Part shown: positions 1-64,000 of the stretch, one piece after another
How the letters are laid out: each line of letters starts with the position of its first letter
Position numbering within the stretch: the stretch's first letter is position 1
Assembly: GCA_965201155.1 (NCBI GenBank)
Contig: OZ241752.1
Coordinates: forward strand, 1,452,761-1,516,760
Length of the DNA: 64,000 nucleotides
Source of the DNA: Alphaproteobacteria bacterium
GTDB lineage: Bacteria > Pseudomonadota > Alphaproteobacteria > UBA7887
Direction: 5' to 3'
Notes under the pieces: generated by a model
Database searches by the model: none
What the model saw: only the letters and a program-made list of their open reading frames with translations
What the model was told of the DNA's origin: nothing
Made by a program: the position numbers and the translations under genes

Positions 1-605
1 CTGCGATCGTCATCGTTCTTCGGAAACTTGGCGATCGCCAGGCAACCCGCATTGTCGATGACGGCGGATTTGGGGCGCGCGCCGCCGAGGGGTGAGCCTT
101 CGTTCAGCAGGAGCTTCAGGTCTTCGGCGGTTTCGGTGTTCGACTGCACCGCATCGGCGGCATTGACAAGCGCCGGCAGCCGTATCAGGGGAGGCACACG
201 ATAGCAGCCGATATTGTGGTCGAAGGCCTGTTCGCCTTCCCGGCGGTATCTGAGCGCGCCGATCCTGGTCTGGTCGTTGATGGTGAGGAGATAGTCGATC
301 TCGGACAAGGCATGTTGTTCTCCGGCTTTGCGAAAGGCGCGCCGTATCAACTGTCGGCCCCAGCGGTCCGGGGCGGTGTCGCGCAGCGCGCCAGGCACCG
401 CGGACTTGCCGGAGGAGGTGTATGTCTGCCGGTGTTCCAGAGGCAGGTTCGCCGGATCCAGGGCAAATGCATTGGGCCGGTCGCGCCATGAGTCGGCATA
501 TTCGAACACCGAGCTTTGGCCGCGCCGCCCGGCGATGCAACGGCACCGGCCGACGAGACATGTCTGTCCGTGATGGTCGATGAAGACCTCGACGGTGTCG
601 GTCAT
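1..605 (-). CDS. hipA: HipA-family toxin kinase (N-terminal part; runs off the left edge)
   Basis: Manual translation from ATG at 605, which overlaps the TGA of the upstream HTH gene (ATGA): MTDTVEVFIDHHGQ...FEYADSW...FALDP...GALRDTAPDRWGRQLI...DQTRIGALRY...GSPLGGARPKSAV...IAKFP. These are HipA couple and kinase motifs. Not in the ORF track. Confidence 0.88.
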   Translation of the reverse strand, partial: MTDTVEVFIDHHGQTCLVGRCRCIAGRRGQSSVFEYADSWRDRPNAFALDPANLPLEHRQTYTSSGKSAVPGALRDTAPDRWGRQLIRRAFRKAGEQHALSEIDYLLTINDQTRIGALRYRREGEQAFDHNIGCYRVPPLIRLPALVNAADAVQSNTETAEDLKLLLNEGSPLGGARPKSAVIDNAGCLAIAKFPKNDDDR

Positions 606-937
606 GACCGCGGGCGGGCGCGGCGGCGGGGTTGTATTTTCCTGGGCAGCCGGTCCTCGTCGATATCCAGTCCGAGGGTATCGTCGCGCCGGTCGGCCGC
701 CTGGGCGAGACGGTCGGCAAGCCCCAGTATGGCCAGTACGGTTGCATAGATGCCGATGGAAACCGATGGGTCGCCGCGTTCGACCTTGTAGAAGGTGCCG
801 CGGCTGATGAATGCGCGCTCCGCCATGGATACCGTGGAGATGCGGCGTTTCTTGCGGGCGACGGTGATGTCCTCCCCCAGCTTGGAAAGGGCCTGTCTGG
901 CTGCTCTGGGCAGCGCATCCATCGCGCGCGCTTTCAT
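602..937 (-). CDS. XRE-family HTH antitoxin (HipB-like)
   Basis: LGEDITVARKKRRISTVSMAERAFISRGTFYKVERGDPSVSIGIY HTH; translationally coupled to hipA. Confidence 0.85.
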   Translation of the reverse strand: MKARAMDALPRAARQALSKLGEDITVARKKRRISTVSMAERAFISRGTFYKVERGDPSVSIGIYATVLAILGLADRLAQAADRRDDTLGLDIDEDRLPRKIQPRRRARPRS

Positions 938-1232
938 GATATGTCTTGTATTACGATCAATAAAGTCGGGTATTGCCCATTTTATGAGACAAATGGATAG
1001 TCGGTCAATGGATTTACGGGATCGCGGTTCTCTCCGTCGGGGGCCATAGCGAGCGCGTGCGGGTGATTGCGCATTACGGCGCTGTGCGGGCGGAGTCCAA
1101 GGACGCTGCCGGAGCGATATTGAGGGTGTGCCCGGGAAGTCGCGCCGCTCTTACCGTTATGTTCAGGTCAAGTCTATAACATATTGAAAAACATTGAATA
1201 TTTGTGCTATAACAGAGCTTGGGATTTTATGC

Positions 1233-1261
1233 TTGTCAGGTTTTGATTTTCGTGATAGCCT
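1233..1261 (+). promoter_or_regulatory. sigma70-type promoter of lipoprotein 1 (TTGTCA-N17-TAGCCT, TG-extended -10)
   Basis: Same elements and 17-nt spacing at 11871-11899 (TTGCCG-N17-TAGCCT) although the spacer sequence diverges. Confidence 0.65.
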
Positions 1262-1381
1262 AGTGCCAGAACTTCACGGGGCCTCTTCACGGGGCCTCTT
1301 CACGTTATTAAGAGTAGAGGCCCTGTAAGAGGTCTCTCACTGGAGGCTCCCCAACCGAATCATTATGGGGGTCCTCCATCA
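1262..1381 (+). promoter_or_regulatory. Conserved structured 5' leader, copy 1 (13-bp tandem repeat CTTCACGGGGCCT x2.5 plus two hairpins)
   Basis: Repeats at 1272-1304; partial reverse complement GAGGCCCTGTAAGAGG downstream; GGAGGCTCCCCA...TGGGGGTCCTCC stem ending just before the ATG; near-identical copy at 11900-12018. Confidence 0.7.
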
Positions 1382-3538
1382 ATGACATTTCAAAGAAGCT
1401 CCTTCGCGGTCGTGTTGGCCGCACTTGTTGCGGCGGGCTGCAGCAGTGATAGCAGCTCGCCCCCTGCCGCTCCACCTGAACAGCAGCCTGAACCGACGGT
1501 CCATATGCTGCCGCTTCCGGAAGGCGATCTCGGCTCGCTTGCCGCCGGAATGCTGATGCTTGGTGCCGGCGATACCACAACGCGCGGCAATGTCGAGTTT
1601 TCGTGCCCCGCTGGCGGAGACCCGTGCGGCATCGAGGTCATGAACAGTCTCGGCAGCCTGACTGCGACGTCGACCGGCGGAATGGCCACGGCAATGATGG
1701 TTGAAATGCCTGTGGACCCCGAGCCGACGGTTCATATGCTGCCGCTTCCGGAGGGCGATCCTGGCTCGCTTGCCGCTGGAATGCTGACGCTTGGCGCCGG
1801 CGATACGGCAACCCGCGGCAATGTCGAATTTTCATGCCCCGCCGGCGGAGAAGCGTGCGCCATCGAAGTCATGGCGAGCCTCGGCAGCCTGACGGCGACA
1901 TCGACCGGTGGAATGGCCACGGCGATGATAGTCGAGATGCCGGCAGGACCGGTGGTCCATACTGTCACCATGCCGCGCATTGCCGCCACTCAGGTCGCCG
2001 CGATGCTGGGCTCCGGCGACAGCGCAACGCTCCATCTTGCTGCAGGAATGTCGGATATTCAGGGGCCCGTCACATTCATGTGCGCAGCGGGCGGCGAGGA
2101 CTGCACGATCACAGTGGAAAACAAGCTTGGTTCACTCTCCGCCACGTCTTCCGGCGGTATGGCCAGCGCGTCCGCGATGCTGGCGCTTGAAGGCGGCCCA
2201 ATGCTCGACGGCACCATGACGATGGTGTCGCTGATGCCGGGAGAAGAAAAGACGGTGATGAGCGCTGACCCGCATCGCGCCAGTCAGATGTTCAAATGCC
2301 CCGCCACCGGGCCAGCCTGCGAAATCCATCTGATGACCGACGGCGGCATGACGATGGCCTCCTATACCGGCGGCATGCCCTCGGCGATGGCCGAAGGGCC
2401 GATGTATTACGGTTTGAGTTACGGGTCCGGAGGGGCTGGAGTCAAAGCGGCTTCTCTCCTGGATCCTGACAACAGCGACCGGCTCACCGGAAATATCGTC
2501 GGCGTGGGTACAGATATGGTCGCTCCGTCCATGACTGTGACAGTCGGCGGCAAGATGGCGATGGTCATGTTGGGAGACGGCGACGCGTCGATGCTGCTGG
2601 ACCGGATGGGTTCCGCAACCGGTCAAGGCGACGATGGCAGCACATTGGCCGTCGACCTCTATACGGACCTGGCAGACCCCATGTCGAAGAAAATCGGCGA
2701 TGTTGTCGATCTTGGGGAGAACGTCAAATTAGATAGACTTCTCGTAAATGAATCCGACCCTCGCTTGATTCCAGCTTCGCTTATCACTGTCTCTGAGTGG
2801 GGTGAGGGCGATAACGACAAAGTCAAACGCGCTCAAGGAACGTGGTACGGTATCCCCGGAAGCTTCAGTTGCAATGGGGAGTGCGCCAGCGCCATAACTC
2901 GGTTGGCTGGTACCGACAACGTCCTCCTTACCGGCAAAATCCAACTCGGTCTCGGTCCCAAGTACCAGGATACCATGGTGGATGTTGTGAGCGACGATTG
3001 GCTTTCCATGGGTACGTGGCTTGAGACGGATGCTGATGGAAATATGACGGCGGGAGCCTTCTATGCCAGCGGTATGCCCATGATGGATCCTCCCATTAAG
3101 GGGACAGCCACGACAGCCACGTATGCAGGAGACGCGGTAGGCCGATATTGGGGCGACGACGACGGAGTCAGAAAGGCAGGCAAATTTACGGCCGACGCAG
3201 CGCTGAGCGCGACCTTTGCTGCTACTCCAGCGGAGCAGATGGTATCGGGTACCCTGACCGGCTTCGTACTCGACGGGTCCACGAATGCTGATTGGCGTGT
3301 CGCGTTGAACAACGGGGGGGCATCAGTTTCCGGCATGGCCATGGGACATGCCCTGACGGACGGCGAGTGGACACACACGTTTTACCACGGTACGTCAACC
3401 ACAACCCCGAACCTGCTCGCGAACGACCCAACGGCCACGATTTGCACCGACTGCCCCGCTGCAGTTGCCGGTGATTTCGGAGCTAGGCACGGCAACAAGA
3501 TGGTGGATTTGATCGGAGCGTTTGCAGCCCGCAGATAA
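1382..3538 (+). CDS. Met-rich surface lipoprotein with four Cys-pair repeats and C-terminal TbpB-like beta-barrel
   Basis: Lipobox LVAAG-C; repeated FxCxAxGxxCxIxV units; C-terminal ATYAGDAVG...FTADAALSATF...VSGTLTGF...LIGAFAARR typical of the TbpB-like barrel. Confidence 0.75.
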   Translation: MTFQRSSFAVVLAALVAAGCSSDSSSPPAAPPEQQPEPTVHMLPLPEGDLGSLAAGMLMLGAGDTTTRGNVEFSCPAGGDPCGIEVMNSLGSLTATSTGGMATAMMVEMPVDPEPTVHMLPLPEGDPGSLAAGMLTLGAGDTATRGNVEFSCPAGGEACAIEVMASLGSLTATSTGGMATAMIVEMPAGPVVHTVTMPRIAATQVAAMLGSGDSATLHLAAGMSDIQGPVTFMCAAGGEDCTITVENKLGSLSATSSGGMASASAMLALEGGPMLDGTMTMVSLMPGEEKTVMSADPHRASQMFKCPATGPACEIHLMTDGGMTMASYTGGMPSAMAEGPMYYGLSYGSGGAGVKAASLLDPDNSDRLTGNIVGVGTDMVAPSMTVTVGGKMAMVMLGDGDASMLLDRMGSATGQGDDGSTLAVDLYTDLADPMSKKIGDVVDLGENVKLDRLLVNESDPRLIPASLITVSEWGEGDNDKVKRAQGTWYGIPGSFSCNGECASAITRLAGTDNVLLTGKIQLGLGPKYQDTMVDVVSDDWLSMGTWLETDADGNMTAGAFYASGMPMMDPPIKGTATTATYAGDAVGRYWGDDDGVRKAGKFTADAALSATFAATPAEQMVSGTLTGFVLDGSTNADWRVALNNGGASVSGMAMGHALTDGEWTHTFYHGTSTTTPNLLANDPTATICTDCPAAVAGDFGARHGNKMVDLIGAFAARR
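1490..1940 (+). repeat. Intragenic tandem duplication with 231-bp (77-aa) period in lipoprotein 1
   Basis: GAACCGACGGTCCATATGCTGCCGCTTCCGG at 1490 recurs as GAGCCGACGGTTCATATGCTGCCGCTTCCGG at 1721; protein units nearly identical. Confidence 0.92.
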
Positions 3539-3551
3539 CGCCCGGTCGAGG

Positions 3552-3625
3552 TGTTTTGCGTCCCCAGTTGAGCCCGTCTGTCGGACGCAAAGAGGAAGGG
3601 CGGCGCTTGCCGTCGCCCTTCCTTT
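3552..3625 (+). terminator. Double-hairpin 3' element: TTTGCGTCC/GGACGCAAA stem followed by intrinsic terminator
   Basis: GGAAGGGCGGCG-CTTGC-CGTCGCCCTTCC-TTT; paralogous copy at 13933-14007. Confidence 0.8.
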
Positions 3626-3901
3626 CTGAATTTAACGGGGATGACCGGACAGTTTCCGGCAGGCAGGCTGATCCGAAAAACGGGTCGTCAAAATCAGGCG
3701 GTTTTGTAAGGCTCCCTTGCACTGCAAATCCACCAAATTGCAGCCCGATCACTCACCAAGCCTTTGTTTTTATGCACCTTTCCATAAAACAAACAGGGAA
3801 AAACAACAAAATCTGCAGAAGGTGAGTCAAACCTTGGCATGGAAGTGGCGATCCGCCTCGACGGCCGTGACGTTCAGGACATCGGACGTGGGCATACCCG
3901 A

Positions 3902-4216
3902 TCAAGTGTTTTGCGTGCCGCCGGGTATCGCTCCGAGCCGAATAAGCTCGTCTTCGTACTCCTCCTGTCCGACGGTACAGCGTACAAGCCCCTCGAACAT
4001 CGCTCTGTTGACCCTGCACTGTTTGGCCATACGGCTCACCAGGTTATCCCCGATATCCTTCCCCGTGCGTCCGTGCGACGTCACGGTGAAGATGTCGGTT
4101 TTCGCGCCGTTTAGTCGAACGTAGAGAAATCGCACATGGCGGCCGCTGGCATCCTTGAGAAATCCCTTCTTCTTGAGGGAGTCCTCGACCTTCCGACGCT
4201 GAAGCGTCACCCGCAC
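3902..4216 (-). CDS. HicA-like mRNase toxin
   Basis: LKKKGF...GRHVRFLY...TVTSHG...DIGDNLVSRMAKQC pattern of HicA/YcfA-like proteins. Confidence 0.65.
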   Translation of the reverse strand: MRVTLQRRKVEDSLKKKGFLKDASGRHVRFLYVRLNGAKTDIFTVTSHGRTGKDIGDNLVSRMAKQCRVNRAMFEGLVRCTVGQEEYEDELIRLGAIPGGTQNT

Positions 4217-4725
4217 TCTCTCCGTCGAAGGTCAGCCTTCAGCTCTCTGGCCCTTCGGGACAGCCGAGTGTCGTCTTTCAATGCGTATTGCCGCCACAGG
4301 AACGGAAGGACATCGGTTTTCAGCTCGTCGATGGCGCTCCGCACGTCGGTCGCGTAAACGAAGACGCTTGCGTAGAGACCCTCTCCGAACACTTCCCAGG
4401 CGCCCTCCCGATCATTGCGGACTACGGAAAACTCCAGAGGAGGGTCGAGACGAACCACCTCGCCGTTGAACGGGAACTCGTCGAACGGGATCGGACCCAC
4501 AATGCAGACGATCTGTTCGTTCTCATCGCCCAAAGCCTGCGCTGCATATGGCGGATGGTGAACGACTGCGTCGCATCCGCTGGGGGTCTGGTGCGACGGT
4601 GCCATACCCGAAGCCGGCGCTGTGCTTCCGTCCGGAATAAAAGAGAGTCCATTGGTGGCGCCGCTCATGCCACCGCCCACACTGAGGACTGTGAGGGGCC
4701 GTGCGCACTGTCGGAGCGATCGCAT
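4207..4725 (-). CDS. Putative HicB-like antitoxin (start uncertain)
   Basis: C-terminal VFVYATDVRSAIDELKTDVLPFLWRQYALKDDTRLSRRARELK resembles HicB-like partners; overlaps the HicA-like gene. Confidence 0.5.
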   Translation of the reverse strand: MRSLRQCARPLTVLSVGGGMSGATNGLSFIPDGSTAPASGMAPSHQTPSGCDAVVHHPPYAAQALGDENEQIVCIVGPIPFDEFPFNGEVVRLDPPLEFSVVRNDREGAWEVFGEGLYASVFVYATDVRSAIDELKTDVLPFLWRQYALKDDTRLSRRARELKADLRRRECG

Positions 4726-4727
4726 TG

Positions 4728-4988
4728 TCAGGCGGCGCCGTCTTCTACCGGCGTCGGCCCGCTCACGACGCTGACCGCGTTCGAGCTCTGGAGCAGATAC
4801 ATCGGGTAGCCGAGATTATCCCTGAGATTACTGAGCTTGATGACACCCGTTGCGACCAGCTTGGTCCTCAGGACACTACCGTCCGAAAGGTGCAGTTCGT
4901 TGAAATGCTCGTCTGCTCTGACAATGTCGAGCACAACGCCCTCTTCCTCCCGGCCGTTGAAAGTGATCTTGGTCGGTATGCCGGCCAT
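4728..4988 (-). CDS. Small beta-rich hypothetical protein, first gene of the three-gene operon
   Basis: ATG at 4988 with GGAG RBS; MAGIPTKITFNG...EHFNELHLSDGSVLRTKLVATGV...GYPMYLLQSSNAVSV. Confidence 0.6.
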   Translation of the reverse strand: MAGIPTKITFNGREEEGVVLDIVRADEHFNELHLSDGSVLRTKLVATGVIKLSNLRDNLGYPMYLLQSSNAVSVVSGPTPVEDGAA

Positions 4989-5112
4989 GATGCGTCTCCT
5001 CTCGATCCTTGGCGCGCCGGTGGGCAAACGGACCGTTCGCCCGCACGGTATTCGAATCGCAACAAATGGGCCATCAGACAAATTTTGTCAATTTTCTCCT
5101 GTGATACCTTAA

Positions 5113-5845
5113 GGAAGGTCTGAACAAATGTGGTTTTGGCGGGTATTCGTGTTGTCTGGCTGGTCTGCGAGCCGCCGGGGCCCGTCGTCGGGGCGAAAAC
5201 TTGTCGTGTCGCAATGAGACAGGGGTGTAAAGGTCGGCTCAACGGCTGACGCGACCGTCTTCCCGCCGGCGTCGCGGCGGCTGCGCACGGATCGATCCCG
5301 TGTCACGCAGCGTAGCGCCCGGCGATCAGCAGATTGGACAGGCTCGCATCCACGATCGTCCCCGTCTTCAACCGGTGCCCCAGCGACGCCAGATGCGCGT
5401 TGATCTCATCGAACAGCGCCTCGCCCAGGCCGTGCCTCTCCAGCAGATGGCGGAAGTTCAGGATCGTCGTCTCGTCGGGCAGCGGACCTGACAGCCGCAG
5501 CCCGACAAAGCGCCGCATCGACTCCACCTCGTAAAGCAGGCCCTCCATCGCCGGATCGCTCAGGTTGTAGAACACCTGCACGCAGTGCACCCGCAGCATT
5601 GCCGCCAACGGATACGGCCGGCGCCCGCGCCCCGCCTTGGGGTAGAACGGCTCGATGCGCGCCTCCAGCCGTTCCCACGGGATCAGACCGTCCATCTTCT
5701 CCAGAAACACCTCGCGCCGTGTCCGGCGCTTCTTCGAAGCGTGCTCAAGCTCGGCAAAGGTCAACTGTTCCATCACTCACCCCACACCACCTGAACGATC
5801 TCACCCACCATAACTGAATCGACCGTCGACTTGTTCAGACCTTCC
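5113..5845 (-). mobile_element. Internally deleted IS5-family element (733 bp) with perfect 15-bp terminal inverted repeats
   Basis: GGAAGGTCTGAACAA at 5113-5127 and TTGTTCAGACCTTCC at 5831-5845; TTAA on the left flank only. Confidence 0.88.
5303..5776 (-). pseudogene. IS5 transposase with in-frame internal deletion
   Basis: IS5 N-terminus (TRREVFLEKM, GRRPYPLAAMLRVH, PDETTILNFRHLLE, GTIVDAS) joined directly to a C-terminal-like LSNLLIAGRYAA; most of the DDE core is missing. Confidence 0.85.
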
Positions 5846-6198
5846 CGGGAGCTGCTGGACGGCCTCGCCGAGAAAGCGTCCGGAGAACGGGTATTTCCGA
5901 GCGACAAGGAAGACGGCCGTTGAGATCGCATGACCTTTGGAAATTCTGGATCAAGGTGCGTGGCGCGGCGGGGATCGTGGCGGATGCGCGGCTGCATGAT
6001 CTTCGTCATGCGCACGCTTCGCACGCGGTGATGAACGGCGAAAGCCTGCATGTCGCGGGCCGTTTGCTCGGGCACCGGCGGGCGTCCACGACGAACCGAT
6101 ACGTCCATCTCGACGACGCGACCCTGAGCCAAGCCAGCGAGCGGGGAGCGGTGGCCGTGGAGCGGAAGCTGCGGCAAGGTGGGGTTGGCAACGGCTGA
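5846..6198 (+). pseudogene. Tyrosine integrase C-terminal fragment
   Basis: RLHDLRHAHAS...LLGHRRASTTNRYVH catalytic motifs; N-terminus removed at the IS end; frameshift near 5920. Confidence 0.85.
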
Positions 6199-6268
6199 GC
6201 GGGGTCGCGGTCCGCACGACGGCGAAAGCGGATTGAACGGCCCGGTGCTGGCGTGTAGAGTCGGCGGC

Positions 6269-6475
6269 ATGAGCGAACACAGGAAAAAGCACGCGCCGCC
6301 ACCCGACATACCGGGATTCCCGAAGGACTGGCGCGATCAGATCAAGGCCGACCTGGCGGCCCAGGTCGAGGCCGGCGGCACGCTGTACGGCGTCCGTTCG
6401 GACGGTGCCTATATCGCACGGACGAAGAACGGGGATCGGGTGATTGAGGAGCCCGGTGAGCGGAAGTCAGCCTGA
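6269..6475 (+). CDS. Small hypothetical protein, probable partner (antitoxin) of the zeta-like ATPase
   Basis: 68-aa ORF directly upstream of the zeta-like gene; role inferred from position. Confidence 0.5.
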   Translation: MSEHRKKHAPPPDIPGFPKDWRDQIKADLAAQVEAGGTLYGVRSDGAYIARTKNGDRVIEEPGERKSA

Positions 6476-6496
6476 CCCCGGCCGGCATCCGCTGCT

Positions 6497-6925
6497 GTGC
6501 CGGCTCTCTTGGTCGTTGCCGGCCCGAATGGGTGCGGCAAGTCGACCCTGACCCGTATGAGCGGGTTCAGGGGGCTCGAAATCATCGACCCCGACGCCAT
6601 TGCGCGCAACATCACGTCTGGCGACCCTCTACAGGCGGGGCGCGAGGCGCTGCGCCGGCGGCGGGATGCGCTTACCGACGGCCGGTTGCATCTGGTGGAG
6701 ACCACGCTTGCCGGTTCCGGCATTCTCCGCCACATGACGGCGGTGCGGCGGGAAGGCTACCGGATCATCCTGCACTATGTGTCGGTCGCCTCGCCGGACC
6801 GGGCACTCGACCGCATCCGCAACCGGGTGGCGCTCGGTGGCCACGACGTCCCGGAATCCGACGCCAGACGGCGGTTCGTGCGGTCGCACGCCAATCTGCC
6901 GGCGGCGATGGCGCGGGCGGAGTTT
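6497..6925 (+). pseudogene. Zeta-toxin-like P-loop ATPase, 3'-truncated
   Basis: VAGPNGCGKST Walker A, IDPDAIA, ETTLAG, RVALGGHDVP; family-like sequence stops near 6920 where GC drops; the ORF reads on to 7234 antisense to the next gene. Confidence 0.75.
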
Positions 6926-6948
6926 AGCCGTTTTTTGTCTTGCGGCCC

Positions 6949-8274
6949 TCAGTCCACACCAAAAAATGAACATGGCATATCGGGACACAAAAAGGTCATG
7001 GGATTGGACGGCCCAATTACGTATTCGGGCCATTCGTCGGCCACCCGGTCAGCCTGTATCCTTTCTCGCTCTATCGGATCAATGCCGGACTGCAAGTCAG
7101 ACTGGAAATGTCCACGCACGTGTTCTGGGCGCAAAGCATTTTGTGCTGCTTGTATCAAGCTTTCAATGATTTCAATAAGGGCAGTTTTCGCCAAGATAGC
7201 AGGTAATGTAACACGGACCGAGGAGGGAGCATAGCCCAAACACACATGGCAGACGTGTGGGTGAGTGGGTTGTGTGGAAGAAAGGAATTGAGAGTGCTCT
7301 ATTCTTTCATCTCTCCTTGGAAAAATAGTAACGGAGTAAAGGTATCCGTACTCACCGGCTATCTGATCAGGAGGTCTGGATTCCAACCACTCTCGACGCA
7401 GTATGTCGATTTTCACGGAAAGCGGTTGATGCGAGTCAGCGACCCCAACTCTGGCCCAAATGCTCTCACCAACCTCTGTCCACGGGAACGGGTCGAGATA
7501 CAGAAACGCCTTTAGAACTTCATCTTCGGGTGGAGGGCGGAAAAAGTCGTCCGAATTATAAGATGAGCAAAAGGTCCAGAATCCTTTGTCTACATCCTTG
7601 AGCAGTTGTTCAACTCGATCCAGGTCGTTCTCATGACCGGACCTAAAATGTGCAATCCTGTGCCGAATCTGACTGATTTCAAGGAGCTTGGCGTCCCAAA
7701 TCGGCTGTGGCGGAAGGTATGGCTGGAACAATTTCCAGTTGGACGAAACAGTTTTGAGGAGATCATTCAATTGCATAAAGCTAGTTTGCAATTGGTCACT
7801 CGTAGACATGTGGGAAAGTTTCTTGTCATTCTCTAAAGGCCGGTAATTAGATAGCTTAAGATATTGATGCCATGCGTCACCGTGACGGCTCCGGAGCTCC
7901 ACATATACCATTATTCTAAGCCAAGTCTCAAATTGCCAAAGCCTTGAGTAGGTGGAAAAGCGTTCGGTGGGAAGTCTTTCTGCTGCCTCGGCCAAAGGGC
8001 CGGGCTCAAGGTGCTTACGCAACGCGCGGTTGATTTCGGTTTGATATCCCCGGCCGCCCGGCACCTTGTTCTTGAACCAAGTCAGCACATCCGCGTCCAA
8101 GCGCAATGTGATCTGCTTCTTGATCGGACGATAAAATTGGCCACGCCGCGCGTCTCCCCAATTCACAATCTCGGGGATGTCTCTCGTATCGATCCGATCA
8201 TCGGGGAGAGATGCGAGTTCGGCGAGGTCTGCTTTCTGGGCCTTGGTCAGTGACCTGGAAGTCGCCCTCTTCAT
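6949..8274 (-). CDS. BrnA antitoxin fused to Swt1-like HEPN domain protein
   Basis: BrnA motif IDTRDIPE...FYRPIKKQITLRLDADVLTWFK...GYQTEINRALR runs in frame into YSRLWQFETWLR...IRHRIAHFR (HEPN RxxxxH); ATG at 8274 preceded by GAGGAG. Confidence 0.72.
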   Translation of the reverse strand: MKRATSRSLTKAQKADLAELASLPDDRIDTRDIPEIVNWGDARRGQFYRPIKKQITLRLDADVLTWFKNKVPGGRGYQTEINRALRKHLEPGPLAEAAERLPTERFSTYSRLWQFETWLRIMVYVELRSRHGDAWHQYLKLSNYRPLENDKKLSHMSTSDQLQTSFMQLNDLLKTVSSNWKLFQPYLPPQPIWDAKLLEISQIRHRIAHFRSGHENDLDRVEQLLKDVDKGFWTFCSSYNSDDFFRPPPEDEVLKAFLYLDPFPWTEVGESIWARVGVADSHQPLSVKIDILRREWLESRPPDQIAGEYGYLYSVTIFPRRDERIEHSQFLSSTQPTHPHVCHVCLGYAPSSVRVTLPAILAKTALIEIIESLIQAAQNALRPEHVRGHFQSDLQSGIDPIERERIQADRVADEWPEYVIGPSNPMTFLCPDMPCSFFGVD

Positions 8275-8553
8275 AGAGTCTCCTCTCGTGGGGTGTGGCC
8301 TTTCGAGCGCTGATGAGCTGATGATTCGTCCGGTTTTCTTGCCGGTTTCATGGTTCATCCGAAGCGGGGTGTGTATGACGATCACAATGACGTTCGCGAT
8401 CATGCCGATGGTCTGCCATCTTTCCTCGTGCGGATAGGGGTCCTGCCGCGAGGCTGCCAACGGATCATCGAACACGAGTTGGGCTGTCTCGAAACCCAGC
8501 TTGTGCTTTCGTCTGTTGGCGTAGCTCTTGCTCTCGTCCCATGTCCAGCGCAA
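8275..8553 (-). pseudogene. brnT: BrnT toxin frameshifted by an 8-bp duplication and read through into BrnA
   Basis: WTWDESKSYANRRKHKLGFETAQLVFDDP...EERWQTIG...RIIS; GCTGATGA repeated at 8309-8324; removing one copy restores RIISARKATPHERRLYEE. Confidence 0.85.
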
Positions 8554-8579
8554 CGAAAGAAATCTCCAGTAGTATCGTT

Positions 8580-8607
8580 ATTGTAGTTACAATCCTGACA
8601 CTGTCAA
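8580..8607 (-). promoter_or_regulatory. brnTA promoter (TTGACA-N16-TACAAT) with palindromic operator ATTGTA-GT-TACAAT
   Basis: Palindrome 8580-8593 overlaps the -10; second palindrome TGACACTGTCA at 8596-8606 overlaps the -35. Confidence 0.65.
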
Positions 8608-8675
8608 GGGTTGGCTGACAGGGAGAATGGGCCGCACGAGTGGAGGCCCCTTCTGGACCCGCATCACTGGTATAA

Positions 8676-9956
8676 GGGAGCCTCTCAAAATCGTCTGATT
8701 TTGCGTCTTGATATGGTAGAATCTGCGTTGTCGCGCGAGGGAGGCGAGTTTGATGGGAATGCCGGGTTTCTTCGATCTGGACGAGCGGTTTGCGAAGCTT
8801 GATGGGTTGGGCGATCCGCTGGCGAGGCTGGCCGGCGTTGTCGACTGGGAGGGATTTCGCCCGGTGCTGGATGCAGCGCTGTCGAAGCCGCGCAAGAGCA
8901 ATGCCGGTCGCAAGGAATATGACCGGGTTCTCATGTTCAAGGTCCTGGTCTTGCAGCAGATGTACAACCTGAGCGACGACCAGACTGAGTTTCAGGTCCG
9001 GGACCGCTACTCGTTCGCCCGGTTCCTGGGGCTGTATCCGGAGGATGCGGTACCTGATGCGAAGACGATCTGGCGGTTTCGCGAGAACCTGAAACTTGCA
9101 GACGCGTTTGACGGCCTGTTTTCGGAACTGACTTCGCAGATCGAGGGTCAGGGCTATGTGGCGCGCCGGGGACAGATCGTGGATGCGAGCTTTGTGAAAG
9201 CGCCGCGTCAGCGCAACAGCCGTGACGAGAACGCACAGGTGAAGGCGGGTGAGGTGCCGTCTGGATGGTCGCAGAAGAAGCGTCGTCACAAGGACACCGA
9301 CGCACGCTGGACCCGCAAGAGAGGTGAGACGCATTACGGCTACAAGAACCACATCAGCGTGGACCGTGCCTATGGTCTTGTCCGCCGCTGGGATGCGAGC
9401 GACGCGGCATGTCACGACAGCCGGGTCTTCGAGCAGGTGCTTGATGAGAAGAACACCAGTGGCGATGTCTGGGCGGACAGTGCCTGCTACAGCCGGGCAC
9501 ATGAAGCGTTGCTGACCGAAGGGGGCTGGCGCAGCCACATTCACCGCAAGGGGTATCGTAATCGTCCCTTGCCGGCGCGCTCGCGCGAAGCCAATCGCAA
9601 GCGTTCGAAAGTGCGTGCTGCCGTGGAGCATGTGTTTGCTCAACACGAGGCCATGGGCGGCAAGCGGGTCAGGACCATCGGCCTGGCGCGGGCGCGTATC
9701 AAGATCGGAATGATGAACCTGGTGTACAATCTTCGCCGGCTTGCCTGGCTGACGGAAAATCGCCCGCAGGTGTGTCGCTACGCGCTGTAATGACTGCCCA
9801 CGCGGAAGCGGCACCCCCTGCGACCGGTTTCTGGCTCTCCGACCATGGTCGGAAACCCCTTTATCTCGCCTGATCCGTATCCCCCCAGACGCTTCACCCT
9901 GGAAATTTCAACAAATCTATCGGTGCACAGGCAAAACCCGATTACGAGAGCCTCCC
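8676..9956 (+). mobile_element. Complete IS5-family insertion sequence (1281 bp) with 5-bp target duplication TATAA
   Basis: Imperfect 18-bp IRs GGGAGCCTCTCAAAATCG and (reverse complement) GGGAGGCTCTCGTAATCG; TATAA at 8671-8675 and 9957-9961. Confidence 0.9.
8750..9790 (+). CDS. IS5-family DDE transposase
   Basis: LQQMYNLSDDQTE, VPDAKTIWRFRE, GQIVDAS, HYGYKNHISVD, VWADSAxY, RAAVEHVFA. Confidence 0.93.
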   Translation: MMGMPGFFDLDERFAKLDGLGDPLARLAGVVDWEGFRPVLDAALSKPRKSNAGRKEYDRVLMFKVLVLQQMYNLSDDQTEFQVRDRYSFARFLGLYPEDAVPDAKTIWRFRENLKLADAFDGLFSELTSQIEGQGYVARRGQIVDASFVKAPRQRNSRDENAQVKAGEVPSGWSQKKRRHKDTDARWTRKRGETHYGYKNHISVDRAYGLVRRWDASDAACHDSRVFEQVLDEKNTSGDVWADSACYSRAHEALLTEGGWRSHIHRKGYRNRPLPARSREANRKRSKVRAAVEHVFAQHEAMGGKRVRTIGLARARIKIGMMNLVYNLRRLAWLTENRPQVCRYAL

Positions 9957-10449
9957 TATAAGCGAGAAGCCCAGTCAGGAAAGTATCGGCCTGCAGGCTG
10001 CCACGCACTTGGCGCCAATCCCGAAACGCCTGATCCGCCAGATCGGCGAGGTCGAGCGCTTCCCGTCGGGTAAAGCGGAGAGCCCGGTTATAGTCCGCCT
10101 CGTGACGGGCTTCCTGAAGCTGGACGAAGGCAATGGCGACCTCGGCCAGCGGTTGTTGAATCTGTTGGCGGCCCAGGCCGGATGCCAGCTTGGGAGGTAT
10201 CGACCTCCTGGTGAATGCGACAGCGGTCTGTTTCATTGCAGCGTGGTGAAACGCTCGAGCGAGACTGTCGCGCAGAGGGCCGCGAACATTGCCCGACAGC
10301 ATGAGCTTTGTCACTTCATCGACCAGAAGGTGAAAGAGGGCGTAATAGGAGGCCGATACCGAGCGGCGAAGGCTAGCCTGGATCGGTTTCTTGGGTTCCT
10401 TGCGGGCAAGAAAATGAGCTTGCTTCAACAACTCCGAGTGAAGGCTCAT
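9778..10449 (-). CDS. HEPN-domain protein; extreme C-terminus interrupted by the IS at 9956
   Basis: RRSVSASYYALFH and LQEARHEADY HEPN motifs; residues after ...GLLAY are encoded by IS sequence. Confidence 0.72.
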   Translation of the reverse strand: MSLHSELLKQAHFLARKEPKKPIQASLRRSVSASYYALFHLLVDEVTKLMLSGNVRGPLRDSLARAFHHAAMKQTAVAFTRRSIPPKLASGLGRQQIQQPLAEVAIAFVQLQEARHEADYNRALRFTRREALDLADLADQAFRDWRQVRGSLQADTFLTGLLAYREALVIGFCLCTDRFVEISRVKRLGGYGSGEIKGFPTMVGEPETGRRGCRFRVGSHYSA

Positions 10450-10727
10450 TTCCCATCCTCGACTTCCGATGCGCCGCGAAAACGGACGTAGACCAGCATG
10501 GAGGAATCAGTCTTCTCGTCAACAAGGTCGCGAATCATTGAGCGCAGTCGTGACCGCTTGGCGAACTCGACGTCATCATCCTTCAGCATCGCCCAAACCC
10601 ATACGGCAGGATCGTCAGTGGAGTCGGGACCGGTCTTGACATGCCAGTTGCTGACAGGGGTAGGCAGTTCGGAAAGCTGGCGAAGCGCAGCTTCGATGGT
10701 GCTTGCGGTGATATCCATGTCAGTCAC
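10446..10727 (-). CDS. Small partner of the HEPN protein (degenerate nucleotidyltransferase-like antitoxin candidate)
   Basis: ATGA overlap with the HEPN gene; GPDSTDDPAVWVWAML...VYVRFR. Confidence 0.55.
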   Translation of the reverse strand: MTDMDITASTIEAALRQLSELPTPVSNWHVKTGPDSTDDPAVWVWAMLKDDDVEFAKRSRLRSMIRDLVDEKTDSSMLVYVRFRGASEVEDGK

Positions 10728-10826
10728 CCATCAGGTCTGTCGGCAGCCTTGGAGCCTGCACTTGGTGTCTCAAGGGCGAGTAGGGTAGCGGAGGTGGCTG
10801 CCTGCAACCCGAGTGGTGGATCGGCC

Positions 10827-11111
10827 TCAGCCGTCAGCGGGCACCAGATCCACGGTCAGCCGCGTTCCGGTCGCCGCCGCATAGCGACGCAGCGTCGCGA
10901 AGGAAGGCGATACCCGCCCGCCCTCCAGCCGCGCGATCGCCGACTGCGTTGTTCCGAGCCGGCGGGCGAGTTCCGCCTGCGTCAGCTTCGCCGCCGCACG
11001 GGCGCGAACCAGCGCTTCGATGAGCGCATATTCCTCGTCGATGCGCCCATACTCCTCCCGGAACTCCGGGTCTTTCATGAAGCGTGCCTTGAGTTCCTTC
11101 AGCTTCGTCAT
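10827..11111 (-). CDS. XRE HTH antitoxin (HigA-like)
   Basis: MKDPEFREEY...LTQAELARRLGTTQSAIARLEGGRVSPSFATLRRYA. Confidence 0.88.
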   Translation of the reverse strand: MTKLKELKARFMKDPEFREEYGRIDEEYALIEALVRARAAAKLTQAELARRLGTTQSAIARLEGGRVSPSFATLRRYAAATGTRLTVDLVPADG

Positions 11112-11431
11112 GTCATCATATACCTCATCCGTTCCCGTGCCGTCGCGAGCGCGCGGCGCGGCGTCTTGCGCGACTTCTTCGTAAACACGTGCAACGCCAC
11201 CACCCGCCTGTCCGCCGCCGTCAGGTAGATCCCCCGCGCCGCATCGCCCTCGGCGTGCACCCGCAGCTCCCAAAGCTTGCCTTCAAGATGCCTGGCATGC
11301 GGAGCACGAAGCGCCGCCAGACCGACATTCTCCACCGTCTTCAATAGCCGGATCATCCGGGCGCGCAGCCTCGCCGGCAGCGCCTCAATTTTGGCGTCGG
11401 CGGTCGCGACGGTTTCGACCGTCCATCGCAT
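11108..11431 (-). CDS. RelE/ParE-family (phage Gp49-like) toxin
   Basis: PHARHLEGKLWELRV...RGIY...VVALHVFTKKSRKTP; toxin-first, ATGA-coupled to the HTH gene. Confidence 0.88.
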   Translation of the reverse strand: MRWTVETVATADAKIEALPARLRARMIRLLKTVENVGLAALRAPHARHLEGKLWELRVHAEGDAARGIYLTAADRRVVALHVFTKKSRKTPRRALATARERMRYMMT

Positions 11432-11439
11432 CCCGTCAG

Positions 11440-11457
11440 TATAGCGCATCTGCTATA
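11440..11457. promoter_or_regulatory. Palindromic operator TATAGC-N6-GCTATA upstream of the RelE/HTH pair
   Basis: Perfect 6-bp inverted repeat just upstream of the toxin ATG; autoregulation inferred. Confidence 0.5.
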
Positions 11458-11870
11458 GTATTGCAAGTTTCGGGGTGTACGAAATGTCGGCTTCCGCCAT
11501 GCCGCCGACGGCAGCGCGATCGCCTGCATCCGGCACCGAGCGCGTCGGCGAAACCCGGACGATGGACGGGATATCTTCTCGCGCATCACGCAGTCGACCG
11601 CTCGCGCCGCGCCAGCACCCCGACGTGCTCGAATGGTTGTCTCCCCGCAACGCTCGCCGCACCTGCACCGGGCGCTGGCAGGCGCAGTGATCCAATTGCC
11701 TGGGAGGAAAGTGGCAGGCAAGAAATTATCAGCTACCACAATGACTTAGGAAATGTCCGCCATCACCCCGACCCACCATGCTGAACAAGGCGGGCTGAAC
11801 CCCAATCGATAGACAATGTGAAGAAATAAACCGATATAATATCAAGATGCAGGCGGAGTTTATTTTTGGC

Positions 11871-12018
11871 TTGCCGAAGCCGGGTTTTTGTGATAGCCTG
11901 GGGCCAGAACTTCACGGGGCCTCTTCACGGGGCCTCTTCACGTATTAAGAGTCGAGGCCTCGTAAGAGGCCTCTCGTCGGAGGCTCCCCAACCGAATCAT
12001 TATGGGGGTCCTCCATCA
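11871..12018 (+). promoter_or_regulatory. Promoter and conserved structured leader, copy 2
   Basis: TTGCCG-N17-TAGCCT; CTTCACGGGGCCT x2.5 at 11910-11942; same hairpins as 1262-1381. Confidence 0.7.
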
Positions 12019-13899
12019 ATGACATTCCAAAGAAGCTCTCTCGCGGTTTTGATGGCCGCACTTGTTGTGGCGGGCTGCAGCGATAGTGATAGCTCGCCCC
12101 CTGCTGATCTGACCGACGATACAACCCAAGCCACGCCTGTACAAATAGATCTCGCCGGGGTGACGGCTACCCCCGCGGCGGGCAGTCTCAACCTCGGTCC
12201 GGGCCAGACAGGCGACATCGGCGACATTTCCTTCATGTGCGCCAGTGGCGGCGAATCCTGCATGGTCACGGTGAAGGAGGACGGAACCGCCGAATCTACA
12301 GGCGGCATGGTCACGGCCATGGATTCCGCAGCCTACAAGCTGCGCATGGCTCAGAACCAGTACAACACCGAACTCAATATGGCCAAGACGGCGGCAGAGG
12401 CCGCGAAGAACGCGGCGGCAGAGGCCGCAACCAGCGCCAGAACCCACGCCGTTAATGCGATGGGTGCTGTGGCAAATCGCGCAGCCATCCAGACCAGCAG
12501 CCTGATGGACGAGACTGCCGAAACCTATGCCATGAAGGCTGGTACGCACGCTGATCAGGCAGAAGCAGCGTCCGCAGAGGCGATGGAGGCGTACAATGAC
12601 GCGATGGAGGCGACGGTGATCGCCGACGCTGCGATGAAACAGGCTCTGGCCGAAGGACATCAGGCGGACGCGGCGGATCATGCAATGAAGGCCGGCGAGA
12701 AAGAGACCGCCGCAATGACTGCCGCTGCCATGGATGTCATGATTGATCACAGTGGAGACCACCCGGTGGTATCCGTCGGAAGTGCCTCCATTATGGCCGA
12801 TGGCAAGCTCAACGCTGACGGAGGATCCGGCGTCCGTATCTTGCCCCGTGAGCCTCACATGGCCTCTACGCCCCAAGGCCAAGAGATTACGGTATCGCCA
12901 CGTATGCTGCCGCTCGGCATGACCTACAACACTACTGGTGTACGCCTCGACGTAGTGGACAGCTACGAAAGTGAAATGTCCGTCGTGGCGTTCAAGGATA
13001 CGCGCGACCCCGACACAGGCAAACTGATGACAAGGCTCATGACCACCGAACCAAACGTGATTTCGGTGAAGGATCAGCCGGCCCTGCTGACGAAAGCCGC
13101 TGGCGAGTACTATAAGGTGGGTGTCAGGAGAGATGGCTACGACAATCTCGCTGATGTGGGCATCCGGGCGGGCACAGAGGGCGAACCTCTCTATTTCTAT
13201 CACGATGGCGCAAATATGAAGTATGCGCGGCTGGTGGAATCGAGGATGGATGCGCATGGCGTAACAACTTGGGTTTATGCGATGGTGGATCTGGCGGGCA
13301 GGGCCATGCTTCCGGTGTCGGCATCCTATAACCACCTCTCGTATGGAATGTGGGCTAACAAATATGCCGGCGCACTTTCCCCTGCTTCCGATGCTAACCA
13401 CATAGCTTTCGTCGACGCGAAGGGCAGCGGAATGACCAAGGTGTCTGAGATGCCACTCCGGCGCGGCGCCGCCACATATACGGGACAGTATATCGCCACG
13501 GTTTCGACGGGTGGCAGTGCGTTGCCCATGACGCGGATAGATGATGCGATGCTGACCGCGCGTTTCGGCATGGGCAGTTTCAACGAAATTGAGGATAACT
13601 CGGTCGAGCTTGTCTTGACGGACGTGATGAAGCCCGGAATGACAAAGCTCGCGGGAACTATCGACGGGTCCATGTTCAGTGGAGACAAGGCTCCGATGAT
13701 GTCGATGATGAATGAAGATAGCGCCATGAGTGCCTATACCGGCATGGATTACGCGGGTTCGTTCACTGGCTCCTTCTTCGGCCCGGGTGCCCCAGAGGCC
13801 GGCGGTGTGTTCAAATACATGAGTAAGGGAAATGAGGACACGGGTGTTATGCCCGGTGCCATGGGTTGGTTCCACGGATCCTTCGGTGCTGCTCGTTAA
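12019..13899 (+). CDS. Met-rich surface lipoprotein paralog with one Cys-pair repeat, Ala-rich helical stalk and TbpB-like barrel
   Basis: MTFQRSS...LVVAG-C lipobox shared with 1382-3538; FMCASGGESCMVTV; ATYTGQY...GTIDGSMFSG...GSFFGPGAPEAGGVF...GSFGAAR. Confidence 0.78.
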   Translation: MTFQRSSLAVLMAALVVAGCSDSDSSPPADLTDDTTQATPVQIDLAGVTATPAAGSLNLGPGQTGDIGDISFMCASGGESCMVTVKEDGTAESTGGMVTAMDSAAYKLRMAQNQYNTELNMAKTAAEAAKNAAAEAATSARTHAVNAMGAVANRAAIQTSSLMDETAETYAMKAGTHADQAEAASAEAMEAYNDAMEATVIADAAMKQALAEGHQADAADHAMKAGEKETAAMTAAAMDVMIDHSGDHPVVSVGSASIMADGKLNADGGSGVRILPREPHMASTPQGQEITVSPRMLPLGMTYNTTGVRLDVVDSYESEMSVVAFKDTRDPDTGKLMTRLMTTEPNVISVKDQPALLTKAAGEYYKVGVRRDGYDNLADVGIRAGTEGEPLYFYHDGANMKYARLVESRMDAHGVTTWVYAMVDLAGRAMLPVSASYNHLSYGMWANKYAGALSPASDANHIAFVDAKGSGMTKVSEMPLRRGAATYTGQYIATVSTGGSALPMTRIDDAMLTARFGMGSFNEIEDNSVELVLTDVMKPGMTKLAGTIDGSMFSGDKAPMMSMMNEDSAMSAYTGMDYAGSFTGSFFGPGAPEAGGVFKYMSKGNEDTGVMPGAMGWFHGSFGAAR

Positions 13900-13932
13900 C
13901 CGGTGAAGGGCGGCTAACCCACACTCCCGCAC

Positions 13933-14007
13933 TGTTTTGCGTCCCCAGTTGAGCCCGTCTGTTGGACGCAAATCTGGAAGGGCGGCGCTAATCGCCGCCC
14001 TTCCTTT
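13933..14007 (+). terminator. Double-hairpin 3' element, copy 2
   Basis: TTTGCGTCC...GGACGCAAA then GGAAGGGCGGCG-CTAAT-CGCCGCCCTTCC-TTT. Confidence 0.8.
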
Positions 14008-14199
14008 GCGCCAAATTCAAAGCCTGAGACCCTGACACAACAAAAGGGCGCCGGCAGTACGCCGAGATGCCGCCGCGGCCGGAACAGGCGTGGATTTCGG
14101 GACAGCGCCCGATGAAACGCACCAAACATAACCTCGCCGCATCCCCGGACAGCAGGCAGATCCTTGTCAGGGTGCACCGCTGACTCGGAGACCATTTCC

Positions 14200-14397
14200 G
14201 TGAACAGAACCTGCAAGCGCTGCGGCGGAGACATCGACCGGCCAACGCCGCCTCGTGCCGGTCGACGCCCGGAATATTGCAAGAACTGCCGCGCGGAATT
14301 GCTGCGTGAGCACAGGCGCGCATCAAACAGGCGGTTGAACGAGCGGCGCAAGGCGGCAATGAAGTTCTTTCGCGAGGCACAGAAAAGCGGGACATAA
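14200..14397 (+). CDS. Small basic CxxC...CxxC zinc-finger protein
   Basis: GGAG RBS, GTG start; RTCKRCGGDI...GRRPEYCKNCR followed by a basic helix. Confidence 0.6.
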   Translation: MNRTCKRCGGDIDRPTPPRAGRRPEYCKNCRAELLREHRRASNRRLNERRKAAMKFFREAQKSGT

Positions 14398-14618
14398 CGC
14401 GGATTCCGCCGTTCCCGCATTCTGGCAGTGTCACCATGGCCGCAACACTGCCTCATCAAACACAAGACGGTCAGCCCCGTGATCACGCCACCCCGAACAC
14501 CAGGCAGACATCGCCTGGTCCTGCCCGTCATGACTGCACTTGCACAGGCAGCAATGTTCTGTTATTGTTCGACGTTCTAGCGGTATCGTCCCTGCCGAGC
14601 GAACGGGACAGGCAGCAT

Positions 14619-14646
14619 CAAATCCCGGCAAATCCCGGCAAATCCC
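14619..14646. repeat. 10-bp tandem repeat CAAATCCCGG x2.8
   Basis: Seen directly, immediately before a TTGACG hexamer upstream of serC. Confidence 0.8.
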
Positions 14647-14814
14647 ACTTTGACGGATAGATCATGGCAATTGTGGCTAAAACAAGGCGGCGACCGGGTC
14701 CAGCGCAGTTGCCATGCAAAGGTCATCAGGTTGACGCCGCACATGCGTGAACCTATGGTCCGCGCCCGTCACCGCAGTCTTTGTGACTTGTCCATTCCCA
14801 CCGCATCGCCAGTA

Positions 14815-15990
14815 ATGATTTCCGTTCCCAAGCCGGGCGCGCGCCCGGTCAACCCGTGTTTCTCGTCCGGCCCGTGCGCCAAGCGGCCCGGCTGGACACC
14901 TGATATGCTGCACGGTGCCGTCCTCGGTCGTTCGCATCGCAGCGCCGCTGCGCGCGCGCGTCTGGCGGAAGTCATCGACCGCAGCCGCACCCTGCTCGGC
15001 GTGCCCGACACATGGCGGGTGGGTATCATGGCCGGCTCGGACACCGGCGCGTTCGAAGCCGCATTGTGGGGCTTGCTCGGCCCGCGTCCGGTGGAAGTGC
15101 TGGCCTGGGAGAGCTTCGGCAGCGGCTGGGTGACCGACATTGTCGAGCAATTGCGCATCCAACGCACGCGCATACACCGCGCACCCTATGGCGCACTGCC
15201 CGATCTGGCCTCTGTCGACCGCGAGAGCGATCTCGTGTTCGTCTGGAACGGCACCACCTCCGGCGCCCGCCTGCCGGACGCCGACTGGATCGCCGAGGAC
15301 CGCAGCGGTCTGGCGATCTGCGATGCAACTTCGGCAGTATTTGCCATGGACCTCCCATGGGAACGGCTCGATGCCGTTACCTGGTCGTGGCAGAAGGCGC
15401 TGGGGGGCGAGGCGCAGCACGGTATGCTGGCGCTCGGTCCGCGCGCCGTGGACCGGCTGGAAAGCACGCCGGCAGCGGCAGCGCTGCCGAAACTTTTCCG
15501 ACTGACAAAGGGGGGCCGTCTGATGGAAGGGATATTCTGCGGCGACACGGTCAACACCCCGTCCATGCTGTGCGTGGAAGACGCCCTGGATGCGCTGCGC
15601 TGGGCCGAGTCCATCGGCGGGCTGGCAGCGCTCACCGCACGCTGCCAGGCCAATTTCACCGCTGTCTCCGACTGGGTGGCGCGCACGGAATGGATTGACT
15701 TTCTCTGTGCGGACGCCGCAATTCGGTCACCCACATCGGTATGCCTCTCCGTGACAGACCCGTGGTTCGCAAGCCTGCCGAAAAAGCAGCAGCGGCACAC
15801 GGCAAGGGGAATGACGCAGCGGCTGGAGGACGAAGGCGCTGCATATGATATCGACGCCTATCGGTCGGCCCCGCCGGGATTGCGCCTGTGGGCCGGGCCG
15901 ACGGTGGAACGGAGCGACTTGGAGGCGCTGTTCCCATGGCTGGAATGGGCATGGGCGCAGCAGCGCGCCGAGAGCAGGCAGGCCGCTTGA
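14815..15990 (+). CDS. serC: Phosphoserine aminotransferase (alphaproteobacterial type)
   Basis: FSSGPCAKRPGW, GSDTGAFE, WNGTTSG, DATSAVFAM, SWQKALGGE; precedes serA. Confidence 0.95.
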   Translation: MISVPKPGARPVNPCFSSGPCAKRPGWTPDMLHGAVLGRSHRSAAARARLAEVIDRSRTLLGVPDTWRVGIMAGSDTGAFEAALWGLLGPRPVEVLAWESFGSGWVTDIVEQLRIQRTRIHRAPYGALPDLASVDRESDLVFVWNGTTSGARLPDADWIAEDRSGLAICDATSAVFAMDLPWERLDAVTWSWQKALGGEAQHGMLALGPRAVDRLESTPAAAALPKLFRLTKGGRLMEGIFCGDTVNTPSMLCVEDALDALRWAESIGGLAALTARCQANFTAVSDWVARTEWIDFLCADAAIRSPTSVCLSVTDPWFASLPKKQQRHTARGMTQRLEDEGAAYDIDAYRSAPPGLRLWAGPTVERSDLEALFPWLEWAWAQQRAESRQAA

Positions 15991-17564
15991 TGATGCGTGT
16001 TCTCATCGCCGATGCGCTGAGCAGCCATGCGGCAGCGCGCTTTGAGGCGCGGGGCGTCGCAGTGGATGTGGCGCCCGGCCTCACGCCGGAAAAACTGGCA
16101 GCGCGCATCGACCGCTATGATGGAATCGCAGTGCGCTCTGCGACCCGCATCGACGCCGGGCTTATTGCCGCCGCCGGCCGGCTGAAGGTGATCGGCCGCG
16201 CCGGCATCGGCGTGGACAATATCGATCTGCCCGCGGCCACCGCGCGCGGCGTGGTCGTGATGAACACACCGTTCGGCAATTCGGTCACCACCGCCGAACA
16301 TGCGGTGGCGATGATGATGGCGCTCGCGCGGCGCATTCCCCAGGCCGATCGGTCCACCCGGGCCGGCGAGTGGCGCAAGTCGCATTTCATGGGCGTGGAA
16401 CTCGCCGGCAAGACGCTGGGACTGATTGGCTGCGGCAATGTCGGCGCCATCGTCGCGGACCGTGCCCAGGGCATGAAAATGCGCGTCATCGTCTATGACC
16501 CGTATTTGTCGGGCGAGCGCGCAGCGGAGCTCAATGTCGAGAAAGTGGCGCTTGCGCAGCTGCTTGCACGCGCCGATGTCATCAGCCTGCATACGCCGCT
16601 GACCGCGGAGACGCGCGGCATGATTGATGCCGCAGCGCTGGCGCGCACCCGCCCCGGCGTGCGTATTGTCAATTGCGCGCGCGGCGGACTGATCGTCGAA
16701 GCGGACCTGCGGGAAGCAATCGCCTCCGGCCATGTGGCAGGCGCCGCACTGGATGTGTTCGAGCGCGAGCCGGCGCAGGGAAACCCGCTGCTGGAACTTG
16801 AGCAGGTGATCGCAACGCCGCATCTCGGCGCCTCGACCACCGAAGCGCAGGATAATGTCGCGGTCCAGATTGCCGAACAGATGGCCGATTACCTGTTGAC
16901 AGGAGCCGTGTCCAACGCTCTGAACATGCCGTCGATCAGCGCCGAGGAAGCCCCGCGCCTCAAGCCGTATACTGCGCTGGCGGGCCAGCTCGGCAGCCTC
17001 GCAGGACAGATTGCCGAAGCCGGGATGGACCGGATTTCGGTTCAGTATGAAGGGCATGCGGCAACGCTGAACGTGCGGCCCCTCACCGCGTTGCTGCTTG
17101 AAGGCGCCCTGCGCCCTGCGCTGGAAACGGTGAACATGGTAAACGCGCCGCTGGTCGCCAAGGAACGCGATATTGAAGTGCGTGAAACGCTGTATGACGG
17201 CCCGTGCGATTATCAGACCCTGATCCGGGTAACGCTGGAAAGCGAAAGCACTACCCGCCGCCTGACCGGCACGCTGCTTGGTCACAAGCCGCGCATCGCG
17301 GCCATTGACGATATCGGCATCGACGCCGCGCTTGGGCCGCATATGTTGTTCATCAACAACAAGGACCTGCCGGGAACACTGGGTTGGATCGCCCGCACCA
17401 TCGGCGATGCAGGGGTGAATATCGCCACATTTCATCTCGGGCGAACGACGCCGGGCGCCGCCGCCATCGCGTTGGTGGAAGTTGACCAGCCCGTATCCGA
17501 TACATTGGCGGCGGACCTTCGTGCCCTGCCCGGGGTGGTGCGGGTGAAGCCGCTGCATTTCTGA
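15990..17564 (+). CDS. serA: D-3-phosphoglycerate dehydrogenase
   Basis: GRAGIGVDNID, NTPFGNSVTTAEH, TPHLGASTTEAQ, C-terminal ACT domain. Confidence 0.97.
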   Translation: MMRVLIADALSSHAAARFEARGVAVDVAPGLTPEKLAARIDRYDGIAVRSATRIDAGLIAAAGRLKVIGRAGIGVDNIDLPAATARGVVVMNTPFGNSVTTAEHAVAMMMALARRIPQADRSTRAGEWRKSHFMGVELAGKTLGLIGCGNVGAIVADRAQGMKMRVIVYDPYLSGERAAELNVEKVALAQLLARADVISLHTPLTAETRGMIDAAALARTRPGVRIVNCARGGLIVEADLREAIASGHVAGAALDVFEREPAQGNPLLELEQVIATPHLGASTTEAQDNVAVQIAEQMADYLLTGAVSNALNMPSISAEEAPRLKPYTALAGQLGSLAGQIAEAGMDRISVQYEGHAATLNVRPLTALLLEGALRPALETVNMVNAPLVAKERDIEVRETLYDGPCDYQTLIRVTLESESTTRRLTGTLLGHKPRIAAIDDIGIDAALGPHMLFINNKDLPGTLGWIARTIGDAGVNIATFHLGRTTPGAAAIALVEVDQPVSDTLAADLRALPGVVRVKPLHF

Positions 17565-17585
17565 CCCGCCGGCGGCGCACGCACA

Positions 17586-18734
17586 ATGACTCCGCCCGTT
17601 GGAAAGGCTCTGCTGCCAACCGGTCTCGCCGACCTGCTGCCGCCCGACGCAGAACGCGAAGACGCAGCGACTCGGCGGTTGTTCGATTGTTTTGCCGCCT
17701 GGGGTTATGAACGCATCAAGCCGCCGCTGCTGGAGTTCGAGGACGGGCTGCTTGACGGCGTCGGCGCTGTGCATGCCGACCAGACATTTCGCCTCATGGA
17801 CCCGGCATCACAGCGGATGCTCGGCATGCGCGCGGATATCACGCCGCAGGCGGCGCGTATCGCCGCCTCGCGTCTCGCCACGGCGCCGCGCCCCTTGCGG
17901 CTATGCTATGCCGGTGATGTGCTGCGCGTGCGCGGCAGCCAGTTGCGCGCGGACCGGCAGTTCCGGCAGGTGGGAGTGGAATTGATCGGCTCCGGCCACG
18001 CCGCCAGAGGCGATGCGGAAGTGATCCTGCTCGCCGCGGATGCGCTGTCACAAGTCGGCATCGAGGGCTTGTCGGTAGATGTGAACACACCGACACTGGC
18101 GCGCGAGGTGTGCCGCGCGTTCGACACCCCGGCAGGACCGCAGGAGCGCATCGCGGTGGCGCTGCACCGCAGGGACGCCGCGGCGCTGCAAGCGAGCGGC
18201 GGCGGGCCGGCCGTGGCGCCCCTGGCCGCCCTGCTGGGCACCTCCGGCGCAGCGGCTCCGGCGCTGGCGCGGATCGGGCGCATCACCTTGCCGCGGGCAG
18301 CGCAGGCGTTGGTGGAACGGCTGGCCGAAGTTGTCGAACTGGTTGCCGCGGAAGCGCCGGAGCTTGCCCTCACGGTGGATGCGGTGGAGAGTCGGGGGTT
18401 TGAATATCACACCGGCATTTCGTTCACGCTGTTCGCGCGCCGCGAACGTCACGAACTCGGCTCGGGCGGGCGCTACCGGACGGCAGGCGGGGAACCGGCT
18501 ACCGGATTTACGCTGGTTGCGGATACACTGCGGCGGGCGCTGCCCGAAACCTCGCCGAAGCCGCGTGTGTTGACTCCGGTGGGCGTGCCGCGCGGCACCG
18601 CCGCCCAATTGCGGGCCGATGGCTGGGTGGTGCTGCAAGCGCTGATGCCCGCGCCCGACCTCGCGGCCGAAGGGCGGCGGCTGAAATGTAATCATGTATG
18701 GATCGACGGCGCCGTACAGCGCCTGGAAGACTGA
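17586..18734 (+). CDS. hisZ: ATP phosphoribosyltransferase regulatory subunit
   Basis: [41 protein letters not shown]; hisZ-purA synteny. Confidence 0.92.
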
Positions 18735-18745
18735 GAGCGCAGGCA

Positions 18746-20038
18746 ATGGGCAATGTGACCGTGATCGGCGCGCAATGGGGCGACGAGGGCAAAGGCAAGA
18801 TCGTTGACTGGCTGTCGGCGCAGGCCGATATCGTGGTGCGCTTCCAAGGTGGGCATAATGCCGGTCATACGCTGGTGGTAGACGGCACCACCTACCGGCT
18901 CAGCCTGCTGCCGTCAGGCGTGGTGCGCGGCAACAAGGTATCGATGATCGGCAATGGCGTGGTCATTGATCCTTGGGCGCTGCTGGAGGAAATCGACCAC
19001 CTGGCCAAGGCCGGCATAACTGTCGCGCCGTCATCGCTTCGCATCGCTGAAAATGCATGCCTGATCCTGCCCTTTCACGGTGAACTGGACCGCGCGCGGG
19101 AAACGGCGCCCGGAAGCCGGCGTATCGGCACCACGAAACGCGGCATCGGCCCCGCCTATGAAGACAAGGTGGGGCGCCGGGCAATCCGCCTCGCCGATCT
19201 CGGCCACCCGGGATCGCTGGCGGAGCGCATCGGCGCGGCACTGGCGCATCATGACCCGCTGCGCAAGGGCCTCGGCCTGGCGCCGGTGGACGGCGCCGCG
19301 CTCGCCCGCAGGCTTGAAGCGCTGGCGCCGCGCCTGCTTGCCTTTGCCGCCCCGGTGAGCATCGAACTGGATGCCGCGCGGCGGGCGGGGCGGAAGGTGC
19401 TGTTCGAAGGCGCCCAGGGCGTGCTGCTCGATGTCGATCACGGCACCTATCCCTACGTCACCTCCTCCAACACGCTGCCTGGCGCAGCCGCGCTGGGCGC
19501 GGGTGTAGGGCCGCGGGCAATTTCCTATGTGCTGGGAATTGTGAAGGCCTACAACACCCGCGTGGGGGAAGGGCCGTTCCCGACCGAACTCAGCAATGAG
19601 ACCGGGCGGCGGCTGGGCGAGCGTGGACTGGAATTCGGCACAGTAACCGGCCGCGCACGGCGCTGCGGCTGGTTCGACGCCGTGCTGGCACGCGATGCCG
19701 TGCGGTTGGCGGGCATAGACGGAGTCGCGCTGACCAAGCTGGACGTGCTGGACGGCCTCGCAAAACTATCGGTGTGCACCGGCTATCGGCTGGCGGGGCA
19801 GGTGCTGAACCGCCTGCCGGCTTCCCCGGCGCAGCAACAACAGGCGGAACCGGTGTATGAGACAATGGATGGCTGGCAGGAAGAGACGCGCGGCGCACAG
19901 CGAATGGAAGACCTGCCGATGGCCGCGCAGCATTATATCCGCCGCATTGAAACACTGATCGACGCCCCCGTCGCGCTGCTTTCCACCGGACCCGAACGCG
20001 GGGAGACGATCATGCTGCAAGACCCCTTCCGTGCCTGA
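18746..20038 (+). CDS. purA: Adenylosuccinate synthetase
   Basis: [42 protein letters not shown]. Confidence 0.98.
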
Positions 20039-20081
20039 GCATCGGTATACGGAAGGGGCCGCAGGGAAGGGAGGGACCGCG

Positions 20082-20486
20082 ATGACAAAAGACGGCAAGA
20101 TCGTCAAGAGCGATGCTGAATGGCAGCGCGAACTCACCCCCGAGCAATTTGCCGTGGCGCGCCAGGGGGGGACGGAACGCCCGTTTACCGGCGCCTATTG
20201 GCGCAGCGGCGGGTCGGGAACCTATGAGTGCATATGCTGTGGCACAGCGCTGTTCGGCTCCGCCGACAAGTTCGATTCCGGCACCGGCTGGCCAAGCTTC
20301 ACACGCCCCCTCAGCGACGCCGCTGTGGAGATGGCGCGTGACACATCCTATGGCATGATCCGCACGGAAGTGCTGTGCGCGCGCTGCGACGCCCATCTCG
20401 GCCATGTGTTCGATGACGGTCCGGCGCCCACGGGACTGCGCTACTGCCTCAACTCGGCCTCACTGCGTCACAGGCCGGAGGAATGA
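20082..20486 (+). CDS. msrB: Peptide-methionine (R)-S-oxide reductase
   Basis: [35 protein letters not shown]. Confidence 0.96.
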
Positions 20487-21670
20487 GCCACCCTGCAAAG
20501 CCACCGCAGTTTTCCCTCACCGCCGAGCAGCGGCGCATTGTTGACGCGGTAGCGCGAATTTGCAGGGATTTCGATGCCGCATATTGGCGTGAGCGCGACA
20601 GGAATGGGGCGTTTCCCCACGATTTTCACGCCGCTGTCGCGGATGGCGGCTGGCTCGGCATCGCCATGCCGGAATCCGTGGGCGGAGCGGGCCTCGGGGT
20701 CACTGAAGCGGCACTGATGATGCAGACCATTGCGGGCTCCGGCGCCGCGATGAGCGGCTGCTCGGCGGTGCACATGAACATATTCGGCCCGATGCCGATC
20801 GTCGTGTTCGGCAGTGACGCGCAACGGCAGCGCTTTCTGCCGCCGCTCATCACGGGCCGCGAAAAAGCATGCTTCGCGGTGACCGAGCCGGACGCCGGCT
20901 TGGATACCACCCGCATCACGACGCGCGCGCGGCCGCAGGGCAATGGCTATGTCATCGACGGGCGCAAGGTGTGGACCTCCACGGCGCAGGTGGCGGACAA
21001 GATGATGATTCTCGCCCGCACCACGCCGGTCGCAGACTGTGAACGCCCTGTCGATGGCTTGAGCCTGTTCTATACGGATCTCGACCGCGATGCTGTCGAT
21101 GTGCGCGAGATCCACAAGATGGGGCGCCATGCCGTTGACTCGAATGAACTGTTCATCGACGGCCTGCATGTGCCGGCCGAAGACCGCATCGGCGAGGAAG
21201 GCAAGGGATTCCGCTATTTGCTGCACGGGCTGAACCCGGAGCGGATTCTGGTAGGGGCGGAAGGTGTTGGCATCGGTCGTGCAGCACTGGCACGAGCCGT
21301 GGACTATGCGCGCGAGCGCGTGGTGTTTGCACGCCCCATCGGCCAAAATCAGGCAATTCAGCACCCCCTGGCAGAATGCTGGGCGGAGCTTGCGGCGGCC
21401 GAGCTCATGGTTTTCGATGCCGCACGCCGCCACGATTCCGGGGAGCCATGCGGTGTGGAAGCAAACGCCGCGAAACTGCTTGGCAGCCGCGCCGGGTACC
21501 GGGCGTGCGAACGCGCCGTATTCACACATGGCGGGTTCGGCTATGCGGCGGAATTCGATGTGGAGCGCTTTATGCGCGAAGTGTGGATCACCCGTCTGGC
21601 GCCGGTGTCGGAACAGTTGATTCTGAGCTATATCGCCGAACGGGCGCTGGACCTGCCGAGGTCCTATTGA
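20483..21670 (+). CDS. Acyl-CoA dehydrogenase
   Basis: [40 protein letters not shown]. Confidence 0.93.
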
Positions 21671-21690
21671 GAGGCGCTGTCTGGCAGGAA

Positions 21691-21766
<76 letters not shown>

Positions 21767-21882
21767 GGCAAGGCGAGGTGGGCGCTGTATAGAGGCCGGA
21801 CAGCGGTTTGTCCAGCAATTGACAGCGCCGTTCCCAGCGGTTTCGCATATTCGGGTAACCCCCCGGGAAGGGAAAACAGCAG

Positions 21883-22896
21883 ATGCCAACACAGGCGGAA
21901 ATCAAGACGACGGTGGTCGGTTCATACCCCGTCCCGGCATGGCTGGCGGCGACACCGACACAAAGAGCGCTGGTGGATGCGACGCGGGTTGTACTGCATA
22001 CGCAGGAACATGCGGGAATCGACTTGGTATGCGATGGCGAACTTTATCGGTTTGACGTGAATCACCCCGAAACCAACGGCATGATCGAGTATTTCCTGGA
22101 GCCGTTGGCGGGTATTCGCACGGAGATCACCTTCGAAGAAGCGGCTGACTATCGGCAGCAGGCGGGCACCAGCTACCGCCGCCGCCCGCCCGGGGTAGTG
22201 GACGGCCCGCTGGGAAGCGGTTCACTGGACCTTCCCGCAGCATGCAGTCGCGCGCAGCGCCTGACGACCAAGCCGTTCAAGTTCACACTGACCGGCCCCC
22301 ATATGCTGGCGAAGGTGCTGATCGACCGGCATTATGGCGATTTGGCAGCCTTGGCGGGAGCGATTGCGGGTGTTCTGGCTGAACAGGTCTCCCAATGCGA
22401 CGCGGACGTAATCCAGATTGACGAGGCAAACCTTCCGGGCCACCCGGAAGAAGCCGATATCGCCGCATCGGCCCTGAACACGGTTTTGGACGCAGTACCG
22501 GGCGCGCCGGCGCTGCATATGTGTTTCGGGAATTATGGCGGGCAGTCGGTGCAGCGGGGCGCCTGGGATGCACTGCTCGGCTATCTCAACAGCCTGCATG
22601 TGGATCATATCGTGATGGAAAATGCCCACCGGCCGCCGGAGGAACTGGCGGTGTTCGCCGACCTGCGCGCCGATATCGGCATGGGGCTGGGCGTGGTGGA
22701 CATCAAGCGCAATGTTATCGAAACACCGGACGACATTGCCCGCGCGATTGAGCGCGCGGCCGACACCATCGGCCCGGACAGGGTGCGCTACATTCACCCG
22801 GATTGCGGCTTCTGGATGCTTGACCGGGGCGTCGCCGATGCGAAGATCGCGGCGCTGGCAGCGGGGCGTGATCTGTATCTGGGGCGGCAGCCTTAG
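21883..22896 (+). CDS. Cobalamin-independent methionine synthase II family protein (single domain)
   Basis: [28 protein letters not shown] and PDCG zinc ligands. Confidence 0.88.
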
Positions 22897-22925
22897 TCGG
22901 CGCTGCCTTTCACTTACGGTGGCTC

Positions 22926-23888
22926 GTGGCCGTTTACACAGACATTGCCGACTCGGACCTGCGGGAGTTTCTGGAACGCTTCGATCTCGGAGCGCTGATT
23001 TCGTTTATCGGCATAGCCGAAGGCGTGGAAAACTCCAACTATCTGCTGATCACCGACCGCGGACGCCACATCCTCACGCTTTACGAGAAGCGGGTGCGGC
23101 GGCACGACCTGCCGTTCTTTCTCGGATTGATGCGGCATCTTTCGGGGCGGGGGATCACCTGCCCGACACCGGTGGCAGCGCGCGACGGAACGGTGCTGCA
23201 CGAACTGGCGGGCCGCCCGGCCGCCATTGTGAGCTTTCTGGAAGGCGTCTGGCCGCGGCGTATCTGGCCCGACCACTGCCGCGCTCTCGGCCGCGCACTT
23301 GCCGACATGCACCTGGCCGGACAGGACTACGCGACCATGCGGCCCAATGATCTCTCCGTCGCCAGTTTTCGTGTCCTGTTGGCGCCTTCCGCCGGGCGCG
23401 CCGGCGAGGTGATGCCCGGCCTCACGCAAGCACTGGACGAGGAAATCAACGCATTGGAAGCAGCTTGGCCTGATACTCTGCCGCATGGCTTGATTCACGC
23501 AGATCTTTTCCCGGACAACGTGTTCTTTCATCGTGATGCGGTGAGCGGCATCATCGATTTCTATTTCGCATGCAATGATTCGTTCGCCTACGACGTGGCC
23601 ATATGCCTGAATGCGTGGTGTTTCGAGCCGGACGGCGAATTCAACATCACCAAGGCCCGGCATCTGTTGTCCGCCTATCGCAGTCGGCGTTCGTTCTTGC
23701 CGGAGGAACTGGAAGCGCTGCCGCTGCTGTGCCGGGGTGCGGCCATGCGGTTCCTGCTGACGCGGCTGCATGACTGGCTGCACGGACCGAAACAGGCGTT
23801 GGTAGCGCCGAAAGACCCGCTGGAATATTGGCGCAAGCTGCGCTTTCACCGCCATATCGCCGGACCTGGCGCCTATGGCCTCGACTGA
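22926..23888 (+). CDS. thrB: Homoserine kinase type II
   Basis: [35 protein letters not shown]; thrB-rnhA synteny. Confidence 0.95.
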
Positions 23889-24345
23889 AAGGCGCGCGCC
23901 GGCAGGCGCGGTCGAAATCTTCACGGACGGCGCTTGCCTGGGTAATCCCGGTCCCGGCGGCTGGGCAGCATTGCTGCGTTACGGACAGCGGGAAAAGGAG
24001 ATCAGCGGGGGTGCTCGCGAGACCACCAACAACCGCATGGAACTCATGGCGGCGGTGCGTGCGCTGGATGCCCTCACCCGCCCGGTGCAAGTGAGGCTGT
24101 ACACGGACTCGCGTTATGTGTGCGACGGAGTGACCGCGTGGCTTCCCGGCTGGAAGCGCAATGGCTGGCGCACGGCGGCTCGCAAACCTGTGCGCAACCG
24201 GGATTTATGGGAAGCGCTCGACCGTGCGCTCGGCGAGCACACGGTCGAATGGCATTGGGTCAGGGGCCATGCGGGCCACCCGGAGAATGAACGCGCCGAC
24301 AAGCTGGCGCGCGCCGCCGCGCGCGCGGCGGCGAACCTCGCATGA
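23875..24345 (+). CDS. rnhA: Ribonuclease HI
   Basis: [38 protein letters not shown]. Confidence 0.97.
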
Positions 24346-24350
24346 ACCGG

Positions 24351-24833
24351 CTAGAGTTGGGCGAGAATCTTCTCGGCTGCCGAGACGTCGAGGCCCGGGC
24401 CGTCTTCCACCGCCAGCGTATCCACTACGCCGTCCTTCACCACCATGGCGTAACGGCGCGAGCGGCGCCCCATGCCGAAGCCGCTGGCATCGAACTCCAG
24501 TCCCAGGCCGGTGGTGAGGTCTCCATTGCCGTCAGCCAACATCATGACGTCATCGCCGGCGCCCTGGTCCTTGCCCCAGGCGCCCATGACGAACGCGTCA
24601 TTGACGGAGACACACGCGATCAAATCCACTCCCTTGGCGCGCAGCGCAGCCGCATTCCTCACATATCCCGGGACATGCTGCGCCGAACAAGTAGGCGTGA
24701 ACGCGCCAGGCAGACCGAAAATCACCGCAGTCTTGCCGGCAAGGAGCTTGCCGGTCGTCACTTCCTCAATTCCGTCTCCGCCCATGTGGCGGACGGCTAC
24801 GTCGGGCACCTTGTCACCGACTTTGATCGTCAT
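24351..24833 (-). CDS. Peroxiredoxin (Prx5 type)
   Basis: PGAFTPTCSAQHVPG, SVNDAFVMGAW. Confidence 0.95.
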   Translation of the reverse strand: MTIKVGDKVPDVAVRHMGGDGIEEVTTGKLLAGKTAVIFGLPGAFTPTCSAQHVPGYVRNAAALRAKGVDLIACVSVNDAFVMGAWGKDQGAGDDVMMLADGNGDLTTGLGLEFDASGFGMGRRSRRYAMVVKDGVVDTLAVEDGPGLDVSAAEKILAQL

Positions 24834-24936
24834 TGTTGGTCTCCTTCATTTCGAAGCTGCGGCGCTGCGGCCGCCTTTGGCGCTTACATATAGTATCGTG
24901 TTCCCGGTTCAGAACCCATTTGCCCCATTGTCTTGT

Positions 24937-27099
24937 TCAGCCGGCGCGGTCCAATGCTGCTGTCACAACATCGGCGCGCAGAAGTTCAGGCAGGGGGATA
25001 CCTTGTTTCGCGCGTGGCCCGTAAACCGCATTGAACGGAATGCCGTAGCGTCCGAAACTCGCGAGATAATCCGAGATTCCGGGGTCGGGGCGGGTCCAGT
25101 CGGCGCGCATGGCCAGAACCGACGGGTGCGCCAGACGCCGGCGCACCGGCTCGGTATCGAGGACCAGGGTCTTGTTGACCTTGCAGGTGACGCACCAGTC
25201 GGCCGTGACGTCGACCAGCACGGTGCGACCGTCGGCCACCGCCTTCTCCAGCGTCGCCCTGTCGAAAGGCTGCCAGAGACTTTCCGCCGCGGACAGCGGC
25301 GTCGCAGGGGGCGGCGTCCATGCCGGGGCAAGGAACGCTGCGCCGGCAAGTACGGCCAACCCCGCCCATGCGGCAGGGCGAAAACGCACGGGGCGGGCAG
25401 CCAGCCGTGCGAGCAGCGCGAAGGCGACGCAGATCACCGCCAACGCAAGGGCAGCACGCTCTCCGGCCTGCGCCACGAGGACAAGAAGCAGCCAGATGGC
25501 CGTGCCGATCAGCGCGAGGCCGAGCAAGGCACGCATCCAGAGCATCCAACGGCCCGGTCGGGGCAGTCGTGTGACAAGACGAGGCCGGGCGGCGACCGCG
25601 AGATAAGGCGCGGCCATACCCACGCCCAAGGCGAGAAATATGAGAAATATTTCCAACGCTCCGCGGCTAAGAGCAAAGCTCACGGCCGTACCCAGAAACG
25701 GTGCCGAACACGGTGTCGCGAGCAGCGTGGCGAAGGCGCCGGTCATGAAATGGCCAGCCATGCTGCCGCCGTGGATGGTTGCCTGTTGTTCGGCGTGCAA
25801 TCCGGCGGCGCCCAGCCACCCCGGCAGTGAGATTTCGAACAACCCGAGAAGGTTGCTGGCGAAGACAACCAGCACCAACACCAGAAACACCAGGAACAGG
25901 GGTTGCTGAAATTGTATCCCCCAGCCAACCGCACCACCGGCAAGCTTCGCAGCAAGCGCGGCGGCAGCGAGCATGAGGAATGACGTGACGATACCAGCAG
26001 CCGACGCAATGAAGCTGAGGCGCACCTGGCGGGGAGCACTGCCGCCATGGCCTATGGCGCCGATCAGTTTCAAGGACAGCACGGGAAGCACGCAGGGCAT
26101 GAGGTTGAGAATCAGTCCGCCCAGCAGTGCCAGAGCGAGCATGAGCAATAACCGGCCGGAGAGCTTGGGGACAGGCGTGGCGGAGGGAGACATCGCATCA
26201 GCAGATATCGCGCCGGCCGCCAAACCCGTAGGCAGGGGCTGCGCGGTGCCCGAGATTTCCAGTGCACGGTCGCCGTCGACAACGGTGAGCGTAAGCATCT
26301 GCCCGGCGATGGTATTGCCGCGGCGTGATTCCACCGGCGCCGTCAAGCGGGCCAGGCGGTTGTCGGATTCCAGCGACGCACTGCTGGCGGGCACACGATA
26401 ACGATGCGGTGCTTCCACGAACAGCGCCGGAGACGTGAAGGGCAGAGGCGAGCGCAGCACGATTTCCATCTGCTCTTCGGGCGGCGCGCCGACGATGCCC
26501 CATGCAGCGACTTCGATTGCTGCCGCTTCGGGTGCGCCGGGGACTTTCGCATCGTGGCGGTCTATCAGGCGCGCAAACGGAGTTGCAGCGGCGGCGCCGG
26601 GCGGCAGGTCCAACGCCAGATCGGCAACAAACGGGATGCATATTTCCTTGCACGCCTGATAGGGCATGGTAGCGCGCAGTTGTACAGTCGCACCCGGTTC
26701 GGCGCTTTGCACGCGCAGCGGCAGCACCACCTCATCGACATAACCGACGGTTTCGAGATCTGCGAGTTCAAAAAAGCGCTGCGGTGCAGGCCATGCAATC
26801 TCGACATCGCGGACATTGCGGGAGGCGCTGAAATCAGGCGTTGGCGGCGAGCCGGAGTCGCCGGGGCTGCGCCAGTAGATTTTCCATTCAGGATCGAGTT
26901 GGAATTGTATTCCAAGGCGCAGGAATTCAGCGTCGCCGACGGCAGCAGCGGCGGCAACAAGACGTGCCTGGCTGACATCGGTGCGCGCCCATTCGCTGCT
27001 GAGCGCAAGCGCCGCGCCCGAGTTCCCCGGCAGCGGCAGGAGAAGCACCAGCATGAGGCACAGGGCGGCCGCGATAGTGCGATGCTTCACGGGAAACAT
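24937..27099 (-). CDS. Protein-disulfide reductase DsbD/ScsB family
   Basis: WKIYWRSPGDSG, LNLMPCVLPVL, ATPCSAPFLG, TADWCVTCK; start approximate. Confidence 0.92.
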   Translation of the reverse strand: MFPVKHRTIAAALCLMLVLLLPLPGNSGAALALSSEWARTDVSQARLVAAAAAVGDAEFLRLGIQFQLDPEWKIYWRSPGDSGSPPTPDFSASRNVRDVEIAWPAPQRFFELADLETVGYVDEVVLPLRVQSAEPGATVQLRATMPYQACKEICIPFVADLALDLPPGAAAATPFARLIDRHDAKVPGAPEAAAIEVAAWGIVGAPPEEQMEIVLRSPLPFTSPALFVEAPHRYRVPASSASLESDNRLARLTAPVESRRGNTIAGQMLTLTVVDGDRALEISGTAQPLPTGLAAGAISADAMSPSATPVPKLSGRLLLMLALALLGGLILNLMPCVLPVLSLKLIGAIGHGGSAPRQVRLSFIASAAGIVTSFLMLAAAALAAKLAGGAVGWGIQFQQPLFLVFLVLVLVVFASNLLGLFEISLPGWLGAAGLHAEQQATIHGGSMAGHFMTGAFATLLATPCSAPFLGTAVSFALSRGALEIFLIFLALGVGMAAPYLAVAARPRLVTRLPRPGRWMLWMRALLGLALIGTAIWLLLVLVAQAGERAALALAVICVAFALLARLAARPVRFRPAAWAGLAVLAGAAFLAPAWTPPPATPLSAAESLWQPFDRATLEKAVADGRTVLVDVTADWCVTCKVNKTLVLDTEPVRRRLAHPSVLAMRADWTRPDPGISDYLASFGRYGIPFNAVYGPRAKQGIPLPELLRADVVTAALDRAG

Positions 27100-27127
27100 G
27101 TGGTTGGCATGGCGCCCGTGACGGCGA

Positions 27128-27598
27128 CTATTCGGCGGCGCGGCGGGTGGGCGGCAGCCAGCGGTCGGTGGCGGCGGTGTCGCTGTCGCGGGCGGCAACC
27201 CACCGTCCGCCGTCCGGCGTTTCTTCGCGTTTCCAGAACGGCGCCTGCGTCTTTAACCAATCAATCAGGAAATGGCACGATTCGAGAGCCGCGGCGCGGT
27301 GAGCCGATGCGGTGGCCACGAGCACAATGCGGTCTCCCGGCTCCAGGCGACCGAAGCGATGAATTACCAGGGTTGCTTGCAAAGGCCAGCGCTCGCAGGC
27401 CTCGGCCTCGATTGCCGCGAGCTGCCTCTCGGTCATTCCGGGATAGTGCTCGAGAGTCATGGCGGTGACAGATTCTCCACCGGCCATGTCACGTACCAGC
27501 CCAACGAAGGCTGCAACGCCGCCGACCGTATGGTCACCGTCGGTCAGCGCCGCGAGTTCGGCGCCGACATCGAAGTCTTCGCGCTGCACACGGATCAT
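27128..27598 (-). CDS. moaE: Molybdopterin synthase catalytic subunit
   Basis: LEHYPGMTE, HRFGRL, LKTQAPFWKRE. Confidence 0.96.
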   Translation of the reverse strand: MIRVQREDFDVGAELAALTDGDHTVGGVAAFVGLVRDMAGGESVTAMTLEHYPGMTERQLAAIEAEACERWPLQATLVIHRFGRLEPGDRIVLVATASAHRAAALESCHFLIDWLKTQAPFWKREETPDGGRWVAARDSDTAATDRWLPPTRRAAE

Positions 27599-27602
27599 TG
27601 CT

Positions 27603-27854
27603 TCAACCTCCGGTCACGGGTGGAAACAACGCCACCTCCCGCGCCCCGGCGATGGGATGGTCGAAATCGACGTGCTCCTGGTCGAGCGCAACACGCACCG
27701 CGGACAGATCTGCCAGCGCATCTGCATGACCGGCGCTGCGCTCACTGAGCCATCCAAGCAGCTCACCCACGGTAGTCAGTGCTGCCGGCGGTTCCACTTC
27801 CTCTTCCGAAATACCGGACTTTTCGCGCAGCCAAGCGAAATACAATACCTGCAT
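27603..27854 (-). CDS. moaD: Molybdopterin synthase sulfur carrier
   Basis: VLYFAWLRE...FPPVTGG C-terminus. Confidence 0.96.
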   Translation of the reverse strand: MQVLYFAWLREKSGISEEEVEPPAALTTVGELLGWLSERSAGHADALADLSAVRVALDQEHVDFDHPIAGAREVALFPPVTGG

Positions 27855-27860
27855 CGGTCC

Positions 27861-29138
27861 TTACCTCACTTCCCCGAACGGCAGGAACGGCACCATATCC
27901 CCTGCTTCAACGCGAGTTGTTTCTTCCGGCAATTCGACCAACCCGTCGGCAGCAGCGGCTACCGAAAGTATACCCGCTCCTTGCGGGCCGGCACGATGCG
28001 CTACCGGTACCTTTGCGCCGCGGTCAAGGCGACAGCGGACAAATTCCCGGCGCCCGGGCTTCTTGTTCATGGAAAATCCGGCGCGCACCGGAAACAGCGC
28101 CGGTTCAACTTCGGTGGCGCCTGCCAGGCGCAGCACCAGCGGACGCGCCACACGCAGGAAGGTCACCAGCGCCGCTACCGGATTGCCGGGCAGCCCCACA
28201 TAGGGGACCGGACGCCGCGCAGCATCCACATGCCCCAAGGCTAATGGACGGCCGGGCTTGATGGCCAATCGCCAGAACGTCACGGCGCCCAGCGCCTTCA
28301 TCGTCGCAGTGACATGGTCTTCCGCGCCCGTCGACACGCCGCCGGAACTCATCAGCAGGTCGTGTGCCGCCGCGGCCCGCGCCAAAGCGCTGCGCAGGCT
28401 GTAGGGATTGTCAGGCAAAATGCCAAGATCAGCGACCTTGCAACCGAGGCCGGACAAGAGCGCGGCCAGCATATAGCGATTGGCGTCATAGATGGCGCCC
28501 GGAGGCAGGGACGCACCCGGGTCACACACTTCATCGCCGGTGGAGAAGAGGGCCACGGAGAGCGGTGTACGCACGGGGAGCGCGGTGCGCCCGACCGACG
28601 CGGCGAGGCCCAGGTCTTCAGCGCGCAGGCGGCGCCCGGCTTCAATTACGCGCGAGCCGGCTGTAACGTCTTCCCCGGCGAGCCGCTGATTTGCGCCGCG
28701 CGCCAACCCCGACGGTACCACGACGCGGTCGCCTCGGACTGTGCAATCTTCCTGCATGAAAACCGTATCAGGCCCCTGGCCGTTGCGGTTGCGCGGCAAC
28801 ATGGCGCCGGTGAATACGCGCAGCGCCGAGCCACGCGGGGGCGGCATGTCCATAGGTCGTCCGGCGGCAACGGTGCCGACCACCGGCAACATGGTCGGTG
28901 AATCTTCCAGAAGATCGTCGAAATACACCGCATAGCCGTCGACGGCGGCGTTATCGTGCAGCGGCACGTTACGGTCTGAACGGAGCGGTGCCGCAAGCAC
29001 GCGGCCGAGACCGGCCATGAGAGGTGTTGACTCTATCCCCGCCACCGGTCGCACGCGCTCGTCGATGAGGCGCAGCGCTTCGGTCAGCGCCAAAGGCGCG
29101 TTTGCGTCAGTATGATGATCGTTTCCCAGCTGTGTCAT
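27861..29138 (-). CDS. moeA: Molybdopterin molybdotransferase
   Basis: NAAVDGYAV, FSTGDEV, SSGGVSTG, IKPGRP, LPGNPV. Confidence 0.95.
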   Translation of the reverse strand: MTQLGNDHHTDANAPLALTEALRLIDERVRPVAGIESTPLMAGLGRVLAAPLRSDRNVPLHDNAAVDGYAVYFDDLLEDSPTMLPVVGTVAAGRPMDMPPPRGSALRVFTGAMLPRNRNGQGPDTVFMQEDCTVRGDRVVVPSGLARGANQRLAGEDVTAGSRVIEAGRRLRAEDLGLAASVGRTALPVRTPLSVALFSTGDEVCDPGASLPPGAIYDANRYMLAALLSGLGCKVADLGILPDNPYSLRSALARAAAAHDLLMSSGGVSTGAEDHVTATMKALGAVTFWRLAIKPGRPLALGHVDAARRPVPYVGLPGNPVAALVTFLRVARPLVLRLAGATEVEPALFPVRAGFSMNKKPGRREFVRCRLDRGAKVPVAHRAGPQGAGILSVAAAADGLVELPEETTRVEAGDMVPFLPFGEVR

Positions 29139-29644
29139 GGCTTTCGCGCCCCGAGGCAGCAATGGCCGATGATGAATTCTGCAATGGCCGCGGTGTCCGC
29201 AAGGTCGAGCCAGGCGCCGGCGCGTGACGGCGCCGGATAATCGGCGGCGACAGCGACCACGCTGGTATCGTCAGGATACAGGGGAGGACCGTTGGCCGCG
29301 GCTCGGCGCACTTCGATCTTGTCATGGCGTTCGCGCTTGAAACCTTCCACCAAAACTAGGTCCACGGGCGCGAGGCGGGACAGAAGGTCCGGCAACGCTG
29401 CTTCCGGCGCATGGCGTAATTCACGTATCAACGCCCAGCGGCGAGCGGAGGAAACCAGGACTTCCACGGCGCCAGCGACGCGGTGGGTGTGTGAGTCCTT
29501 GCCGGGTCGGTCAATGTCAAAATCGTGGTGCGCATGTTTGATTGTCGAGACTGCGAGGCCGCGCGCGGTAAGCACCGGCAAGAGCCGTGCCACGAGGTCG
29601 GTTTTGCCGGCCCCGTGCCAGCCGGCCACGCCCATGACTTTCAC
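29135..29644 (-). CDS. mobB: Molybdopterin-guanine dinucleotide biosynthesis protein B
   Basis: GWHGAGKT, IKHAHHDFDIDRPGKDS, LVEGFK. Confidence 0.94.
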   Translation of the reverse strand: MKVMGVAGWHGAGKTDLVARLLPVLTARGLAVSTIKHAHHDFDIDRPGKDSHTHRVAGAVEVLVSSARRWALIRELRHAPEAALPDLLSRLAPVDLVLVEGFKRERHDKIEVRRAAANGPPLYPDDTSVVAVAADYPAPSRAGAWLDLADTAAIAEFIIGHCCLGARKP

Positions 29645-29654
29645 GCGGCGCACT

Positions 29655-30230
29655 TCATGGCGGCGGCGCCTCGCCGCGGGCGAGGCGCACAAGCGCCGGA
29701 CGAAAATACCCCGCGGCGGTAACCACGCTCAAGACCGCCGCCAACCACAGCAGAGCCGCACCGATATTTGCCACCTGCGCCGGCGGCATACCGATGCTGC
29801 CCGCTACGCCGGCAGCCAACAACAAGGCCAGCGCGCTCATCTGACAAGCAGTTTTCACTTTCGCCAACCGCGATACGGTAACGCGGACGCCATGGCGTGC
29901 CATTTCTTCCCGCAAGGCGGAGACCAGAATCTCGCGGCACAAGATGATCGCCACGGCCAGTGTCGGGGCGCGCCCGTCGACGGCGAGCAACACCAGCACG
30001 GCAGCAACCAGAAGTTTGTCCGCTACCGGGTCCAGAAACTGGCCGAACGGTGTGGCGCAGCCGCTGCGCCGCGCCAGCCACCCATCGAGAAAATCGGTGA
30101 CAGAAGCGGCGGCGAACAGGAGCAATACCAGCCATGGGCCGAGCGGCGGCGGTACGTAAAACGCAGCCGCAACAAAGGGTATCGCGGCAATGCGCGACAG
30201 AGTGAGAAGGTTGGGCAAAGTCCACGGCAT
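29655..30230 (-). CDS. pgsA: CDP-diacylglycerol--glycerol-3-phosphate 3-phosphatidyltransferase
   Basis: PNLLTLSR, TDFLDGWLAR, FLDPVADKLLV; follows uvrC. Confidence 0.95.
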   Translation of the reverse strand: MPWTLPNLLTLSRIAAIPFVAAAFYVPPPLGPWLVLLLFAAASVTDFLDGWLARRSGCATPFGQFLDPVADKLLVAAVLVLLAVDGRAPTLAVAIILCREILVSALREEMARHGVRVTVSRLAKVKTACQMSALALLLAAGVAGSIGMPPAQVANIGAALLWLAAVLSVVTAAGYFRPALVRLARGEAPPP

Positions 30231-30307
30231 GAACTCAAGCGGCCACGGCCGCACTGCGAACCGCAGGTGAGTGGCGACGGGCGGCGTTCGGCGCGAGCGG
30301 CATGGCT

Positions 30308-32188
30308 TCATCCACCGTGGAAGTGGTTGTAAACAGTGCGCGCCACTTGTTTGCTGATTCCCTCTACCTTTTCAAGGTCCTTGAGACCGGCCTGGGCGAC
30401 TCCGCGAGCGGAGCCGAAGCGGTGCAGCAAGGCGCGTTTGCGGCGCGGACCGACGCCGGCGATGTCATCCAACGTTGACCGGGTCACCGCGCGGGCACGA
30501 CGCGCGCGATGGCCGCCGATAGCAAAGCGGTGCGCTTCATCTCGCAGGCGCTGCAAAAAATAGCTTACCGGACTGTTGGCAGGCACGACGAACGGTGCCC
30601 GCCCCGGCAAGTGGATATGTTCCCGCCCGGCATTGCGGTCCGGCCCCTTGGCAATGGCCGCTACGCACAGGCCGCGGCCGGCTTCTATTCCCAGATCAGC
30701 CAACACCTCGAGCGCACTTGACAATTGCCCGGCGCCGCCGTCGAGCAGCACAAGGTCCGGCCACGCGCCAGTTTCGTTCTCCTGCGTCTCGCGCTGCAAC
30801 CGTGTGAAACGCCGCCTCAGCACCTCGCGCATCATGGCGTAATCATCGCCGGAGCTATTGGTGCGAATGTTGAATTTGCGCCAAGCGTTTCGGATCAGCC
30901 CTTCAGGCCCGGCAACGACCATCGCGCCAACAGCGCGAGTACCGGAAATATGGCTGTTATCGTAGGTCTCGATGCGCCGGGGCGGGGAATCAAGACCGAA
31001 TAGTTCAGCCACGCCCTCAAGCAAGCGCCGTTGCGACGCGCTTTCTGCCATGCGCCGCGCGAGCGCCTCGCGCGCATTGGCCAGCGCCTGCTCCATCAGC
31101 CGCCGCTTGTCGCCGCGCTGCGGCACTGCCACTTCGACGCGCCGTGCGGCGTTGAGGCCCAGCGCTTCGGCGATCAGCGCTTGTCCTTCGACAGCGTGGC
31201 TTAGCAGTACAAGGCGCGGCGCCTTGCGGCCGTCATAGAACTGGGCGACGAATGCTGCCAATACGCGCGCCGGGTCGTCATCACGCGCATGGGTCGGAAA
31301 GTGCGCCCGATTACCGTAATTGCGCCCATCGCGGAAGAAAAACACCTGGATGCAGGTGTGTCCGCCCTCCTGATGCGCGGCAATGATATCGGTTTCTCCT
31401 AGTCTTTCGACATTGATGTCCTGACGCGCCTGCACCTGTGCGAGCGCGCGAATGCGGTCGCGCAGCACGGCGGCAGTCTCAAATTCCAGGGCGTCGCTGG
31501 CTCGCTGCATCTGGTTCGCCATCGCGTCCTGCACTACCTGGCTGCGCCCGGCCAGGAAATCCCGCGCCTGCGCGACGATCTCGCCATAATCGTCGGTGCC
31601 GGCGATGCCAACACAAGGCGCGCAGCAACGCTTGATCTGATATTGCAGGCAGGGGCGGGTACGATTGGCGAAAACGCCATCCGAACAGGTGCGCAGCGGA
31701 AATGCGCGTTGCAACGCATGCAGTGTGCGGTTGACAGCGCCGGCGGAAGCGAAAGGGCCGAAATAGCGCCCAGGCCGGTTGCGCGCGCCGCGATGCTTGA
31801 TCAGCATCGGCCAAAGGTCCTGTTCGGTCAACAGAATGTAGGGATGTGACTTGTCGTCGCGCAGAATGATATTGAAATGGGGGCGCAGGCGCTTGATCAG
31901 ATTCGCTTCCAACAGCAGCGCTTCCGCTTCCGTGTGGGTCGTGATGATCTCGACCCCGACGGTTTCGGCGATCATGCGGGCAATGCGCAAGGGATGGCGC
32001 ATGAGATTGGCGTAGGATGCCACGCGCTTGCGCAGGCTACGCGCCTTGCCAACATAGAGGACGTTGCCGTGGTCGTCGAGCATGCGATAGACGCCGGGGC
32101 TCAACGGCAGTTGGGGCAGCGCTGAACGGATGGCTGCGGCGCCGCGCTGCGGCACGTTTTCCGTCTGGACCTTCGGCACTTCTGGCAT
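30308..32188 (-). CDS. uvrC: Excinuclease ABC subunit C
   Basis: PGVYRM, YVGKARSLRKRV, YDNSHISG, LRDEAHRFAI, HhH; start approximate. Confidence 0.97.
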   Translation of the reverse strand: MPEVPKVQTENVPQRGAAAIRSALPQLPLSPGVYRMLDDHGNVLYVGKARSLRKRVASYANLMRHPLRIARMIAETVGVEIITTHTEAEALLLEANLIKRLRPHFNIILRDDKSHPYILLTEQDLWPMLIKHRGARNRPGRYFGPFASAGAVNRTLHALQRAFPLRTCSDGVFANRTRPCLQYQIKRCCAPCVGIAGTDDYGEIVAQARDFLAGRSQVVQDAMANQMQRASDALEFETAAVLRDRIRALAQVQARQDINVERLGETDIIAAHQEGGHTCIQVFFFRDGRNYGNRAHFPTHARDDDPARVLAAFVAQFYDGRKAPRLVLLSHAVEGQALIAEALGLNAARRVEVAVPQRGDKRRLMEQALANAREALARRMAESASQRRLLEGVAELFGLDSPPRRIETYDNSHISGTRAVGAMVVAGPEGLIRNAWRKFNIRTNSSGDDYAMMREVLRRRFTRLQRETQENETGAWPDLVLLDGGAGQLSSALEVLADLGIEAGRGLCVAAIAKGPDRNAGREHIHLPGRAPFVVPANSPVSYFLQRLRDEAHRFAIGGHRARRARAVTRSTLDDIAGVGPRRKRALLHRFGSARGVAQAGLKDLEKVEGISKQVARTVYNHFHGG

Positions 32189-32255
32189 GGGTGCACTATC
32201 GCCGTCTGCCAACCCGCGGTCAACGCGCGCCAGATGCAATGTGCCGGGCGGCGCG

Positions 32256-33437
32256 CTACGCCGTCAGATGTGCAACCACGGAATCGAGGCAGTGGCGCCC
32301 CGCTGTCGTAACGCGTAAACCCTCGGAATCCAGTGTCACGAGACCGGCAGCGGTCAATGCCGCGACTCGCCGTGAGTCGAGCACTTCCTCCGGCGGCTTA
32401 CCGAGACGCTGCAGAAATGCGTGACGGGGTATACCATCCGTCAGACGGAGCCCCATAAGCAGCATTTCATCGCGCCGAGCCGTAGAGTCGAGCCGTTGAC
32501 AGCGACGCTGCCCGTGCCCGCAGCGCTGTACCGCGCCCAACCAGCGCGCGGGTGCAGGGTGGGTTTCAGTCGCCCACAACGCACCGCCAACGGTGATGCG
32601 TCCATGCGCACCGGGGCCGATGCCAGCATAGTCGTTATACCGCCAGCAGGCCAGATTGTGGCGCGATTCAGCCCCCGCCCGCGCATGATTGGAAATTTCG
32701 TAAGCCGGCATGCCGGCGGCGTCGAGTATGCTCTGCGTTTCTTCGAACAGGGCGGCTTGCAAATCCTCGGAGGGCATGGCGAAAGCACCCTGACGCGCGG
32801 CGGCGTAGAAGGGCGTGCCCTTTTCTATGGTCAGTTGATATACCGACAGATGATCGCGCGTATAACGCAGCGCACGTGACAATTCTGCCCGCCAGGCAGC
32901 CACGCACTGGTCCGGGCGGGCATAGATCAGATCGAACGAGTAGCGTGAAAACAGCTGTGCCGCACGACTGACGACGTCCAGTGCAGCGGCAGTGTCGTGC
33001 TGGCGGCCCAGGAAACGCAAGGCGGCGTCGTCGAGCGCCTGCACGCCCAACGAGACGCGGTTGACACCGGCGGCAGCCATGTCAGCAAGCACCGTCGTTT
33101 CGGCCGATGTCGGATTGGTCTCCAGGGTGATTTCAACATGCTCGGACAGCGACCAGCGAGCGGCTATGCGGTTGAGAAGCGCTGCCACCGTCGCCGGGGG
33201 CATAAGCGACGGTGTGCCGCCGCCGAAAAACACGCTGGAAATCATGCGTCCGGGGAGCAGATCGGCATTATGGTCGAGCTCGGATAGCAGTGCGCGGCAC
33301 CATGCCGACTGATCGATTGCGGCGGCAGCGACATGGCTGTTGAAGTCGCAATAGGGGCATTTCGACAGGCAGAACGGCCAATGCACGTAAACCGCCAACT
33401 GGGTCGGCGGCGTCAGCGCCTGTTCAGGCGTGGGCAA
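32256..33437 (-). CDS. hemW: Radical SAM heme chaperone
   Basis: [31 protein letters not shown]. Confidence 0.93.
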
Positions 33438-34029
33438 GGCATGCCGCCTTCAATGCCGCAAAGGCGGCGGCACGGTGGCTGATGCGGTCCTTCTCTGCGG
33501 GGTGCATTTCGCCGAACGTCTGCGCGCTGCCGTGCGGGATGAATAGCGGATCGTAACCGAAGCCCCGCACACCGCGCGGGGGGAATATCAAGGTGCCGTG
33601 CACACTTCCTTCGAAATGGTCACAATGGCCGTCTGGCCACGCCAGCGCCAGAACGCAGATGAAATGCGCCGCCGGTCGGGCATGACCGGTGAGCTTGCGT
33701 TCCAGAAGTGCCATGGCAACGCCAAAGTCTCGCTCCGGCCCGGCCCAGCGTGCCGAATGGATGCCCGGCGCGCCGTCAAGCGCAGGAACCACCAAGCCGG
33801 AATCATCAGCGAGCGCTGGCAAACCAGCCCGATTTGCGGCTGCCCGCGCCTTCAGTTCTGCATTGGCAGAAAAAGTTGCGCCGGTCTCTTCCGGTTCCGG
33901 CAAGCCAAGGGCCGCGGCTGACTCGACGTTTAGCGCCCATGGCGCCAGCAATTCAGCAAGTTCGGCAACCTTGCCGGCGTTGTGGCTCGCAATGACGAGC
34001 CGCCCCGGTTCAAGAGGCCGTGCCGTCAC
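33424..34029 (-). CDS. rdgB: dITP/XTP pyrophosphatase
   Basis: [25 protein letters not shown]. Confidence 0.95.
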
Positions 34030-34756
34030 GCCGTCGAATCTCTGCGGCTATGGCGTCGCGCTGGCGCTCGCACAGGCCACGCACGCCCGCTTCTGCGAGA
34101 GTCAGCAGTTCGTCAAACCGGGCGCGGGAAAACGGCGCCAGTTCCGCAGTTGCCTGCACTTCCACCAGCGCATCGGAGTCAGTGATGACGAAATTGGCGT
34201 CGGCGTCGGCGTTCGAATCCTCTGCATAGTCGAGGTCCAGTACTGCCTTGCCGCCGCAGATACCGCAAGAGACGGCCGCCACCTGCCCGACTAGCGGGAT
34301 CTCCTTGATCAAGCGGTTGCGCACCAGATAGTCGAACGCGAGATGGAGTGCCACATGGCTGCCGGTAATTGCGGCTGTGCGGGTGCCGCCGTCCGCCTGG
34401 ATAACATCGCAGTCGATGCGGATCTGGCGTTCGCCGAATCCATCAAGTCGGGTGACGGCTCGGAGTGCCCGGCCGATCAAGCGCTGGATTTCATGGGTAC
34501 GACCAGATTGGCGTCCGCGCGCCGCTTCGCGGTCGGTGCGCGAATGAGTGGAGCGCGGCAACATGCCATATTCGGCTGTCACCCAGCCGCGCCCGGAATG
34601 GCGCAAAAAGGCCGGCACACGGTCTTCGACTGTGGCCGCGCACAGCACATGAGTATCACCGAACCGCACAAGGCAGGAGCCTTCGGCATGCTTACTGACG
34701 CCGGGTTCCAGCGTCACCTCGCGCATCTGGTCAAATGCGCGGCCGGAAGGCCGCAT
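34010..34756 (-). CDS. rph: Ribonuclease PH
   Basis: [40 protein letters not shown]. Confidence 0.97.
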
Positions 34757-34833
34757 GGCCGCTTTCAGACCGGCCAAGGCCGATAGGCCCTGAAATCGCT
34801 GCCGTGGGCGCCGTTGTTCTGGCACAGGTGTTT

Positions 34834-35044
34834 CCGAAACTGGTTGCCGGTGGGCGACCCTATGCGACGAGGCTGCCCGCGTCCACTGTCGCGGCAGTTC
34901 CCATTATCAGCGTTCTCGGAGCACGGTCCGCCGAGTGGGTTCCTCGTGTTCTGCCGTCGCCGCGGGTTCGGCCACCAAGGACTACCACACACGCAGGCAG
35001 TTTGAGCACAGGCGAAGGGACGACACCACATTTCGGCAGCGCTC
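34834..35044 (-). ncRNA. Candidate ~200-nt structured RNA or long leader upstream of rph
   Basis: Four nested helices found by eye, with G-U pairs on the minus strand; CTATAT -10-like hexamer at 35050-35055; no convincing ORF. Confidence 0.4.
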
Positions 35045-35372
35045 CCCACATATAGCAAGTTGTAAAATCAACCTGATTTTCGTTCAGACATAACTGAACA
35101 CCATCGAAATTCTATCTTTTTACAGCAATTCATCGCCAACATTGGTGATGGAATCAGAGATCAATGCGTGAGAGCGTGAAGTCCACTAGCGATACAGTGA
35201 GGCGGTTCGAATCAATCAACTTCTCCCGTTGGAAACCTTGTTTCCTCGCTGCCCAAGTTTCGTTCATATTCTCGTATTACCATATTTTTCCGCATGTTAT
35301 GGAAGTTGACATGAGCCTGTTTATCTCACTTGGAGTTTACGATATAGGAAAATAATTCGATATTGTGAATCT

Positions 35373-36599
35373 TTGAACCTGGCGGAGGGTGGTATGCACC
35401 CATCGATTCTCGCCTTGGCCTGTCCCGTTGTGCTTTGCACCACTGGCGCCTGGATCGCCGTCTTGTTCCCTGACGTCGCCTGGGCAGAAACATGGCGTGG
35501 CTTGCCAATAATGTCCAATGAGCCCTGCTCCGCTGATCATCGCAAAAGCGATTATCGCTGTGGTTCCTCCGCCTTGGAATCGGAAATTTTGCGCCAGCCG
35601 GGAGCGGTTTACGGCCCTTACACGGGAACTTGCTTGCTGCCTGCAGTGAACGCCGACGATGAGCACGTTATTGCCACGGGCGAGGCGCATGATTTCGGCC
35701 TGTACGATCCGGACCACGTTTCCGACTTGCGGAGATTCGCCGGTGACATTCGTAATCTGACACTCGCCGCGGCCCAGTGGTTTCCGGCGCGCGACCGCTG
35801 CGGATTCGCGCACTGCGTAGTGGAAGTGCGCGAGGCCCGGAACCGAACCATTGACCGGCGTGTGTCAGTTGTCCCTGAAGGAATTCTCTCGCGCTGTGAA
35901 AGTACCGCGCGAGAACCTTTTGTCTGTGACATCAACGAGTACACGTTGACGCAAGATGGGGCTGCTCCGACAGCGACGCTCGCGAACACGATTACCGGCA
36001 GGCCTCGAGTGGTCGACGGCGACAGCCTCAAGATCGCCCGTGAGCGGATTCGCCTGTCCGGGATCGACGCTCCCGAAGAGCGGCAGTCCTGCACCGACAA
36101 CGAAGGCGCTTCTTATGCGTGCGGCGTGGTAGCGCGGCGTGCACTGTTCAACCGCATCAACGGCGCTGCCGTGCGCTGCGCAGGAAGCCAACGCGACAGA
36201 TATGATCGTTTGCTGGCAGTCTGCTACGCCGCCGACGGAGAAGACCTCAATGGCTGGATGGTGCGCAACGGTCATGCATTGGCGTATCAACAATATTCCT
36301 TGCGTTACGCCGATGATGAAGCGGTCGCGCAGGAGAGGCGCCTGGGTATTCATGCCGGCCGTTTCATACCTCCCTGGAATTGGCGGCGTGGCGCGCGGTC
36401 CGGCGTTGGGAATGTGGCGGATGACGGCGGTTCCTGCCGCATCAAGGGTAATATCAGTGGTAATACCCGGCAGCGTATCTATCACCTGCCGGGCGGCAGA
36501 TATTACGAGCAAACCACCATCTCGCCTGCCCGCGGCGAACGCTGGTTTTGCACCGAGGAGGAAGCACGTGCCGCTGGCTGGCGGCGTGCTTGGCGTTGA
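35373..36599 (+). CDS. Secreted nuclease fusion: degenerate DUF1524/HNH-like N-domain + thermonuclease (SNase) + C-terminal IKGNIS domain
   Basis: VVDGDSL, IRLSGIDAPE, DRYDRLLA, LNGWMVRNGHA; CRIKGNIS...IYHLPG...WFCTEEEARAAGWR; N-terminal EHVIA...NLTLA; start uncertain. Confidence 0.8.
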   Translation: MNLAEGGMHPSILALACPVVLCTTGAWIAVLFPDVAWAETWRGLPIMSNEPCSADHRKSDYRCGSSALESEILRQPGAVYGPYTGTCLLPAVNADDEHVIATGEAHDFGLYDPDHVSDLRRFAGDIRNLTLAAAQWFPARDRCGFAHCVVEVREARNRTIDRRVSVVPEGILSRCESTAREPFVCDINEYTLTQDGAAPTATLANTITGRPRVVDGDSLKIARERIRLSGIDAPEERQSCTDNEGASYACGVVARRALFNRINGAAVRCAGSQRDRYDRLLAVCYAADGEDLNGWMVRNGHALAYQQYSLRYADDEAVAQERRLGIHAGRFIPPWNWRRGARSGVGNVADDGGSCRIKGNISGNTRQRIYHLPGGRYYEQTTISPARGERWFCTEEEARAAGWRRAWR

Positions 36600-36715
36600 A
36601 TCGTGGCTCGATGCGAGGTTTCGCATGGTTTCCGCCGCGGTCGAGACGCCGTGCGTTGACCGGAATCGCGCCTGCGCGTAGCCTGTTCCGGAGAGCGCAC
36701 CGGAATTTTCGTGAC

Positions 36716-38125
36716 ATGGCGGGATTTGGACCCTTGATTTCCAAGGTTGCGCGTTGGCTCATGCTGACTTGCGTGTGTGTTTGGGAGCTGTCGGCATCGG
36801 CTGCCCATGCGCAAGGGATATCTCTGATACGCGATTCAGAGATCGAAACCACACTGCGCCTCTGGTCTGAACCCGTTTTCGCGGCAGCGCGCCTCGACTC
36901 CGATGCAGTGCGGATCTTGCTTGTCAATGACCCGGGTCTCAACGCTTTTGTCGCCGGTGGGCAGAACATCTTTCTTAATACTGGGCTGTTGCAAGCGGCG
37001 GAGTCGCCAAGCCAGGTGCTGGGTGTCGTCGCGCACGAAACCGGCCATATCGCTGGTGGCCATCTTGCGCGCATGGGAGAGGCCGGACGTGTAGCGCGGA
37101 ACACCAGTCTGTTGGCTACGGTTCTCGGGATCGGCCTGATCGCCCTCGGCGCGGCCACAGGCGCAGCCAATACCGGGCAGGCGGGCGGCGCGGTAATCGT
37201 CGGCGGCCAGTCTGCGGGCATACGCACGCTGCTGGCCTATACGCGCGCGCAGGAGCGCGCGGCTGACCAGGCAGCGCTTACCTATCTTGAGCGAGCGCAG
37301 ATGTCTGCAGTCGGCTTGCTGGAGTTTCTGCGCAAGCTTCGAGGCCAGGAATTGCTGGTTGTGGACCGGCAGGACCCCTATGTGCGCAGCCACCCGCTGA
37401 CCGAGGACAGGGTCGAGTTCATTGCCGAACATGTCGCCAATTCCGAGTTTTCCAGCGTTGCGGACACGCCGGAGGATGTAGCGCGGCATGCTCGCATGCG
37501 AGCTAAGCTGGTGGGATTTCTCGACCGCCCGCACCGCGTTTTGCGGACGCATTATCCAGAGTCCGACCAGTCCTTGCCGGCGCGCTATGCCCGTGCCATT
37601 GCCCACATGCGCCTGCCCGATCTGCCGCAATCACTGAATGAGATGGACAGCCTTCTGGCGGAATACCCCGACGATCCGTATTTTCTCGAACTCAAGGGGC
37701 AGATCCTGTTTGAGAACGGCCGCATTGCTGCCTCGGTGCCTTATTATCAGGCGGCGGTGGACCGGTTGCCCGAAGACGCACTGTTGCTCGCCGGCCTCGG
37801 GCGCGCACAGGTGGAAACGGGCGATCCGGCGCTCCTGCGTGCCGCCGTCGACAATCTCGAGGCGGCACGCCGCCTGGACCGGGAAAACGCCTTTACCTGG
37901 CGCTCCCTGGCAACAGCCTATCACGGGCTTGGCGATGCCGGACGGTCTTCGCTGTCTACCGGAGAATACGCCCTATTGACCGGCCAGGCGCAAAGTGCGC
38001 TGTTGCACGCCGAACGGGCGGAACGTCATTTTCCGGAAGATTCGCGCGGCTGGCTGCAAGCGCAGGACATAAGGAACCAGGCGGAACAGATCCTGGAGTT
38101 GCAGGCACGACTGGGCCGTCGGTGA
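36716..38125 (+). CDS. M48 family metalloprotease with TPR (BepA-like)
   Basis: LIRDSEIE, NAFVAGG, AHETGH, ERAAD, SHPL; start approximate. Confidence 0.92.
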   Translation: MAGFGPLISKVARWLMLTCVCVWELSASAAHAQGISLIRDSEIETTLRLWSEPVFAAARLDSDAVRILLVNDPGLNAFVAGGQNIFLNTGLLQAAESPSQVLGVVAHETGHIAGGHLARMGEAGRVARNTSLLATVLGIGLIALGAATGAANTGQAGGAVIVGGQSAGIRTLLAYTRAQERAADQAALTYLERAQMSAVGLLEFLRKLRGQELLVVDRQDPYVRSHPLTEDRVEFIAEHVANSEFSSVADTPEDVARHARMRAKLVGFLDRPHRVLRTHYPESDQSLPARYARAIAHMRLPDLPQSLNEMDSLLAEYPDDPYFLELKGQILFENGRIAASVPYYQAAVDRLPEDALLLAGLGRAQVETGDPALLRAAVDNLEAARRLDRENAFTWRSLATAYHGLGDAGRSSLSTGEYALLTGQAQSALLHAERAERHFPEDSRGWLQAQDIRNQAEQILELQARLGRR

Positions 38126-38192
38126 GAGCATCCGGCGGACCGGGGTTTAATCGGGCCGACGCGCGCCGACCAAGCGGATTTCATGCAACTAC

Positions 38193-38933
38193 ATGGGAGA
38201 GGTACAGGTGAGACTTGCCGGGAAGGCAGCGTTGATTACCGCCGCCGGACAGGGGATCGGGCGGGCGACGGCAGAGGCGTTTCTCGCCGAAGGAGCGCGG
38301 CTCTTTGCAACAGACGTCGACGCCGACAAACTGGTGGGACTGGATGGAGCGGAATGCTTTGCCCTTGACGTAACCGATCCGGATTCCATTGCGGCGGCCC
38401 ATGCGCGCGTCGGTGCGGTCGACGTCCTGTTCAATTGCGCGGGTTATGTGCCGGTCGGTACGGTTCTGGAGTGTGAGCCAGATGACTGGGAGCGGTCGTT
38501 CGCGATCAACGTTCGATCAATGTTCGAGATGATCCGTACCTGGCTCCCGGCCATGGTGGAGATTGGAGGTGGCCGTATCATCAACATGGCCTCGGTGGCC
38601 AGTTCACTGAAGGGCATCCGCAGCCGCGCCGCCTATAGCGCAACCAAGGCAGCGGTGATCGGCCTCACCAAGTCAGTGGCGATCGACTATATCGAGCAGG
38701 GCATTACCTGCAATGCCGTGTGCCCGGGCACTGTGGATACGCCGTCCTTGGGGGAGCGCATCGCAGCGTTTCAGGATCCCGTCGCCGCGCGACGTGATTT
38801 CGTCGCGCGGCAGCCGATGGGGCGGTTGGCGGTAGCGCGTGAAATCGCGGATCTAGTGGTTTATCTTGCCTCGGACGAGGCGGCGTTCGTAACCGGTCAG
38901 GCGATCGCCATTGATGGCGGCGTAACCCTGTAA
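38193..38933 (+). CDS. SDR oxidoreductase (BDH2 / 2-keto-3-deoxy-fuconate dehydrogenase-like)
   Basis: TAAGQGIG, NCAG, YSATK. Confidence 0.88.
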   Translation: MGEVQVRLAGKAALITAAGQGIGRATAEAFLAEGARLFATDVDADKLVGLDGAECFALDVTDPDSIAAAHARVGAVDVLFNCAGYVPVGTVLECEPDDWERSFAINVRSMFEMIRTWLPAMVEIGGGRIINMASVASSLKGIRSRAAYSATKAAVIGLTKSVAIDYIEQGITCNAVCPGTVDTPSLGERIAAFQDPVAARRDFVARQPMGRLAVAREIADLVVYLASDEAAFVTGQAIAIDGGVTL

Positions 38934-38972
38934 GGTGCGGGACATTATCGACTATCGAAGGGGGAATATTTC

Positions 38973-39824
38973 ATGAAACTTGCACGTTACGGCGATGCCG
39001 GAGCGGAAAAGCCGGCCTTGATTGACAGCACCGGCGGCCTGCGCGATCTGAGCGGCGAAATCGGAGACGTCACTCCTGACAGCCTGACGCCGGACGGCCT
39101 GAAGCAGTTGGCTGCAATTGACGCCGAGCGCCTGCCAGCGGTGCAGGGCGCGCCGCGCCTCGGTATCCCTTGGGCGCCGGTGGGTAAAATCATGTGCATC
39201 GGCCTCAACTATGTTGATCATGCCAAGGAAACCGGCGCGGCGATTCCCGAGGAGCCGATCCTGTTTCTGAAGGCCAACAGTTCACTGAATGGTCCGGATG
39301 ATACTGTGGTCATGCCCAAGGATTCGATAAAGTCGGACTGGGAAGTGGAACTCGGCGTGGTAATCGGCACGATAGGAAACAACATCGCCGAAGCCGACGC
39401 GCTGTCCCATGTCGCCGGATATTGCGTTGTGAATGATGTTTCAGAGCGCGAATGGCAGATGGAGCATGGACCTACATGGACCAAGGGCAAGAGCTGCGAC
39501 ACATTTTGCCCGATTGGCCCCTGGATGGTCACAGCCGATGAAGTGCCCGATCCGCAAAATCTGGACATGTGGCTGGATGTGAACGGCACGCGCCGCCAGA
39601 CCGGCAATACCGGGACCATGATATTTGGCGTTGCGGCGCTGATCGCCTACCTGTCGCGGATCATGACGTTGTATCCGGGCGACGTGATATCTACAGGCAC
39701 GCCGCCTGGTGTGGGTGCGGGCTTCAAGCCGCAGATCTTTCTCAAGGCCGGTGATATCATGAGTCTGGGAATTGCAGGGCTGGGCCAACAGCGCCAGGCC
39801 GTGGAAGCGTGGCGGCCGCTATAA
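38973..39824 (+). CDS. Fumarylacetoacetate hydrolase family protein
   Basis: CIGLNYVDH, DWEVELGVVIG, NDVSER, TGTPPGVG. Confidence 0.93.
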   Translation: MKLARYGDAGAEKPALIDSTGGLRDLSGEIGDVTPDSLTPDGLKQLAAIDAERLPAVQGAPRLGIPWAPVGKIMCIGLNYVDHAKETGAAIPEEPILFLKANSSLNGPDDTVVMPKDSIKSDWEVELGVVIGTIGNNIAEADALSHVAGYCVVNDVSEREWQMEHGPTWTKGKSCDTFCPIGPWMVTADEVPDPQNLDMWLDVNGTRRQTGNTGTMIFGVAALIAYLSRIMTLYPGDVISTGTPPGVGAGFKPQIFLKAGDIMSLGIAGLGQQRQAVEAWRPL

Positions 39825-39840
39825 GGCGGCTCGTATAGCG

Positions 39841-40815
39841 ATGAAGGATTCAATTCTCATCCATAGCTGGGCACCGGATGAGGTGCTGGCCGACCTGCGC
39901 CAGCGTTATGAGGTGGATTACGCTAACTTCTTTGAGTGCGGAACCCTGCCGCAGGATGAGTTGGCCGCTCGCGCTGTCGGAAAAGTCGGTATCATGACCT
40001 TGCAGGTACAAATCCCGGCGGCGCTGATCGCAGCAAATGCGGGAACGCTCAAGGCTATTGCGAGTGTCTCGGTCGGGGTCGATGACATCGATGTGGACGC
40101 GGCGACAAAGGCGGGCGTTCAGGTGACCAACACGGCTGGTGTACTTGACGATGCGGTGGCCGATTTCGCCATGGGGATGTTGCTGGCGATTGGCCGACGC
40201 ATCGTTGAATCCGACCGATACACGCGCGCGGGGACGTTTGCCGGGCCGTCCTTTCCCTTATTCTGGGGGGCGCGGATTCGAGGCGAAACCTTGGGCATCA
40301 TCGGTCTGGGCCGCATTGGTCGCCAAGTAGCTCGGCGGGCGCGCGGCTTCGGTCTCGATATCGTCTATCACAATCGCAATCGGGTCGATGCGGCGACGGA
40401 GCGTGCGCTTGGCGTGCGGTATCTGCCGCTGGAAGAATTGCTGTCCAGCGCGCGCTATGTGTTGCTGCAAATCCCGCTGACACAGGAAACGACGCATCTG
40501 ATCAATGGCGATCGCCTGCAACTGATGCGAAAGGATGCGTATCTGCTGAATATCTCGCGTGGCCCGGTGGTGCATGAAGCGGCGTTGCTGGAAGCTCTGC
40601 GTGCTCGCTCGATCGCTGGCGCGGCGCTGGACGTCTATGAATTTGAACCTAAGGTGACGGAGGGTCTCGAAGCGTTGGACAATGTGGTGCTGACTTCGCA
40701 TATCGCCAGCGGCGATGTGGAAACGCGTCACGACATGGTGCGGCTGGCGGCGAAAAATCTGAAAGCTGTACTGGACGGACAACCGCCGCCCAATCCGATC
40801 AATCAGGTACGGTAG
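39841..40815 (+). CDS. D-2-hydroxyacid dehydrogenase (glyoxylate reductase-like)
   Basis: [30 protein letters not shown]. Confidence 0.9.
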
Positions 40816-40816
40816 G

Positions 40817-41554
40817 ATGGCCTGGGAAGTCGATCTTTCCGGCAAGGTGGCGCTGGTGACCGGCGGCGCGAGCGGTATCGGCCATGCCGCGGCACTTGCC
40901 CTGATGCAGGCAGGGGCGGAAGTGATCGTGACGGCGCGCACGGCCAAATCGGTGGCGGCTTGTTCCACCACGACGCCGTTTGGCGAACTGACGGTTTGCA
41001 AGCTGGACGTTACCAACGATCTGTCGATCGAGGAGGTGATGGACCGGATCGACCGTCTGGACATATTGGTCAACAATGCCGGCGCGCTCTTGCGCCAGGG
41101 GGCAGAGTTTCGCCCCGGTCAGTTCGCGAACATCATCAATACCAATCTGATCGGCTCCATGCGCATGAGTCATGTGTGCCTGGGCAAGCTTGCGATCACC
41201 AAGGGGTGCATGGTCAATATCGGCTCTATGTTCAGCTTGTTTGGGTCGCCGGCCACACCGGGCTATGCGGCGAGCAAGGCAGGTTTGGTGAATCTCACCA
41301 AATCGCTCGCGGTGTCATGGGCGCATCATCAGGTGCGCATCAACGCGGTCATTCCCGGCTGGATCGAAACGAAGCTGTCGGCCGGAGTGCGGGATGAGCC
41401 GGAACGCTATGCGGCGATCTTGCGACGTACACCAATGAAACGATTTGGCGCACCGGATGAAGTCGCAGGCGCCGTATTGTTCCTGTGTTCACCCGCGGCG
41501 TCGTTCATTACCGGCAGCGCCATCATCGTCGATGGGGGCTACGCGGCGGCGTGA
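40817..41554 (+). CDS. SDR oxidoreductase
   Basis: [23 protein letters not shown]. Confidence 0.9.
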
Positions 41555-41578
41555 AGCGAATGCGCCTCGGGCGCGGAG

Positions 41579-41956
41579 TCAGGTTCGGCGAGCCATGCCG
41601 CCCAGCTTACGACCGCCTATCAGATGTACGTGGAAATGCGGCACTTCCTGGCCGCCGTCAGGCCCATTATTGCTGACGATGCGGTAGCCGCTTTCGGCTA
41701 CGCCGAATTCTAGCGCGAGGCGCCCGGCAGCGCGCAGCAACGCGGCCAATTCGTCAGCACCGGCGCGGGCGGCAAAGTCGTCCATGGATACGTATTTCCT
41801 TTTGGGAATGATGAGAATGTGAACCGGCGCCAATTCAGCTATATCGTGAAACGCTAGCACGTGCTCGTCTTCGTACACCTTGTTCACCGGAACCTCGCCG
41901 CGCAGGATGCGGGCGAATATGTTGGCGTCGTCATAGGCGGGGGCGTTACCCGTCAT
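41579..41956 (-). CDS. Histidine triad nucleotide-binding protein
   Basis: YDDANIFARIL, QEVPHFHVHLIGG. Confidence 0.94.
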   Translation of the reverse strand: MTGNAPAYDDANIFARILRGEVPVNKVYEDEHVLAFHDIAELAPVHILIIPKRKYVSMDDFAARAGADELAALLRAAGRLALEFGVAESGYRIVSNNGPDGGQEVPHFHVHLIGGRKLGGMARRT

Positions 41957-41979
41957 GGATCGGTCCTCGCGAGCGTAGT

Positions 41980-42321
41980 TCAGGAGCGCGCCTTGCCGCG
42001 GCGGGCGCGTTTTTCGGCAATGCCAGATTTACCTTCTCGGCGGGAGAGGGCGGCATAGACCTGATCCGGTGTAATGCCGGCATCAGCCCAGAGTATCATA
42101 AGGTGAAACAACAGGTCGGCGCTTTCCTCCACCACGGCTTGCCGGTCACGGGTGACGGCAGCGATGACGGTTTCCACCGCCTCCTCGCCGACCTTCTGAG
42201 CGATCTTGTCCGTTCCCTGACTTAGCCTGCGGGCGACGTAGGATTCCTCCGGGTCTGCACTGCGCCGTGTTTCTATGGTGGCAAACAGGCGCGCGAGAAC
42301 CGCAGCGTCAGCCGCCGCCAT
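41980..42321 (-). CDS. hisE: Phosphoribosyl-ATP pyrophosphatase
   Basis: KVGEEAVE, ESADLLFHL. Confidence 0.95.
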   Translation of the reverse strand: MAAADAAVLARLFATIETRRSADPEESYVARRLSQGTDKIAQKVGEEAVETVIAAVTRDRQAVVEESADLLFHLMILWADAGITPDQVYAALSRREGKSGIAEKRARRGKARS

Positions 42322-42733
42322 AGAGTTTCTCCGGGGCGATGAGGGGTGGAGTGATTTCAACGGCACCGCAAGAATCCAGAGAAATGTAGAAGCAGGAGCG
42401 ACGCCCCGTGTGGCAGGCGACGCCGGTCTGGTCGACCAGCGCGAGCAGGGTGTCGCCATCGCAATCGAGCCGAAGCGCTATGAGATGTTGTATCTGGCCT
42501 GAACTTCCCCCCTTGCGCCAGAGCGCATTGCGGCTGCGCGACCAATAGCAGACTCGGCCGGTCTGCAGCGTTTCCGCGACGGCGCGACGGTTCATCCACG
42601 CCATCATCAGCACTTCACCGGTATCGTGCTGTTGCGCAATGACCGGTACCAGCCCGTCCGCATTGAAGGTGATGCGGTCCAGCACGTCCGCACTCACGCC
42701 GGCGGTGGAGTCTGTGGTGGGTTGCGTGTGCAT
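42308..42733 (-). CDS. hisI: Phosphoribosyl-AMP cyclohydrolase
   Basis: YWSRSR, DCDGDTLL, ACHTGRRSCF. Confidence 0.95.
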   Translation of the reverse strand: MHTQPTTDSTAGVSADVLDRITFNADGLVPVIAQQHDTGEVLMMAWMNRRAVAETLQTGRVCYWSRSRNALWRKGGSSGQIQHLIALRLDCDGDTLLALVDQTGVACHTGRRSCFYISLDSCGAVEITPPLIAPEKLYGGG

Positions 42734-42769
42734 TGGCGCATAGTAGGCGGCGAGTTCGATAGGATCAAT

Positions 42770-43678
42770 TCAGGGGTGGGCGGCGCGGCGGAGGCGGTCA
42801 TTTATGGCAATGCCGAGGCTGTAATCGGGTATGGGCATGACGGCGATGGCCGCGGGGGTGAGTGCGTCCAGTTCGTGCAGCATAGCGAACAGGTTCGCGG
42901 CAGCTTCCAGGAGGTCCGCAGCAGGACTGAGATTGCGTATGACGGGCGCCGGCGGGGCATCGGGGCCAAACGCCAACAACGCTTCGTTGGGCGATACGCG
43001 GGTCGCATTCAGACGCAAGGGGGTTGCCGGCGCGTAGTGGCGTATGAGACGCCCGGGCGATTTGGGAGCGTCGGCGTCGTCATCGGGATCGGCCAATGGA
43101 CCCAGCGAAACGGGATCGACCACGCCTGGACGCAGCAGAGTGGGAACGCTCGTGAGATCGACAACAGTGGATTCGAGGCCGAGGGCGCAAGGTCCGCCGT
43201 CGATAATGACATCAACTGCATCGCCGAGGTCATGGCGTACATGAACAGCCGCGGTGGGGCTGAGGCGTCCAGATCGGTTGGCGCTTGGCGCCGCAACGGG
43301 CCGCTCGGTACGCTCCAGTAATTCGCGTGCAAGGGGGTGTGCCGGGCAGCGCAACGCGACGGTATTCAACCCCGCCAACGCGAGTGGTGAGAGGGGGCTG
43401 CGAGATTGTTTTTCGAGAACAAGGGTGAGACCGCCGGGCCAGAAGCGCTCCATATACGCTCGGGCACGGGCATCTACCACGGCATATGCGAGCGCTTGGT
43501 CGGGATCCGCAATATGGATGATTAGCGGATTGAAATGCGGTCGTCCCTTTACGGCGAAAATTCGTGCGACAGCGCGGTCGTTGGTCGCGTCGGCGCCAAG
43601 GCCGTAGACGGTTTCGGTGGGAAAGGCGACGAGGCCGCCCGATTTCAGAAGCGTGGCGGCGCGAGCAACGGTGTCCAA
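42770..43678 (-). CDS. tsaC: Threonylcarbamoyl-AMP synthase (Sua5)
   Basis: FPTETVYGLGA, KGRPHFNPLI, APSANRSG, NDRLRRAA. Confidence 0.95.
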   Translation of the reverse strand: MDTVARAATLLKSGGLVAFPTETVYGLGADATNDRAVARIFAVKGRPHFNPLIIHIADPDQALAYAVVDARARAYMERFWPGGLTLVLEKQSRSPLSPLALAGLNTVALRCPAHPLARELLERTERPVAAPSANRSGRLSPTAAVHVRHDLGDAVDVIIDGGPCALGLESTVVDLTSVPTLLRPGVVDPVSLGPLADPDDDADAPKSPGRLIRHYAPATPLRLNATRVSPNEALLAFGPDAPPAPVIRNLSPAADLLEAAANLFAMLHELDALTPAAIAVMPIPDYSLGIAINDRLRRAAHP

Positions 43679-43721
43679 AGCTCAAAACCGGGAAACGCCG
43701 CGGTGCGGGAGTTGGATCATT

Positions 43722-45044
43722 TCAGGTGACGGTTCCGTGCAGGAGGGGCGGCAGGTGAGGCGGCGGGTCATCAGCCATGGCGAAGGTGGCGCTTATCCGC
43801 TTCGCGGCCGCATCTGCCGCAGCGGCGGTGCGGGCATGAATTCGACATAGGGGCGCATCGGGGCCCGCAGCCTCGCCAATTGCTGCTACATGCGAAAGTC
43901 CGGTTGCGTGATCGATCCCGTCATTGGCGCTGCGGCGGCCGCCGCCAAGGGCGAGTACTGCCAAGCCGAGCGCGCGGGTGTCGATGCCTTGTACATAACC
44001 GGCGCGGTGCGGCAGTACCGCCCGTTCCACGGGTGCGCGCGGCAAGCTGCAGTTGGGGCGCTCGAGAATATCGGTCGGGCCGCCCAGTTCCGCGACCATT
44101 CGTGCGAAACAGGCAGCCGCGGCACCTGTGTCGAGTACCTGGCTAACTTGTGTTCGTGCGTCGGTTTCACAGGCAGCAAGCCCGGAGAGGCCCAACAATG
44201 CTGCCGACAGTGCTTCGACAACGCCGGCGAGGCGCGGATCACGGGCATCGCCGCGCAGGAAGGCCAGTGTCTCGTGCACTTCCAGTGCATTGCCGGCGGT
44301 GCGGCCCAGAACCTGGTTCATGTCGGTGATGACGGCGGTGCAGGGCACGCCGGCTCCCTTGCACACCGACACGATGCTCTCGGCGAGCGACCGTGCGGTG
44401 TCGTTGGTAACGGCGAATGCGCCATTGCCGGTTTTGATATCCACGACCAGGGCGTCAAGACCGGCTGCGAGTTTCTTGGACAGGATCGATGCGGTGATCA
44501 GCGGTTCGGACTCGACAGTCGCGGTGACGTCGCGAATGGCGTAGAGGCGCCGGTCGGCGGGAGCCAGATCGTCGGTCTGGCCAATGATGGCACAGCCGGC
44601 GCGATGCACGGTCTGACGAAACACATCGAGGGATGGCGATGTATTGTAGCCGGGGATGGATTCCAGCTTGTCGAGCGTGCCGCCCGTATGGCCGAGACCG
44701 CGGCCGGAAATCATGGGCACGCCACCGCCGCAGGCGGCGATGATTGGCGCCAGAACCAGACTCACCTTGTCCCCAACGCCGCCGGTGGAGTGCTTGTCCA
44801 CCATCGGACCGTCGTGCCAATCAAGAACGGTGCCGGAATCGCGCATGGCGAGGGTCAGTGCAACGCATTCCTCGCGCGACATGCCGCGCCAGAGGACGGC
44901 CATGGCGAAAGCGGCAGCCTGCCCTTCGGACACTGCGCCGGATACAAGGCCTTGCACTATGGCGGCGATGTCCACCGCCGGCAGAGCCTCGCCGTCGCGT
45001 TTGCGGCGAATGACTTCCTGGGGGAGGAAAAGCGGCGGGGTCAT
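43722..45044 (-). CDS. deoA: Thymidine phosphorylase
   Basis: DKHSTGGVGDK, SGRGLGHTGGTLDKLE, SILSKK. Confidence 0.95.
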   Translation of the reverse strand: MTPPLFLPQEVIRRKRDGEALPAVDIAAIVQGLVSGAVSEGQAAAFAMAVLWRGMSREECVALTLAMRDSGTVLDWHDGPMVDKHSTGGVGDKVSLVLAPIIAACGGGVPMISGRGLGHTGGTLDKLESIPGYNTSPSLDVFRQTVHRAGCAIIGQTDDLAPADRRLYAIRDVTATVESEPLITASILSKKLAAGLDALVVDIKTGNGAFAVTNDTARSLAESIVSVCKGAGVPCTAVITDMNQVLGRTAGNALEVHETLAFLRGDARDPRLAGVVEALSAALLGLSGLAACETDARTQVSQVLDTGAAAACFARMVAELGGPTDILERPNCSLPRAPVERAVLPHRAGYVQGIDTRALGLAVLALGGGRRSANDGIDHATGLSHVAAIGEAAGPDAPLCRIHARTAAAADAAAKRISATFAMADDPPPHLPPLLHGTVT

Positions 45045-45487
45045 CAGAACGGCTTCACCACTGCCAGAAGGACGATGACGATCATGAGCAGCGTGGGTGC
45101 CTCATTGGCGAAGCGGAAAAATCGCTGTGAGCGGCGGTTTTGGTCGGCAGCAAAATCGCGGTGCCAGCCTGCCATGAGGCCATGCAGGCCGCTCAAAGCA
45201 AGCACCAGAAGCAGTTTTACCATGAACCAGCCGGATGCAGCATCGGCGGGGCCGGCGACCAATATCAGGCCGAAAACCCACGCAGCAACCATCGCCGGCG
45301 TCATGATGACACGCAGCAGGCGCCGCTCCATGGTCTTGAAGGTTTCGCTCTGTTCGGAACCGATGGGAACGGCACAGTGATAGACGAACAGCCGCGGCAG
45401 ATAGAGCAGCCCGGCCATCCAGGCGATCACCGAGATGATGTGCGCGGCCTTCAGCCAAGGATAAAGACTGCCGAGCAGGTCGGTCAC
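45044..45487 (-). CDS. hemJ: Protoporphyrinogen oxidase
   Basis: WMAGLLYLPRLFVYH, NEAPT, VVKPF. Confidence 0.95.
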   Translation of the reverse strand: MTDLLGSLYPWLKAAHIISVIAWMAGLLYLPRLFVYHCAVPIGSEQSETFKTMERRLLRVIMTPAMVAAWVFGLILVAGPADAASGWFMVKLLLVLALSGLHGLMAGWHRDFAADQNRRSQRFFRFANEAPTLLMIVIVLLAVVKPF

Positions 45488-45503
45488 CGCTGAAGTCCCC
45501 GCG

Positions 45504-46544
45504 TCATGTATGGCACGGGCAGGTGGTGAAGGAGGCCGGACACCGCCGCTGCCCAGTCGTGTTGCTTACCGGAATTGACGTGTTCACCGCAGACGGCGCG
45601 TCGAGCGCCCTGCGCACCTGGCGGGTGAGTGCGGTGATGAAACGGGGGCAGGTTCCCAAGGCAGGGACGCGGATATAGTGCGGCACGCCGCAGCGTGTGG
45701 CAAGACGGCGATACTCGATATCGAGTTCGACCAGCGTTTCTGAATGCTCGGATACGAACGCGATCGGAGCTACGACCAGGGCGCGTCGTTCGGCGCCGGC
45801 GCGGGCGATTTCGTCCTCGGTCGCGGGGCCGATCCATTCCAGCGGGCCGACGCGGCTCTGATAGCAGGCCCGCCATTCCGGTGTTTCCGGTGACAGGGCG
45901 GCAGCAATGCGGTCAGCCGTGCGTTCAACCTGCCATTGATAGGGGTCGCCGCGGGCGACGACGCGCTTTGGCACTCCATGTGCCGAAAGCAGCAGACGTG
46001 GGTTTGCAGGGCCAGCGGTCAGGGCGCGGCGGATCGCATCTGCATGGGCAGCGATGAAGTCAGCGTCATCATAGTAACAGCCGACGGCAGTGGTCGGGGC
46101 GGTGAGGCCCGCGGCTCCAGCGGCGCGGCGCCAGGCGGCAAGGGAGGAGCCGGTGGTGGTGGTGGAGAATTGTGGATAGAGCGGCAGCAGGACCACCCGG
46201 TCGGGGCGCCAGGCGGCAACGTCCCTCGCCGTGTCCTCAACCAGCGGGTGCCAATAGCGCATGGCGACGAAGATGCGAACGGGGCCTTCGGGGGCGAGTT
46301 GCTGCGTGAGCGCGGCGGCCTGGGCCTGGGTTTCCTTCAAAAGGGGGGAGGCGCCGTTCAACTGCCGGTATATCTCCTGTGCTGCCGGCGTGCGGCGCGC
46401 CGCCAGCCAGTGCGCGAGTATCCGGCGGACGGGGCCGGGCGCGGCAATGATTGCCGGATCGTTGAACAGATTGCGCAGGAACGGTCGCACGGAGTCCGGC
46501 GAGTCGGGACCACCGAGATTGAACAGGACGACAGCGAGCCGCAT
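45504..46544 (-). CDS. hemH: Ferrochelatase
   Basis: NLGGP, PLYPQFS, SAHG, FVSEHSETLVELD. Confidence 0.96.
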   Translation of the reverse strand: MRLAVVLFNLGGPDSPDSVRPFLRNLFNDPAIIAAPGPVRRILAHWLAARRTPAAQEIYRQLNGASPLLKETQAQAAALTQQLAPEGPVRIFVAMRYWHPLVEDTARDVAAWRPDRVVLLPLYPQFSTTTTGSSLAAWRRAAGAAGLTAPTTAVGCYYDDADFIAAHADAIRRALTAGPANPRLLLSAHGVPKRVVARGDPYQWQVERTADRIAAALSPETPEWRACYQSRVGPLEWIGPATEDEIARAGAERRALVVAPIAFVSEHSETLVELDIEYRRLATRCGVPHYIRVPALGTCPRFITALTRQVRRALDAPSAVNTSIPVSNTTGQRRCPASFTTCPCHT

Positions 46545-46545
46545 T

Positions 46546-47613
46546 TCAGGCGGGTGTGACAGCGGTTTCGGAACGGAGGAGTTCGGCGAGAAAGGCTATG
46601 TGAGCCGGGGGGGTTTCGGGCAGCACGCCATGGCCGAGATTGAATACCCATGGGCGGGCGCCGACTACCTGGCGCAGCGCCGCAACAGCGGCAGCCATGG
46701 CCTGCCCGCCGACCAGCAGCAGGGCGGGATCGAGATTGCCCTGCACCGTCATGCCGGCGGGCAGGACGCTTTGTGCGTGCGCCATGGGCGCTGATGTGTC
46801 AAGACTCACCGCATCGACGCATGAGGCGGCGGCATAATCCGCCAGCGCATGTCCGGCACCGCGCGGAAAACCGATGATGGGCGCCTGCGGGCAAGCAGCA
46901 TGAACTGCGGCGGCTATGCGCGCCGCCGGCTCCGTGCACCATCGGGAAAACTGGTCGGGAGCCAGGACGCCGGCCCAACTGTCAAACAACTGCACGGCTT
47001 CTGCACCGGCACGAATTTGCGCGATCAGATGTGCGGCGACGGATTGTTCGAGTATGGTGACAAGCTGGGCGAAGCTTTCGGGTTCGGCGTAAGCCCAGCG
47101 GCGGGCGCGCATGAAGTCGCGGCTGCCGCGGCCCTCCACCATGTAGGCCGCGAGGGTCCAGGGGGCGCCGGCAAAGCCGATCAGCGTTGTTTGCGGTGCG
47201 TCGTCGGCAAGTGCCGTGCGCACGCGCGTCAGCGTCTCGTATACGGGTGCCAGGCGGTGGGTGAGCCCTTCGAGGCGGAGGTGAGAAATGTCGGCGGCGG
47301 AACTGACGGATTCGAGGCGGGGGCCTTCGCCCTCGATGAATTTCACGGAGACGCCAAGTGCTTCCGGCACCACGAGGATATCGGAAAAAACTATGGCGCC
47401 GTCCATGGCGAAGCGCCGGATGGGTTGCAAGGTTGCTTCGGCGGCCAGTGCGGGAGTGCGGCAGAACGCCATGAAGCCGTTCGCGCGGGCGCGCAAGGCG
47501 CGGTATTCGGGCAGGTAGCGACCGGCCTGGCGCATGAGCCAGAAGGGCGGTCTGGCAGCGATTTTCCCGCGAAGGGTATTGAGCAGCGGTTTGTCGGGGG
47601 GCATGGCATTCAT
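46546..47613 (-). CDS. hemE: Uroporphyrinogen decarboxylase
   Basis: WLMRQAGRYLPEY, FSDIL, QGNLDP, NLGHG. Confidence 0.97.
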   Translation of the reverse strand: MNAMPPDKPLLNTLRGKIAARPPFWLMRQAGRYLPEYRALRARANGFMAFCRTPALAAEATLQPIRRFAMDGAIVFSDILVVPEALGVSVKFIEGEGPRLESVSSAADISHLRLEGLTHRLAPVYETLTRVRTALADDAPQTTLIGFAGAPWTLAAYMVEGRGSRDFMRARRWAYAEPESFAQLVTILEQSVAAHLIAQIRAGAEAVQLFDSWAGVLAPDQFSRWCTEPAARIAAAVHAACPQAPIIGFPRGAGHALADYAAASCVDAVSLDTSAPMAHAQSVLPAGMTVQGNLDPALLLVGGQAMAAAVAALRQVVGARPWVFNLGHGVLPETPPAHIAFLAELLRSETAVTPA

Positions 47614-47901
47614 GGCATATGGTTCACACATTCTGGCCGAACGCCTGATGCACAAGCAACGTCAATCTATGCAATATGAATCTTGCTGTTGTTGTTCCTG
47701 TGACTAACGGGAATATGTGTTGATCCCGGCGTACCCAACACCGGGAAACTGATGCCCTGTGCGGGGTTTCGGTACCCGCTGGGAGGGGTGTTCCGGCGCG
47801 CAAAATTCTGTGGCCAGGTTACGACCAACGCACAGGCGCAGGGTTGCGCAGCGCCCGGAACCTGATTCTTGCACAGTTATGCAGGGGGAATTCACAGACT
47901 T
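47614..47901. other. Candidate chromosomal replication origin (oriC)
   Basis: Lies between divergent hemE and DUF299-maf-aroE-coaE-dnaQ, the established alphaproteobacterial oriC context. Degenerate DnaA boxes at 47646, 47699 (minus strand), 47867, 47877, 47888; (GTT)n tract and AT-richer patch at 47660-47696. Confidence 0.75.
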
Positions 47902-48714
47902 ATGCCACTATGCCATGTGCATCTGATATCCGACTCCACGGGTGAGACGGTGACCGCGCTGGCGCGGGCGGCGCTGGCGCAGTTCGACCAGATCGAACCG
48001 GTGGAACATGCCTGGGCGCTGGTGCGCACGCCGACGCAGATCGAGCGGGCGCTGACGGCGATCCGGCGCGACGGGGGAGTGGTGCTGTACACGCTGGTGG
48101 AGCCGGAATTGCGCACGGTTCTGGAGGATGGCTGCCGCGAGGCCGGGGTTGTGTGCATTGATGCGCTGGGGCGTGTGATTGCGGAGTTCGGTCGTTCGTT
48201 CGGCGCCGAAAGCCGCCATTCACCGGGGCGGCAGCATTTGCTGGACACCGAGTATTACCGGCGCATCGAGGCCATGCAGTTTGTGCTGGCGCATGATGAT
48301 GGGCAGGCGCTGAACGACATTGCAAGTGCTGATGTCATTCTGGTCGGGGTGTCGCGGGTATCGAAATCGCCGACATGCATGTATCTGGCGCATCGCGGGC
48401 TGCGGGCTGCCAATGTCCCGTTTGTGTCGGGGGCGCCGTTTGCGGAGAAACCTATTGCCGGCGCCGGGCCTCTGGTGGTCGGGTTGACGGCCAGTCCCGA
48501 TCGGCTGGTGGCGTTGCGGCGGAACCGGTTGCGCAGCATTGGTGAGTATGAATGCAGCGCGTATGCGGATTTGGCGGCGGTGCGCAGCGAGGTCGCGGAG
48601 GCGCTGCAACTGTTTGCGCGATGCCGCTGGCCGGTGATCGATGTGACCCGGCGATCGATTGAGGAAACGGCTGCTGCCATTCTGGAACTGCACCGCGGCA
48701 GAAACGGGGGGTAG
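47902..48714 (+). CDS. Pyruvate, phosphate/water dikinase regulatory protein (DUF299)
   Basis: HLISDSTGET, AHDDG, GVSRVSKSP, DVTRRSIEETAA. Confidence 0.94.
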   Translation: MPLCHVHLISDSTGETVTALARAALAQFDQIEPVEHAWALVRTPTQIERALTAIRRDGGVVLYTLVEPELRTVLEDGCREAGVVCIDALGRVIAEFGRSFGAESRHSPGRQHLLDTEYYRRIEAMQFVLAHDDGQALNDIASADVILVGVSRVSKSPTCMYLAHRGLRAANVPFVSGAPFAEKPIAGAGPLVVGLTASPDRLVALRRNRLRSIGEYECSAYADLAAVRSEVAEALQLFARCRWPVIDVTRRSIEETAAAILELHRGRNGG

Positions 48715-48716
48715 GT

Positions 48717-49316
48717 ATGGCGCGGCGGTTGATTCTGGCCTCCGCCAGCGCGGCGCGGGCGGCGTTGTTGCGCGGTGCGGGTCTGACATTCGAGACGGTT
48801 CCAGCGTCGGTGGATGAGTCGTCGGTGCTGGGGGCGATGCGCGCCGACAGCGCCGGCGCAGATACTGCGGCGGAGACGCTGGCGGCGCTGAAAGCGGCCC
48901 GGATTTCGGCGCGGGAACCGGAAGCGCTGGTGATCGGTGCCGACCAGATTCTCGTGTGCGGTAATGCCTGGTTCGAGAAACCGGCCGACATGGATGCGGC
49001 GCGCGCGCAACTTGCGGCGCTGCGCGGCAAGGAACACAGCCTGGTGACGGCGGTATGTGCGGCGCTTGGCGGCAGCGTCATATGGCGTCACAATGGGGAG
49101 GCCCGACTGGTCATGCGCCCGTTCAGCGACAGGTTTCTGGACGAGTATGTTGCGGCGTGCGGCGAGGGTTTGCTGACCTGCGTCGGGGCGTATCGCATTG
49201 AGGAGCGCGGCGTGCACCTGTTTTCGCGGATCGACGGTGACTGGTTCACCATATTGGGGCTGCCGCTGCTGCCGCTGCTGCCTCTGCTGCGCGAGCACGG
49301 GGTGGCGACGGCATGA
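48717..49316 (+). CDS. maf: Maf-family nucleotide pyrophosphatase
   Basis: LILASAS, IGADQIL, FEKP, ILGLPLLPL. Confidence 0.93.
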   Translation: MARRLILASASAARAALLRGAGLTFETVPASVDESSVLGAMRADSAGADTAAETLAALKAARISAREPEALVIGADQILVCGNAWFEKPADMDAARAQLAALRGKEHSLVTAVCAALGGSVIWRHNGEARLVMRPFSDRFLDEYVAACGEGLLTCVGAYRIEERGVHLFSRIDGDWFTILGLPLLPLLPLLREHGVATA

Positions 49317-50164
49317 CGACGCTGACCGGCGGTGCGCGTCTGGCGGGCATTGTCGGCTGGCCGGTTGCGCATTCGCGGTCGCCGCAATTGCATGGGCACT
49401 GGCTGAACCGGTACGCGATTGACGGTGCTTATGTGCCGCTGCCGGTACCGCCCGAGCGCATTGGTGCGGCGCTGCGTGCGCTGCCGGCACTGGGTTTCGC
49501 CGGTGTGAATGTGACACTGCCGCACAAGGAGGCGGCGGCGCGCATCTGCGACGAGGTGGATGCGCATGCGCGCCGAATCGGCGCGGTGAACACTATCGTC
49601 GTGCGTGACGACGGGACGCTGCATGGCAGCAACACGGACGGTTATGGCTTTCTGGAAAGCCTGCGCGGCGAGATCGCCGGCTGGACGGTGCCGGATGCGG
49701 CGCTGGTGCTGGGCGCAGGCGGGGCGGCGCGCGGGGTGATTGTTGCCCTGATGGATGCGGGCTGCCGCGAAGTGCGCATTTGCAACCGCACGTATGAGCG
49801 TGCGGAAAGTCTGGCGGCCGAGTTCGGCGGCGGCTGTGTTGCATGCGCATGGGGGGAGCGCGGCGATGCGGTGGGCGGCGCCGGGCTGGTGGTGAACACG
49901 ACCTCGCTCGGCATGGCGGGGAAGCCGGCGCTGGATTTGCCGCTGGGCCATCTGGCGGGTGATGCGGTGGTCACGGATATTGTCTATACGCCGCTGGTCA
50001 CGCCGTTGCTGGCGGCTGCTGCCGCGCGCGGGGCGCGTGCAGTGGACGGGTTGGGTATGCTGCTGCATCAGGCGCGGCCGGGTTTTGCGGCATGGTTCGG
50101 ACGTGAGCCGTTGGCGGATCGGGCACTGAGGCAGTATGTCCTGCGCAGTCTGGCGGTGCGATGA
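49313..50164 (+). CDS. aroE: Shikimate dehydrogenase
   Basis: HSRSP, NVTLPHK, GAVNT, NTDGYG, GAGGAAR. Confidence 0.96.
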   Translation: MTTLTGGARLAGIVGWPVAHSRSPQLHGHWLNRYAIDGAYVPLPVPPERIGAALRALPALGFAGVNVTLPHKEAAARICDEVDAHARRIGAVNTIVVRDDGTLHGSNTDGYGFLESLRGEIAGWTVPDAALVLGAGGAARGVIVALMDAGCREVRICNRTYERAESLAAEFGGGCVACAWGERGDAVGGAGLVVNTTSLGMAGKPALDLPLGHLAGDAVVTDIVYTPLVTPLLAAAAARGARAVDGLGMLLHQARPGFAAWFGREPLADRALRQYVLRSLAVR

Positions 50165-50766
50165 CAGCGCGGCGCCCGCTGCGGCTGGGCCTCACGGGGT
50201 CGATCGCGATGGGCAAGAGCGAGACGGCGCGCATGTTTGCGCGGCTCGGTGCGCCGGTATTCGATGCGGATGCAGAAGTGCATCGTAGTCTGGTGCCGGG
50301 CAGGGCCGGTCATGCGGCGGTGGCGGAGGCTTTTCCGGCGGCGCTGCGGTGCGGCGTCATCGATCGCCAGGCACTGGGGCGGCTGGTATTCGGCGACGCA
50401 GCGGCGCTGCGGCGGCTGGAGAGGTTGCTGCATCCGCTGGTCGGCGAGGCGCGGGCGCGTTTCATGCGGCGGGCGCGGGCGTTGTCGCGGCCGCTTGTGG
50501 TGCTTGATGTGCCGTTGCTGTTCGAGACGGGCGGTGAGGGGCGGTGTGACCTTGTGGCGGTGGTCAGCGCGCCGGCGGCGGTGCAGCGCAGCCGGGCGCT
50601 GCGACGGCCCGGTATGACGGCGGAAAAGCTGGGGAAGATACTGGCGCGGCAAATGCCCGACCGCGAAAAGCGCCGGCGGGCGGATTTCGTCATCCCGACC
50701 GGCTTGGGGAGGCGCCCGGCCTTGCAGGCGGTGCGGCGCATCGTGAAGCTGGCGGCGGCAGCGTGA
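50161..50766 (+). CDS. coaE: Dephospho-CoA kinase
   Basis: GLTGSIAMGKS, FDAD, DVPLLFE. Confidence 0.96.
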   Translation: MTARRPLRLGLTGSIAMGKSETARMFARLGAPVFDADAEVHRSLVPGRAGHAAVAEAFPAALRCGVIDRQALGRLVFGDAAALRRLERLLHPLVGEARARFMRRARALSRPLVVLDVPLLFETGGEGRCDLVAVVSAPAAVQRSRALRRPGMTAEKLGKILARQMPDREKRRRADFVIPTGLGRRPALQAVRRIVKLAAAA

Positions 50767-51443
50767 TGGCCGAATTGCGCGAAGTCGTGCTGGATGTGGA
50801 GACAACCGGGCTTAACCCGACTGCCGGGGACCGGGTCATCGAGATCGGGTGCCTGGAACTGATCAATCATGTTCCTACGGGGAAGGTGCTGCAGCATTAT
50901 GTGCAGCCGGACCGTGACATTCCGGATGAGGTGGTTCGGGTTCATGGCATCACGGCGGAGAAGCTGGCGGACAAGCCGCGTTTTGCGGAAATTGCTGATG
51001 AGGTGACGGCGTTTCTCGGCGACGGGGTGGTGGTGGCCCATAATGCGCAATTCGATCTGGGGTTTCTGAACGAGGAACTTGCGCGGGCCGGTCGTGCCTG
51101 GTCGCCGGCGAAAGTTGTGGATACGGTGGCCCTGGCGCGGCGCAAGTTTCCGGGAGCGCCGGCAAGTCTGGATGCGCTGTGCGAGCAGTTCCGCATTGAT
51201 GCTTCGGCGCGGACGAAGCATGGCGCGCTGCTTGACGCGCAATTGCTGGCGGATGTGTATATCGAATTGATCGGCGGGAGGCAGCCGGGCCTGAGCCTTG
51301 GCGTGAAGGCGGCGGTTACGGCCCGGCCTGGTGTCAGTGCGGCGCCGATCCGCCCGCGGCGACAGCATGCGGCGACGGCGGAGGAACTGGCGGCGCATGC
51401 GGCATTCGTAGACAGGTTGGAGAATCCGATATGGCGGCAATAG
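50766..51443 (+). CDS. dnaQ: DNA polymerase III subunit epsilon
   Basis: LDVETTG, HNAQFD, HGALLDA. Confidence 0.96.
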   Translation: MAELREVVLDVETTGLNPTAGDRVIEIGCLELINHVPTGKVLQHYVQPDRDIPDEVVRVHGITAEKLADKPRFAEIADEVTAFLGDGVVVAHNAQFDLGFLNEELARAGRAWSPAKVVDTVALARRKFPGAPASLDALCEQFRIDASARTKHGALLDAQLLADVYIELIGGRQPGLSLGVKAAVTARPGVSAAPIRPRRQHAATAEELAAHAAFVDRLENPIWRQ

Positions 51444-52510
51444 CGATTGAGGCCCCGCGGGTGCGGGCGGGCGGCTGGCGCGGTGAGGATCTGGTGCGCA
51501 ACCGGTCGTGGGAATTCGAACTGGATCGCGCCGGCATTGCGGAATTGGAATCGGCCTTGGCGGCGGTGCGGACGGCCGGTCTGGCGATCATGACGATCGA
51601 TGCTGCGGCGTTTCCGCTGCCGGGGCTGTCGCCGATGCTGCAGCAGATCGGTGCCGAGTTGCGGGACGGGCGCGGCTTTGCCCTGTTGCACGGATTTCCG
51701 GTTACCGACCATGCTCTTGAAGAAATCGAGATCATGTATTGGGGGTTGTGCGCGCATCTGGGAACCGGATTGAGCCAGAACAGCGATGGTGGGCTTATTC
51801 ACTATGTGACGGAGGGGCCGCGGCGGCCCAATCAGGGCACGCGGGGTGTAGGTTTTCCGCGTGCGGCGCCGCTGCATATCGATTTGATGGATGTGGTATC
51901 GCTGTTGTGTGTCCGCCAGGCGCAGGATGACCCGCCGAGTCATGTGGCGAGTTCACTGGCGGTGTATGACGCGCTGGCGGCTGCGCATCCCGAGTGGCTG
52001 GAACTGGCGCGTGAAGGGTTTGCGTGGGACCGCATGCAGGAGCATGGTCCGGAGGAGGCGCCGGCGTCGGAATACAAGGTGCCGGTGTTCAGTGAGTCGG
52101 GCGGACAGGTTTCGGCGCAATACAACCGCAACTGGATCGAGTCGGCGGGTGAGCGGAGCGGGCGGGCTTTCACCGACGAAGAAACGGCGCTGATGGATTT
52201 CATCGACGAAACGGCGGATGCGCAGCGGTATGAATTTTCGTTTGGTACCGGGGATATCCAGTTCTGCAACAACTACACGGTGTTCCACGGGCGCGCTGCG
52301 CATGTGTCCGAACCGGAGATGGAGCGGCGCCGCATGTTGATGCGCATCTGGTTTGATGTGTCCGGTTTCCGGCAGTTTTCGGATGAGGCTATCGTGCGTT
52401 ACGGGAATGGGCGGCATGGGCAGCTTGGCTGGACGGCAGCGGAACTGCGCGATGGTGAGAGCCGGCATCCGCGGCGGCGCCGGGCGGATGGTGCGGTGGC
52501 GGCGGACTGA
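51431..52510 (+). CDS. TauD/TfdA-family 2-oxoglutarate/Fe(II) dioxygenase
   Basis: LHID (HxD), GDIQFCNNYTVFHGR, RMLMRIW. Confidence 0.88.
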   Translation: MAAIAIEAPRVRAGGWRGEDLVRNRSWEFELDRAGIAELESALAAVRTAGLAIMTIDAAAFPLPGLSPMLQQIGAELRDGRGFALLHGFPVTDHALEEIEIMYWGLCAHLGTGLSQNSDGGLIHYVTEGPRRPNQGTRGVGFPRAAPLHIDLMDVVSLLCVRQAQDDPPSHVASSLAVYDALAAAHPEWLELAREGFAWDRMQEHGPEEAPASEYKVPVFSESGGQVSAQYNRNWIESAGERSGRAFTDEETALMDFIDETADAQRYEFSFGTGDIQFCNNYTVFHGRAAHVSEPEMERRRMLMRIWFDVSGFRQFSDEAIVRYGNGRHGQLGWTAAELRDGESRHPRRRRADGAVAAD

Positions 52511-52533
52511 CGACTAAATCATAGCAGGGGGTC

Positions 52534-54636
52534 ATGGAACGGTCGTTTCGCAAGGAAGTTGCCCAACTCAGGCTTGGCGAGGGCGACGTGTTCGAGGGCG
52601 AGGGGATTCTTGCCGTCACGAAGGCGCTGCTGCAGTCGGGCGTCAGCTATGTCGGCGGGTATCAGGGGTCGCCGGTCTCGCATTTGCTTGATGTCATGGT
52701 TGATGCCGGCGACCTGCTCGATGAACTTGGTGTGCATCTGGAGACGCCGACCAGCGAGGCAGCGGCGGCAGCGATGCTGGGCGCGTCGATCAACTATCCG
52801 ATGCGGGGTGCGGTGACGTGGAAGTCCACGGTCGGCACGAATGTCGCGTCGGATGCGTTGTCCAATCTGGCGTCGGCGGGGGTGCGCGGCGGTGCGCTGA
52901 TCATTCTCGGCGAGGATTATGGCGAGGGCGCCAGCATCATTCAGGAGCGGAGTCACGCTTTCGCGATGAAGTCGTCGATCTGTCTCCTGGATCCGCGTCC
53001 GAGCCTGCCGACCATCGTGCGCACGGTGGAGCAGGGGTTTGCGCTGTCGGAAGCGGCCAATATGCCGGTGATGCTGGAGTTGCGTATTCGCGCGTGCCAC
53101 ATGCATGGGCGGTTTGTGTGCAAGGATAACCGGCGGCCGGAGATTTCGCGGCGGCAGGCGCTGGAGGCGCCGCATTTCGACTATTCGCGGGTGTGCATGC
53201 CGCCTTCCACCTATGCGCAGGAGAAAGACAAGATTGCGAACCGGCTGCCGGCTGCGCAGCGCTTCATTCGCGACAACGGGATCAATGAGATCATTGCCGG
53301 GGCGCGCAGTGATATCGGGATCATTGTCCAGGGCGGATTGACGAATACGGTGCTGCGCGCGCTGGCGAGCCTTGGTCTGGCGGACCGGTTCGGCAAAAGC
53401 GAAATTCCGATTTATGTGCTGAATGCGACCTATCCGCTTGTGCCGGAGGAGGTTACGGCGTTTTGCGCCGGCAAGGAGCGTGTCCTGATGGTCGAGGAAG
53501 GGCATCCCGACTATCTGGAGCAGGCGGTGACGGTGGCGCTGCGGCGGGCGGATTTGAACACGGCGGTGCAGGGCAAGGATGTTCTGCCGATGGCGGGCGA
53601 ATATACCGCCGAGACGGTGCTGCGCGGTGTTGCGGCGTTTGTTGGCAATACAGGTGCGTGGGGCCGGGTGGCGGCAGTGGATGCGCTGAAAGGGGAGGCG
53701 GCGGCGCGGTTCGGGGCGCCGGCGCCGGCGCGCCCGCCGAGTTTCTGCACCGGCTGTCCGGAGCGGCCGGTGTTCAGCGCGATGAAGATTGCGGAGAAGG
53801 ACACGGGCCCCACGCATGTGTCTTCGGATATTGGCTGCCATACATTTTCGACGCTGCCGCCGTTCAACATCGGCAATACGGTGATGGGTTACGGCCTGGG
53901 CCTGGCGAGCTCGACGGGGGTTGCCCCCAATTTCAAAGGGCGGACGATCAGTGTCATGGGCGATGGCGGCTTCTGGCATAACGGGCTGGCCTCGGGGATC
54001 GGCAGTGCGGCGTTCAATCGCGATGACGGTGTATTGGTGATTTTCAACAACGGCTATACGTCGGCGACGGGCTGGCAGTATTTGCCGTCCAGTCGCACGG
54101 ACCGCAGCGGGGCGCCGTCGGGCATGTCGATTCAGCGGGCGCTGAAAGGGCTTGGCGTGAGTTGGGTGCGCACGGTGCGCACCTATGATGTGGGCCGCAT
54201 GGTAAAGACGCTGCGCACGGCGCTGACGACCGGGGCGCGCGGTTTGAAGGTGATCATCGCCGACGGGGAATGCCAGTTGGCGCGGCAGCGGCGGCTGCGG
54301 CCGGCGCGGCAGAAGAAGCTGGCGGCGGGCCGGCGCGTGTTGCAGGCGCGCTTCGGCATTGATGACCGGCTGTGTACGGGGGATCATTCGTGCATTCGGT
54401 TGTCGGGGTGTCCGTCACTGACGATCAAGCCCAATCCGGATGCGCTGCGGCGCGAGCCGGTGGCGCGGGTCAATAATGACTGTGTGGGTTGCGGGTTATG
54501 CGGCGAGGTGGCTCATGCGGCGACGCTGTGTCCGTCGTTTTACCGTGCTGAGCTGGTTCACAATCCGACATGGTGGGATCGGTTGGTTGACCGGTCGCGG
54601 CGGGCGGTGATCGGCATGATGCAGCGTCCGGCATGA
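52534..54636 (+). CDS. iorA: Indolepyruvate ferredoxin oxidoreductase alpha subunit
   Basis: GYQGSP, FCTGCPER, SDIGCH, GDGGFWHNG TPP motif, C-terminal ferredoxin Cys motifs. Confidence 0.92.
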   Translation: MERSFRKEVAQLRLGEGDVFEGEGILAVTKALLQSGVSYVGGYQGSPVSHLLDVMVDAGDLLDELGVHLETPTSEAAAAAMLGASINYPMRGAVTWKSTVGTNVASDALSNLASAGVRGGALIILGEDYGEGASIIQERSHAFAMKSSICLLDPRPSLPTIVRTVEQGFALSEAANMPVMLELRIRACHMHGRFVCKDNRRPEISRRQALEAPHFDYSRVCMPPSTYAQEKDKIANRLPAAQRFIRDNGINEIIAGARSDIGIIVQGGLTNTVLRALASLGLADRFGKSEIPIYVLNATYPLVPEEVTAFCAGKERVLMVEEGHPDYLEQAVTVALRRADLNTAVQGKDVLPMAGEYTAETVLRGVAAFVGNTGAWGRVAAVDALKGEAAARFGAPAPARPPSFCTGCPERPVFSAMKIAEKDTGPTHVSSDIGCHTFSTLPPFNIGNTVMGYGLGLASSTGVAPNFKGRTISVMGDGGFWHNGLASGIGSAAFNRDDGVLVIFNNGYTSATGWQYLPSSRTDRSGAPSGMSIQRALKGLGVSWVRTVRTYDVGRMVKTLRTALTTGARGLKVIIADGECQLARQRRLRPARQKKLAAGRRVLQARFGIDDRLCTGDHSCIRLSGCPSLTIKPNPDALRREPVARVNNDCVGCGLCGEVAHAATLCPSFYRAELVHNPTWWDRLVDRSRRAVIGMMQRPA

Positions 54637-56117
54637 GCGAGGTACGGCCGCTGGCGGTATTGATTGCCGCGATGGGGGGTGAAGGCGGCGGGGTATTGGC
54701 CAACTGGCTGGTAGCCGCGGCGGGCCGGGCCGGTTTCGCCGTTCAGGCGACCTCGATTCCCGGGGTGGCGCAGCGCACCGGTGCGACCACCTATTATCTG
54801 GAGATATGGCCCGAGAAGCTTGCAGCAGGCGCGCCGGAGCCGGTGTTTGCGTTGTATCCGACTCCCGGCGAGGTGGATCTGGTGATTGCCAGCGAGCTGG
54901 TGGAGGCGGCGCGGGCTGTGGAAAACGGCTATGTGGCGCCGGACCGTACCGTTCTGGTGGCATCGACGCACCGGGTTTACGCGATTGGCGAGCGGGCGGC
55001 GATGGCTGACGGCCGGGTTGATTCGGAGCGTCTTCGCGAGGCTGCGGCGGCGTTGTCGCGGCGTGCGGTGCTTGCCGATTTCCGGGAGGCTGCGGGTGCA
55101 GCGCGGGCGGCGTTGAATGCGGTGTTGCTGGGAGCGGCGGCGCAGTCGGGCGCGCTGCCCATTTCGGCTGCCGAGTTTCGCGCTGCGGTGGAAGCGGAAG
55201 GCAAGGCGGTGGCGGCCAATCTGGCCGGTTTCGCGGCGGGCGAAAGGCTTGCTGCCGGCGAGGATGGCGGGGGTGCGGCGACAGCGGAGGTTGCGGCGCC
55301 GCGCCTGCCGGAAGCGCTGGAGTCGGCGGCGGCGGGACTGGACCTGCGGGTTGCGGTTCTGGCGCGCGCCGGGGCGGCGCGGTTGATCGACTATCAGGGC
55401 GAAGCCTATGCCGCGTATTATATGGCGCGTCTGGCGCCGGTGGCTGCGCTTTCCCGGGATGCTGCGGAGGAGTGTGCGCGCCAGTTGGCGTTGCGCATGA
55501 GTTATGAGGATGTGGTGCGGGTGGCGCAGATCAAGACCGGCGCGCAGCGTTTTGCGGCGTTACGGGACGAGGTGGGCGCTGCCGCCGGCCAACCGGTGCG
55601 GGTGCATGAATATCTCAAGCCCGGTCTGGAGGAGTGGTGTGCACTGCTGCCGCCGCGCGCGGCGCGGGCCTTGCTTCGCTGGGCGGCGCGGCGGCGCATG
55701 GAGGAGCGGTTTTCCTTTGCTATGCGGATACGCAGCGACACGGTTTTGGGGTTTGTGCTGTTGCGTCTTGTGGTGGCGATGCGGCCCTTGCGCCGCTTTG
55801 GCTGGCGCTGGCATGAGGAGCAGCGCCGCATTGATGACTGGCTGGGGCTGGTGACGGAGGCGGCGCGGCGGGATGGCGCGCTGGCGGTGGAGGTGGCGGC
55901 GCTGGCCGGGCTGGTGAAGGGGTACGGCAGCACGTTTCGGCGCGGCGTCGAAAATTACGAGCGGATCGCCGAGGCGCTGGTGCGGCCGTGGCTGGAGTCG
56001 GGTGCGCCGGCCGGCGCTGCGGGGGCATTGCGGCGCGCGCGCGAGGCGGCGGTTTCCGACCCTGACGGCAAAGCGCTGTCCGCATATCTCGAGACAGGCG
56101 GAGCAGCGGCTGCCTGA
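54633..56117 (+). CDS. iorB: Indolepyruvate oxidoreductase beta subunit family protein (long form)
   Basis: AAMGGEGGGVL, GVAQRTGAT, MSYEDVVRVA, LVKGYG. Confidence 0.88.
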   Translation: MSEVRPLAVLIAAMGGEGGGVLANWLVAAAGRAGFAVQATSIPGVAQRTGATTYYLEIWPEKLAAGAPEPVFALYPTPGEVDLVIASELVEAARAVENGYVAPDRTVLVASTHRVYAIGERAAMADGRVDSERLREAAAALSRRAVLADFREAAGAARAALNAVLLGAAAQSGALPISAAEFRAAVEAEGKAVAANLAGFAAGERLAAGEDGGGAATAEVAAPRLPEALESAAAGLDLRVAVLARAGAARLIDYQGEAYAAYYMARLAPVAALSRDAAEECARQLALRMSYEDVVRVAQIKTGAQRFAALRDEVGAAAGQPVRVHEYLKPGLEEWCALLPPRAARALLRWAARRRMEERFSFAMRIRSDTVLGFVLLRLVVAMRPLRRFGWRWHEEQRRIDDWLGLVTEAARRDGALAVEVAALAGLVKGYGSTFRRGVENYERIAEALVRPWLESGAPAGAAGALRRAREAAVSDPDGKALSAYLETGGAAAA

Positions 56118-56139
56118 CGCGGGGGTGGTGCGGCGGCAG

Positions 56140-56155
56140 TGTTTCATGTGAAACA
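56140..56155. promoter_or_regulatory. parS: parS centromere site
   Basis: TGTTTCATGTGAAACA, one mismatch to consensus TGTTTCACGTGAAACA; about 8 kb from the candidate oriC. Confidence 0.85.
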
Positions 56156-56163
56156 TCACGTTG

Positions 56164-57522
56164 TCATGGCGCTTTATGCGCTGCTGCTGCGGCCAGTTCG
56201 GCGTCGGTGTCGAAGGCGACGCCGAGGCGTTCGGCGACGGCGCGGATCAGTTTGACGGAAGTTGCGGGGCCGAGGAGGCCGCGTTCGGACGCTGACAGGA
56301 CGGCGCCCGTGACCTGCGCCAGCGCCTGGGCGTGGCGAGAGGCATCGCGGGCCACCATTTCGGGCCATTCGACGGTGGGGGTGAATTGCGCGCCTTCGCA
56401 TGTCACCCCGGCAGCGGCGGCGCGGCAGCGAATGACACAGGCGGCGACCTCTTCGAGTATGGCGGACCATTCACGCTGACGCATGGCGAGGGTCTTGAAG
56501 GCGGGGTCGCCCATTTCGGAGGCGGTGGCGCGGTTGACATCACCGCCGCCGCCGAACCAGTGTTCGGGCCAGCCCATGCCGGAAAGGACATGGTTGCGGA
56601 GCAGGCGGGCGGCGGCGGAAGCGTCTTCGGCGCCCAGGCGGGGGCTGACTGCGCTCCAGCTTTCGGATTCGTTGTGCACGCGCACGGAGCCGGGCTCGGG
56701 GGTGCTGATTTCCCGGGCGCGGCGGGCGACGTCTTCGGCGTCGGCGCCGGCGAGGGTCACATCCCAGACGAAAGCGCGCAGGAAGTCGGCGCGGTCGGCT
56801 TCGCCGAGGAGGAAGCGTTCATAGGCGTGCAGCCAGTCGGCGGCGGCCAGCAGGTCGGAGCGGCCGCGCGATGCCGCCATGAGCCGGTTGCGCTGGAACA
56901 GGAAGGCTTCGCCGTCGTTCATCGTCTTGCGGATGGCGCGGGCCGGGGCTGCGAACACGGTTTCGGGGCCGTTGATGATGATGCGGTAGCGGCGCGGCTG
57001 GCGGCGGCGGTCGCGGGTGGTCACCACGCCGACGGGCCGGGCGGCATTGTCAGGGTCGGTAACGATGGTGGCGATGCGGGCGGGGTCGAGATAGCCGAGG
57101 CGGACATGTCCGGACGCAGGGTCGGTGAAGACGGGCCAGCATTGCTCGCCGAACAGGGCGAGTTCGCGCATCATGCGCGGCAGGTTGCGGCGCATGTCAG
57201 TGACAGGATCGCGCCAGAAGGCGTCGAGCCAGGTCTGGGCTTGCGTGTCGGGGACGGTGAGGCGGACGCCTTCCGCGAGCAGCCACGCGATGGGCAGTTC
57301 AACGAGTTGGCGGGCGAGGAGGTTGTTTTCCCACAGGTTGACGGCGATACTGCGCATTCTTGCCTGGCTGACGGGCGCGAGATCGCGGCGGGCGCCGCCG
57401 AGGGGGCGCCAGGACTCATTGTCGGCGTCGGAATCAGGGGCGGCGGCTTCGCGCAGCGGGCGCGATGCGGAATCTTTGGGCGCGGCGGGTTGCAGCCAGC
57501 GTGTCAGGCGTTCGGGTATCAT
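56164..57522 (-). CDS. Putative phage portal protein
   Basis: 452 aa directly after TerL; RELALFGEQCW, GRSDL, GWPEHWFGGGGDVNRATA portal-like segments. Confidence 0.72.
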   Translation of the reverse strand: MIPERLTRWLQPAAPKDSASRPLREAAAPDSDADNESWRPLGGARRDLAPVSQARMRSIAVNLWENNLLARQLVELPIAWLLAEGVRLTVPDTQAQTWLDAFWRDPVTDMRRNLPRMMRELALFGEQCWPVFTDPASGHVRLGYLDPARIATIVTDPDNAARPVGVVTTRDRRRQPRRYRIIINGPETVFAAPARAIRKTMNDGEAFLFQRNRLMAASRGRSDLLAAADWLHAYERFLLGEADRADFLRAFVWDVTLAGADAEDVARRAREISTPEPGSVRVHNESESWSAVSPRLGAEDASAAARLLRNHVLSGMGWPEHWFGGGGDVNRATASEMGDPAFKTLAMRQREWSAILEEVAACVIRCRAAAAGVTCEGAQFTPTVEWPEMVARDASRHAQALAQVTGAVLSASERGLLGPATSVKLIRAVAERLGVAFDTDAELAAAAAHKAP

Positions 57523-58871
57523 GGTGCGGCATTCCGGGTGAGGGTGAATGGCAGGGAGCGGCGGCGCGGGCCGGTGATGGTGACACCGGCGGCAGCGGGC
57601 TGCGGGCTGGCGGCGGCGGCGCAGGCGAGCGCACCCGCCCAGAAACGGTCGGCGTGGCCGTCGGCGGCGGTTTCGTTGTCTGCTTCGAGGCGCAGATGGC
57701 CGGTGGGGCCGATGGATTTTTGGACGCTGTGGAGATCGGCGCGCAAAGTGGGATTTGCCGGGATTCGCAGGGTTTTGTCCTCCATGCGGGCGCGCAGGCA
57801 GGTTGCGAGGTCGAGTTTGCGCGCGGGGGTGAAGGTGACGCCTTCGACGCGGCGAGCGCCGTAGCGGCGTTTCATGTCCTCGACCGGCATTTCGCCGATG
57901 CCGGTGCGATCGGCGGCGATGCGGACGGGGCGGTAGCGGGCGGCCATTTCAGCGAGGGCGCGGCTCTGGGCGGCGAAAGTGGCGCCGCGGAGGGTGCGGA
58001 TTTCGCGCGTCCAGGCGATGTCACCGACGAGTTCCAGCGCCCATGCGGCCCAGAGATCGCGGCGGCGGGCGATATCGACGCCGATGAAGACGGGGCTGCC
58101 GGAATAAAGCTCCGGTTTGCCGGCGGCGCGGTGCTCGCAGGCGTCGATGAGTTCGTAAGGCAGCCAGGCGCTGGCTTCGTCGAGCCATTCGCATTCATAT
58201 TCCTGGCGCCAGAGGTCGGGGTCGGCGAGGCCGGCGCGGAGGGCCTCGGGGTCTGCGGGGTAGCCCTGGGCGACGGCGTCATGGATGGTGACGATATGGC
58301 GCGACCAGCGTCCGGCGGCGTTTGCGGCGGTCATCAATTCGTGGAATTTGCCGCTGCGGCCGCGGGGCGTGGAGGTGACTCGGAGCCGCCAGCCACGGGT
58401 TATGGTGGGGTAGAGAGCGCCCCAGATTTCGCGGCTGTCGCGATGGAGCGCGAATTCGTCGAGATATACGTTGCGGCTGTAACCGCGGGCGGTATCGGGA
58501 TTGGCGGGCAGGGCGGTGACGATATTGCCGCCGCCGGCGTCCCATTCCTGGGCGCGGAAGGTTTCGCCGCCGAGCTGCAGATTGTGGTCGAACGCCTCGA
58601 GGGCGAGTCCATAGGCGCGGGCATGGAGGCGGATTCCGGCGCGCATGGCTTCGCGGGCCTGGCGTTCGCCGCGGCTGAGGATAAGCCACGGCGCGGCGCG
58701 TCCGGCAGCGCGGGCGGCGGCGATGCTGTCGACGATTTCGAGGGTGGCGGTGAAAGTCTTGCCGATCTGGCGCGACCACATGCCGATCTTGAGGCGGGCG
58801 CGGTCACGCAGCCAGCGCTGCTGATAGGGATAGAGCGGCACGGCGGCGGGCCGGCGGGAGCGCGTATTCAT
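57519..58871 (-). CDS. Terminase large subunit (Mu gp28-like)
   Basis: LYPYQQRW, WSRQIGKTF Walker A, VYLDEFA Walker B, TSTPRG, GVDIARRRD, GHADRFWA. Confidence 0.92.
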   Translation of the reverse strand: MNTRSRRPAAVPLYPYQQRWLRDRARLKIGMWSRQIGKTFTATLEIVDSIAAARAAGRAAPWLILSRGERQAREAMRAGIRLHARAYGLALEAFDHNLQLGGETFRAQEWDAGGGNIVTALPANPDTARGYSRNVYLDEFALHRDSREIWGALYPTITRGWRLRVTSTPRGRSGKFHELMTAANAAGRWSRHIVTIHDAVAQGYPADPEALRAGLADPDLWRQEYECEWLDEASAWLPYELIDACEHRAAGKPELYSGSPVFIGVDIARRRDLWAAWALELVGDIAWTREIRTLRGATFAAQSRALAEMAARYRPVRIAADRTGIGEMPVEDMKRRYGARRVEGVTFTPARKLDLATCLRARMEDKTLRIPANPTLRADLHSVQKSIGPTGHLRLEADNETAADGHADRFWAGALACAAAASPQPAAAGVTITGPRRRSLPFTLTRNAAP

Positions 58872-59527
58872 GCGCTCCCTGCGTCGTGCTCCGGCGCGGC
58901 GGGCCGGCCGTCCCACGAGTTTTCGGCGTCGGTTGGGCCGGGTTCGTCGAGGTCGTCGAGATCGTCAAGGCCGTAGACTTCCTGACGGATGCGGCGCAGG
59001 GCGGCGCGCGCCCGGGCGCGTGACCGGCGCGCGGCAGATGGTTTGCTACCGCCGCGGTCGGGGTTGCTGTCGGGCTGTCGGGCGCTGCGCCGTTCGGCGG
59101 ATTCGCCGGCGGCTTCGAGGTCACGCAGGGCGCGGGCGAGCAGGGCGATTTCGCGTGCGTCGACGCCCGGGTCTCCGGGGTCGCCGCCGCTCTTGCGGGC
59201 GGCGGCGTTGAAGGCAGCGAGCCGCAGGGCCTCCATGGCGAGGCGGCCGATATTGCCGCCGGGCTGGTCGCGGAGTTCGCGGATCCAGATGTCGGCGATG
59301 TCCTGGGCTTCCTCATAGCGGCGCATGGTATGGAGCGCCTGTTTGCGGTAGCGGCCGACGGCGCTGCGCGAGACGGGGATATCCTGCGCGCGCAGGCGGT
59401 CCATCAGTTCCTCGGTGGTCGCGCCCTCGCGGATGCGGCGGCGCAGATCGTCGCGGACAGCGCGGGGCAGGCGCGAGATGAGCGAGCGGCAGCCGGCGCG
59501 GGTCGGGATTTCCATGGGCTGGCCCAT
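58868..59527 (-). CDS. Mu gp27/DUF3486-like protein (small terminase candidate)
   Basis: SLISRLPRAVRDDL...VSRSAVGRY...IRQEVYG; directly upstream of TerL. Confidence 0.75.
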   Translation of the reverse strand: MGQPMEIPTRAGCRSLISRLPRAVRDDLRRRIREGATTEELMDRLRAQDIPVSRSAVGRYRKQALHTMRRYEEAQDIADIWIRELRDQPGGNIGRLAMEALRLAAFNAAARKSGGDPGDPGVDAREIALLARALRDLEAAGESAERRSARQPDSNPDRGGSKPSAARRSRARARAALRRIRQEVYGLDDLDDLDEPGPTDAENSWDGRPAAPEHDAGSA

Positions 59528-59528
59528 G

Positions 59529-59855
59529 TCAAGCGGGTTCGAGGCCGGCGGCGGGCGGGCGGCGCACGCCGGGGATGAGGGCAGCGCCGGAGGCGGCGTC
59601 GGCGCCGCGTTCGGTGAGGCCGGCGATCATGACACCGCCGATCTCGTCGGTTTCGGCGAGGCCCTGTTCGGCAAGCCAGGCGAGTTCGGTGCGCAGGCGA
59701 TCGCGGGAGATGGTGTGTCCGCGGTCGGCGCAGGCCATCTTGAGGAGGGATTCGTTGGCGCGCCAGCCGCGCGAGGCGGCGAGCAGGGAGAGCAGCACGA
59801 GGCGCAAGTCCTCGGCGGCGCGTTCGGCAAAACGCGGGCTTCTGCGGCGGCTCAT
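59529..59855 (-). CDS. Mu gp26-like winged-helix protein
   Basis: EDLRLVLLSLL...ANESLL...SRDRLRTELAWLAEQGL...LTERGADAASG...PGVRRP. Confidence 0.8.
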   Translation of the reverse strand: MSRRRSPRFAERAAEDLRLVLLSLLAASRGWRANESLLKMACADRGHTISRDRLRTELAWLAEQGLAETDEIGGVMIAGLTERGADAASGAALIPGVRRPPAAGLEPA

Positions 59856-60220
59856 GCGCTGCGCTCCAGCAGGTGTCCGTTGATGGCGGCGACCTGGCCG
59901 CCAAGGCCGGCTACCATGGTTTCGATACCGCCGAGGGAGGCGCGGATGGCCTTCACGTCGCCGCGGGTTTCGGAAACGCTGGCGGCGAGGGCGCGCAGGT
60001 CGCGGGCTTCCGGCAGGCTGCCGATGATGCCGGCGATGCGGCCCTGTTCGGTTTCGACGGTGTCGAGGCGCGCGGTGAGACTGGCGATGGCGGCGTCGGC
60101 AGCGCGTCCGGCGCCGGGGCGCCAGATGCCAAGGCGCTGCAATGCCAGTGCGACGCCGCCCATGAGAACGGTGACGGCGGCGACGCCGCCGAAAGCCTGC
60201 CAGGCCGCAGCGTCAATCAC
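59852..60220 (-). CDS. Membrane-anchored coiled-coil phage protein (Mu gp25/DUF2730-like)
   Basis: N-terminal hydrophobic segment, RLDTVETE...LPEARDL, ends INGHLLE; position matches Mu gene order. Confidence 0.6.
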   Translation of the reverse strand: MIDAAAWQAFGGVAAVTVLMGGVALALQRLGIWRPGAGRAADAAIASLTARLDTVETEQGRIAGIIGSLPEARDLRALAASVSETRGDVKAIRASLGGIETMVAGLGGQVAAINGHLLERSA

Positions 60221-60738
60221 GGCGCGGCTCCGGCGGCGGCCAGCGTCACACGTCGGCGCTTGTCGACAGCGCGTGCGCCAAACCACCACAACACGCAGGT
60301 GGTAGCGAGATAGAGCACGGTGTCGATGATGCGGGGGCGGATGTCGAGGATTTCCATTTCGGAGGCGCCGAGATTGAAATAGATGACGCCCACCAGGGCG
60401 ATGAAGCCGACGGTGAGGACGGGGCGCAACAGGCCGCGGACGACATCGACAGTGACAAGCCAGGCGCTGTCGCCGCGGCTCCAGCGCCGGCCGGCATGGC
60501 GGTGGGACGCTTCGACGGCGCGCCAGGCAGCGGCATCGCGGGCGTCCTCGGCGGCGATGGCGGCAGCGTGTGCAACGGAGGCGGCTTCGACCCTTGCCAT
60601 TTCCATGTCGAGGCGGCGCAAGGCCAGTTCCTGCAGGTGGCGCTGGCGAGAGGTGAGAAAGTCGGTGATGAAGGACAGGGCGGCGCCAAGCAGGCCGGTA
60701 GCGCCGCCGGTGAGAATGGTGAGCAGGGCGTCAATCAT
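60217..60738 (-). CDS. Putative holin
   Basis: GGATGLLG N-terminus, RGLLRPVLT, two TM segments, WWFGAR (3TM holin-like); follows the lysin candidate. Confidence 0.62.
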   Translation of the reverse strand: MIDALLTILTGGATGLLGAALSFITDFLTSRQRHLQELALRRLDMEMARVEAASVAHAAAIAAEDARDAAAWRAVEASHRHAGRRWSRGDSAWLVTVDVVRGLLRPVLTVGFIALVGVIYFNLGASEMEILDIRPRIIDTVLYLATTCVLWWFGARAVDKRRRVTLAAAGAAP

Positions 60739-61195
60739 ATTCAGGGACTCCGTGCGGAAGGGCGGCGTCAGGGCCGACGATGTGAAGGAGGAACGGGGCG
60801 TCGGCAGCCCAGTCCATGAGGTGGCGAAGGGCGGTGCGCGAGGCGAGAACGGCCTTCTGGCGGCGGCCCTTGACGGTGAGCGCGCCGCGGCGCAGGCCGG
60901 GCAGCAGGCAACCGAGGGTGTGGGTATGGAAGCCGGCTTCGCGGTCGCCGCCGACATTGCCGGCATGAAACAATATGTGGCTGCGCCCGGGGACGTCGGT
61001 GACGAGAAGGCAGCGTCCGAAGCGGGGTGAGCGATGGGGCATGGCGAGGTAGTCACCGGCGGGGATGCAGGAGCGGTTGCGGCGGTTGCCGCGCCAGGGC
61101 GGCTCCATGGTGTGGAGGCGCAGCGGGCCGGCGGTGAGGAGGCCGAGGGTGCCGTGGGGACTGTCAGCGCCGCGGAGAATGAATGCGCGGTTCAT
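60731..61195 (-). CDS. DUF5675-like putative phage endolysin/peptidase
   Basis: TMEPPW...SCIPAGDY...DVPGRSHILFHAGN...TLGCLLPG His/Cys motif. Confidence 0.72.
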   Translation of the reverse strand: MNRAFILRGADSPHGTLGLLTAGPLRLHTMEPPWRGNRRNRSCIPAGDYLAMPHRSPRFGRCLLVTDVPGRSHILFHAGNVGGDREAGFHTHTLGCLLPGLRRGALTVKGRRQKAVLASRTALRHLMDWAADAPFLLHIVGPDAALPHGVPEYD

Positions 61196-61199
61196 GGAG

Positions 61200-61595
61200 C
61201 TACTCCGCGGTGCCCGGCGGCAGGGAATTGGCGGCGGCGAGGGCAGCATCGCGGCGGTAGCGGCGGGCGGCGCGGCGCGACATGCCGAGGCGGCGGGCGA
61301 TTTCGGTGGTGGTGAGTCCGGCCTGGGCGAGATGGACGACAAGGGCGCGTCGGGCGAGGGGCACGGCGAGGGCTTCGCCGCCGAAGCGGCGCGTCACGGC
61401 GCGCGCCGGGGCGGGACCGACGAGATCAGCCAAGGCGCGGCCGGCGGTGCTGTCGAGGCGGCGGGGTATGTTCCAGCCGTCATCGCCGCCATGCGCGAGG
61501 GCGATGGTGCAGGCTGCAGCGCGGCCGGCGACGTCGGCGATTTCGGAAAGCACGCCGGGCAAAGGCGGCGGGGTGAGGGCGAGTGTCTGCGGCAT
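61200..61595 (-). CDS. Mor/C-like transcription activator
   Basis: LPGVLSEIADVAG...FGGEALAVP...GLTTTEIARRLGMSRR. Confidence 0.7.
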   Translation of the reverse strand: MPQTLALTPPPLPGVLSEIADVAGRAAACTIALAHGGDDGWNIPRRLDSTAGRALADLVGPAPARAVTRRFGGEALAVPLARRALVVHLAQAGLTTTEIARRLGMSRRAARRYRRDAALAAANSLPPGTAE

Positions 61596-61598
61596 GGC

Positions 61599-62207
61599 TC
61601 ACCACCAGTCCGGGATGGGGAGCAGGATGGGGCAGGCGTCGGGTTCCCCGTCATGTTCCACGCGGCAGGCGTCGCACATGCGGTTGTGGGGGCCTTCGGA
61701 GAGGAACTCGCGGTTGCAGGTAAGACAGGGGCGGCGGCGGAGGGGGCCGGCGTCAGGGGGTTTGGCGGTGTGTTCGGAGAGCGGGCGGTCAGCGCCCGCG
61801 AAGGCCTGGCGTGCGATGAGGGAGAGTTCGGCGGCAGGGGCTGCGCTGCCGGCGAGGCGGCGGCTGAAGGCAGTGAGGGCGCGGATGATGTTGACACGGC
61901 GGCGGCCGCCATAATGGCGGCAGAGGGAGCGCATGGTGATGCGGGCGCCGGCCCAGGCGAGTGCCCATGCCATGTGTCTGGCGGCGCGCACGGTATCGGT
62001 GCGCTGCCGCGAGGCGAGGGTTGCGGCGGGAATGCCGTAATGCCTTGCGACGGCGCGGTCGATGGCGGCGAGGGGGTTGGCGAGCAGGGCGAGGGGTGCG
62101 GCGTTCGGGCCGAGTGCGGCGGCGATATGTTCGCGGGCGGCGGCTGCGGCAATGTCGTGTTCGTGCATCATGGTGCTTACCATATGCAGAGAATCGTGCA
62201 TATGCAA
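61599..62207 (-). CDS. DnaA C-terminal-like HTH protein with CxxC...CxxC zinc ribbon (start uncertain)
   Basis: IDRAVARHYGIPAATLASRQRTDTVRAARHMAWALA...YGGR resembles DnaA domain IV; RPCLTCNREFLSEGPHNRMCDACR. Confidence 0.65.
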   Translation of the reverse strand: MHMHDSLHMVSTMMHEHDIAAAAAREHIAAALGPNAAPLALLANPLAAIDRAVARHYGIPAATLASRQRTDTVRAARHMAWALAWAGARITMRSLCRHYGGRRRVNIIRALTAFSRRLAGSAAPAAELSLIARQAFAGADRPLSEHTAKPPDAGPLRRRPCLTCNREFLSEGPHNRMCDACRVEHDGEPDACPILLPIPDWW

Positions 62208-62388
62208 GTATTATAATGCTCAAGATATAGGATATTTGCTAATGTCGGGGCGCCCGGGGGTTGTTTTCCGGTGCTATTGCCTGTGGCGATGCGGGCCGTT
62301 CGGCGCGTCCGATTGTATGTCTTCGGGTGGTGCGTTATGGGTTTTGCCGGAGAATCGCGGCAAATAACATGAACCGGAAGGGCGGTGC

Positions 62389-63969
62389 ATGGCCCGGGGA
62401 CGAGCGAGAAAGACGAAATCAGGAAGCGATGACCCTGCCGCCCATGGCGCCACGACCGGCCATGAGGCGGAATTGTGGGCGATGGCGGATGCGCTGCGCG
62501 GCTCGATGGACGCCGCGGAATACAAGCATGTCGTGCTGGGGCTGATCTTCCTGAAATATATCTCCGACGCCTTTGAGGAGCATCATACCGAGTTGCTCGC
62601 CGAATGGGGCGCGGAAGCTGCCGAAGATCGCGACGAGTATCTCGCCGAGAACATTTTCTGGGTACCGCCGGACGCCCGCTGGGACCGTCTCAAGGCGCAG
62701 GCGCGGCAGTCTGTCATCGGCCAGATTGTCGACGGTGCGATGGCGGCGATCGAGCGCGACAACCCGGCGCTGAAGGAGGTGCTGCCGAAGGACTATGCCC
62801 GGCCGGCGCTCGACAAGCAGCGGCTGGGGCAGCTTATCGACATGATCGGCAATATAAGGGTGGGCGACGCGGAGGCCCGCTCACGGGATGTGCTCGGGCG
62901 CGTCTATGAATATTTCCTGTCGCAGTTCGCCAGCGCCGAGGGCAAGAAAGGCGGCGAGTTCTACACGCCGCGCTGTGTGGTGCGGCTGCTGGTCGAGATG
63001 ATCGAGCCGTATCAGGGCCGGGTCTACGACCCGTGCTGCGGCTCGTCGGGCATGTTCGTGCAATCCGTCGACTTCATCCGCGCTCATGCGACCGGCAATG
63101 GCAATGGCGGCCGGGCGAAGGACAGGATCAGCGTCTACGGGCAGGAATCCAACTACACGACGTGGCGGCTGGCGAAGATGAACCTCGCCATCCGGGGCAT
63201 AGACGGCCGGATCGCGCATGGCGACAGCTTCCACAATGACCGGCATCCGGACCTCAAGGCCGATTTCATCCTGGCCAACCCGCCGTTCAATGTCTCCGAC
63301 TGGGGCGGTGACCGGCTGACCGAGGACAAGCGCTGGCAGTATGGCGTGCCGCCGAAGGGCAATGCCAATTTCGCCTGGGTGCAGCATATGGTGCACCATC
63401 TGGCGCCGGCAGGGACGGCCGGCTTTGTGCTGGCCAACGGCTCCATGTCGTCGGCGCAATCCGGCGAGGGCGAAATCCGCAAGGCGCTGATCGAGGCGGG
63501 GCTGGTGGATTGCATGGTGGCGCTGCCGGGGCAGCTTTTCTATTCGACGCAGATTCCCGCGTGCCTGTGGTTTCTGGCGCGCGGCGGCGGGCGGCGGGAT
63601 GAAATCCTGTTCGTCGATGCGCGCGCGCTCGGCCGCATGGTGGACCGCACCCATCGGGAACTGACGGACGAGGATATCGCCCGCATCGCCGGCACTTACC
63701 ATGCGTGGCGCAAGGGCGGAGATGCCGACGGTTATGAGGATGTCCCCGGGTTCTGCAAGAGCGCCCCGCTGGAGGAGGTGCGCAAGCACGGCCATGTACT
63801 CACGCCGGGCCGCTATGTCGGCGCACCGCCGCAGGAGGATGACGGCGAGCCTTTCGAGGACAAGATGAAGCGGCTGGTTGCGCAATTGCGAGAGCAGCAG
63901 GCCGAAGGGGCGCGGCTCGACAAGGCTATCGAAGCGAATCTGGAGGCGCTGGGTTTCGGGCGGGGGTAA
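62389..63969 (+). CDS. hsdM: Type I restriction-modification methyltransferase subunit M
   Basis: [27 protein letters not shown] motif I, ANPPFN motif IV. Confidence 0.95.
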
Positions 63970-64000
63970 GGAGGTATCTCGAGTCTCACAGGCGGGACAT

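Follow-up and report, generated by a model that had tools for sequence, protein, structure and literature searches.

Genes A and B, two lipoprotein genes in the window (the whole 64,000-nt stretch of DNA analysed here), belong, judged by sequence and predicted fold, to a lineage-specific family of lipoproteins that are probably displayed on the surface by Slam (type 11 secretion). Taking the explanation as a whole, we consider it probable that the ends of this family are homogenised by recombination and that the toxin-antitoxin (TA) genes nearby are cargo. The sequence-only reading, which had noticed the shared ends of A and B (confirmed with ~225 bp on the 5' and ~75 bp on the 3' side at 89 % identity), stands as far as the family, its mosaic cores, the Slam cargo fold and the Slam gene are concerned, but not in its view of cassettes that are interchangeable today and locked in place by TA modules. 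The genome-wide BLASTN with both end blocks that it had proposed raised the count from only two copies to 13 cassette loci with constant ends and variable cores; 10 carry both blocks, two only the 5' block and one only the 3' block, bringing the 5' block to 12 and the 3' block to 11 loci. Every family ORF begins with a lipobox signal peptide, the exception being the 5'-truncated fragment c2108k.

The host is an uncultured alphaproteobacterium known from sponge metagenomes. Its genome contains 10 genes with Cys-pair modules, compared to 2, 1, 1, 0 and 0 in five congeners, and none were found in 17 genomes from other genera of its taxonomic family. The two cassettes of the window consist of the following features:

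1233..1261, + strand: predicted promoter of cassette A, read from the sequence and in register in 11 cassettes
1272..1304, + strand: 13-nt repeat array of cassette A, 2.5 tandem copies of CTTCACGGGGCCT at the predicted mRNA start
1278..1339, + strand: long leader hairpin of cassette A (RNA fold)
1342..1377, + strand: second leader hairpin of cassette A, GGAGGCUCCCC...GGGGGUCCUCC (fold and consensus fold)
1382..3538, + strand: gene A, 718-aa lipoprotein (ORF, module HMM, AlphaFold2)
1502-1699, 1733-1930, 1985-2176 and, partial, ~2189-2392, + strand: Cys-pair modules of gene A (module HMM)
~2597-3535, + strand: handle plus beta-barrel of gene A (AlphaFold2 model)
3552..3591, + strand: 3' hairpin 1 of cassette A (stem of 9 bp, UUUGCGUCC/GGACGCAAA; loop of ~20 nt)
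3594..3625, + strand: 3' hairpin 2 of cassette A, GC-rich terminator-like stem-loop, then TTT
11871..12014, + strand: 5' block of cassette B (alignment; fold -57.9 kcal/mol, z -5.6)
11871-11876 and 11891-11899, + strand: predicted promoter of cassette B, -35 TTGCCG and TG-extended -10 TAGCCT
11910-11942 to 11979-12014, + strand: leader of cassette B, with 2.5 copies of the 13-nt repeat (11910-11942), long hairpin and ribosome-binding-site hairpin (11979-12014)
12019..13899, + strand: gene B, 626-aa lipoprotein (ORF, module HMM, Pfam)
12139-12324, + strand: single Cys-pair module of gene B (module HMM)
13933..14007, + strand: 3' block of cassette B, hairpin 1 at 13933-13972 and terminator-like hairpin 2 at 13976-14007 (z -4.2)

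In a pairwise alignment, the 5' identity of A and B starts with the -35-like hexamer at ~1233 and ~11871, respectively, and stops past the codons for ...SSPP. It comprises the direct-repeat families D3 (59 nt, 95 %) and D2 (167 nt, 86 %) at 1247-1472 and 11885-12109, and a whole-genome BLASTN with 1240-1470 retrieves the B copy at 89.3 % over 224 columns (E 3.5e-79). Cassette A features a predicted sigma-70-type promoter with a -35 hexamer TTGTCA (1233-1238), a spacer of 17 nt and a TG-extended -10 element TAGCCT (1253-1261), which a consensus scan missed as the -10 agrees at merely three of six positions. The front of the unit would thereby consist of this promoter, a structured leader of ~110 nt, the signal peptide and a short Ser/Asp/Pro tether.

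The leader of A folds at -58.7 kcal/mol (z -5.9), and none of 200 shuffles was equally stable. Its CCUC-containing 13-nt repeats are predicted to pair with Shine-Dalgarno-like decoys, two direct repeat units facing the inverted Shine-Dalgarno-like copies AAGAGUAGAGGCC and AAGAGGUCUC in the long hairpin. The likely ribosome-binding site, GGGGGU, lies inside the second hairpin and stops 9 nt upstream of the ATG, and cassette c790k has a hairpin with other letters at the same place, carrying GGAGG in its 3' arm. This hairpin may play a role in translation. The consensus fold of 11 leaders contains 32 predicted pairs from both hairpins, with compensatory change in just 3.

Within the host genome, tandem 13-nt units are confined to 11 cassette loci, where they number 2.5-3.5 copies per leader, unequal between paralogs. 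The repeat is conserved across genera, with arrays of 5-9 copies on four metagenome contigs and of 7-16 copies in congeners; it is the sole part of the 5' block found in the latter, in four of five, whereas the full block was found in none of the five. In Haemophilus influenzae hmw1A/hmw2A, a transcribed 5'-UTR heptamer repeat is described to pair, as the left side of a long hairpin, with a purine-rich right side, expression depending on the number of repeat copies (PMC12721329). The present leaders are similar in that a tandem repeat of variable copy number among paralogs and congeners is predicted to pair in a long hairpin, but their unit is 13 nt long; with only 2.5-3.5 copies in the host genome, frequent slippage would hardly be expected.

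At the back of the unit, A and B share the 3' repeats D4 (3552-3591 and 13933-13972, 40 nt, 98 %) and D5 (3594-3625 and 13976-14007, 32 nt, 88 %), in total 89.3 % over 75 columns by BLASTN (E 1.3e-21). Hairpin 1 is the best-conserved element of the family, with 5 substitutions in the 440 nt of 11 copies; it is invariant in the loop as well as in the stem and occurs genome-wide solely behind family genes, 7 to ~120 nt past the stop codon. It had no Rfam match and was found neither in the five congeners, which yielded no 3' block at all, nor in the metagenome collection. The stems of hairpin 2 vary among cassettes, yet remain complementary within each. A terminator pattern scan missed this hairpin, as its tail holds just 4 T. 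With the shared front and, at its end, a near-invariant 40-nt hairpin and a terminator-like hairpin, every intact family member would be a self-contained expression unit.

Gene A has a signal peptide with the lipobox LVAAG/C (Cys20, codon 1439-1441) and the tether SSDSSSPP, and gene B has the same signal peptide and tether (CSDSDSSPP). The mature proteins are indeed barely alignable, as had been noted by eye: cassette-versus-cassette BLASTN yields just the two end blocks, and only 114 of the last 250 residues align, at 32 % identity. The module HMM reproduces the contrast of four Cys-pair repeats in A, the fourth being partial, with one in B, and the Ala-rich stretch of B is predicted to form long helices after the module (residues 104-237), in a low-confidence model.

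TbpB-like C-terminal barrels had been brought up as a mark of Slam cargo, and structure prediction provided a usable C-terminal model for A only. It has a mean pLDDT of 71.3, with modules and C-terminus mostly at 80-95, and its residues 406-718 resemble fHbp (Z 13.6, rmsd 2.6, 155 aligned), NHBA (Z 12.4), the TbpB C-lobe (12.3) and hemophilin (12.3). Foldseek ranked HpuA best (2e-4), followed by NHBA, TbpB, PmSLP and fHbp. According to the model, the C-terminus of A is of the Slam-cargo (fHbp/TbpB-type) fold, and the type I C-termini match the gene A family profile in hhalign (98.3 %, E 1.8e-14). The model of B is unreliable except for the module (mean pLDDT 38.6), so that its putative TbpB-like barrel follows from Pfam TbpB_B_D at 26.5 bits, 0.5 bit above the cut-off of 26; NCBIfam slam_lipo scores 32.2 bits, under its cut-off of 80. 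Paralog c2095k likewise exceeds the TbpB_B_D cut-off and is the sole relative found for B (47 % in a word search, 51 % over the C-terminal half), a half for which the 22 further genomes searched from the taxonomic family offered no match. The type IV C-termini are putative barrels by alignment to gene B only.

Across the family, a Cys-pair domain of 65 aa without Pfam match occurs 0-4 times per core, and the C-termini fall into four types; stalks, where present, are helical, collagen-like or His/Ala-rich. The family proteins are also unusually Met-rich.

Slam lipoproteins such as TbpB, LbpB, fHbp, HpuA, NHBA, hemophilin/HphA and PmSLP are described to combine a lipobox with a handle and an eight-stranded C-terminal barrel (PMC5449769). 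The present family shares the lipobox, the handle-barrel end and variable N-terminal parts, and the search for a Slam gene proposed earlier returned one DUF560 Slam protein in the genome (PF04575, 55-57 bits at a cut-off of 22). Unlike known Slam cargo, none of the cassettes adjoins the Slam gene, the nearest lying ~12 kb off, and an undescribed Cys-pair module makes up their N-terminal parts. The host, from sponge metagenomes, is moreover none of the pathogens studied, and it carries 12-13 cargo genes with one common expression module. The proteins would be exported by Sec, lipidated at Cys20 and transported by Lol to the outer membrane, where the single Slam protein would display them on the surface via the C-terminal barrel. 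The predicted fold is also what suggests the label of surface antigens; a role in host interaction would be equally putative.

From the distribution of identity along the cassettes, we infer that homogenisation of the ends by recombination (gene conversion) best explains constant ends around a variable core. Promoter and leader are 89-99 % identical among seven cassettes, the signal-peptide codons 85-100 % and the 3' flank 79-99 % among the 10 two-block cassettes, whereas the last 250 residues reach just 28-66 %. Cassettes A and c1450k, for example, have upstream parts of 96 % and downstream parts of 95 % identity around C-termini of just 34 %. As had been expected of mosaics, the nearest relatives change along the genes: c1250k and c1343k are 99.6 % identical over their first 532 nt and unalignable thereafter, mid-core the nearest pair switches to c1343k and c1450k (79-82 %), and over the last 100 nt all converge to at least 90 %. 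Cassettes c764k and c790k have 100 % identical 3' blocks, while their 5' blocks share merely short stretches of 72-84 %. Recombination would keep the end modules alike within one genome and shuffle core segments between loci, with incoming DNA as a possible further source of such segments. As the ends hold shared regulation and export signals, selection probably acts on them too, and the near-invariance of hairpin 1, as well as of the 13-nt repeat, could mean strong sequence-specific selection instead of conversion.

Selection acting without any recombination, on old paralogs whose ends are fixed by purifying selection while the exposed cores drift or diversify, appears unlikely to us. It would fit the plausible functions of the ends (promoter, structured leader, signal peptide, terminator), the persistence of the 13-nt repeat across genera and a hairpin 1 invariant in loop and stem. 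However, identity within genes falls abruptly from ~100 % to ~45 % where the nearest relative switches, the 532-nt tract spans ~390 coding bases with unchanged silent sites, and the nearest neighbours by 5' block differ from those by 3' block. As the ends, apart from the 13-nt repeat, were not found in the five congeners, they furthermore seem young relative to cores of 28-35 % identity.

Recombination acting on such ends has a precedent in the Erp (OspE/F-related) proteins of Borrelia burgdorferi, whose genes have promoter/operator DNA ('upstream homology box'), leader peptide and first mature residues in common, while the frames beyond this start have several origins and are mosaic by recombination, at loci that are stable over the observed time (PMC10016077). 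The present family likewise combines a shared front with a mosaic remainder and cores unchanged across runs. The erp genes differ as they share a single allelic position, located on the cp32 prophage plasmids of their spirochete host, and do not use Slam, in contrast to loci dispersed on an alphaproteobacterial chromosome, TbpB/fHbp-type barrel C-termini and a shared 3' block; in the passages of PMC10016077 consulted, we found no conserved 3' block described for erp.

The following genes flank cassette A and fill the interval to cassette B:

3-605, - strand: hipA-like kinase gene, N-terminal part (Pfam Couple_hipA), continuing before the window start
602-937, - strand: hipB-like HTH gene (Pfam HTH_31; TIGR03070 couple_hipB under cut-off)
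3902-4216, - strand: HicA-like toxin gene (Pfam HicA_toxin 23.8 bits, under the cut-off of 27)
4207-4725, - strand: 172-aa gene of no known family, overlapping the HicA-like gene
5303-5776, - strand: N-terminal fragment of an IS5-family transposase (Pfam DUF772; NCBIfam IS5 positions 1-124 of 285)
5920-6198, + strand: C-terminal fragment of a tyrosine recombinase, 92 aa (Pfam Phage_integrase)
6179..7234, + strand: 98-aa gene of no known family, then a P-loop kinase-like gene (weak Pfam scores)
6949..8553, - strand: 534-aa frame with BrnT, BrnA and HEPN-like parts (Pfam)
8750..9790, + strand: full-length IS5-family transposase gene, among 21 such loci of the genome by BLASTN (NCBIfam NF033581, 269 bits at a cut-off of 140)
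9778..10727, - strand: overlapping pair of genes for 93 aa and, second, 223 aa, with PHROG 5176 (unknown function) as the only match
11111 (probable start) to 10827 (end), - strand: Xre-type HTH antitoxin gene (Pfam HTH_3 45.9 bits; PHROGs)
11108-11449, - strand: higB-like toxin gene of the Gp49 family (Pfam Gp49 88.7 bits; PHROGs)

The TA content reported earlier between A and B is thus real, with HicA-like, BrnT/BrnA and Gp49/HigB-like genes, the latter with its HTH partner, and the HipA/HTH pair lies upstream of A, between A and a third cassette, c1450k, ~0.7 kb before the window start; HipA_C matches the continuation of hipA at L060:8143-8742. The genes in 3902..4725 had no match in NCBIfam, PADLOC or PHROGs. 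The 534-aa frame holds BrnT toxin at residues 5-80 (BrnT_toxin 61.7 bits), BrnA antitoxin at 122-181 (BrnA_antitoxin 52.4) and a HEPN-like part at 176-320 (HEPN_Swt1 21.2), matches toxin and antitoxin families of PHROGs and is the PADLOC candidate PDC-M34B (E 6.6e-12). A possible TA pair is formed by the genes at 6179..7234, the kinase-like one scoring under cut-off for both AAA_33 (26.2 bits) and Zeta_toxin (19.2). XerC/XerD-like NCBIfam models stay far under their cut-offs on the recombinase fragment, and the GC content falls to 48.9 % at 7001-8000. As judged from these annotations, the interval is a flexible region of lower GC content, with the TA genes, the recombinase fragment and the IS5 copies as its probable cargo and debris and no dedicated part of the system.

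TA modules are able to stabilise dispensable chromosomal segments, and the earlier reading had them penalise the loop-out of the 10.6-kb segment between A and B in a system of active antigenic variation via the constant ends. We regard this as quite improbable, even though c1450k, A and B lie in the same orientation inside ~16 kb with at least one TA-type pair per interval and four of the genome's 18 toxin-family matches fall near cassettes, against 0.88 expected (circular-shift P 0.012 for hits, 0.05 for cassettes). IS5-like elements show a comparable enrichment (4 of 21 loci by BLASTN, P 0.02-0.03), so that shared residence in flexible DNA is enough to explain it. TA-type genes occur within 5 kb of only six of the 13 cassettes, with none for the other seven, and also flank the solitary c764k, c976k and c1405k, which have no second cassette nearby to form a deletion with. 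Several of the modules look decayed or odd, with HicA under cut-off, BrnT-BrnA-HEPN in one frame and one pair cut by IS5.

Contigs from four runs contain no in-register loop-out or chimeric joint, although contigs cannot show rare variants; diversification by recombination is hence supported by the mosaic identity pattern, but not by such junctions. The A and B cores show 0 differences in contigs from runs of two studies, which lends no support to interchangeability in present-day populations. As contigs from independent runs are exact in the unique cores and end within the shared blocks, where summed depth is 4-5x that of the flanks, the repeats are real and no assembly artefact.

A portable cassette with hairpin 1, perhaps together with the leader repeat, as the recognition site of a dedicated recombinase or RNA-level factor that would move or install the ends onto surface-lipoprotein genes is highly unlikely: hairpin 1 is conserved far above its surroundings, the cassettes sit in mutually unrelated contexts, some amid housekeeping genes, and the interval from A to B includes a piece of a tyrosine recombinase, but the scanned flanks contain no intact cassette-linked recombinase and no target-site duplications, similarity upstream of the -35 fades gradually without a sharp edge, hairpin 1 has no copy outside the host genome in the collections searched, and, while integron attC sites differ in sequence from one another, it is near-invariant and follows cassettes that each have their own promoter.

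Two further variable families resemble the cassettes in part. In Neisseria, about 12 opa genes are scattered over the genome; their ends are conserved, and their hypervariable interiors are exchanged by recombination. Opa are integral beta-barrel proteins, and a pentamer repeat in the coding sequence switches them. The cassettes resemble opa in number, scatter and constant ends, whereas their products are lipoproteins and their repeat is non-coding. In Mycoplasma agalactiae vpma and M. bovis vsp, family members agree in the 5' UTR and the signal-peptide codons but not in the mature parts, and the genes form one cluster with a single promoter, which a site-specific Xer1/Mbr recombinase moves by acting in the 5' UTR (PMC2268961). 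The cassettes keep the same two elements in front of variable mature parts, but have a promoter copy per gene, dispersed loci and flanks in which the scan found no intact linked recombinase. As a minor observation, the c966k gene is interrupted by IS5 and its reading frame closed by a tail encoded in the IS end; the 223-aa gene between A and B, which runs into the IS5 end, has the same tail.

The two predicted surface lipoprotein genes, gene A (1382–3538, 718 aa) and gene B (12019–13899, 626 aa), had been described from the sequence alone as cassettes with constant ends and a variable core, and repeat search, pairwise alignment, BLASTN and a module HMM all confirm this arrangement. In a repeat search of window positions 1–16000, the 5' blocks of the two genes form the direct-repeat families D3 (1247–1305 and 11885–11943, 95 %) and D2 (1306–1472 and 11943–12109, 86 %), while the 3' blocks form families D4 (3552–3591 and 13933–13972, 98 %) and D5 (3594–3625 and 13976–14007, 88 %). 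Pairwise alignment places the onset of the likeness at a −35-like hexamer (1233 in A, 11871 in B) and its stop just past the tether codons ...SSPP, and reduces the common part of the 3' end to two hairpins. BLASTN of cassette A (the gene with its 5' and 3' blocks) against cassette B returned no match besides the end blocks. The last 250 residues are 32 % identical over 114 aligned positions, and the HMM of the Cys-pair module, a 65-aa domain of the cores, finds four matches in A, the fourth of them partial, and one in B.

The genome under study (G000) is a single contig of 2.93 Mb with 64 % GC, in which the window occupies G000:C1:1452761-1516760. A genome-wide count of the blocks found the 5' block at 12 loci and the 3' block at 11, with both at 10, so that the 13 loci constitute a family and not a pair.

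Loci of the cassette family (all except A and B named by genome position)
c764k, c790k, c976k, c1250k, c1343k, c1450k, A, B, c1673k, c2095k: both blocks
c966k: 5' block only; collagen-like Gly-X-Y repeats; gene interrupted by a copy of IS5
c1405k: diverged 5' block only
c2108k: 3' block only, following a gene truncated at its 5' end

As c1450k lies about 0.7 kb ahead of the window start, about 16 kb of DNA holds three directly oriented cassettes. The unique cores of A (1358–3578) and B (12479–13961) are reproduced with zero differences in contigs of independent public runs, and these contigs break at the shared blocks, where their summed depth is 4–5 times that of the flanks; the repeats are thus no assembly artefact. 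The interrupted gene at c966k (G000:C1:965124-965945, corresponding to 5125–5946 of the retrieved stretch L051, minus strand) matches Pfam Collagen with an E value of 2e-13 behind the family leader and signal peptide, and a TonB-dependent receptor gene lies downstream of it.

The 5' block can be read as a series of elements.

Elements of the 5' block, in order
Predicted promoter: −35 TTGTCA/TTGCCA, 17-nt spacer, TG-extended −10 TAGCCT
13-nt repeat CTTCACGGGGCCT, 2.5 copies, next element after the −10: window 1272–1304 (A) and 11910–11942 (B)
Stretch downstream of the repeat with two inverted, Shine-Dalgarno-like copies of the 13-nt unit
Ribosome-binding-site hairpin GGAGGCUCCCC...GGGGGUCCUCC, ending 4 nt before the ATG, with the likely ribosome-binding site inside
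Signal peptide, lipobox and tether

A consensus promoter/terminator scan left both the shared promoter and the shared terminator uncalled. Folded as single sequences, the leaders form a long hairpin and the ribosome-binding-site hairpin (z −5.9 for A and −5.6 for B), and a consensus fold of 11 leaders keeps both, with compensatory changes in 3 of 32 pairs; these are few because most leader copies are nearly identical. An Rfam search of window 1–16000 at E values up to 1 gave no match, so that leader and 3' hairpin both fall outside the described RNA families. The lipoboxes read from the translations are MTFQRSSFAVVLAALVAAG before the Cys in A and MTFQRSSLAVLMAALVVAG before the Cys in B, and the tether CSDSDSSPP is common to the cassettes. 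The public gene calls P0001 (A, 677 aa, from residue 42) and P0160 (B, 615 aa) start inside the two genes, which leaves the lipoprotein signal peptides absent from the deposited proteins.

The 13-nt repeat begins about 10 nt past the −10 of cassette A, itself a prediction. Tandem copies of the unit occur in G000 at 11 cassette loci and nowhere else, with 2.5 copies in nine cassettes and 3.5 in c976k and c2095k, the latter carrying a 12-nt variant (CCTTCACGGGGC). In congeners, arrays precede genes for lipoproteins or secreted proteins, immediately downstream of a comparable predicted −10 and upstream of the ribosome-binding site, with 16 copies in G001, 8 in G003, and 11 and 7 copies of a 12-nt unit ahead of two paralogs in G002, so that copy number differs among close relatives, both between G000 paralogs and between congeners. 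A metagenome collection holds the same 13-mer in four contigs with 5–9 copies; in three of them a gene start follows, two of those genes having a lipobox and one a Cys-pair module, and the fourth contig ends just past the array. The unit contains CCUC, and in the minimum-free-energy folds of three array leaders a repeat unit pairs with the Shine-Dalgarno region. The closest studied case is the hmw1A leader of H. influenzae, whose repeats make up one side of an RNase III-processed hairpin (PMC12721329). With only 2.5–3.5 copies per leader frequent slippage is unlikely in G000, and a role of the repeat as a fixed structural arm of the leader is more likely there. A G-quadruplex reading of its GGGG runs was dropped for G000, since by inspection each leader holds only two such runs.

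The 3' block consists of a 40-nt hairpin (hairpin 1) followed by a GC-rich, terminator-like hairpin. Hairpin 1 is nearly invariant in stem and loop, with 5 substitutions in 440 nt over 11 copies (window 3552–3591 and 13933–13972, nine more in G000 and none elsewhere in the genome), and it remains so even where the 5' blocks are only 70–80 % alike. The terminator-like stem varies among cassettes with its complementarity kept in each, and the distance from the stop codon to hairpin 1 ranges from 7 to about 120 nt. The 24-nt hairpin core had no match in the metagenome collection and the 3' block none in the five congeners, empty results that prove little in either set. Integron gene cassettes depend on an intI integrase with attI and form a promoterless array with imperfect and variable attC sites. 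An integron/attC reading of the 3' hairpin was dropped, as the scanned flanks hold no intact integrase, the cassettes are dispersed with promoters of their own and the hairpin is invariant in sequence.

For gene A, AlphaFold2 gave a model with a mean pLDDT of 71.3 from a 62-row alignment. Its three Cys-pair modules are modelled as small all-beta domains (pLDDT about 90), residues 267–405 are unmodelled, and residues 406–718 form a beta-rich handle and barrel with pLDDT mostly 80–95. The best Foldseek matches in the PDB are HpuA (2e-4), NHBA, TbpB, PmSLP, fHbp, HphA and LbpB, and VIA-align of residues 406–718 gave Z scores of 13.6 to fHbp (rmsd 2.6 over 155 residues), 12.4 to NHBA, 12.3 to the TbpB C-lobe and 12.3 to hemophilin, all four of which are Slam/T11SS cargo. 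Gene B reaches 26.5 bits on Pfam PF01298 (TbpB_B_D; cut-off 26) over profile positions 63–121 only, and 32.2 bits on the NCBIfam model slam_lipo ('Slam-dependent surface lipoprotein'), below the cut-off of 80. Its AlphaFold2 model from five sequences (mean pLDDT 38.6) is unusable outside the Cys-pair module because gene B has few relatives, the only one found being the paralog c2095k, which itself scores 37.6–43 bits on PF01298. The C-termini of the family fall into four types.

C-terminal types
Type I: c764k, c976k, c1250k, c1343k, c1450k
Type II: A, c790k
Type III: B, c2095k
Type IV: c1673k, c1405k, c2108k

Type I C-termini align to the family profile of A by hhalign (98.3 %, E 1.8e-14), and a type I profile had no match among PDB sequences at E values up to 10; in type IV the barrel motifs of B are present in the alignment. 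By its modelled fold, A belongs with the Slam-dependent surface lipoproteins (PMC5449769), and judging by sequence profiles B and the other members probably do as well.

A search for the transporter itself found one Slam gene in G000 (G000:C1:1236892-1237761, in a 519-aa frame), scoring 55–57 bits on PF04575 against a cut-off of 22, with scores on TPR models below their cut-offs. Its neighbours are aldehyde dehydrogenase and ApbE genes; no cargo gene adjoins it, c1250k being the closest cassette at a distance of about 12 kb. Cargo is adjacent to about 52 % of curated Slams only (PMC5449769), so adjacency is not a strictly defining feature. The whole-genome PF01298 scan gave 13 matches, nine of them in eight frames outside the cassette family.

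The Cys-pair module has no Pfam match and occurs in ten family genes of G000 and in no others. A phmmer search with gene A found 342 clusters among 1.84 billion representatives, most of the best matches lying in the region of the module and single proteins matching in as many as 15 stretches. An ESM Atlas look-up of the modules gave no usable match, a related-locus search with five closer module rows gave 32 pattern matches with none confirmed, and a congener protein used as query matched its own record, one paralog and nothing further. The mature parts of all 12 family proteins contain 4.8–8.9 % Met, compared with a median of 2.0 % and a 95th percentile of 3.9 % for long genome frames, and are acidic with little Lys/Arg; one may guess at metal binding or oxidant scavenging as the reason for this Met richness.

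Conservation along the cassettes is strongly uneven.

Identity by segment
Promoter and leader (upstream 141 nt): 89–99 %, seven cassettes
Signal-peptide codons: 85–100 %, seven cassettes
3' flank: 79–99 %, ten cassettes
Last 250 residues: 28–66 %, all 12; 28–35 % between C-terminal types

A and c1450k have ends that are 96 % and 95 % identical around C-termini at 34 %, and in c1250k and c1343k a first stretch of 532 nt at 99.6 % identity gives way to unalignable sequence. Nearest relatives switch along the genes: in the mid-core the closest pair is c1343k and c1450k at 79–82 %, against about 45–50 % for c1250k and c1343k, and all reconverge in the last 100 nt after a divergent mid-core. The 3' blocks of c764k and c790k are 100 % identical and their 5' ends share only short stretches of 72–84 %, so the two ends have different histories. 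The full 5' block was not found in any of the five congeners, four of which hold its 13-nt repeat alone. Cys-pair genes number ten in G000 against 2, 1, 1, 0 and 0 in the congeners, and none was found in 17 genomes from the family's other genera. The ends therefore do not seem to be old across species, and ends that are young and homogeneous enclosing cores that are old and heterogeneous form the hallmark pattern of gene conversion or repeated recombination. The breakpoints and the changes of nearest relative along the genes thus speak for the recombinational diversity of the cores that the sequence-only reading had proposed, insofar as a sequence pattern can.

Two other accounts were weighed against recombination. 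Purifying selection on shared signals probably adds to the constancy of the ends; taken alone it leaves three observations unaccounted for, namely that the breakpoints are sharp, that silent sites within the 532-nt tract are unchanged and that the neighbours are incongruent. Nor does a recent duplication with rapid later divergence account for four C-terminal types at about 30 % identity. Beyond recombination and shared regulation, the end blocks could conceivably be a portable 'exchange frame' for Slam cargo, which we consider rather improbable as a whole. In such a scheme the front module, made up of promoter, repeat leader and signal peptide, and the invariant 40-nt hairpin would act as homology or recognition anchors, whole or partial cores would be swapped among the dozen loci and captured from incoming DNA, and hairpin 1, as a sequence-specific element of a new kind, would either signal recombination or serve the whole family as a post-transcriptional tag. 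If true, this would provide a host-associated, non-pathogenic symbiont with a programmable surface repertoire.

Two lipoprotein paralogs of the congener G002 (retrieved stretches L061 and L062; 977 and 1005 aa) have six Cys-pair module matches each. Their identity is 87 % over a stretch that begins about 700 nt upstream and reaches about 1.5 kb into the gene, falls to about 70 % in the C-terminal part and returns to 96 % over 579 nt that begin about 320 nt (L061) or 260 nt (L062) past the stop, which amounts to similar 'constant flanks' in a second species with different sequences.

The Borrelia Erp proteins are functionally closest to the cassette family, combining one promoter, leader and sorting sequence with many unrelated exposed parts in recombination mosaics that are stable over observed time (PMC10016077), and the Mycoplasma vsp/vpma families resemble it as well (PMC2268961). 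Common to all are the promoter, 5' UTR, signal peptide and first mature residues, ahead of diverse, mosaic mature parts. However, erp genes reside on prophage plasmids, and vsp/vpma genes form clusters in which one promoter is moved by a site-specific recombinase, whereas the cassettes occupy 13 dispersed chromosomal loci with a promoter copy each. Given these loci, their own promoters and the presence of a recombinase fragment only, the family is Erp/vsp-like in its working and not a member of either group.

To our knowledge, work on Slam (type 11 secretion) cargo has dealt with one gene at a time and almost solely with pathogens, and a limited literature search on Slam-type surface lipoproteins found no such family described. 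New are the shared-front design in Slam cargo, the shared 3' module with its invariant hairpin and the Cys-pair module, as is the setting in an uncultured bacterium recovered, by the run labels, from sponge metagenomes. In this one sponge-metagenome genome, a dozen such genes share a single module for expression and export, and their cores bear clear marks of shuffling. If confirmed, the 'one leader, many exposed parts' design of Borrelia and Mycoplasma lipoproteins arose for Slam cargo too, symbionts diversify their surfaces by the same genetic tricks as pathogens, and the leader, with its 13-nt repeat and masked ribosome-binding site, and the 40-nt 3' hairpin are family-wide control elements. 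The undescribed 65-aa Cys-pair module is a target for structural work.

The DNA around A and B is rich in toxin-antitoxin (TA) genes and insertion sequences.

Features around A and B
Between c1450k and A: HipBA
Between A and B: HicA-like pair
Between A and B: IS5 fragment
Between A and B: recombinase fragment
Between A and B: weak zeta-like pair
6949–8553, minus strand: BrnT-BrnA-HEPN frame
8750–9790: full IS5
Between A and B: unknown pair cut by that IS
Between A and B: HigBA-like pair

The A–B region has 57–62 % GC with a trough of 48.9 %, compared with 65–67 % in serC/serA downstream, and a 92-aa fragment is the only recombinase in the scanned flanks of the cassettes. Pfam scans of these flanks found a TA-type gene within 5 kb of 6 of the 13 cassettes, three of the six being solitary, and none near the other 7. 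Toxin points defined by the PIN, ParE and Gp49 models (19 rows genome-wide, 18 after one same-locus Gp49 row was dropped) lie within 5 kb of a cassette in 4 of 18 cases against 0.88 expected (circular-shift P 0.012 for points and 0.05 for cassettes), and so do 4 of 21 IS5-like copies (P 0.02–0.03). The cassettes therefore tend to sit in flexible DNA with TA genes and insertion sequences. The suggestion that the TA genes lock A and B in place by penalising loop-out finds no support, as such genes also occur near solitary cassettes and no loop-out joint was seen in the contigs; the TA content adds nothing beyond ordinary island content.

The run data are contigs in all four runs and as such blind to transcript starts and within-population repeat variation. 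The listed joints, among them 1307>12030, 1453>3553, 1453>13934, 3625>14622 and 12102>1523, were rejected as loop-outs, being out of register or marked 'between: not known'; they are as expected if contigs from other paralogs match the two shared blocks. Run X8, with another host label and a depth of about 2, covers 5816–13427 and has no cover on 1603–4806; it may represent a strain without gene A, missing cover being no evidence of this. In the metatranscriptome run X6, a contig with the shared 5' block (about 11900–12102 joined to about 1523 onward) and a Cys-pair module reaches a depth of 1032 and probably stems from another paralog of the c976k or c764k type. Contigs specific to A and B have a depth of about 11; as contig depth cannot rank genes and the library may contain DNA, this does no more than hint that the family members are expressed unequally.

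The frame at 6949–8553 joins BrnT, BrnA and a HEPN-like domain (PADLOC candidate PDC-M34B) in 534 uninterrupted residues within a 49 %-GC patch, either as a fusion via stop-codon loss or as three genes sharing a frame by chance. The tail of a 223-aa frame (9778–10449) also ends the IS-cut c966k frame, so it runs into the end of the IS5, which probably disrupted the 223-aa gene. Contigs of three runs carry a variant without 9788–9911 and with 15 other nucleotides in place. Phage-tail/gene-transfer-agent-like genes (DUF1833; Phage-tail_3 with a GpJ FNIII domain, 1248 aa) occupy 496–5818 of the retrieved stretch L060 and end about 0.75 kb before c1450k, and the phage-tail/gene-transfer-agent-like gene before c1450k and serA after B lie far apart in all five congeners.
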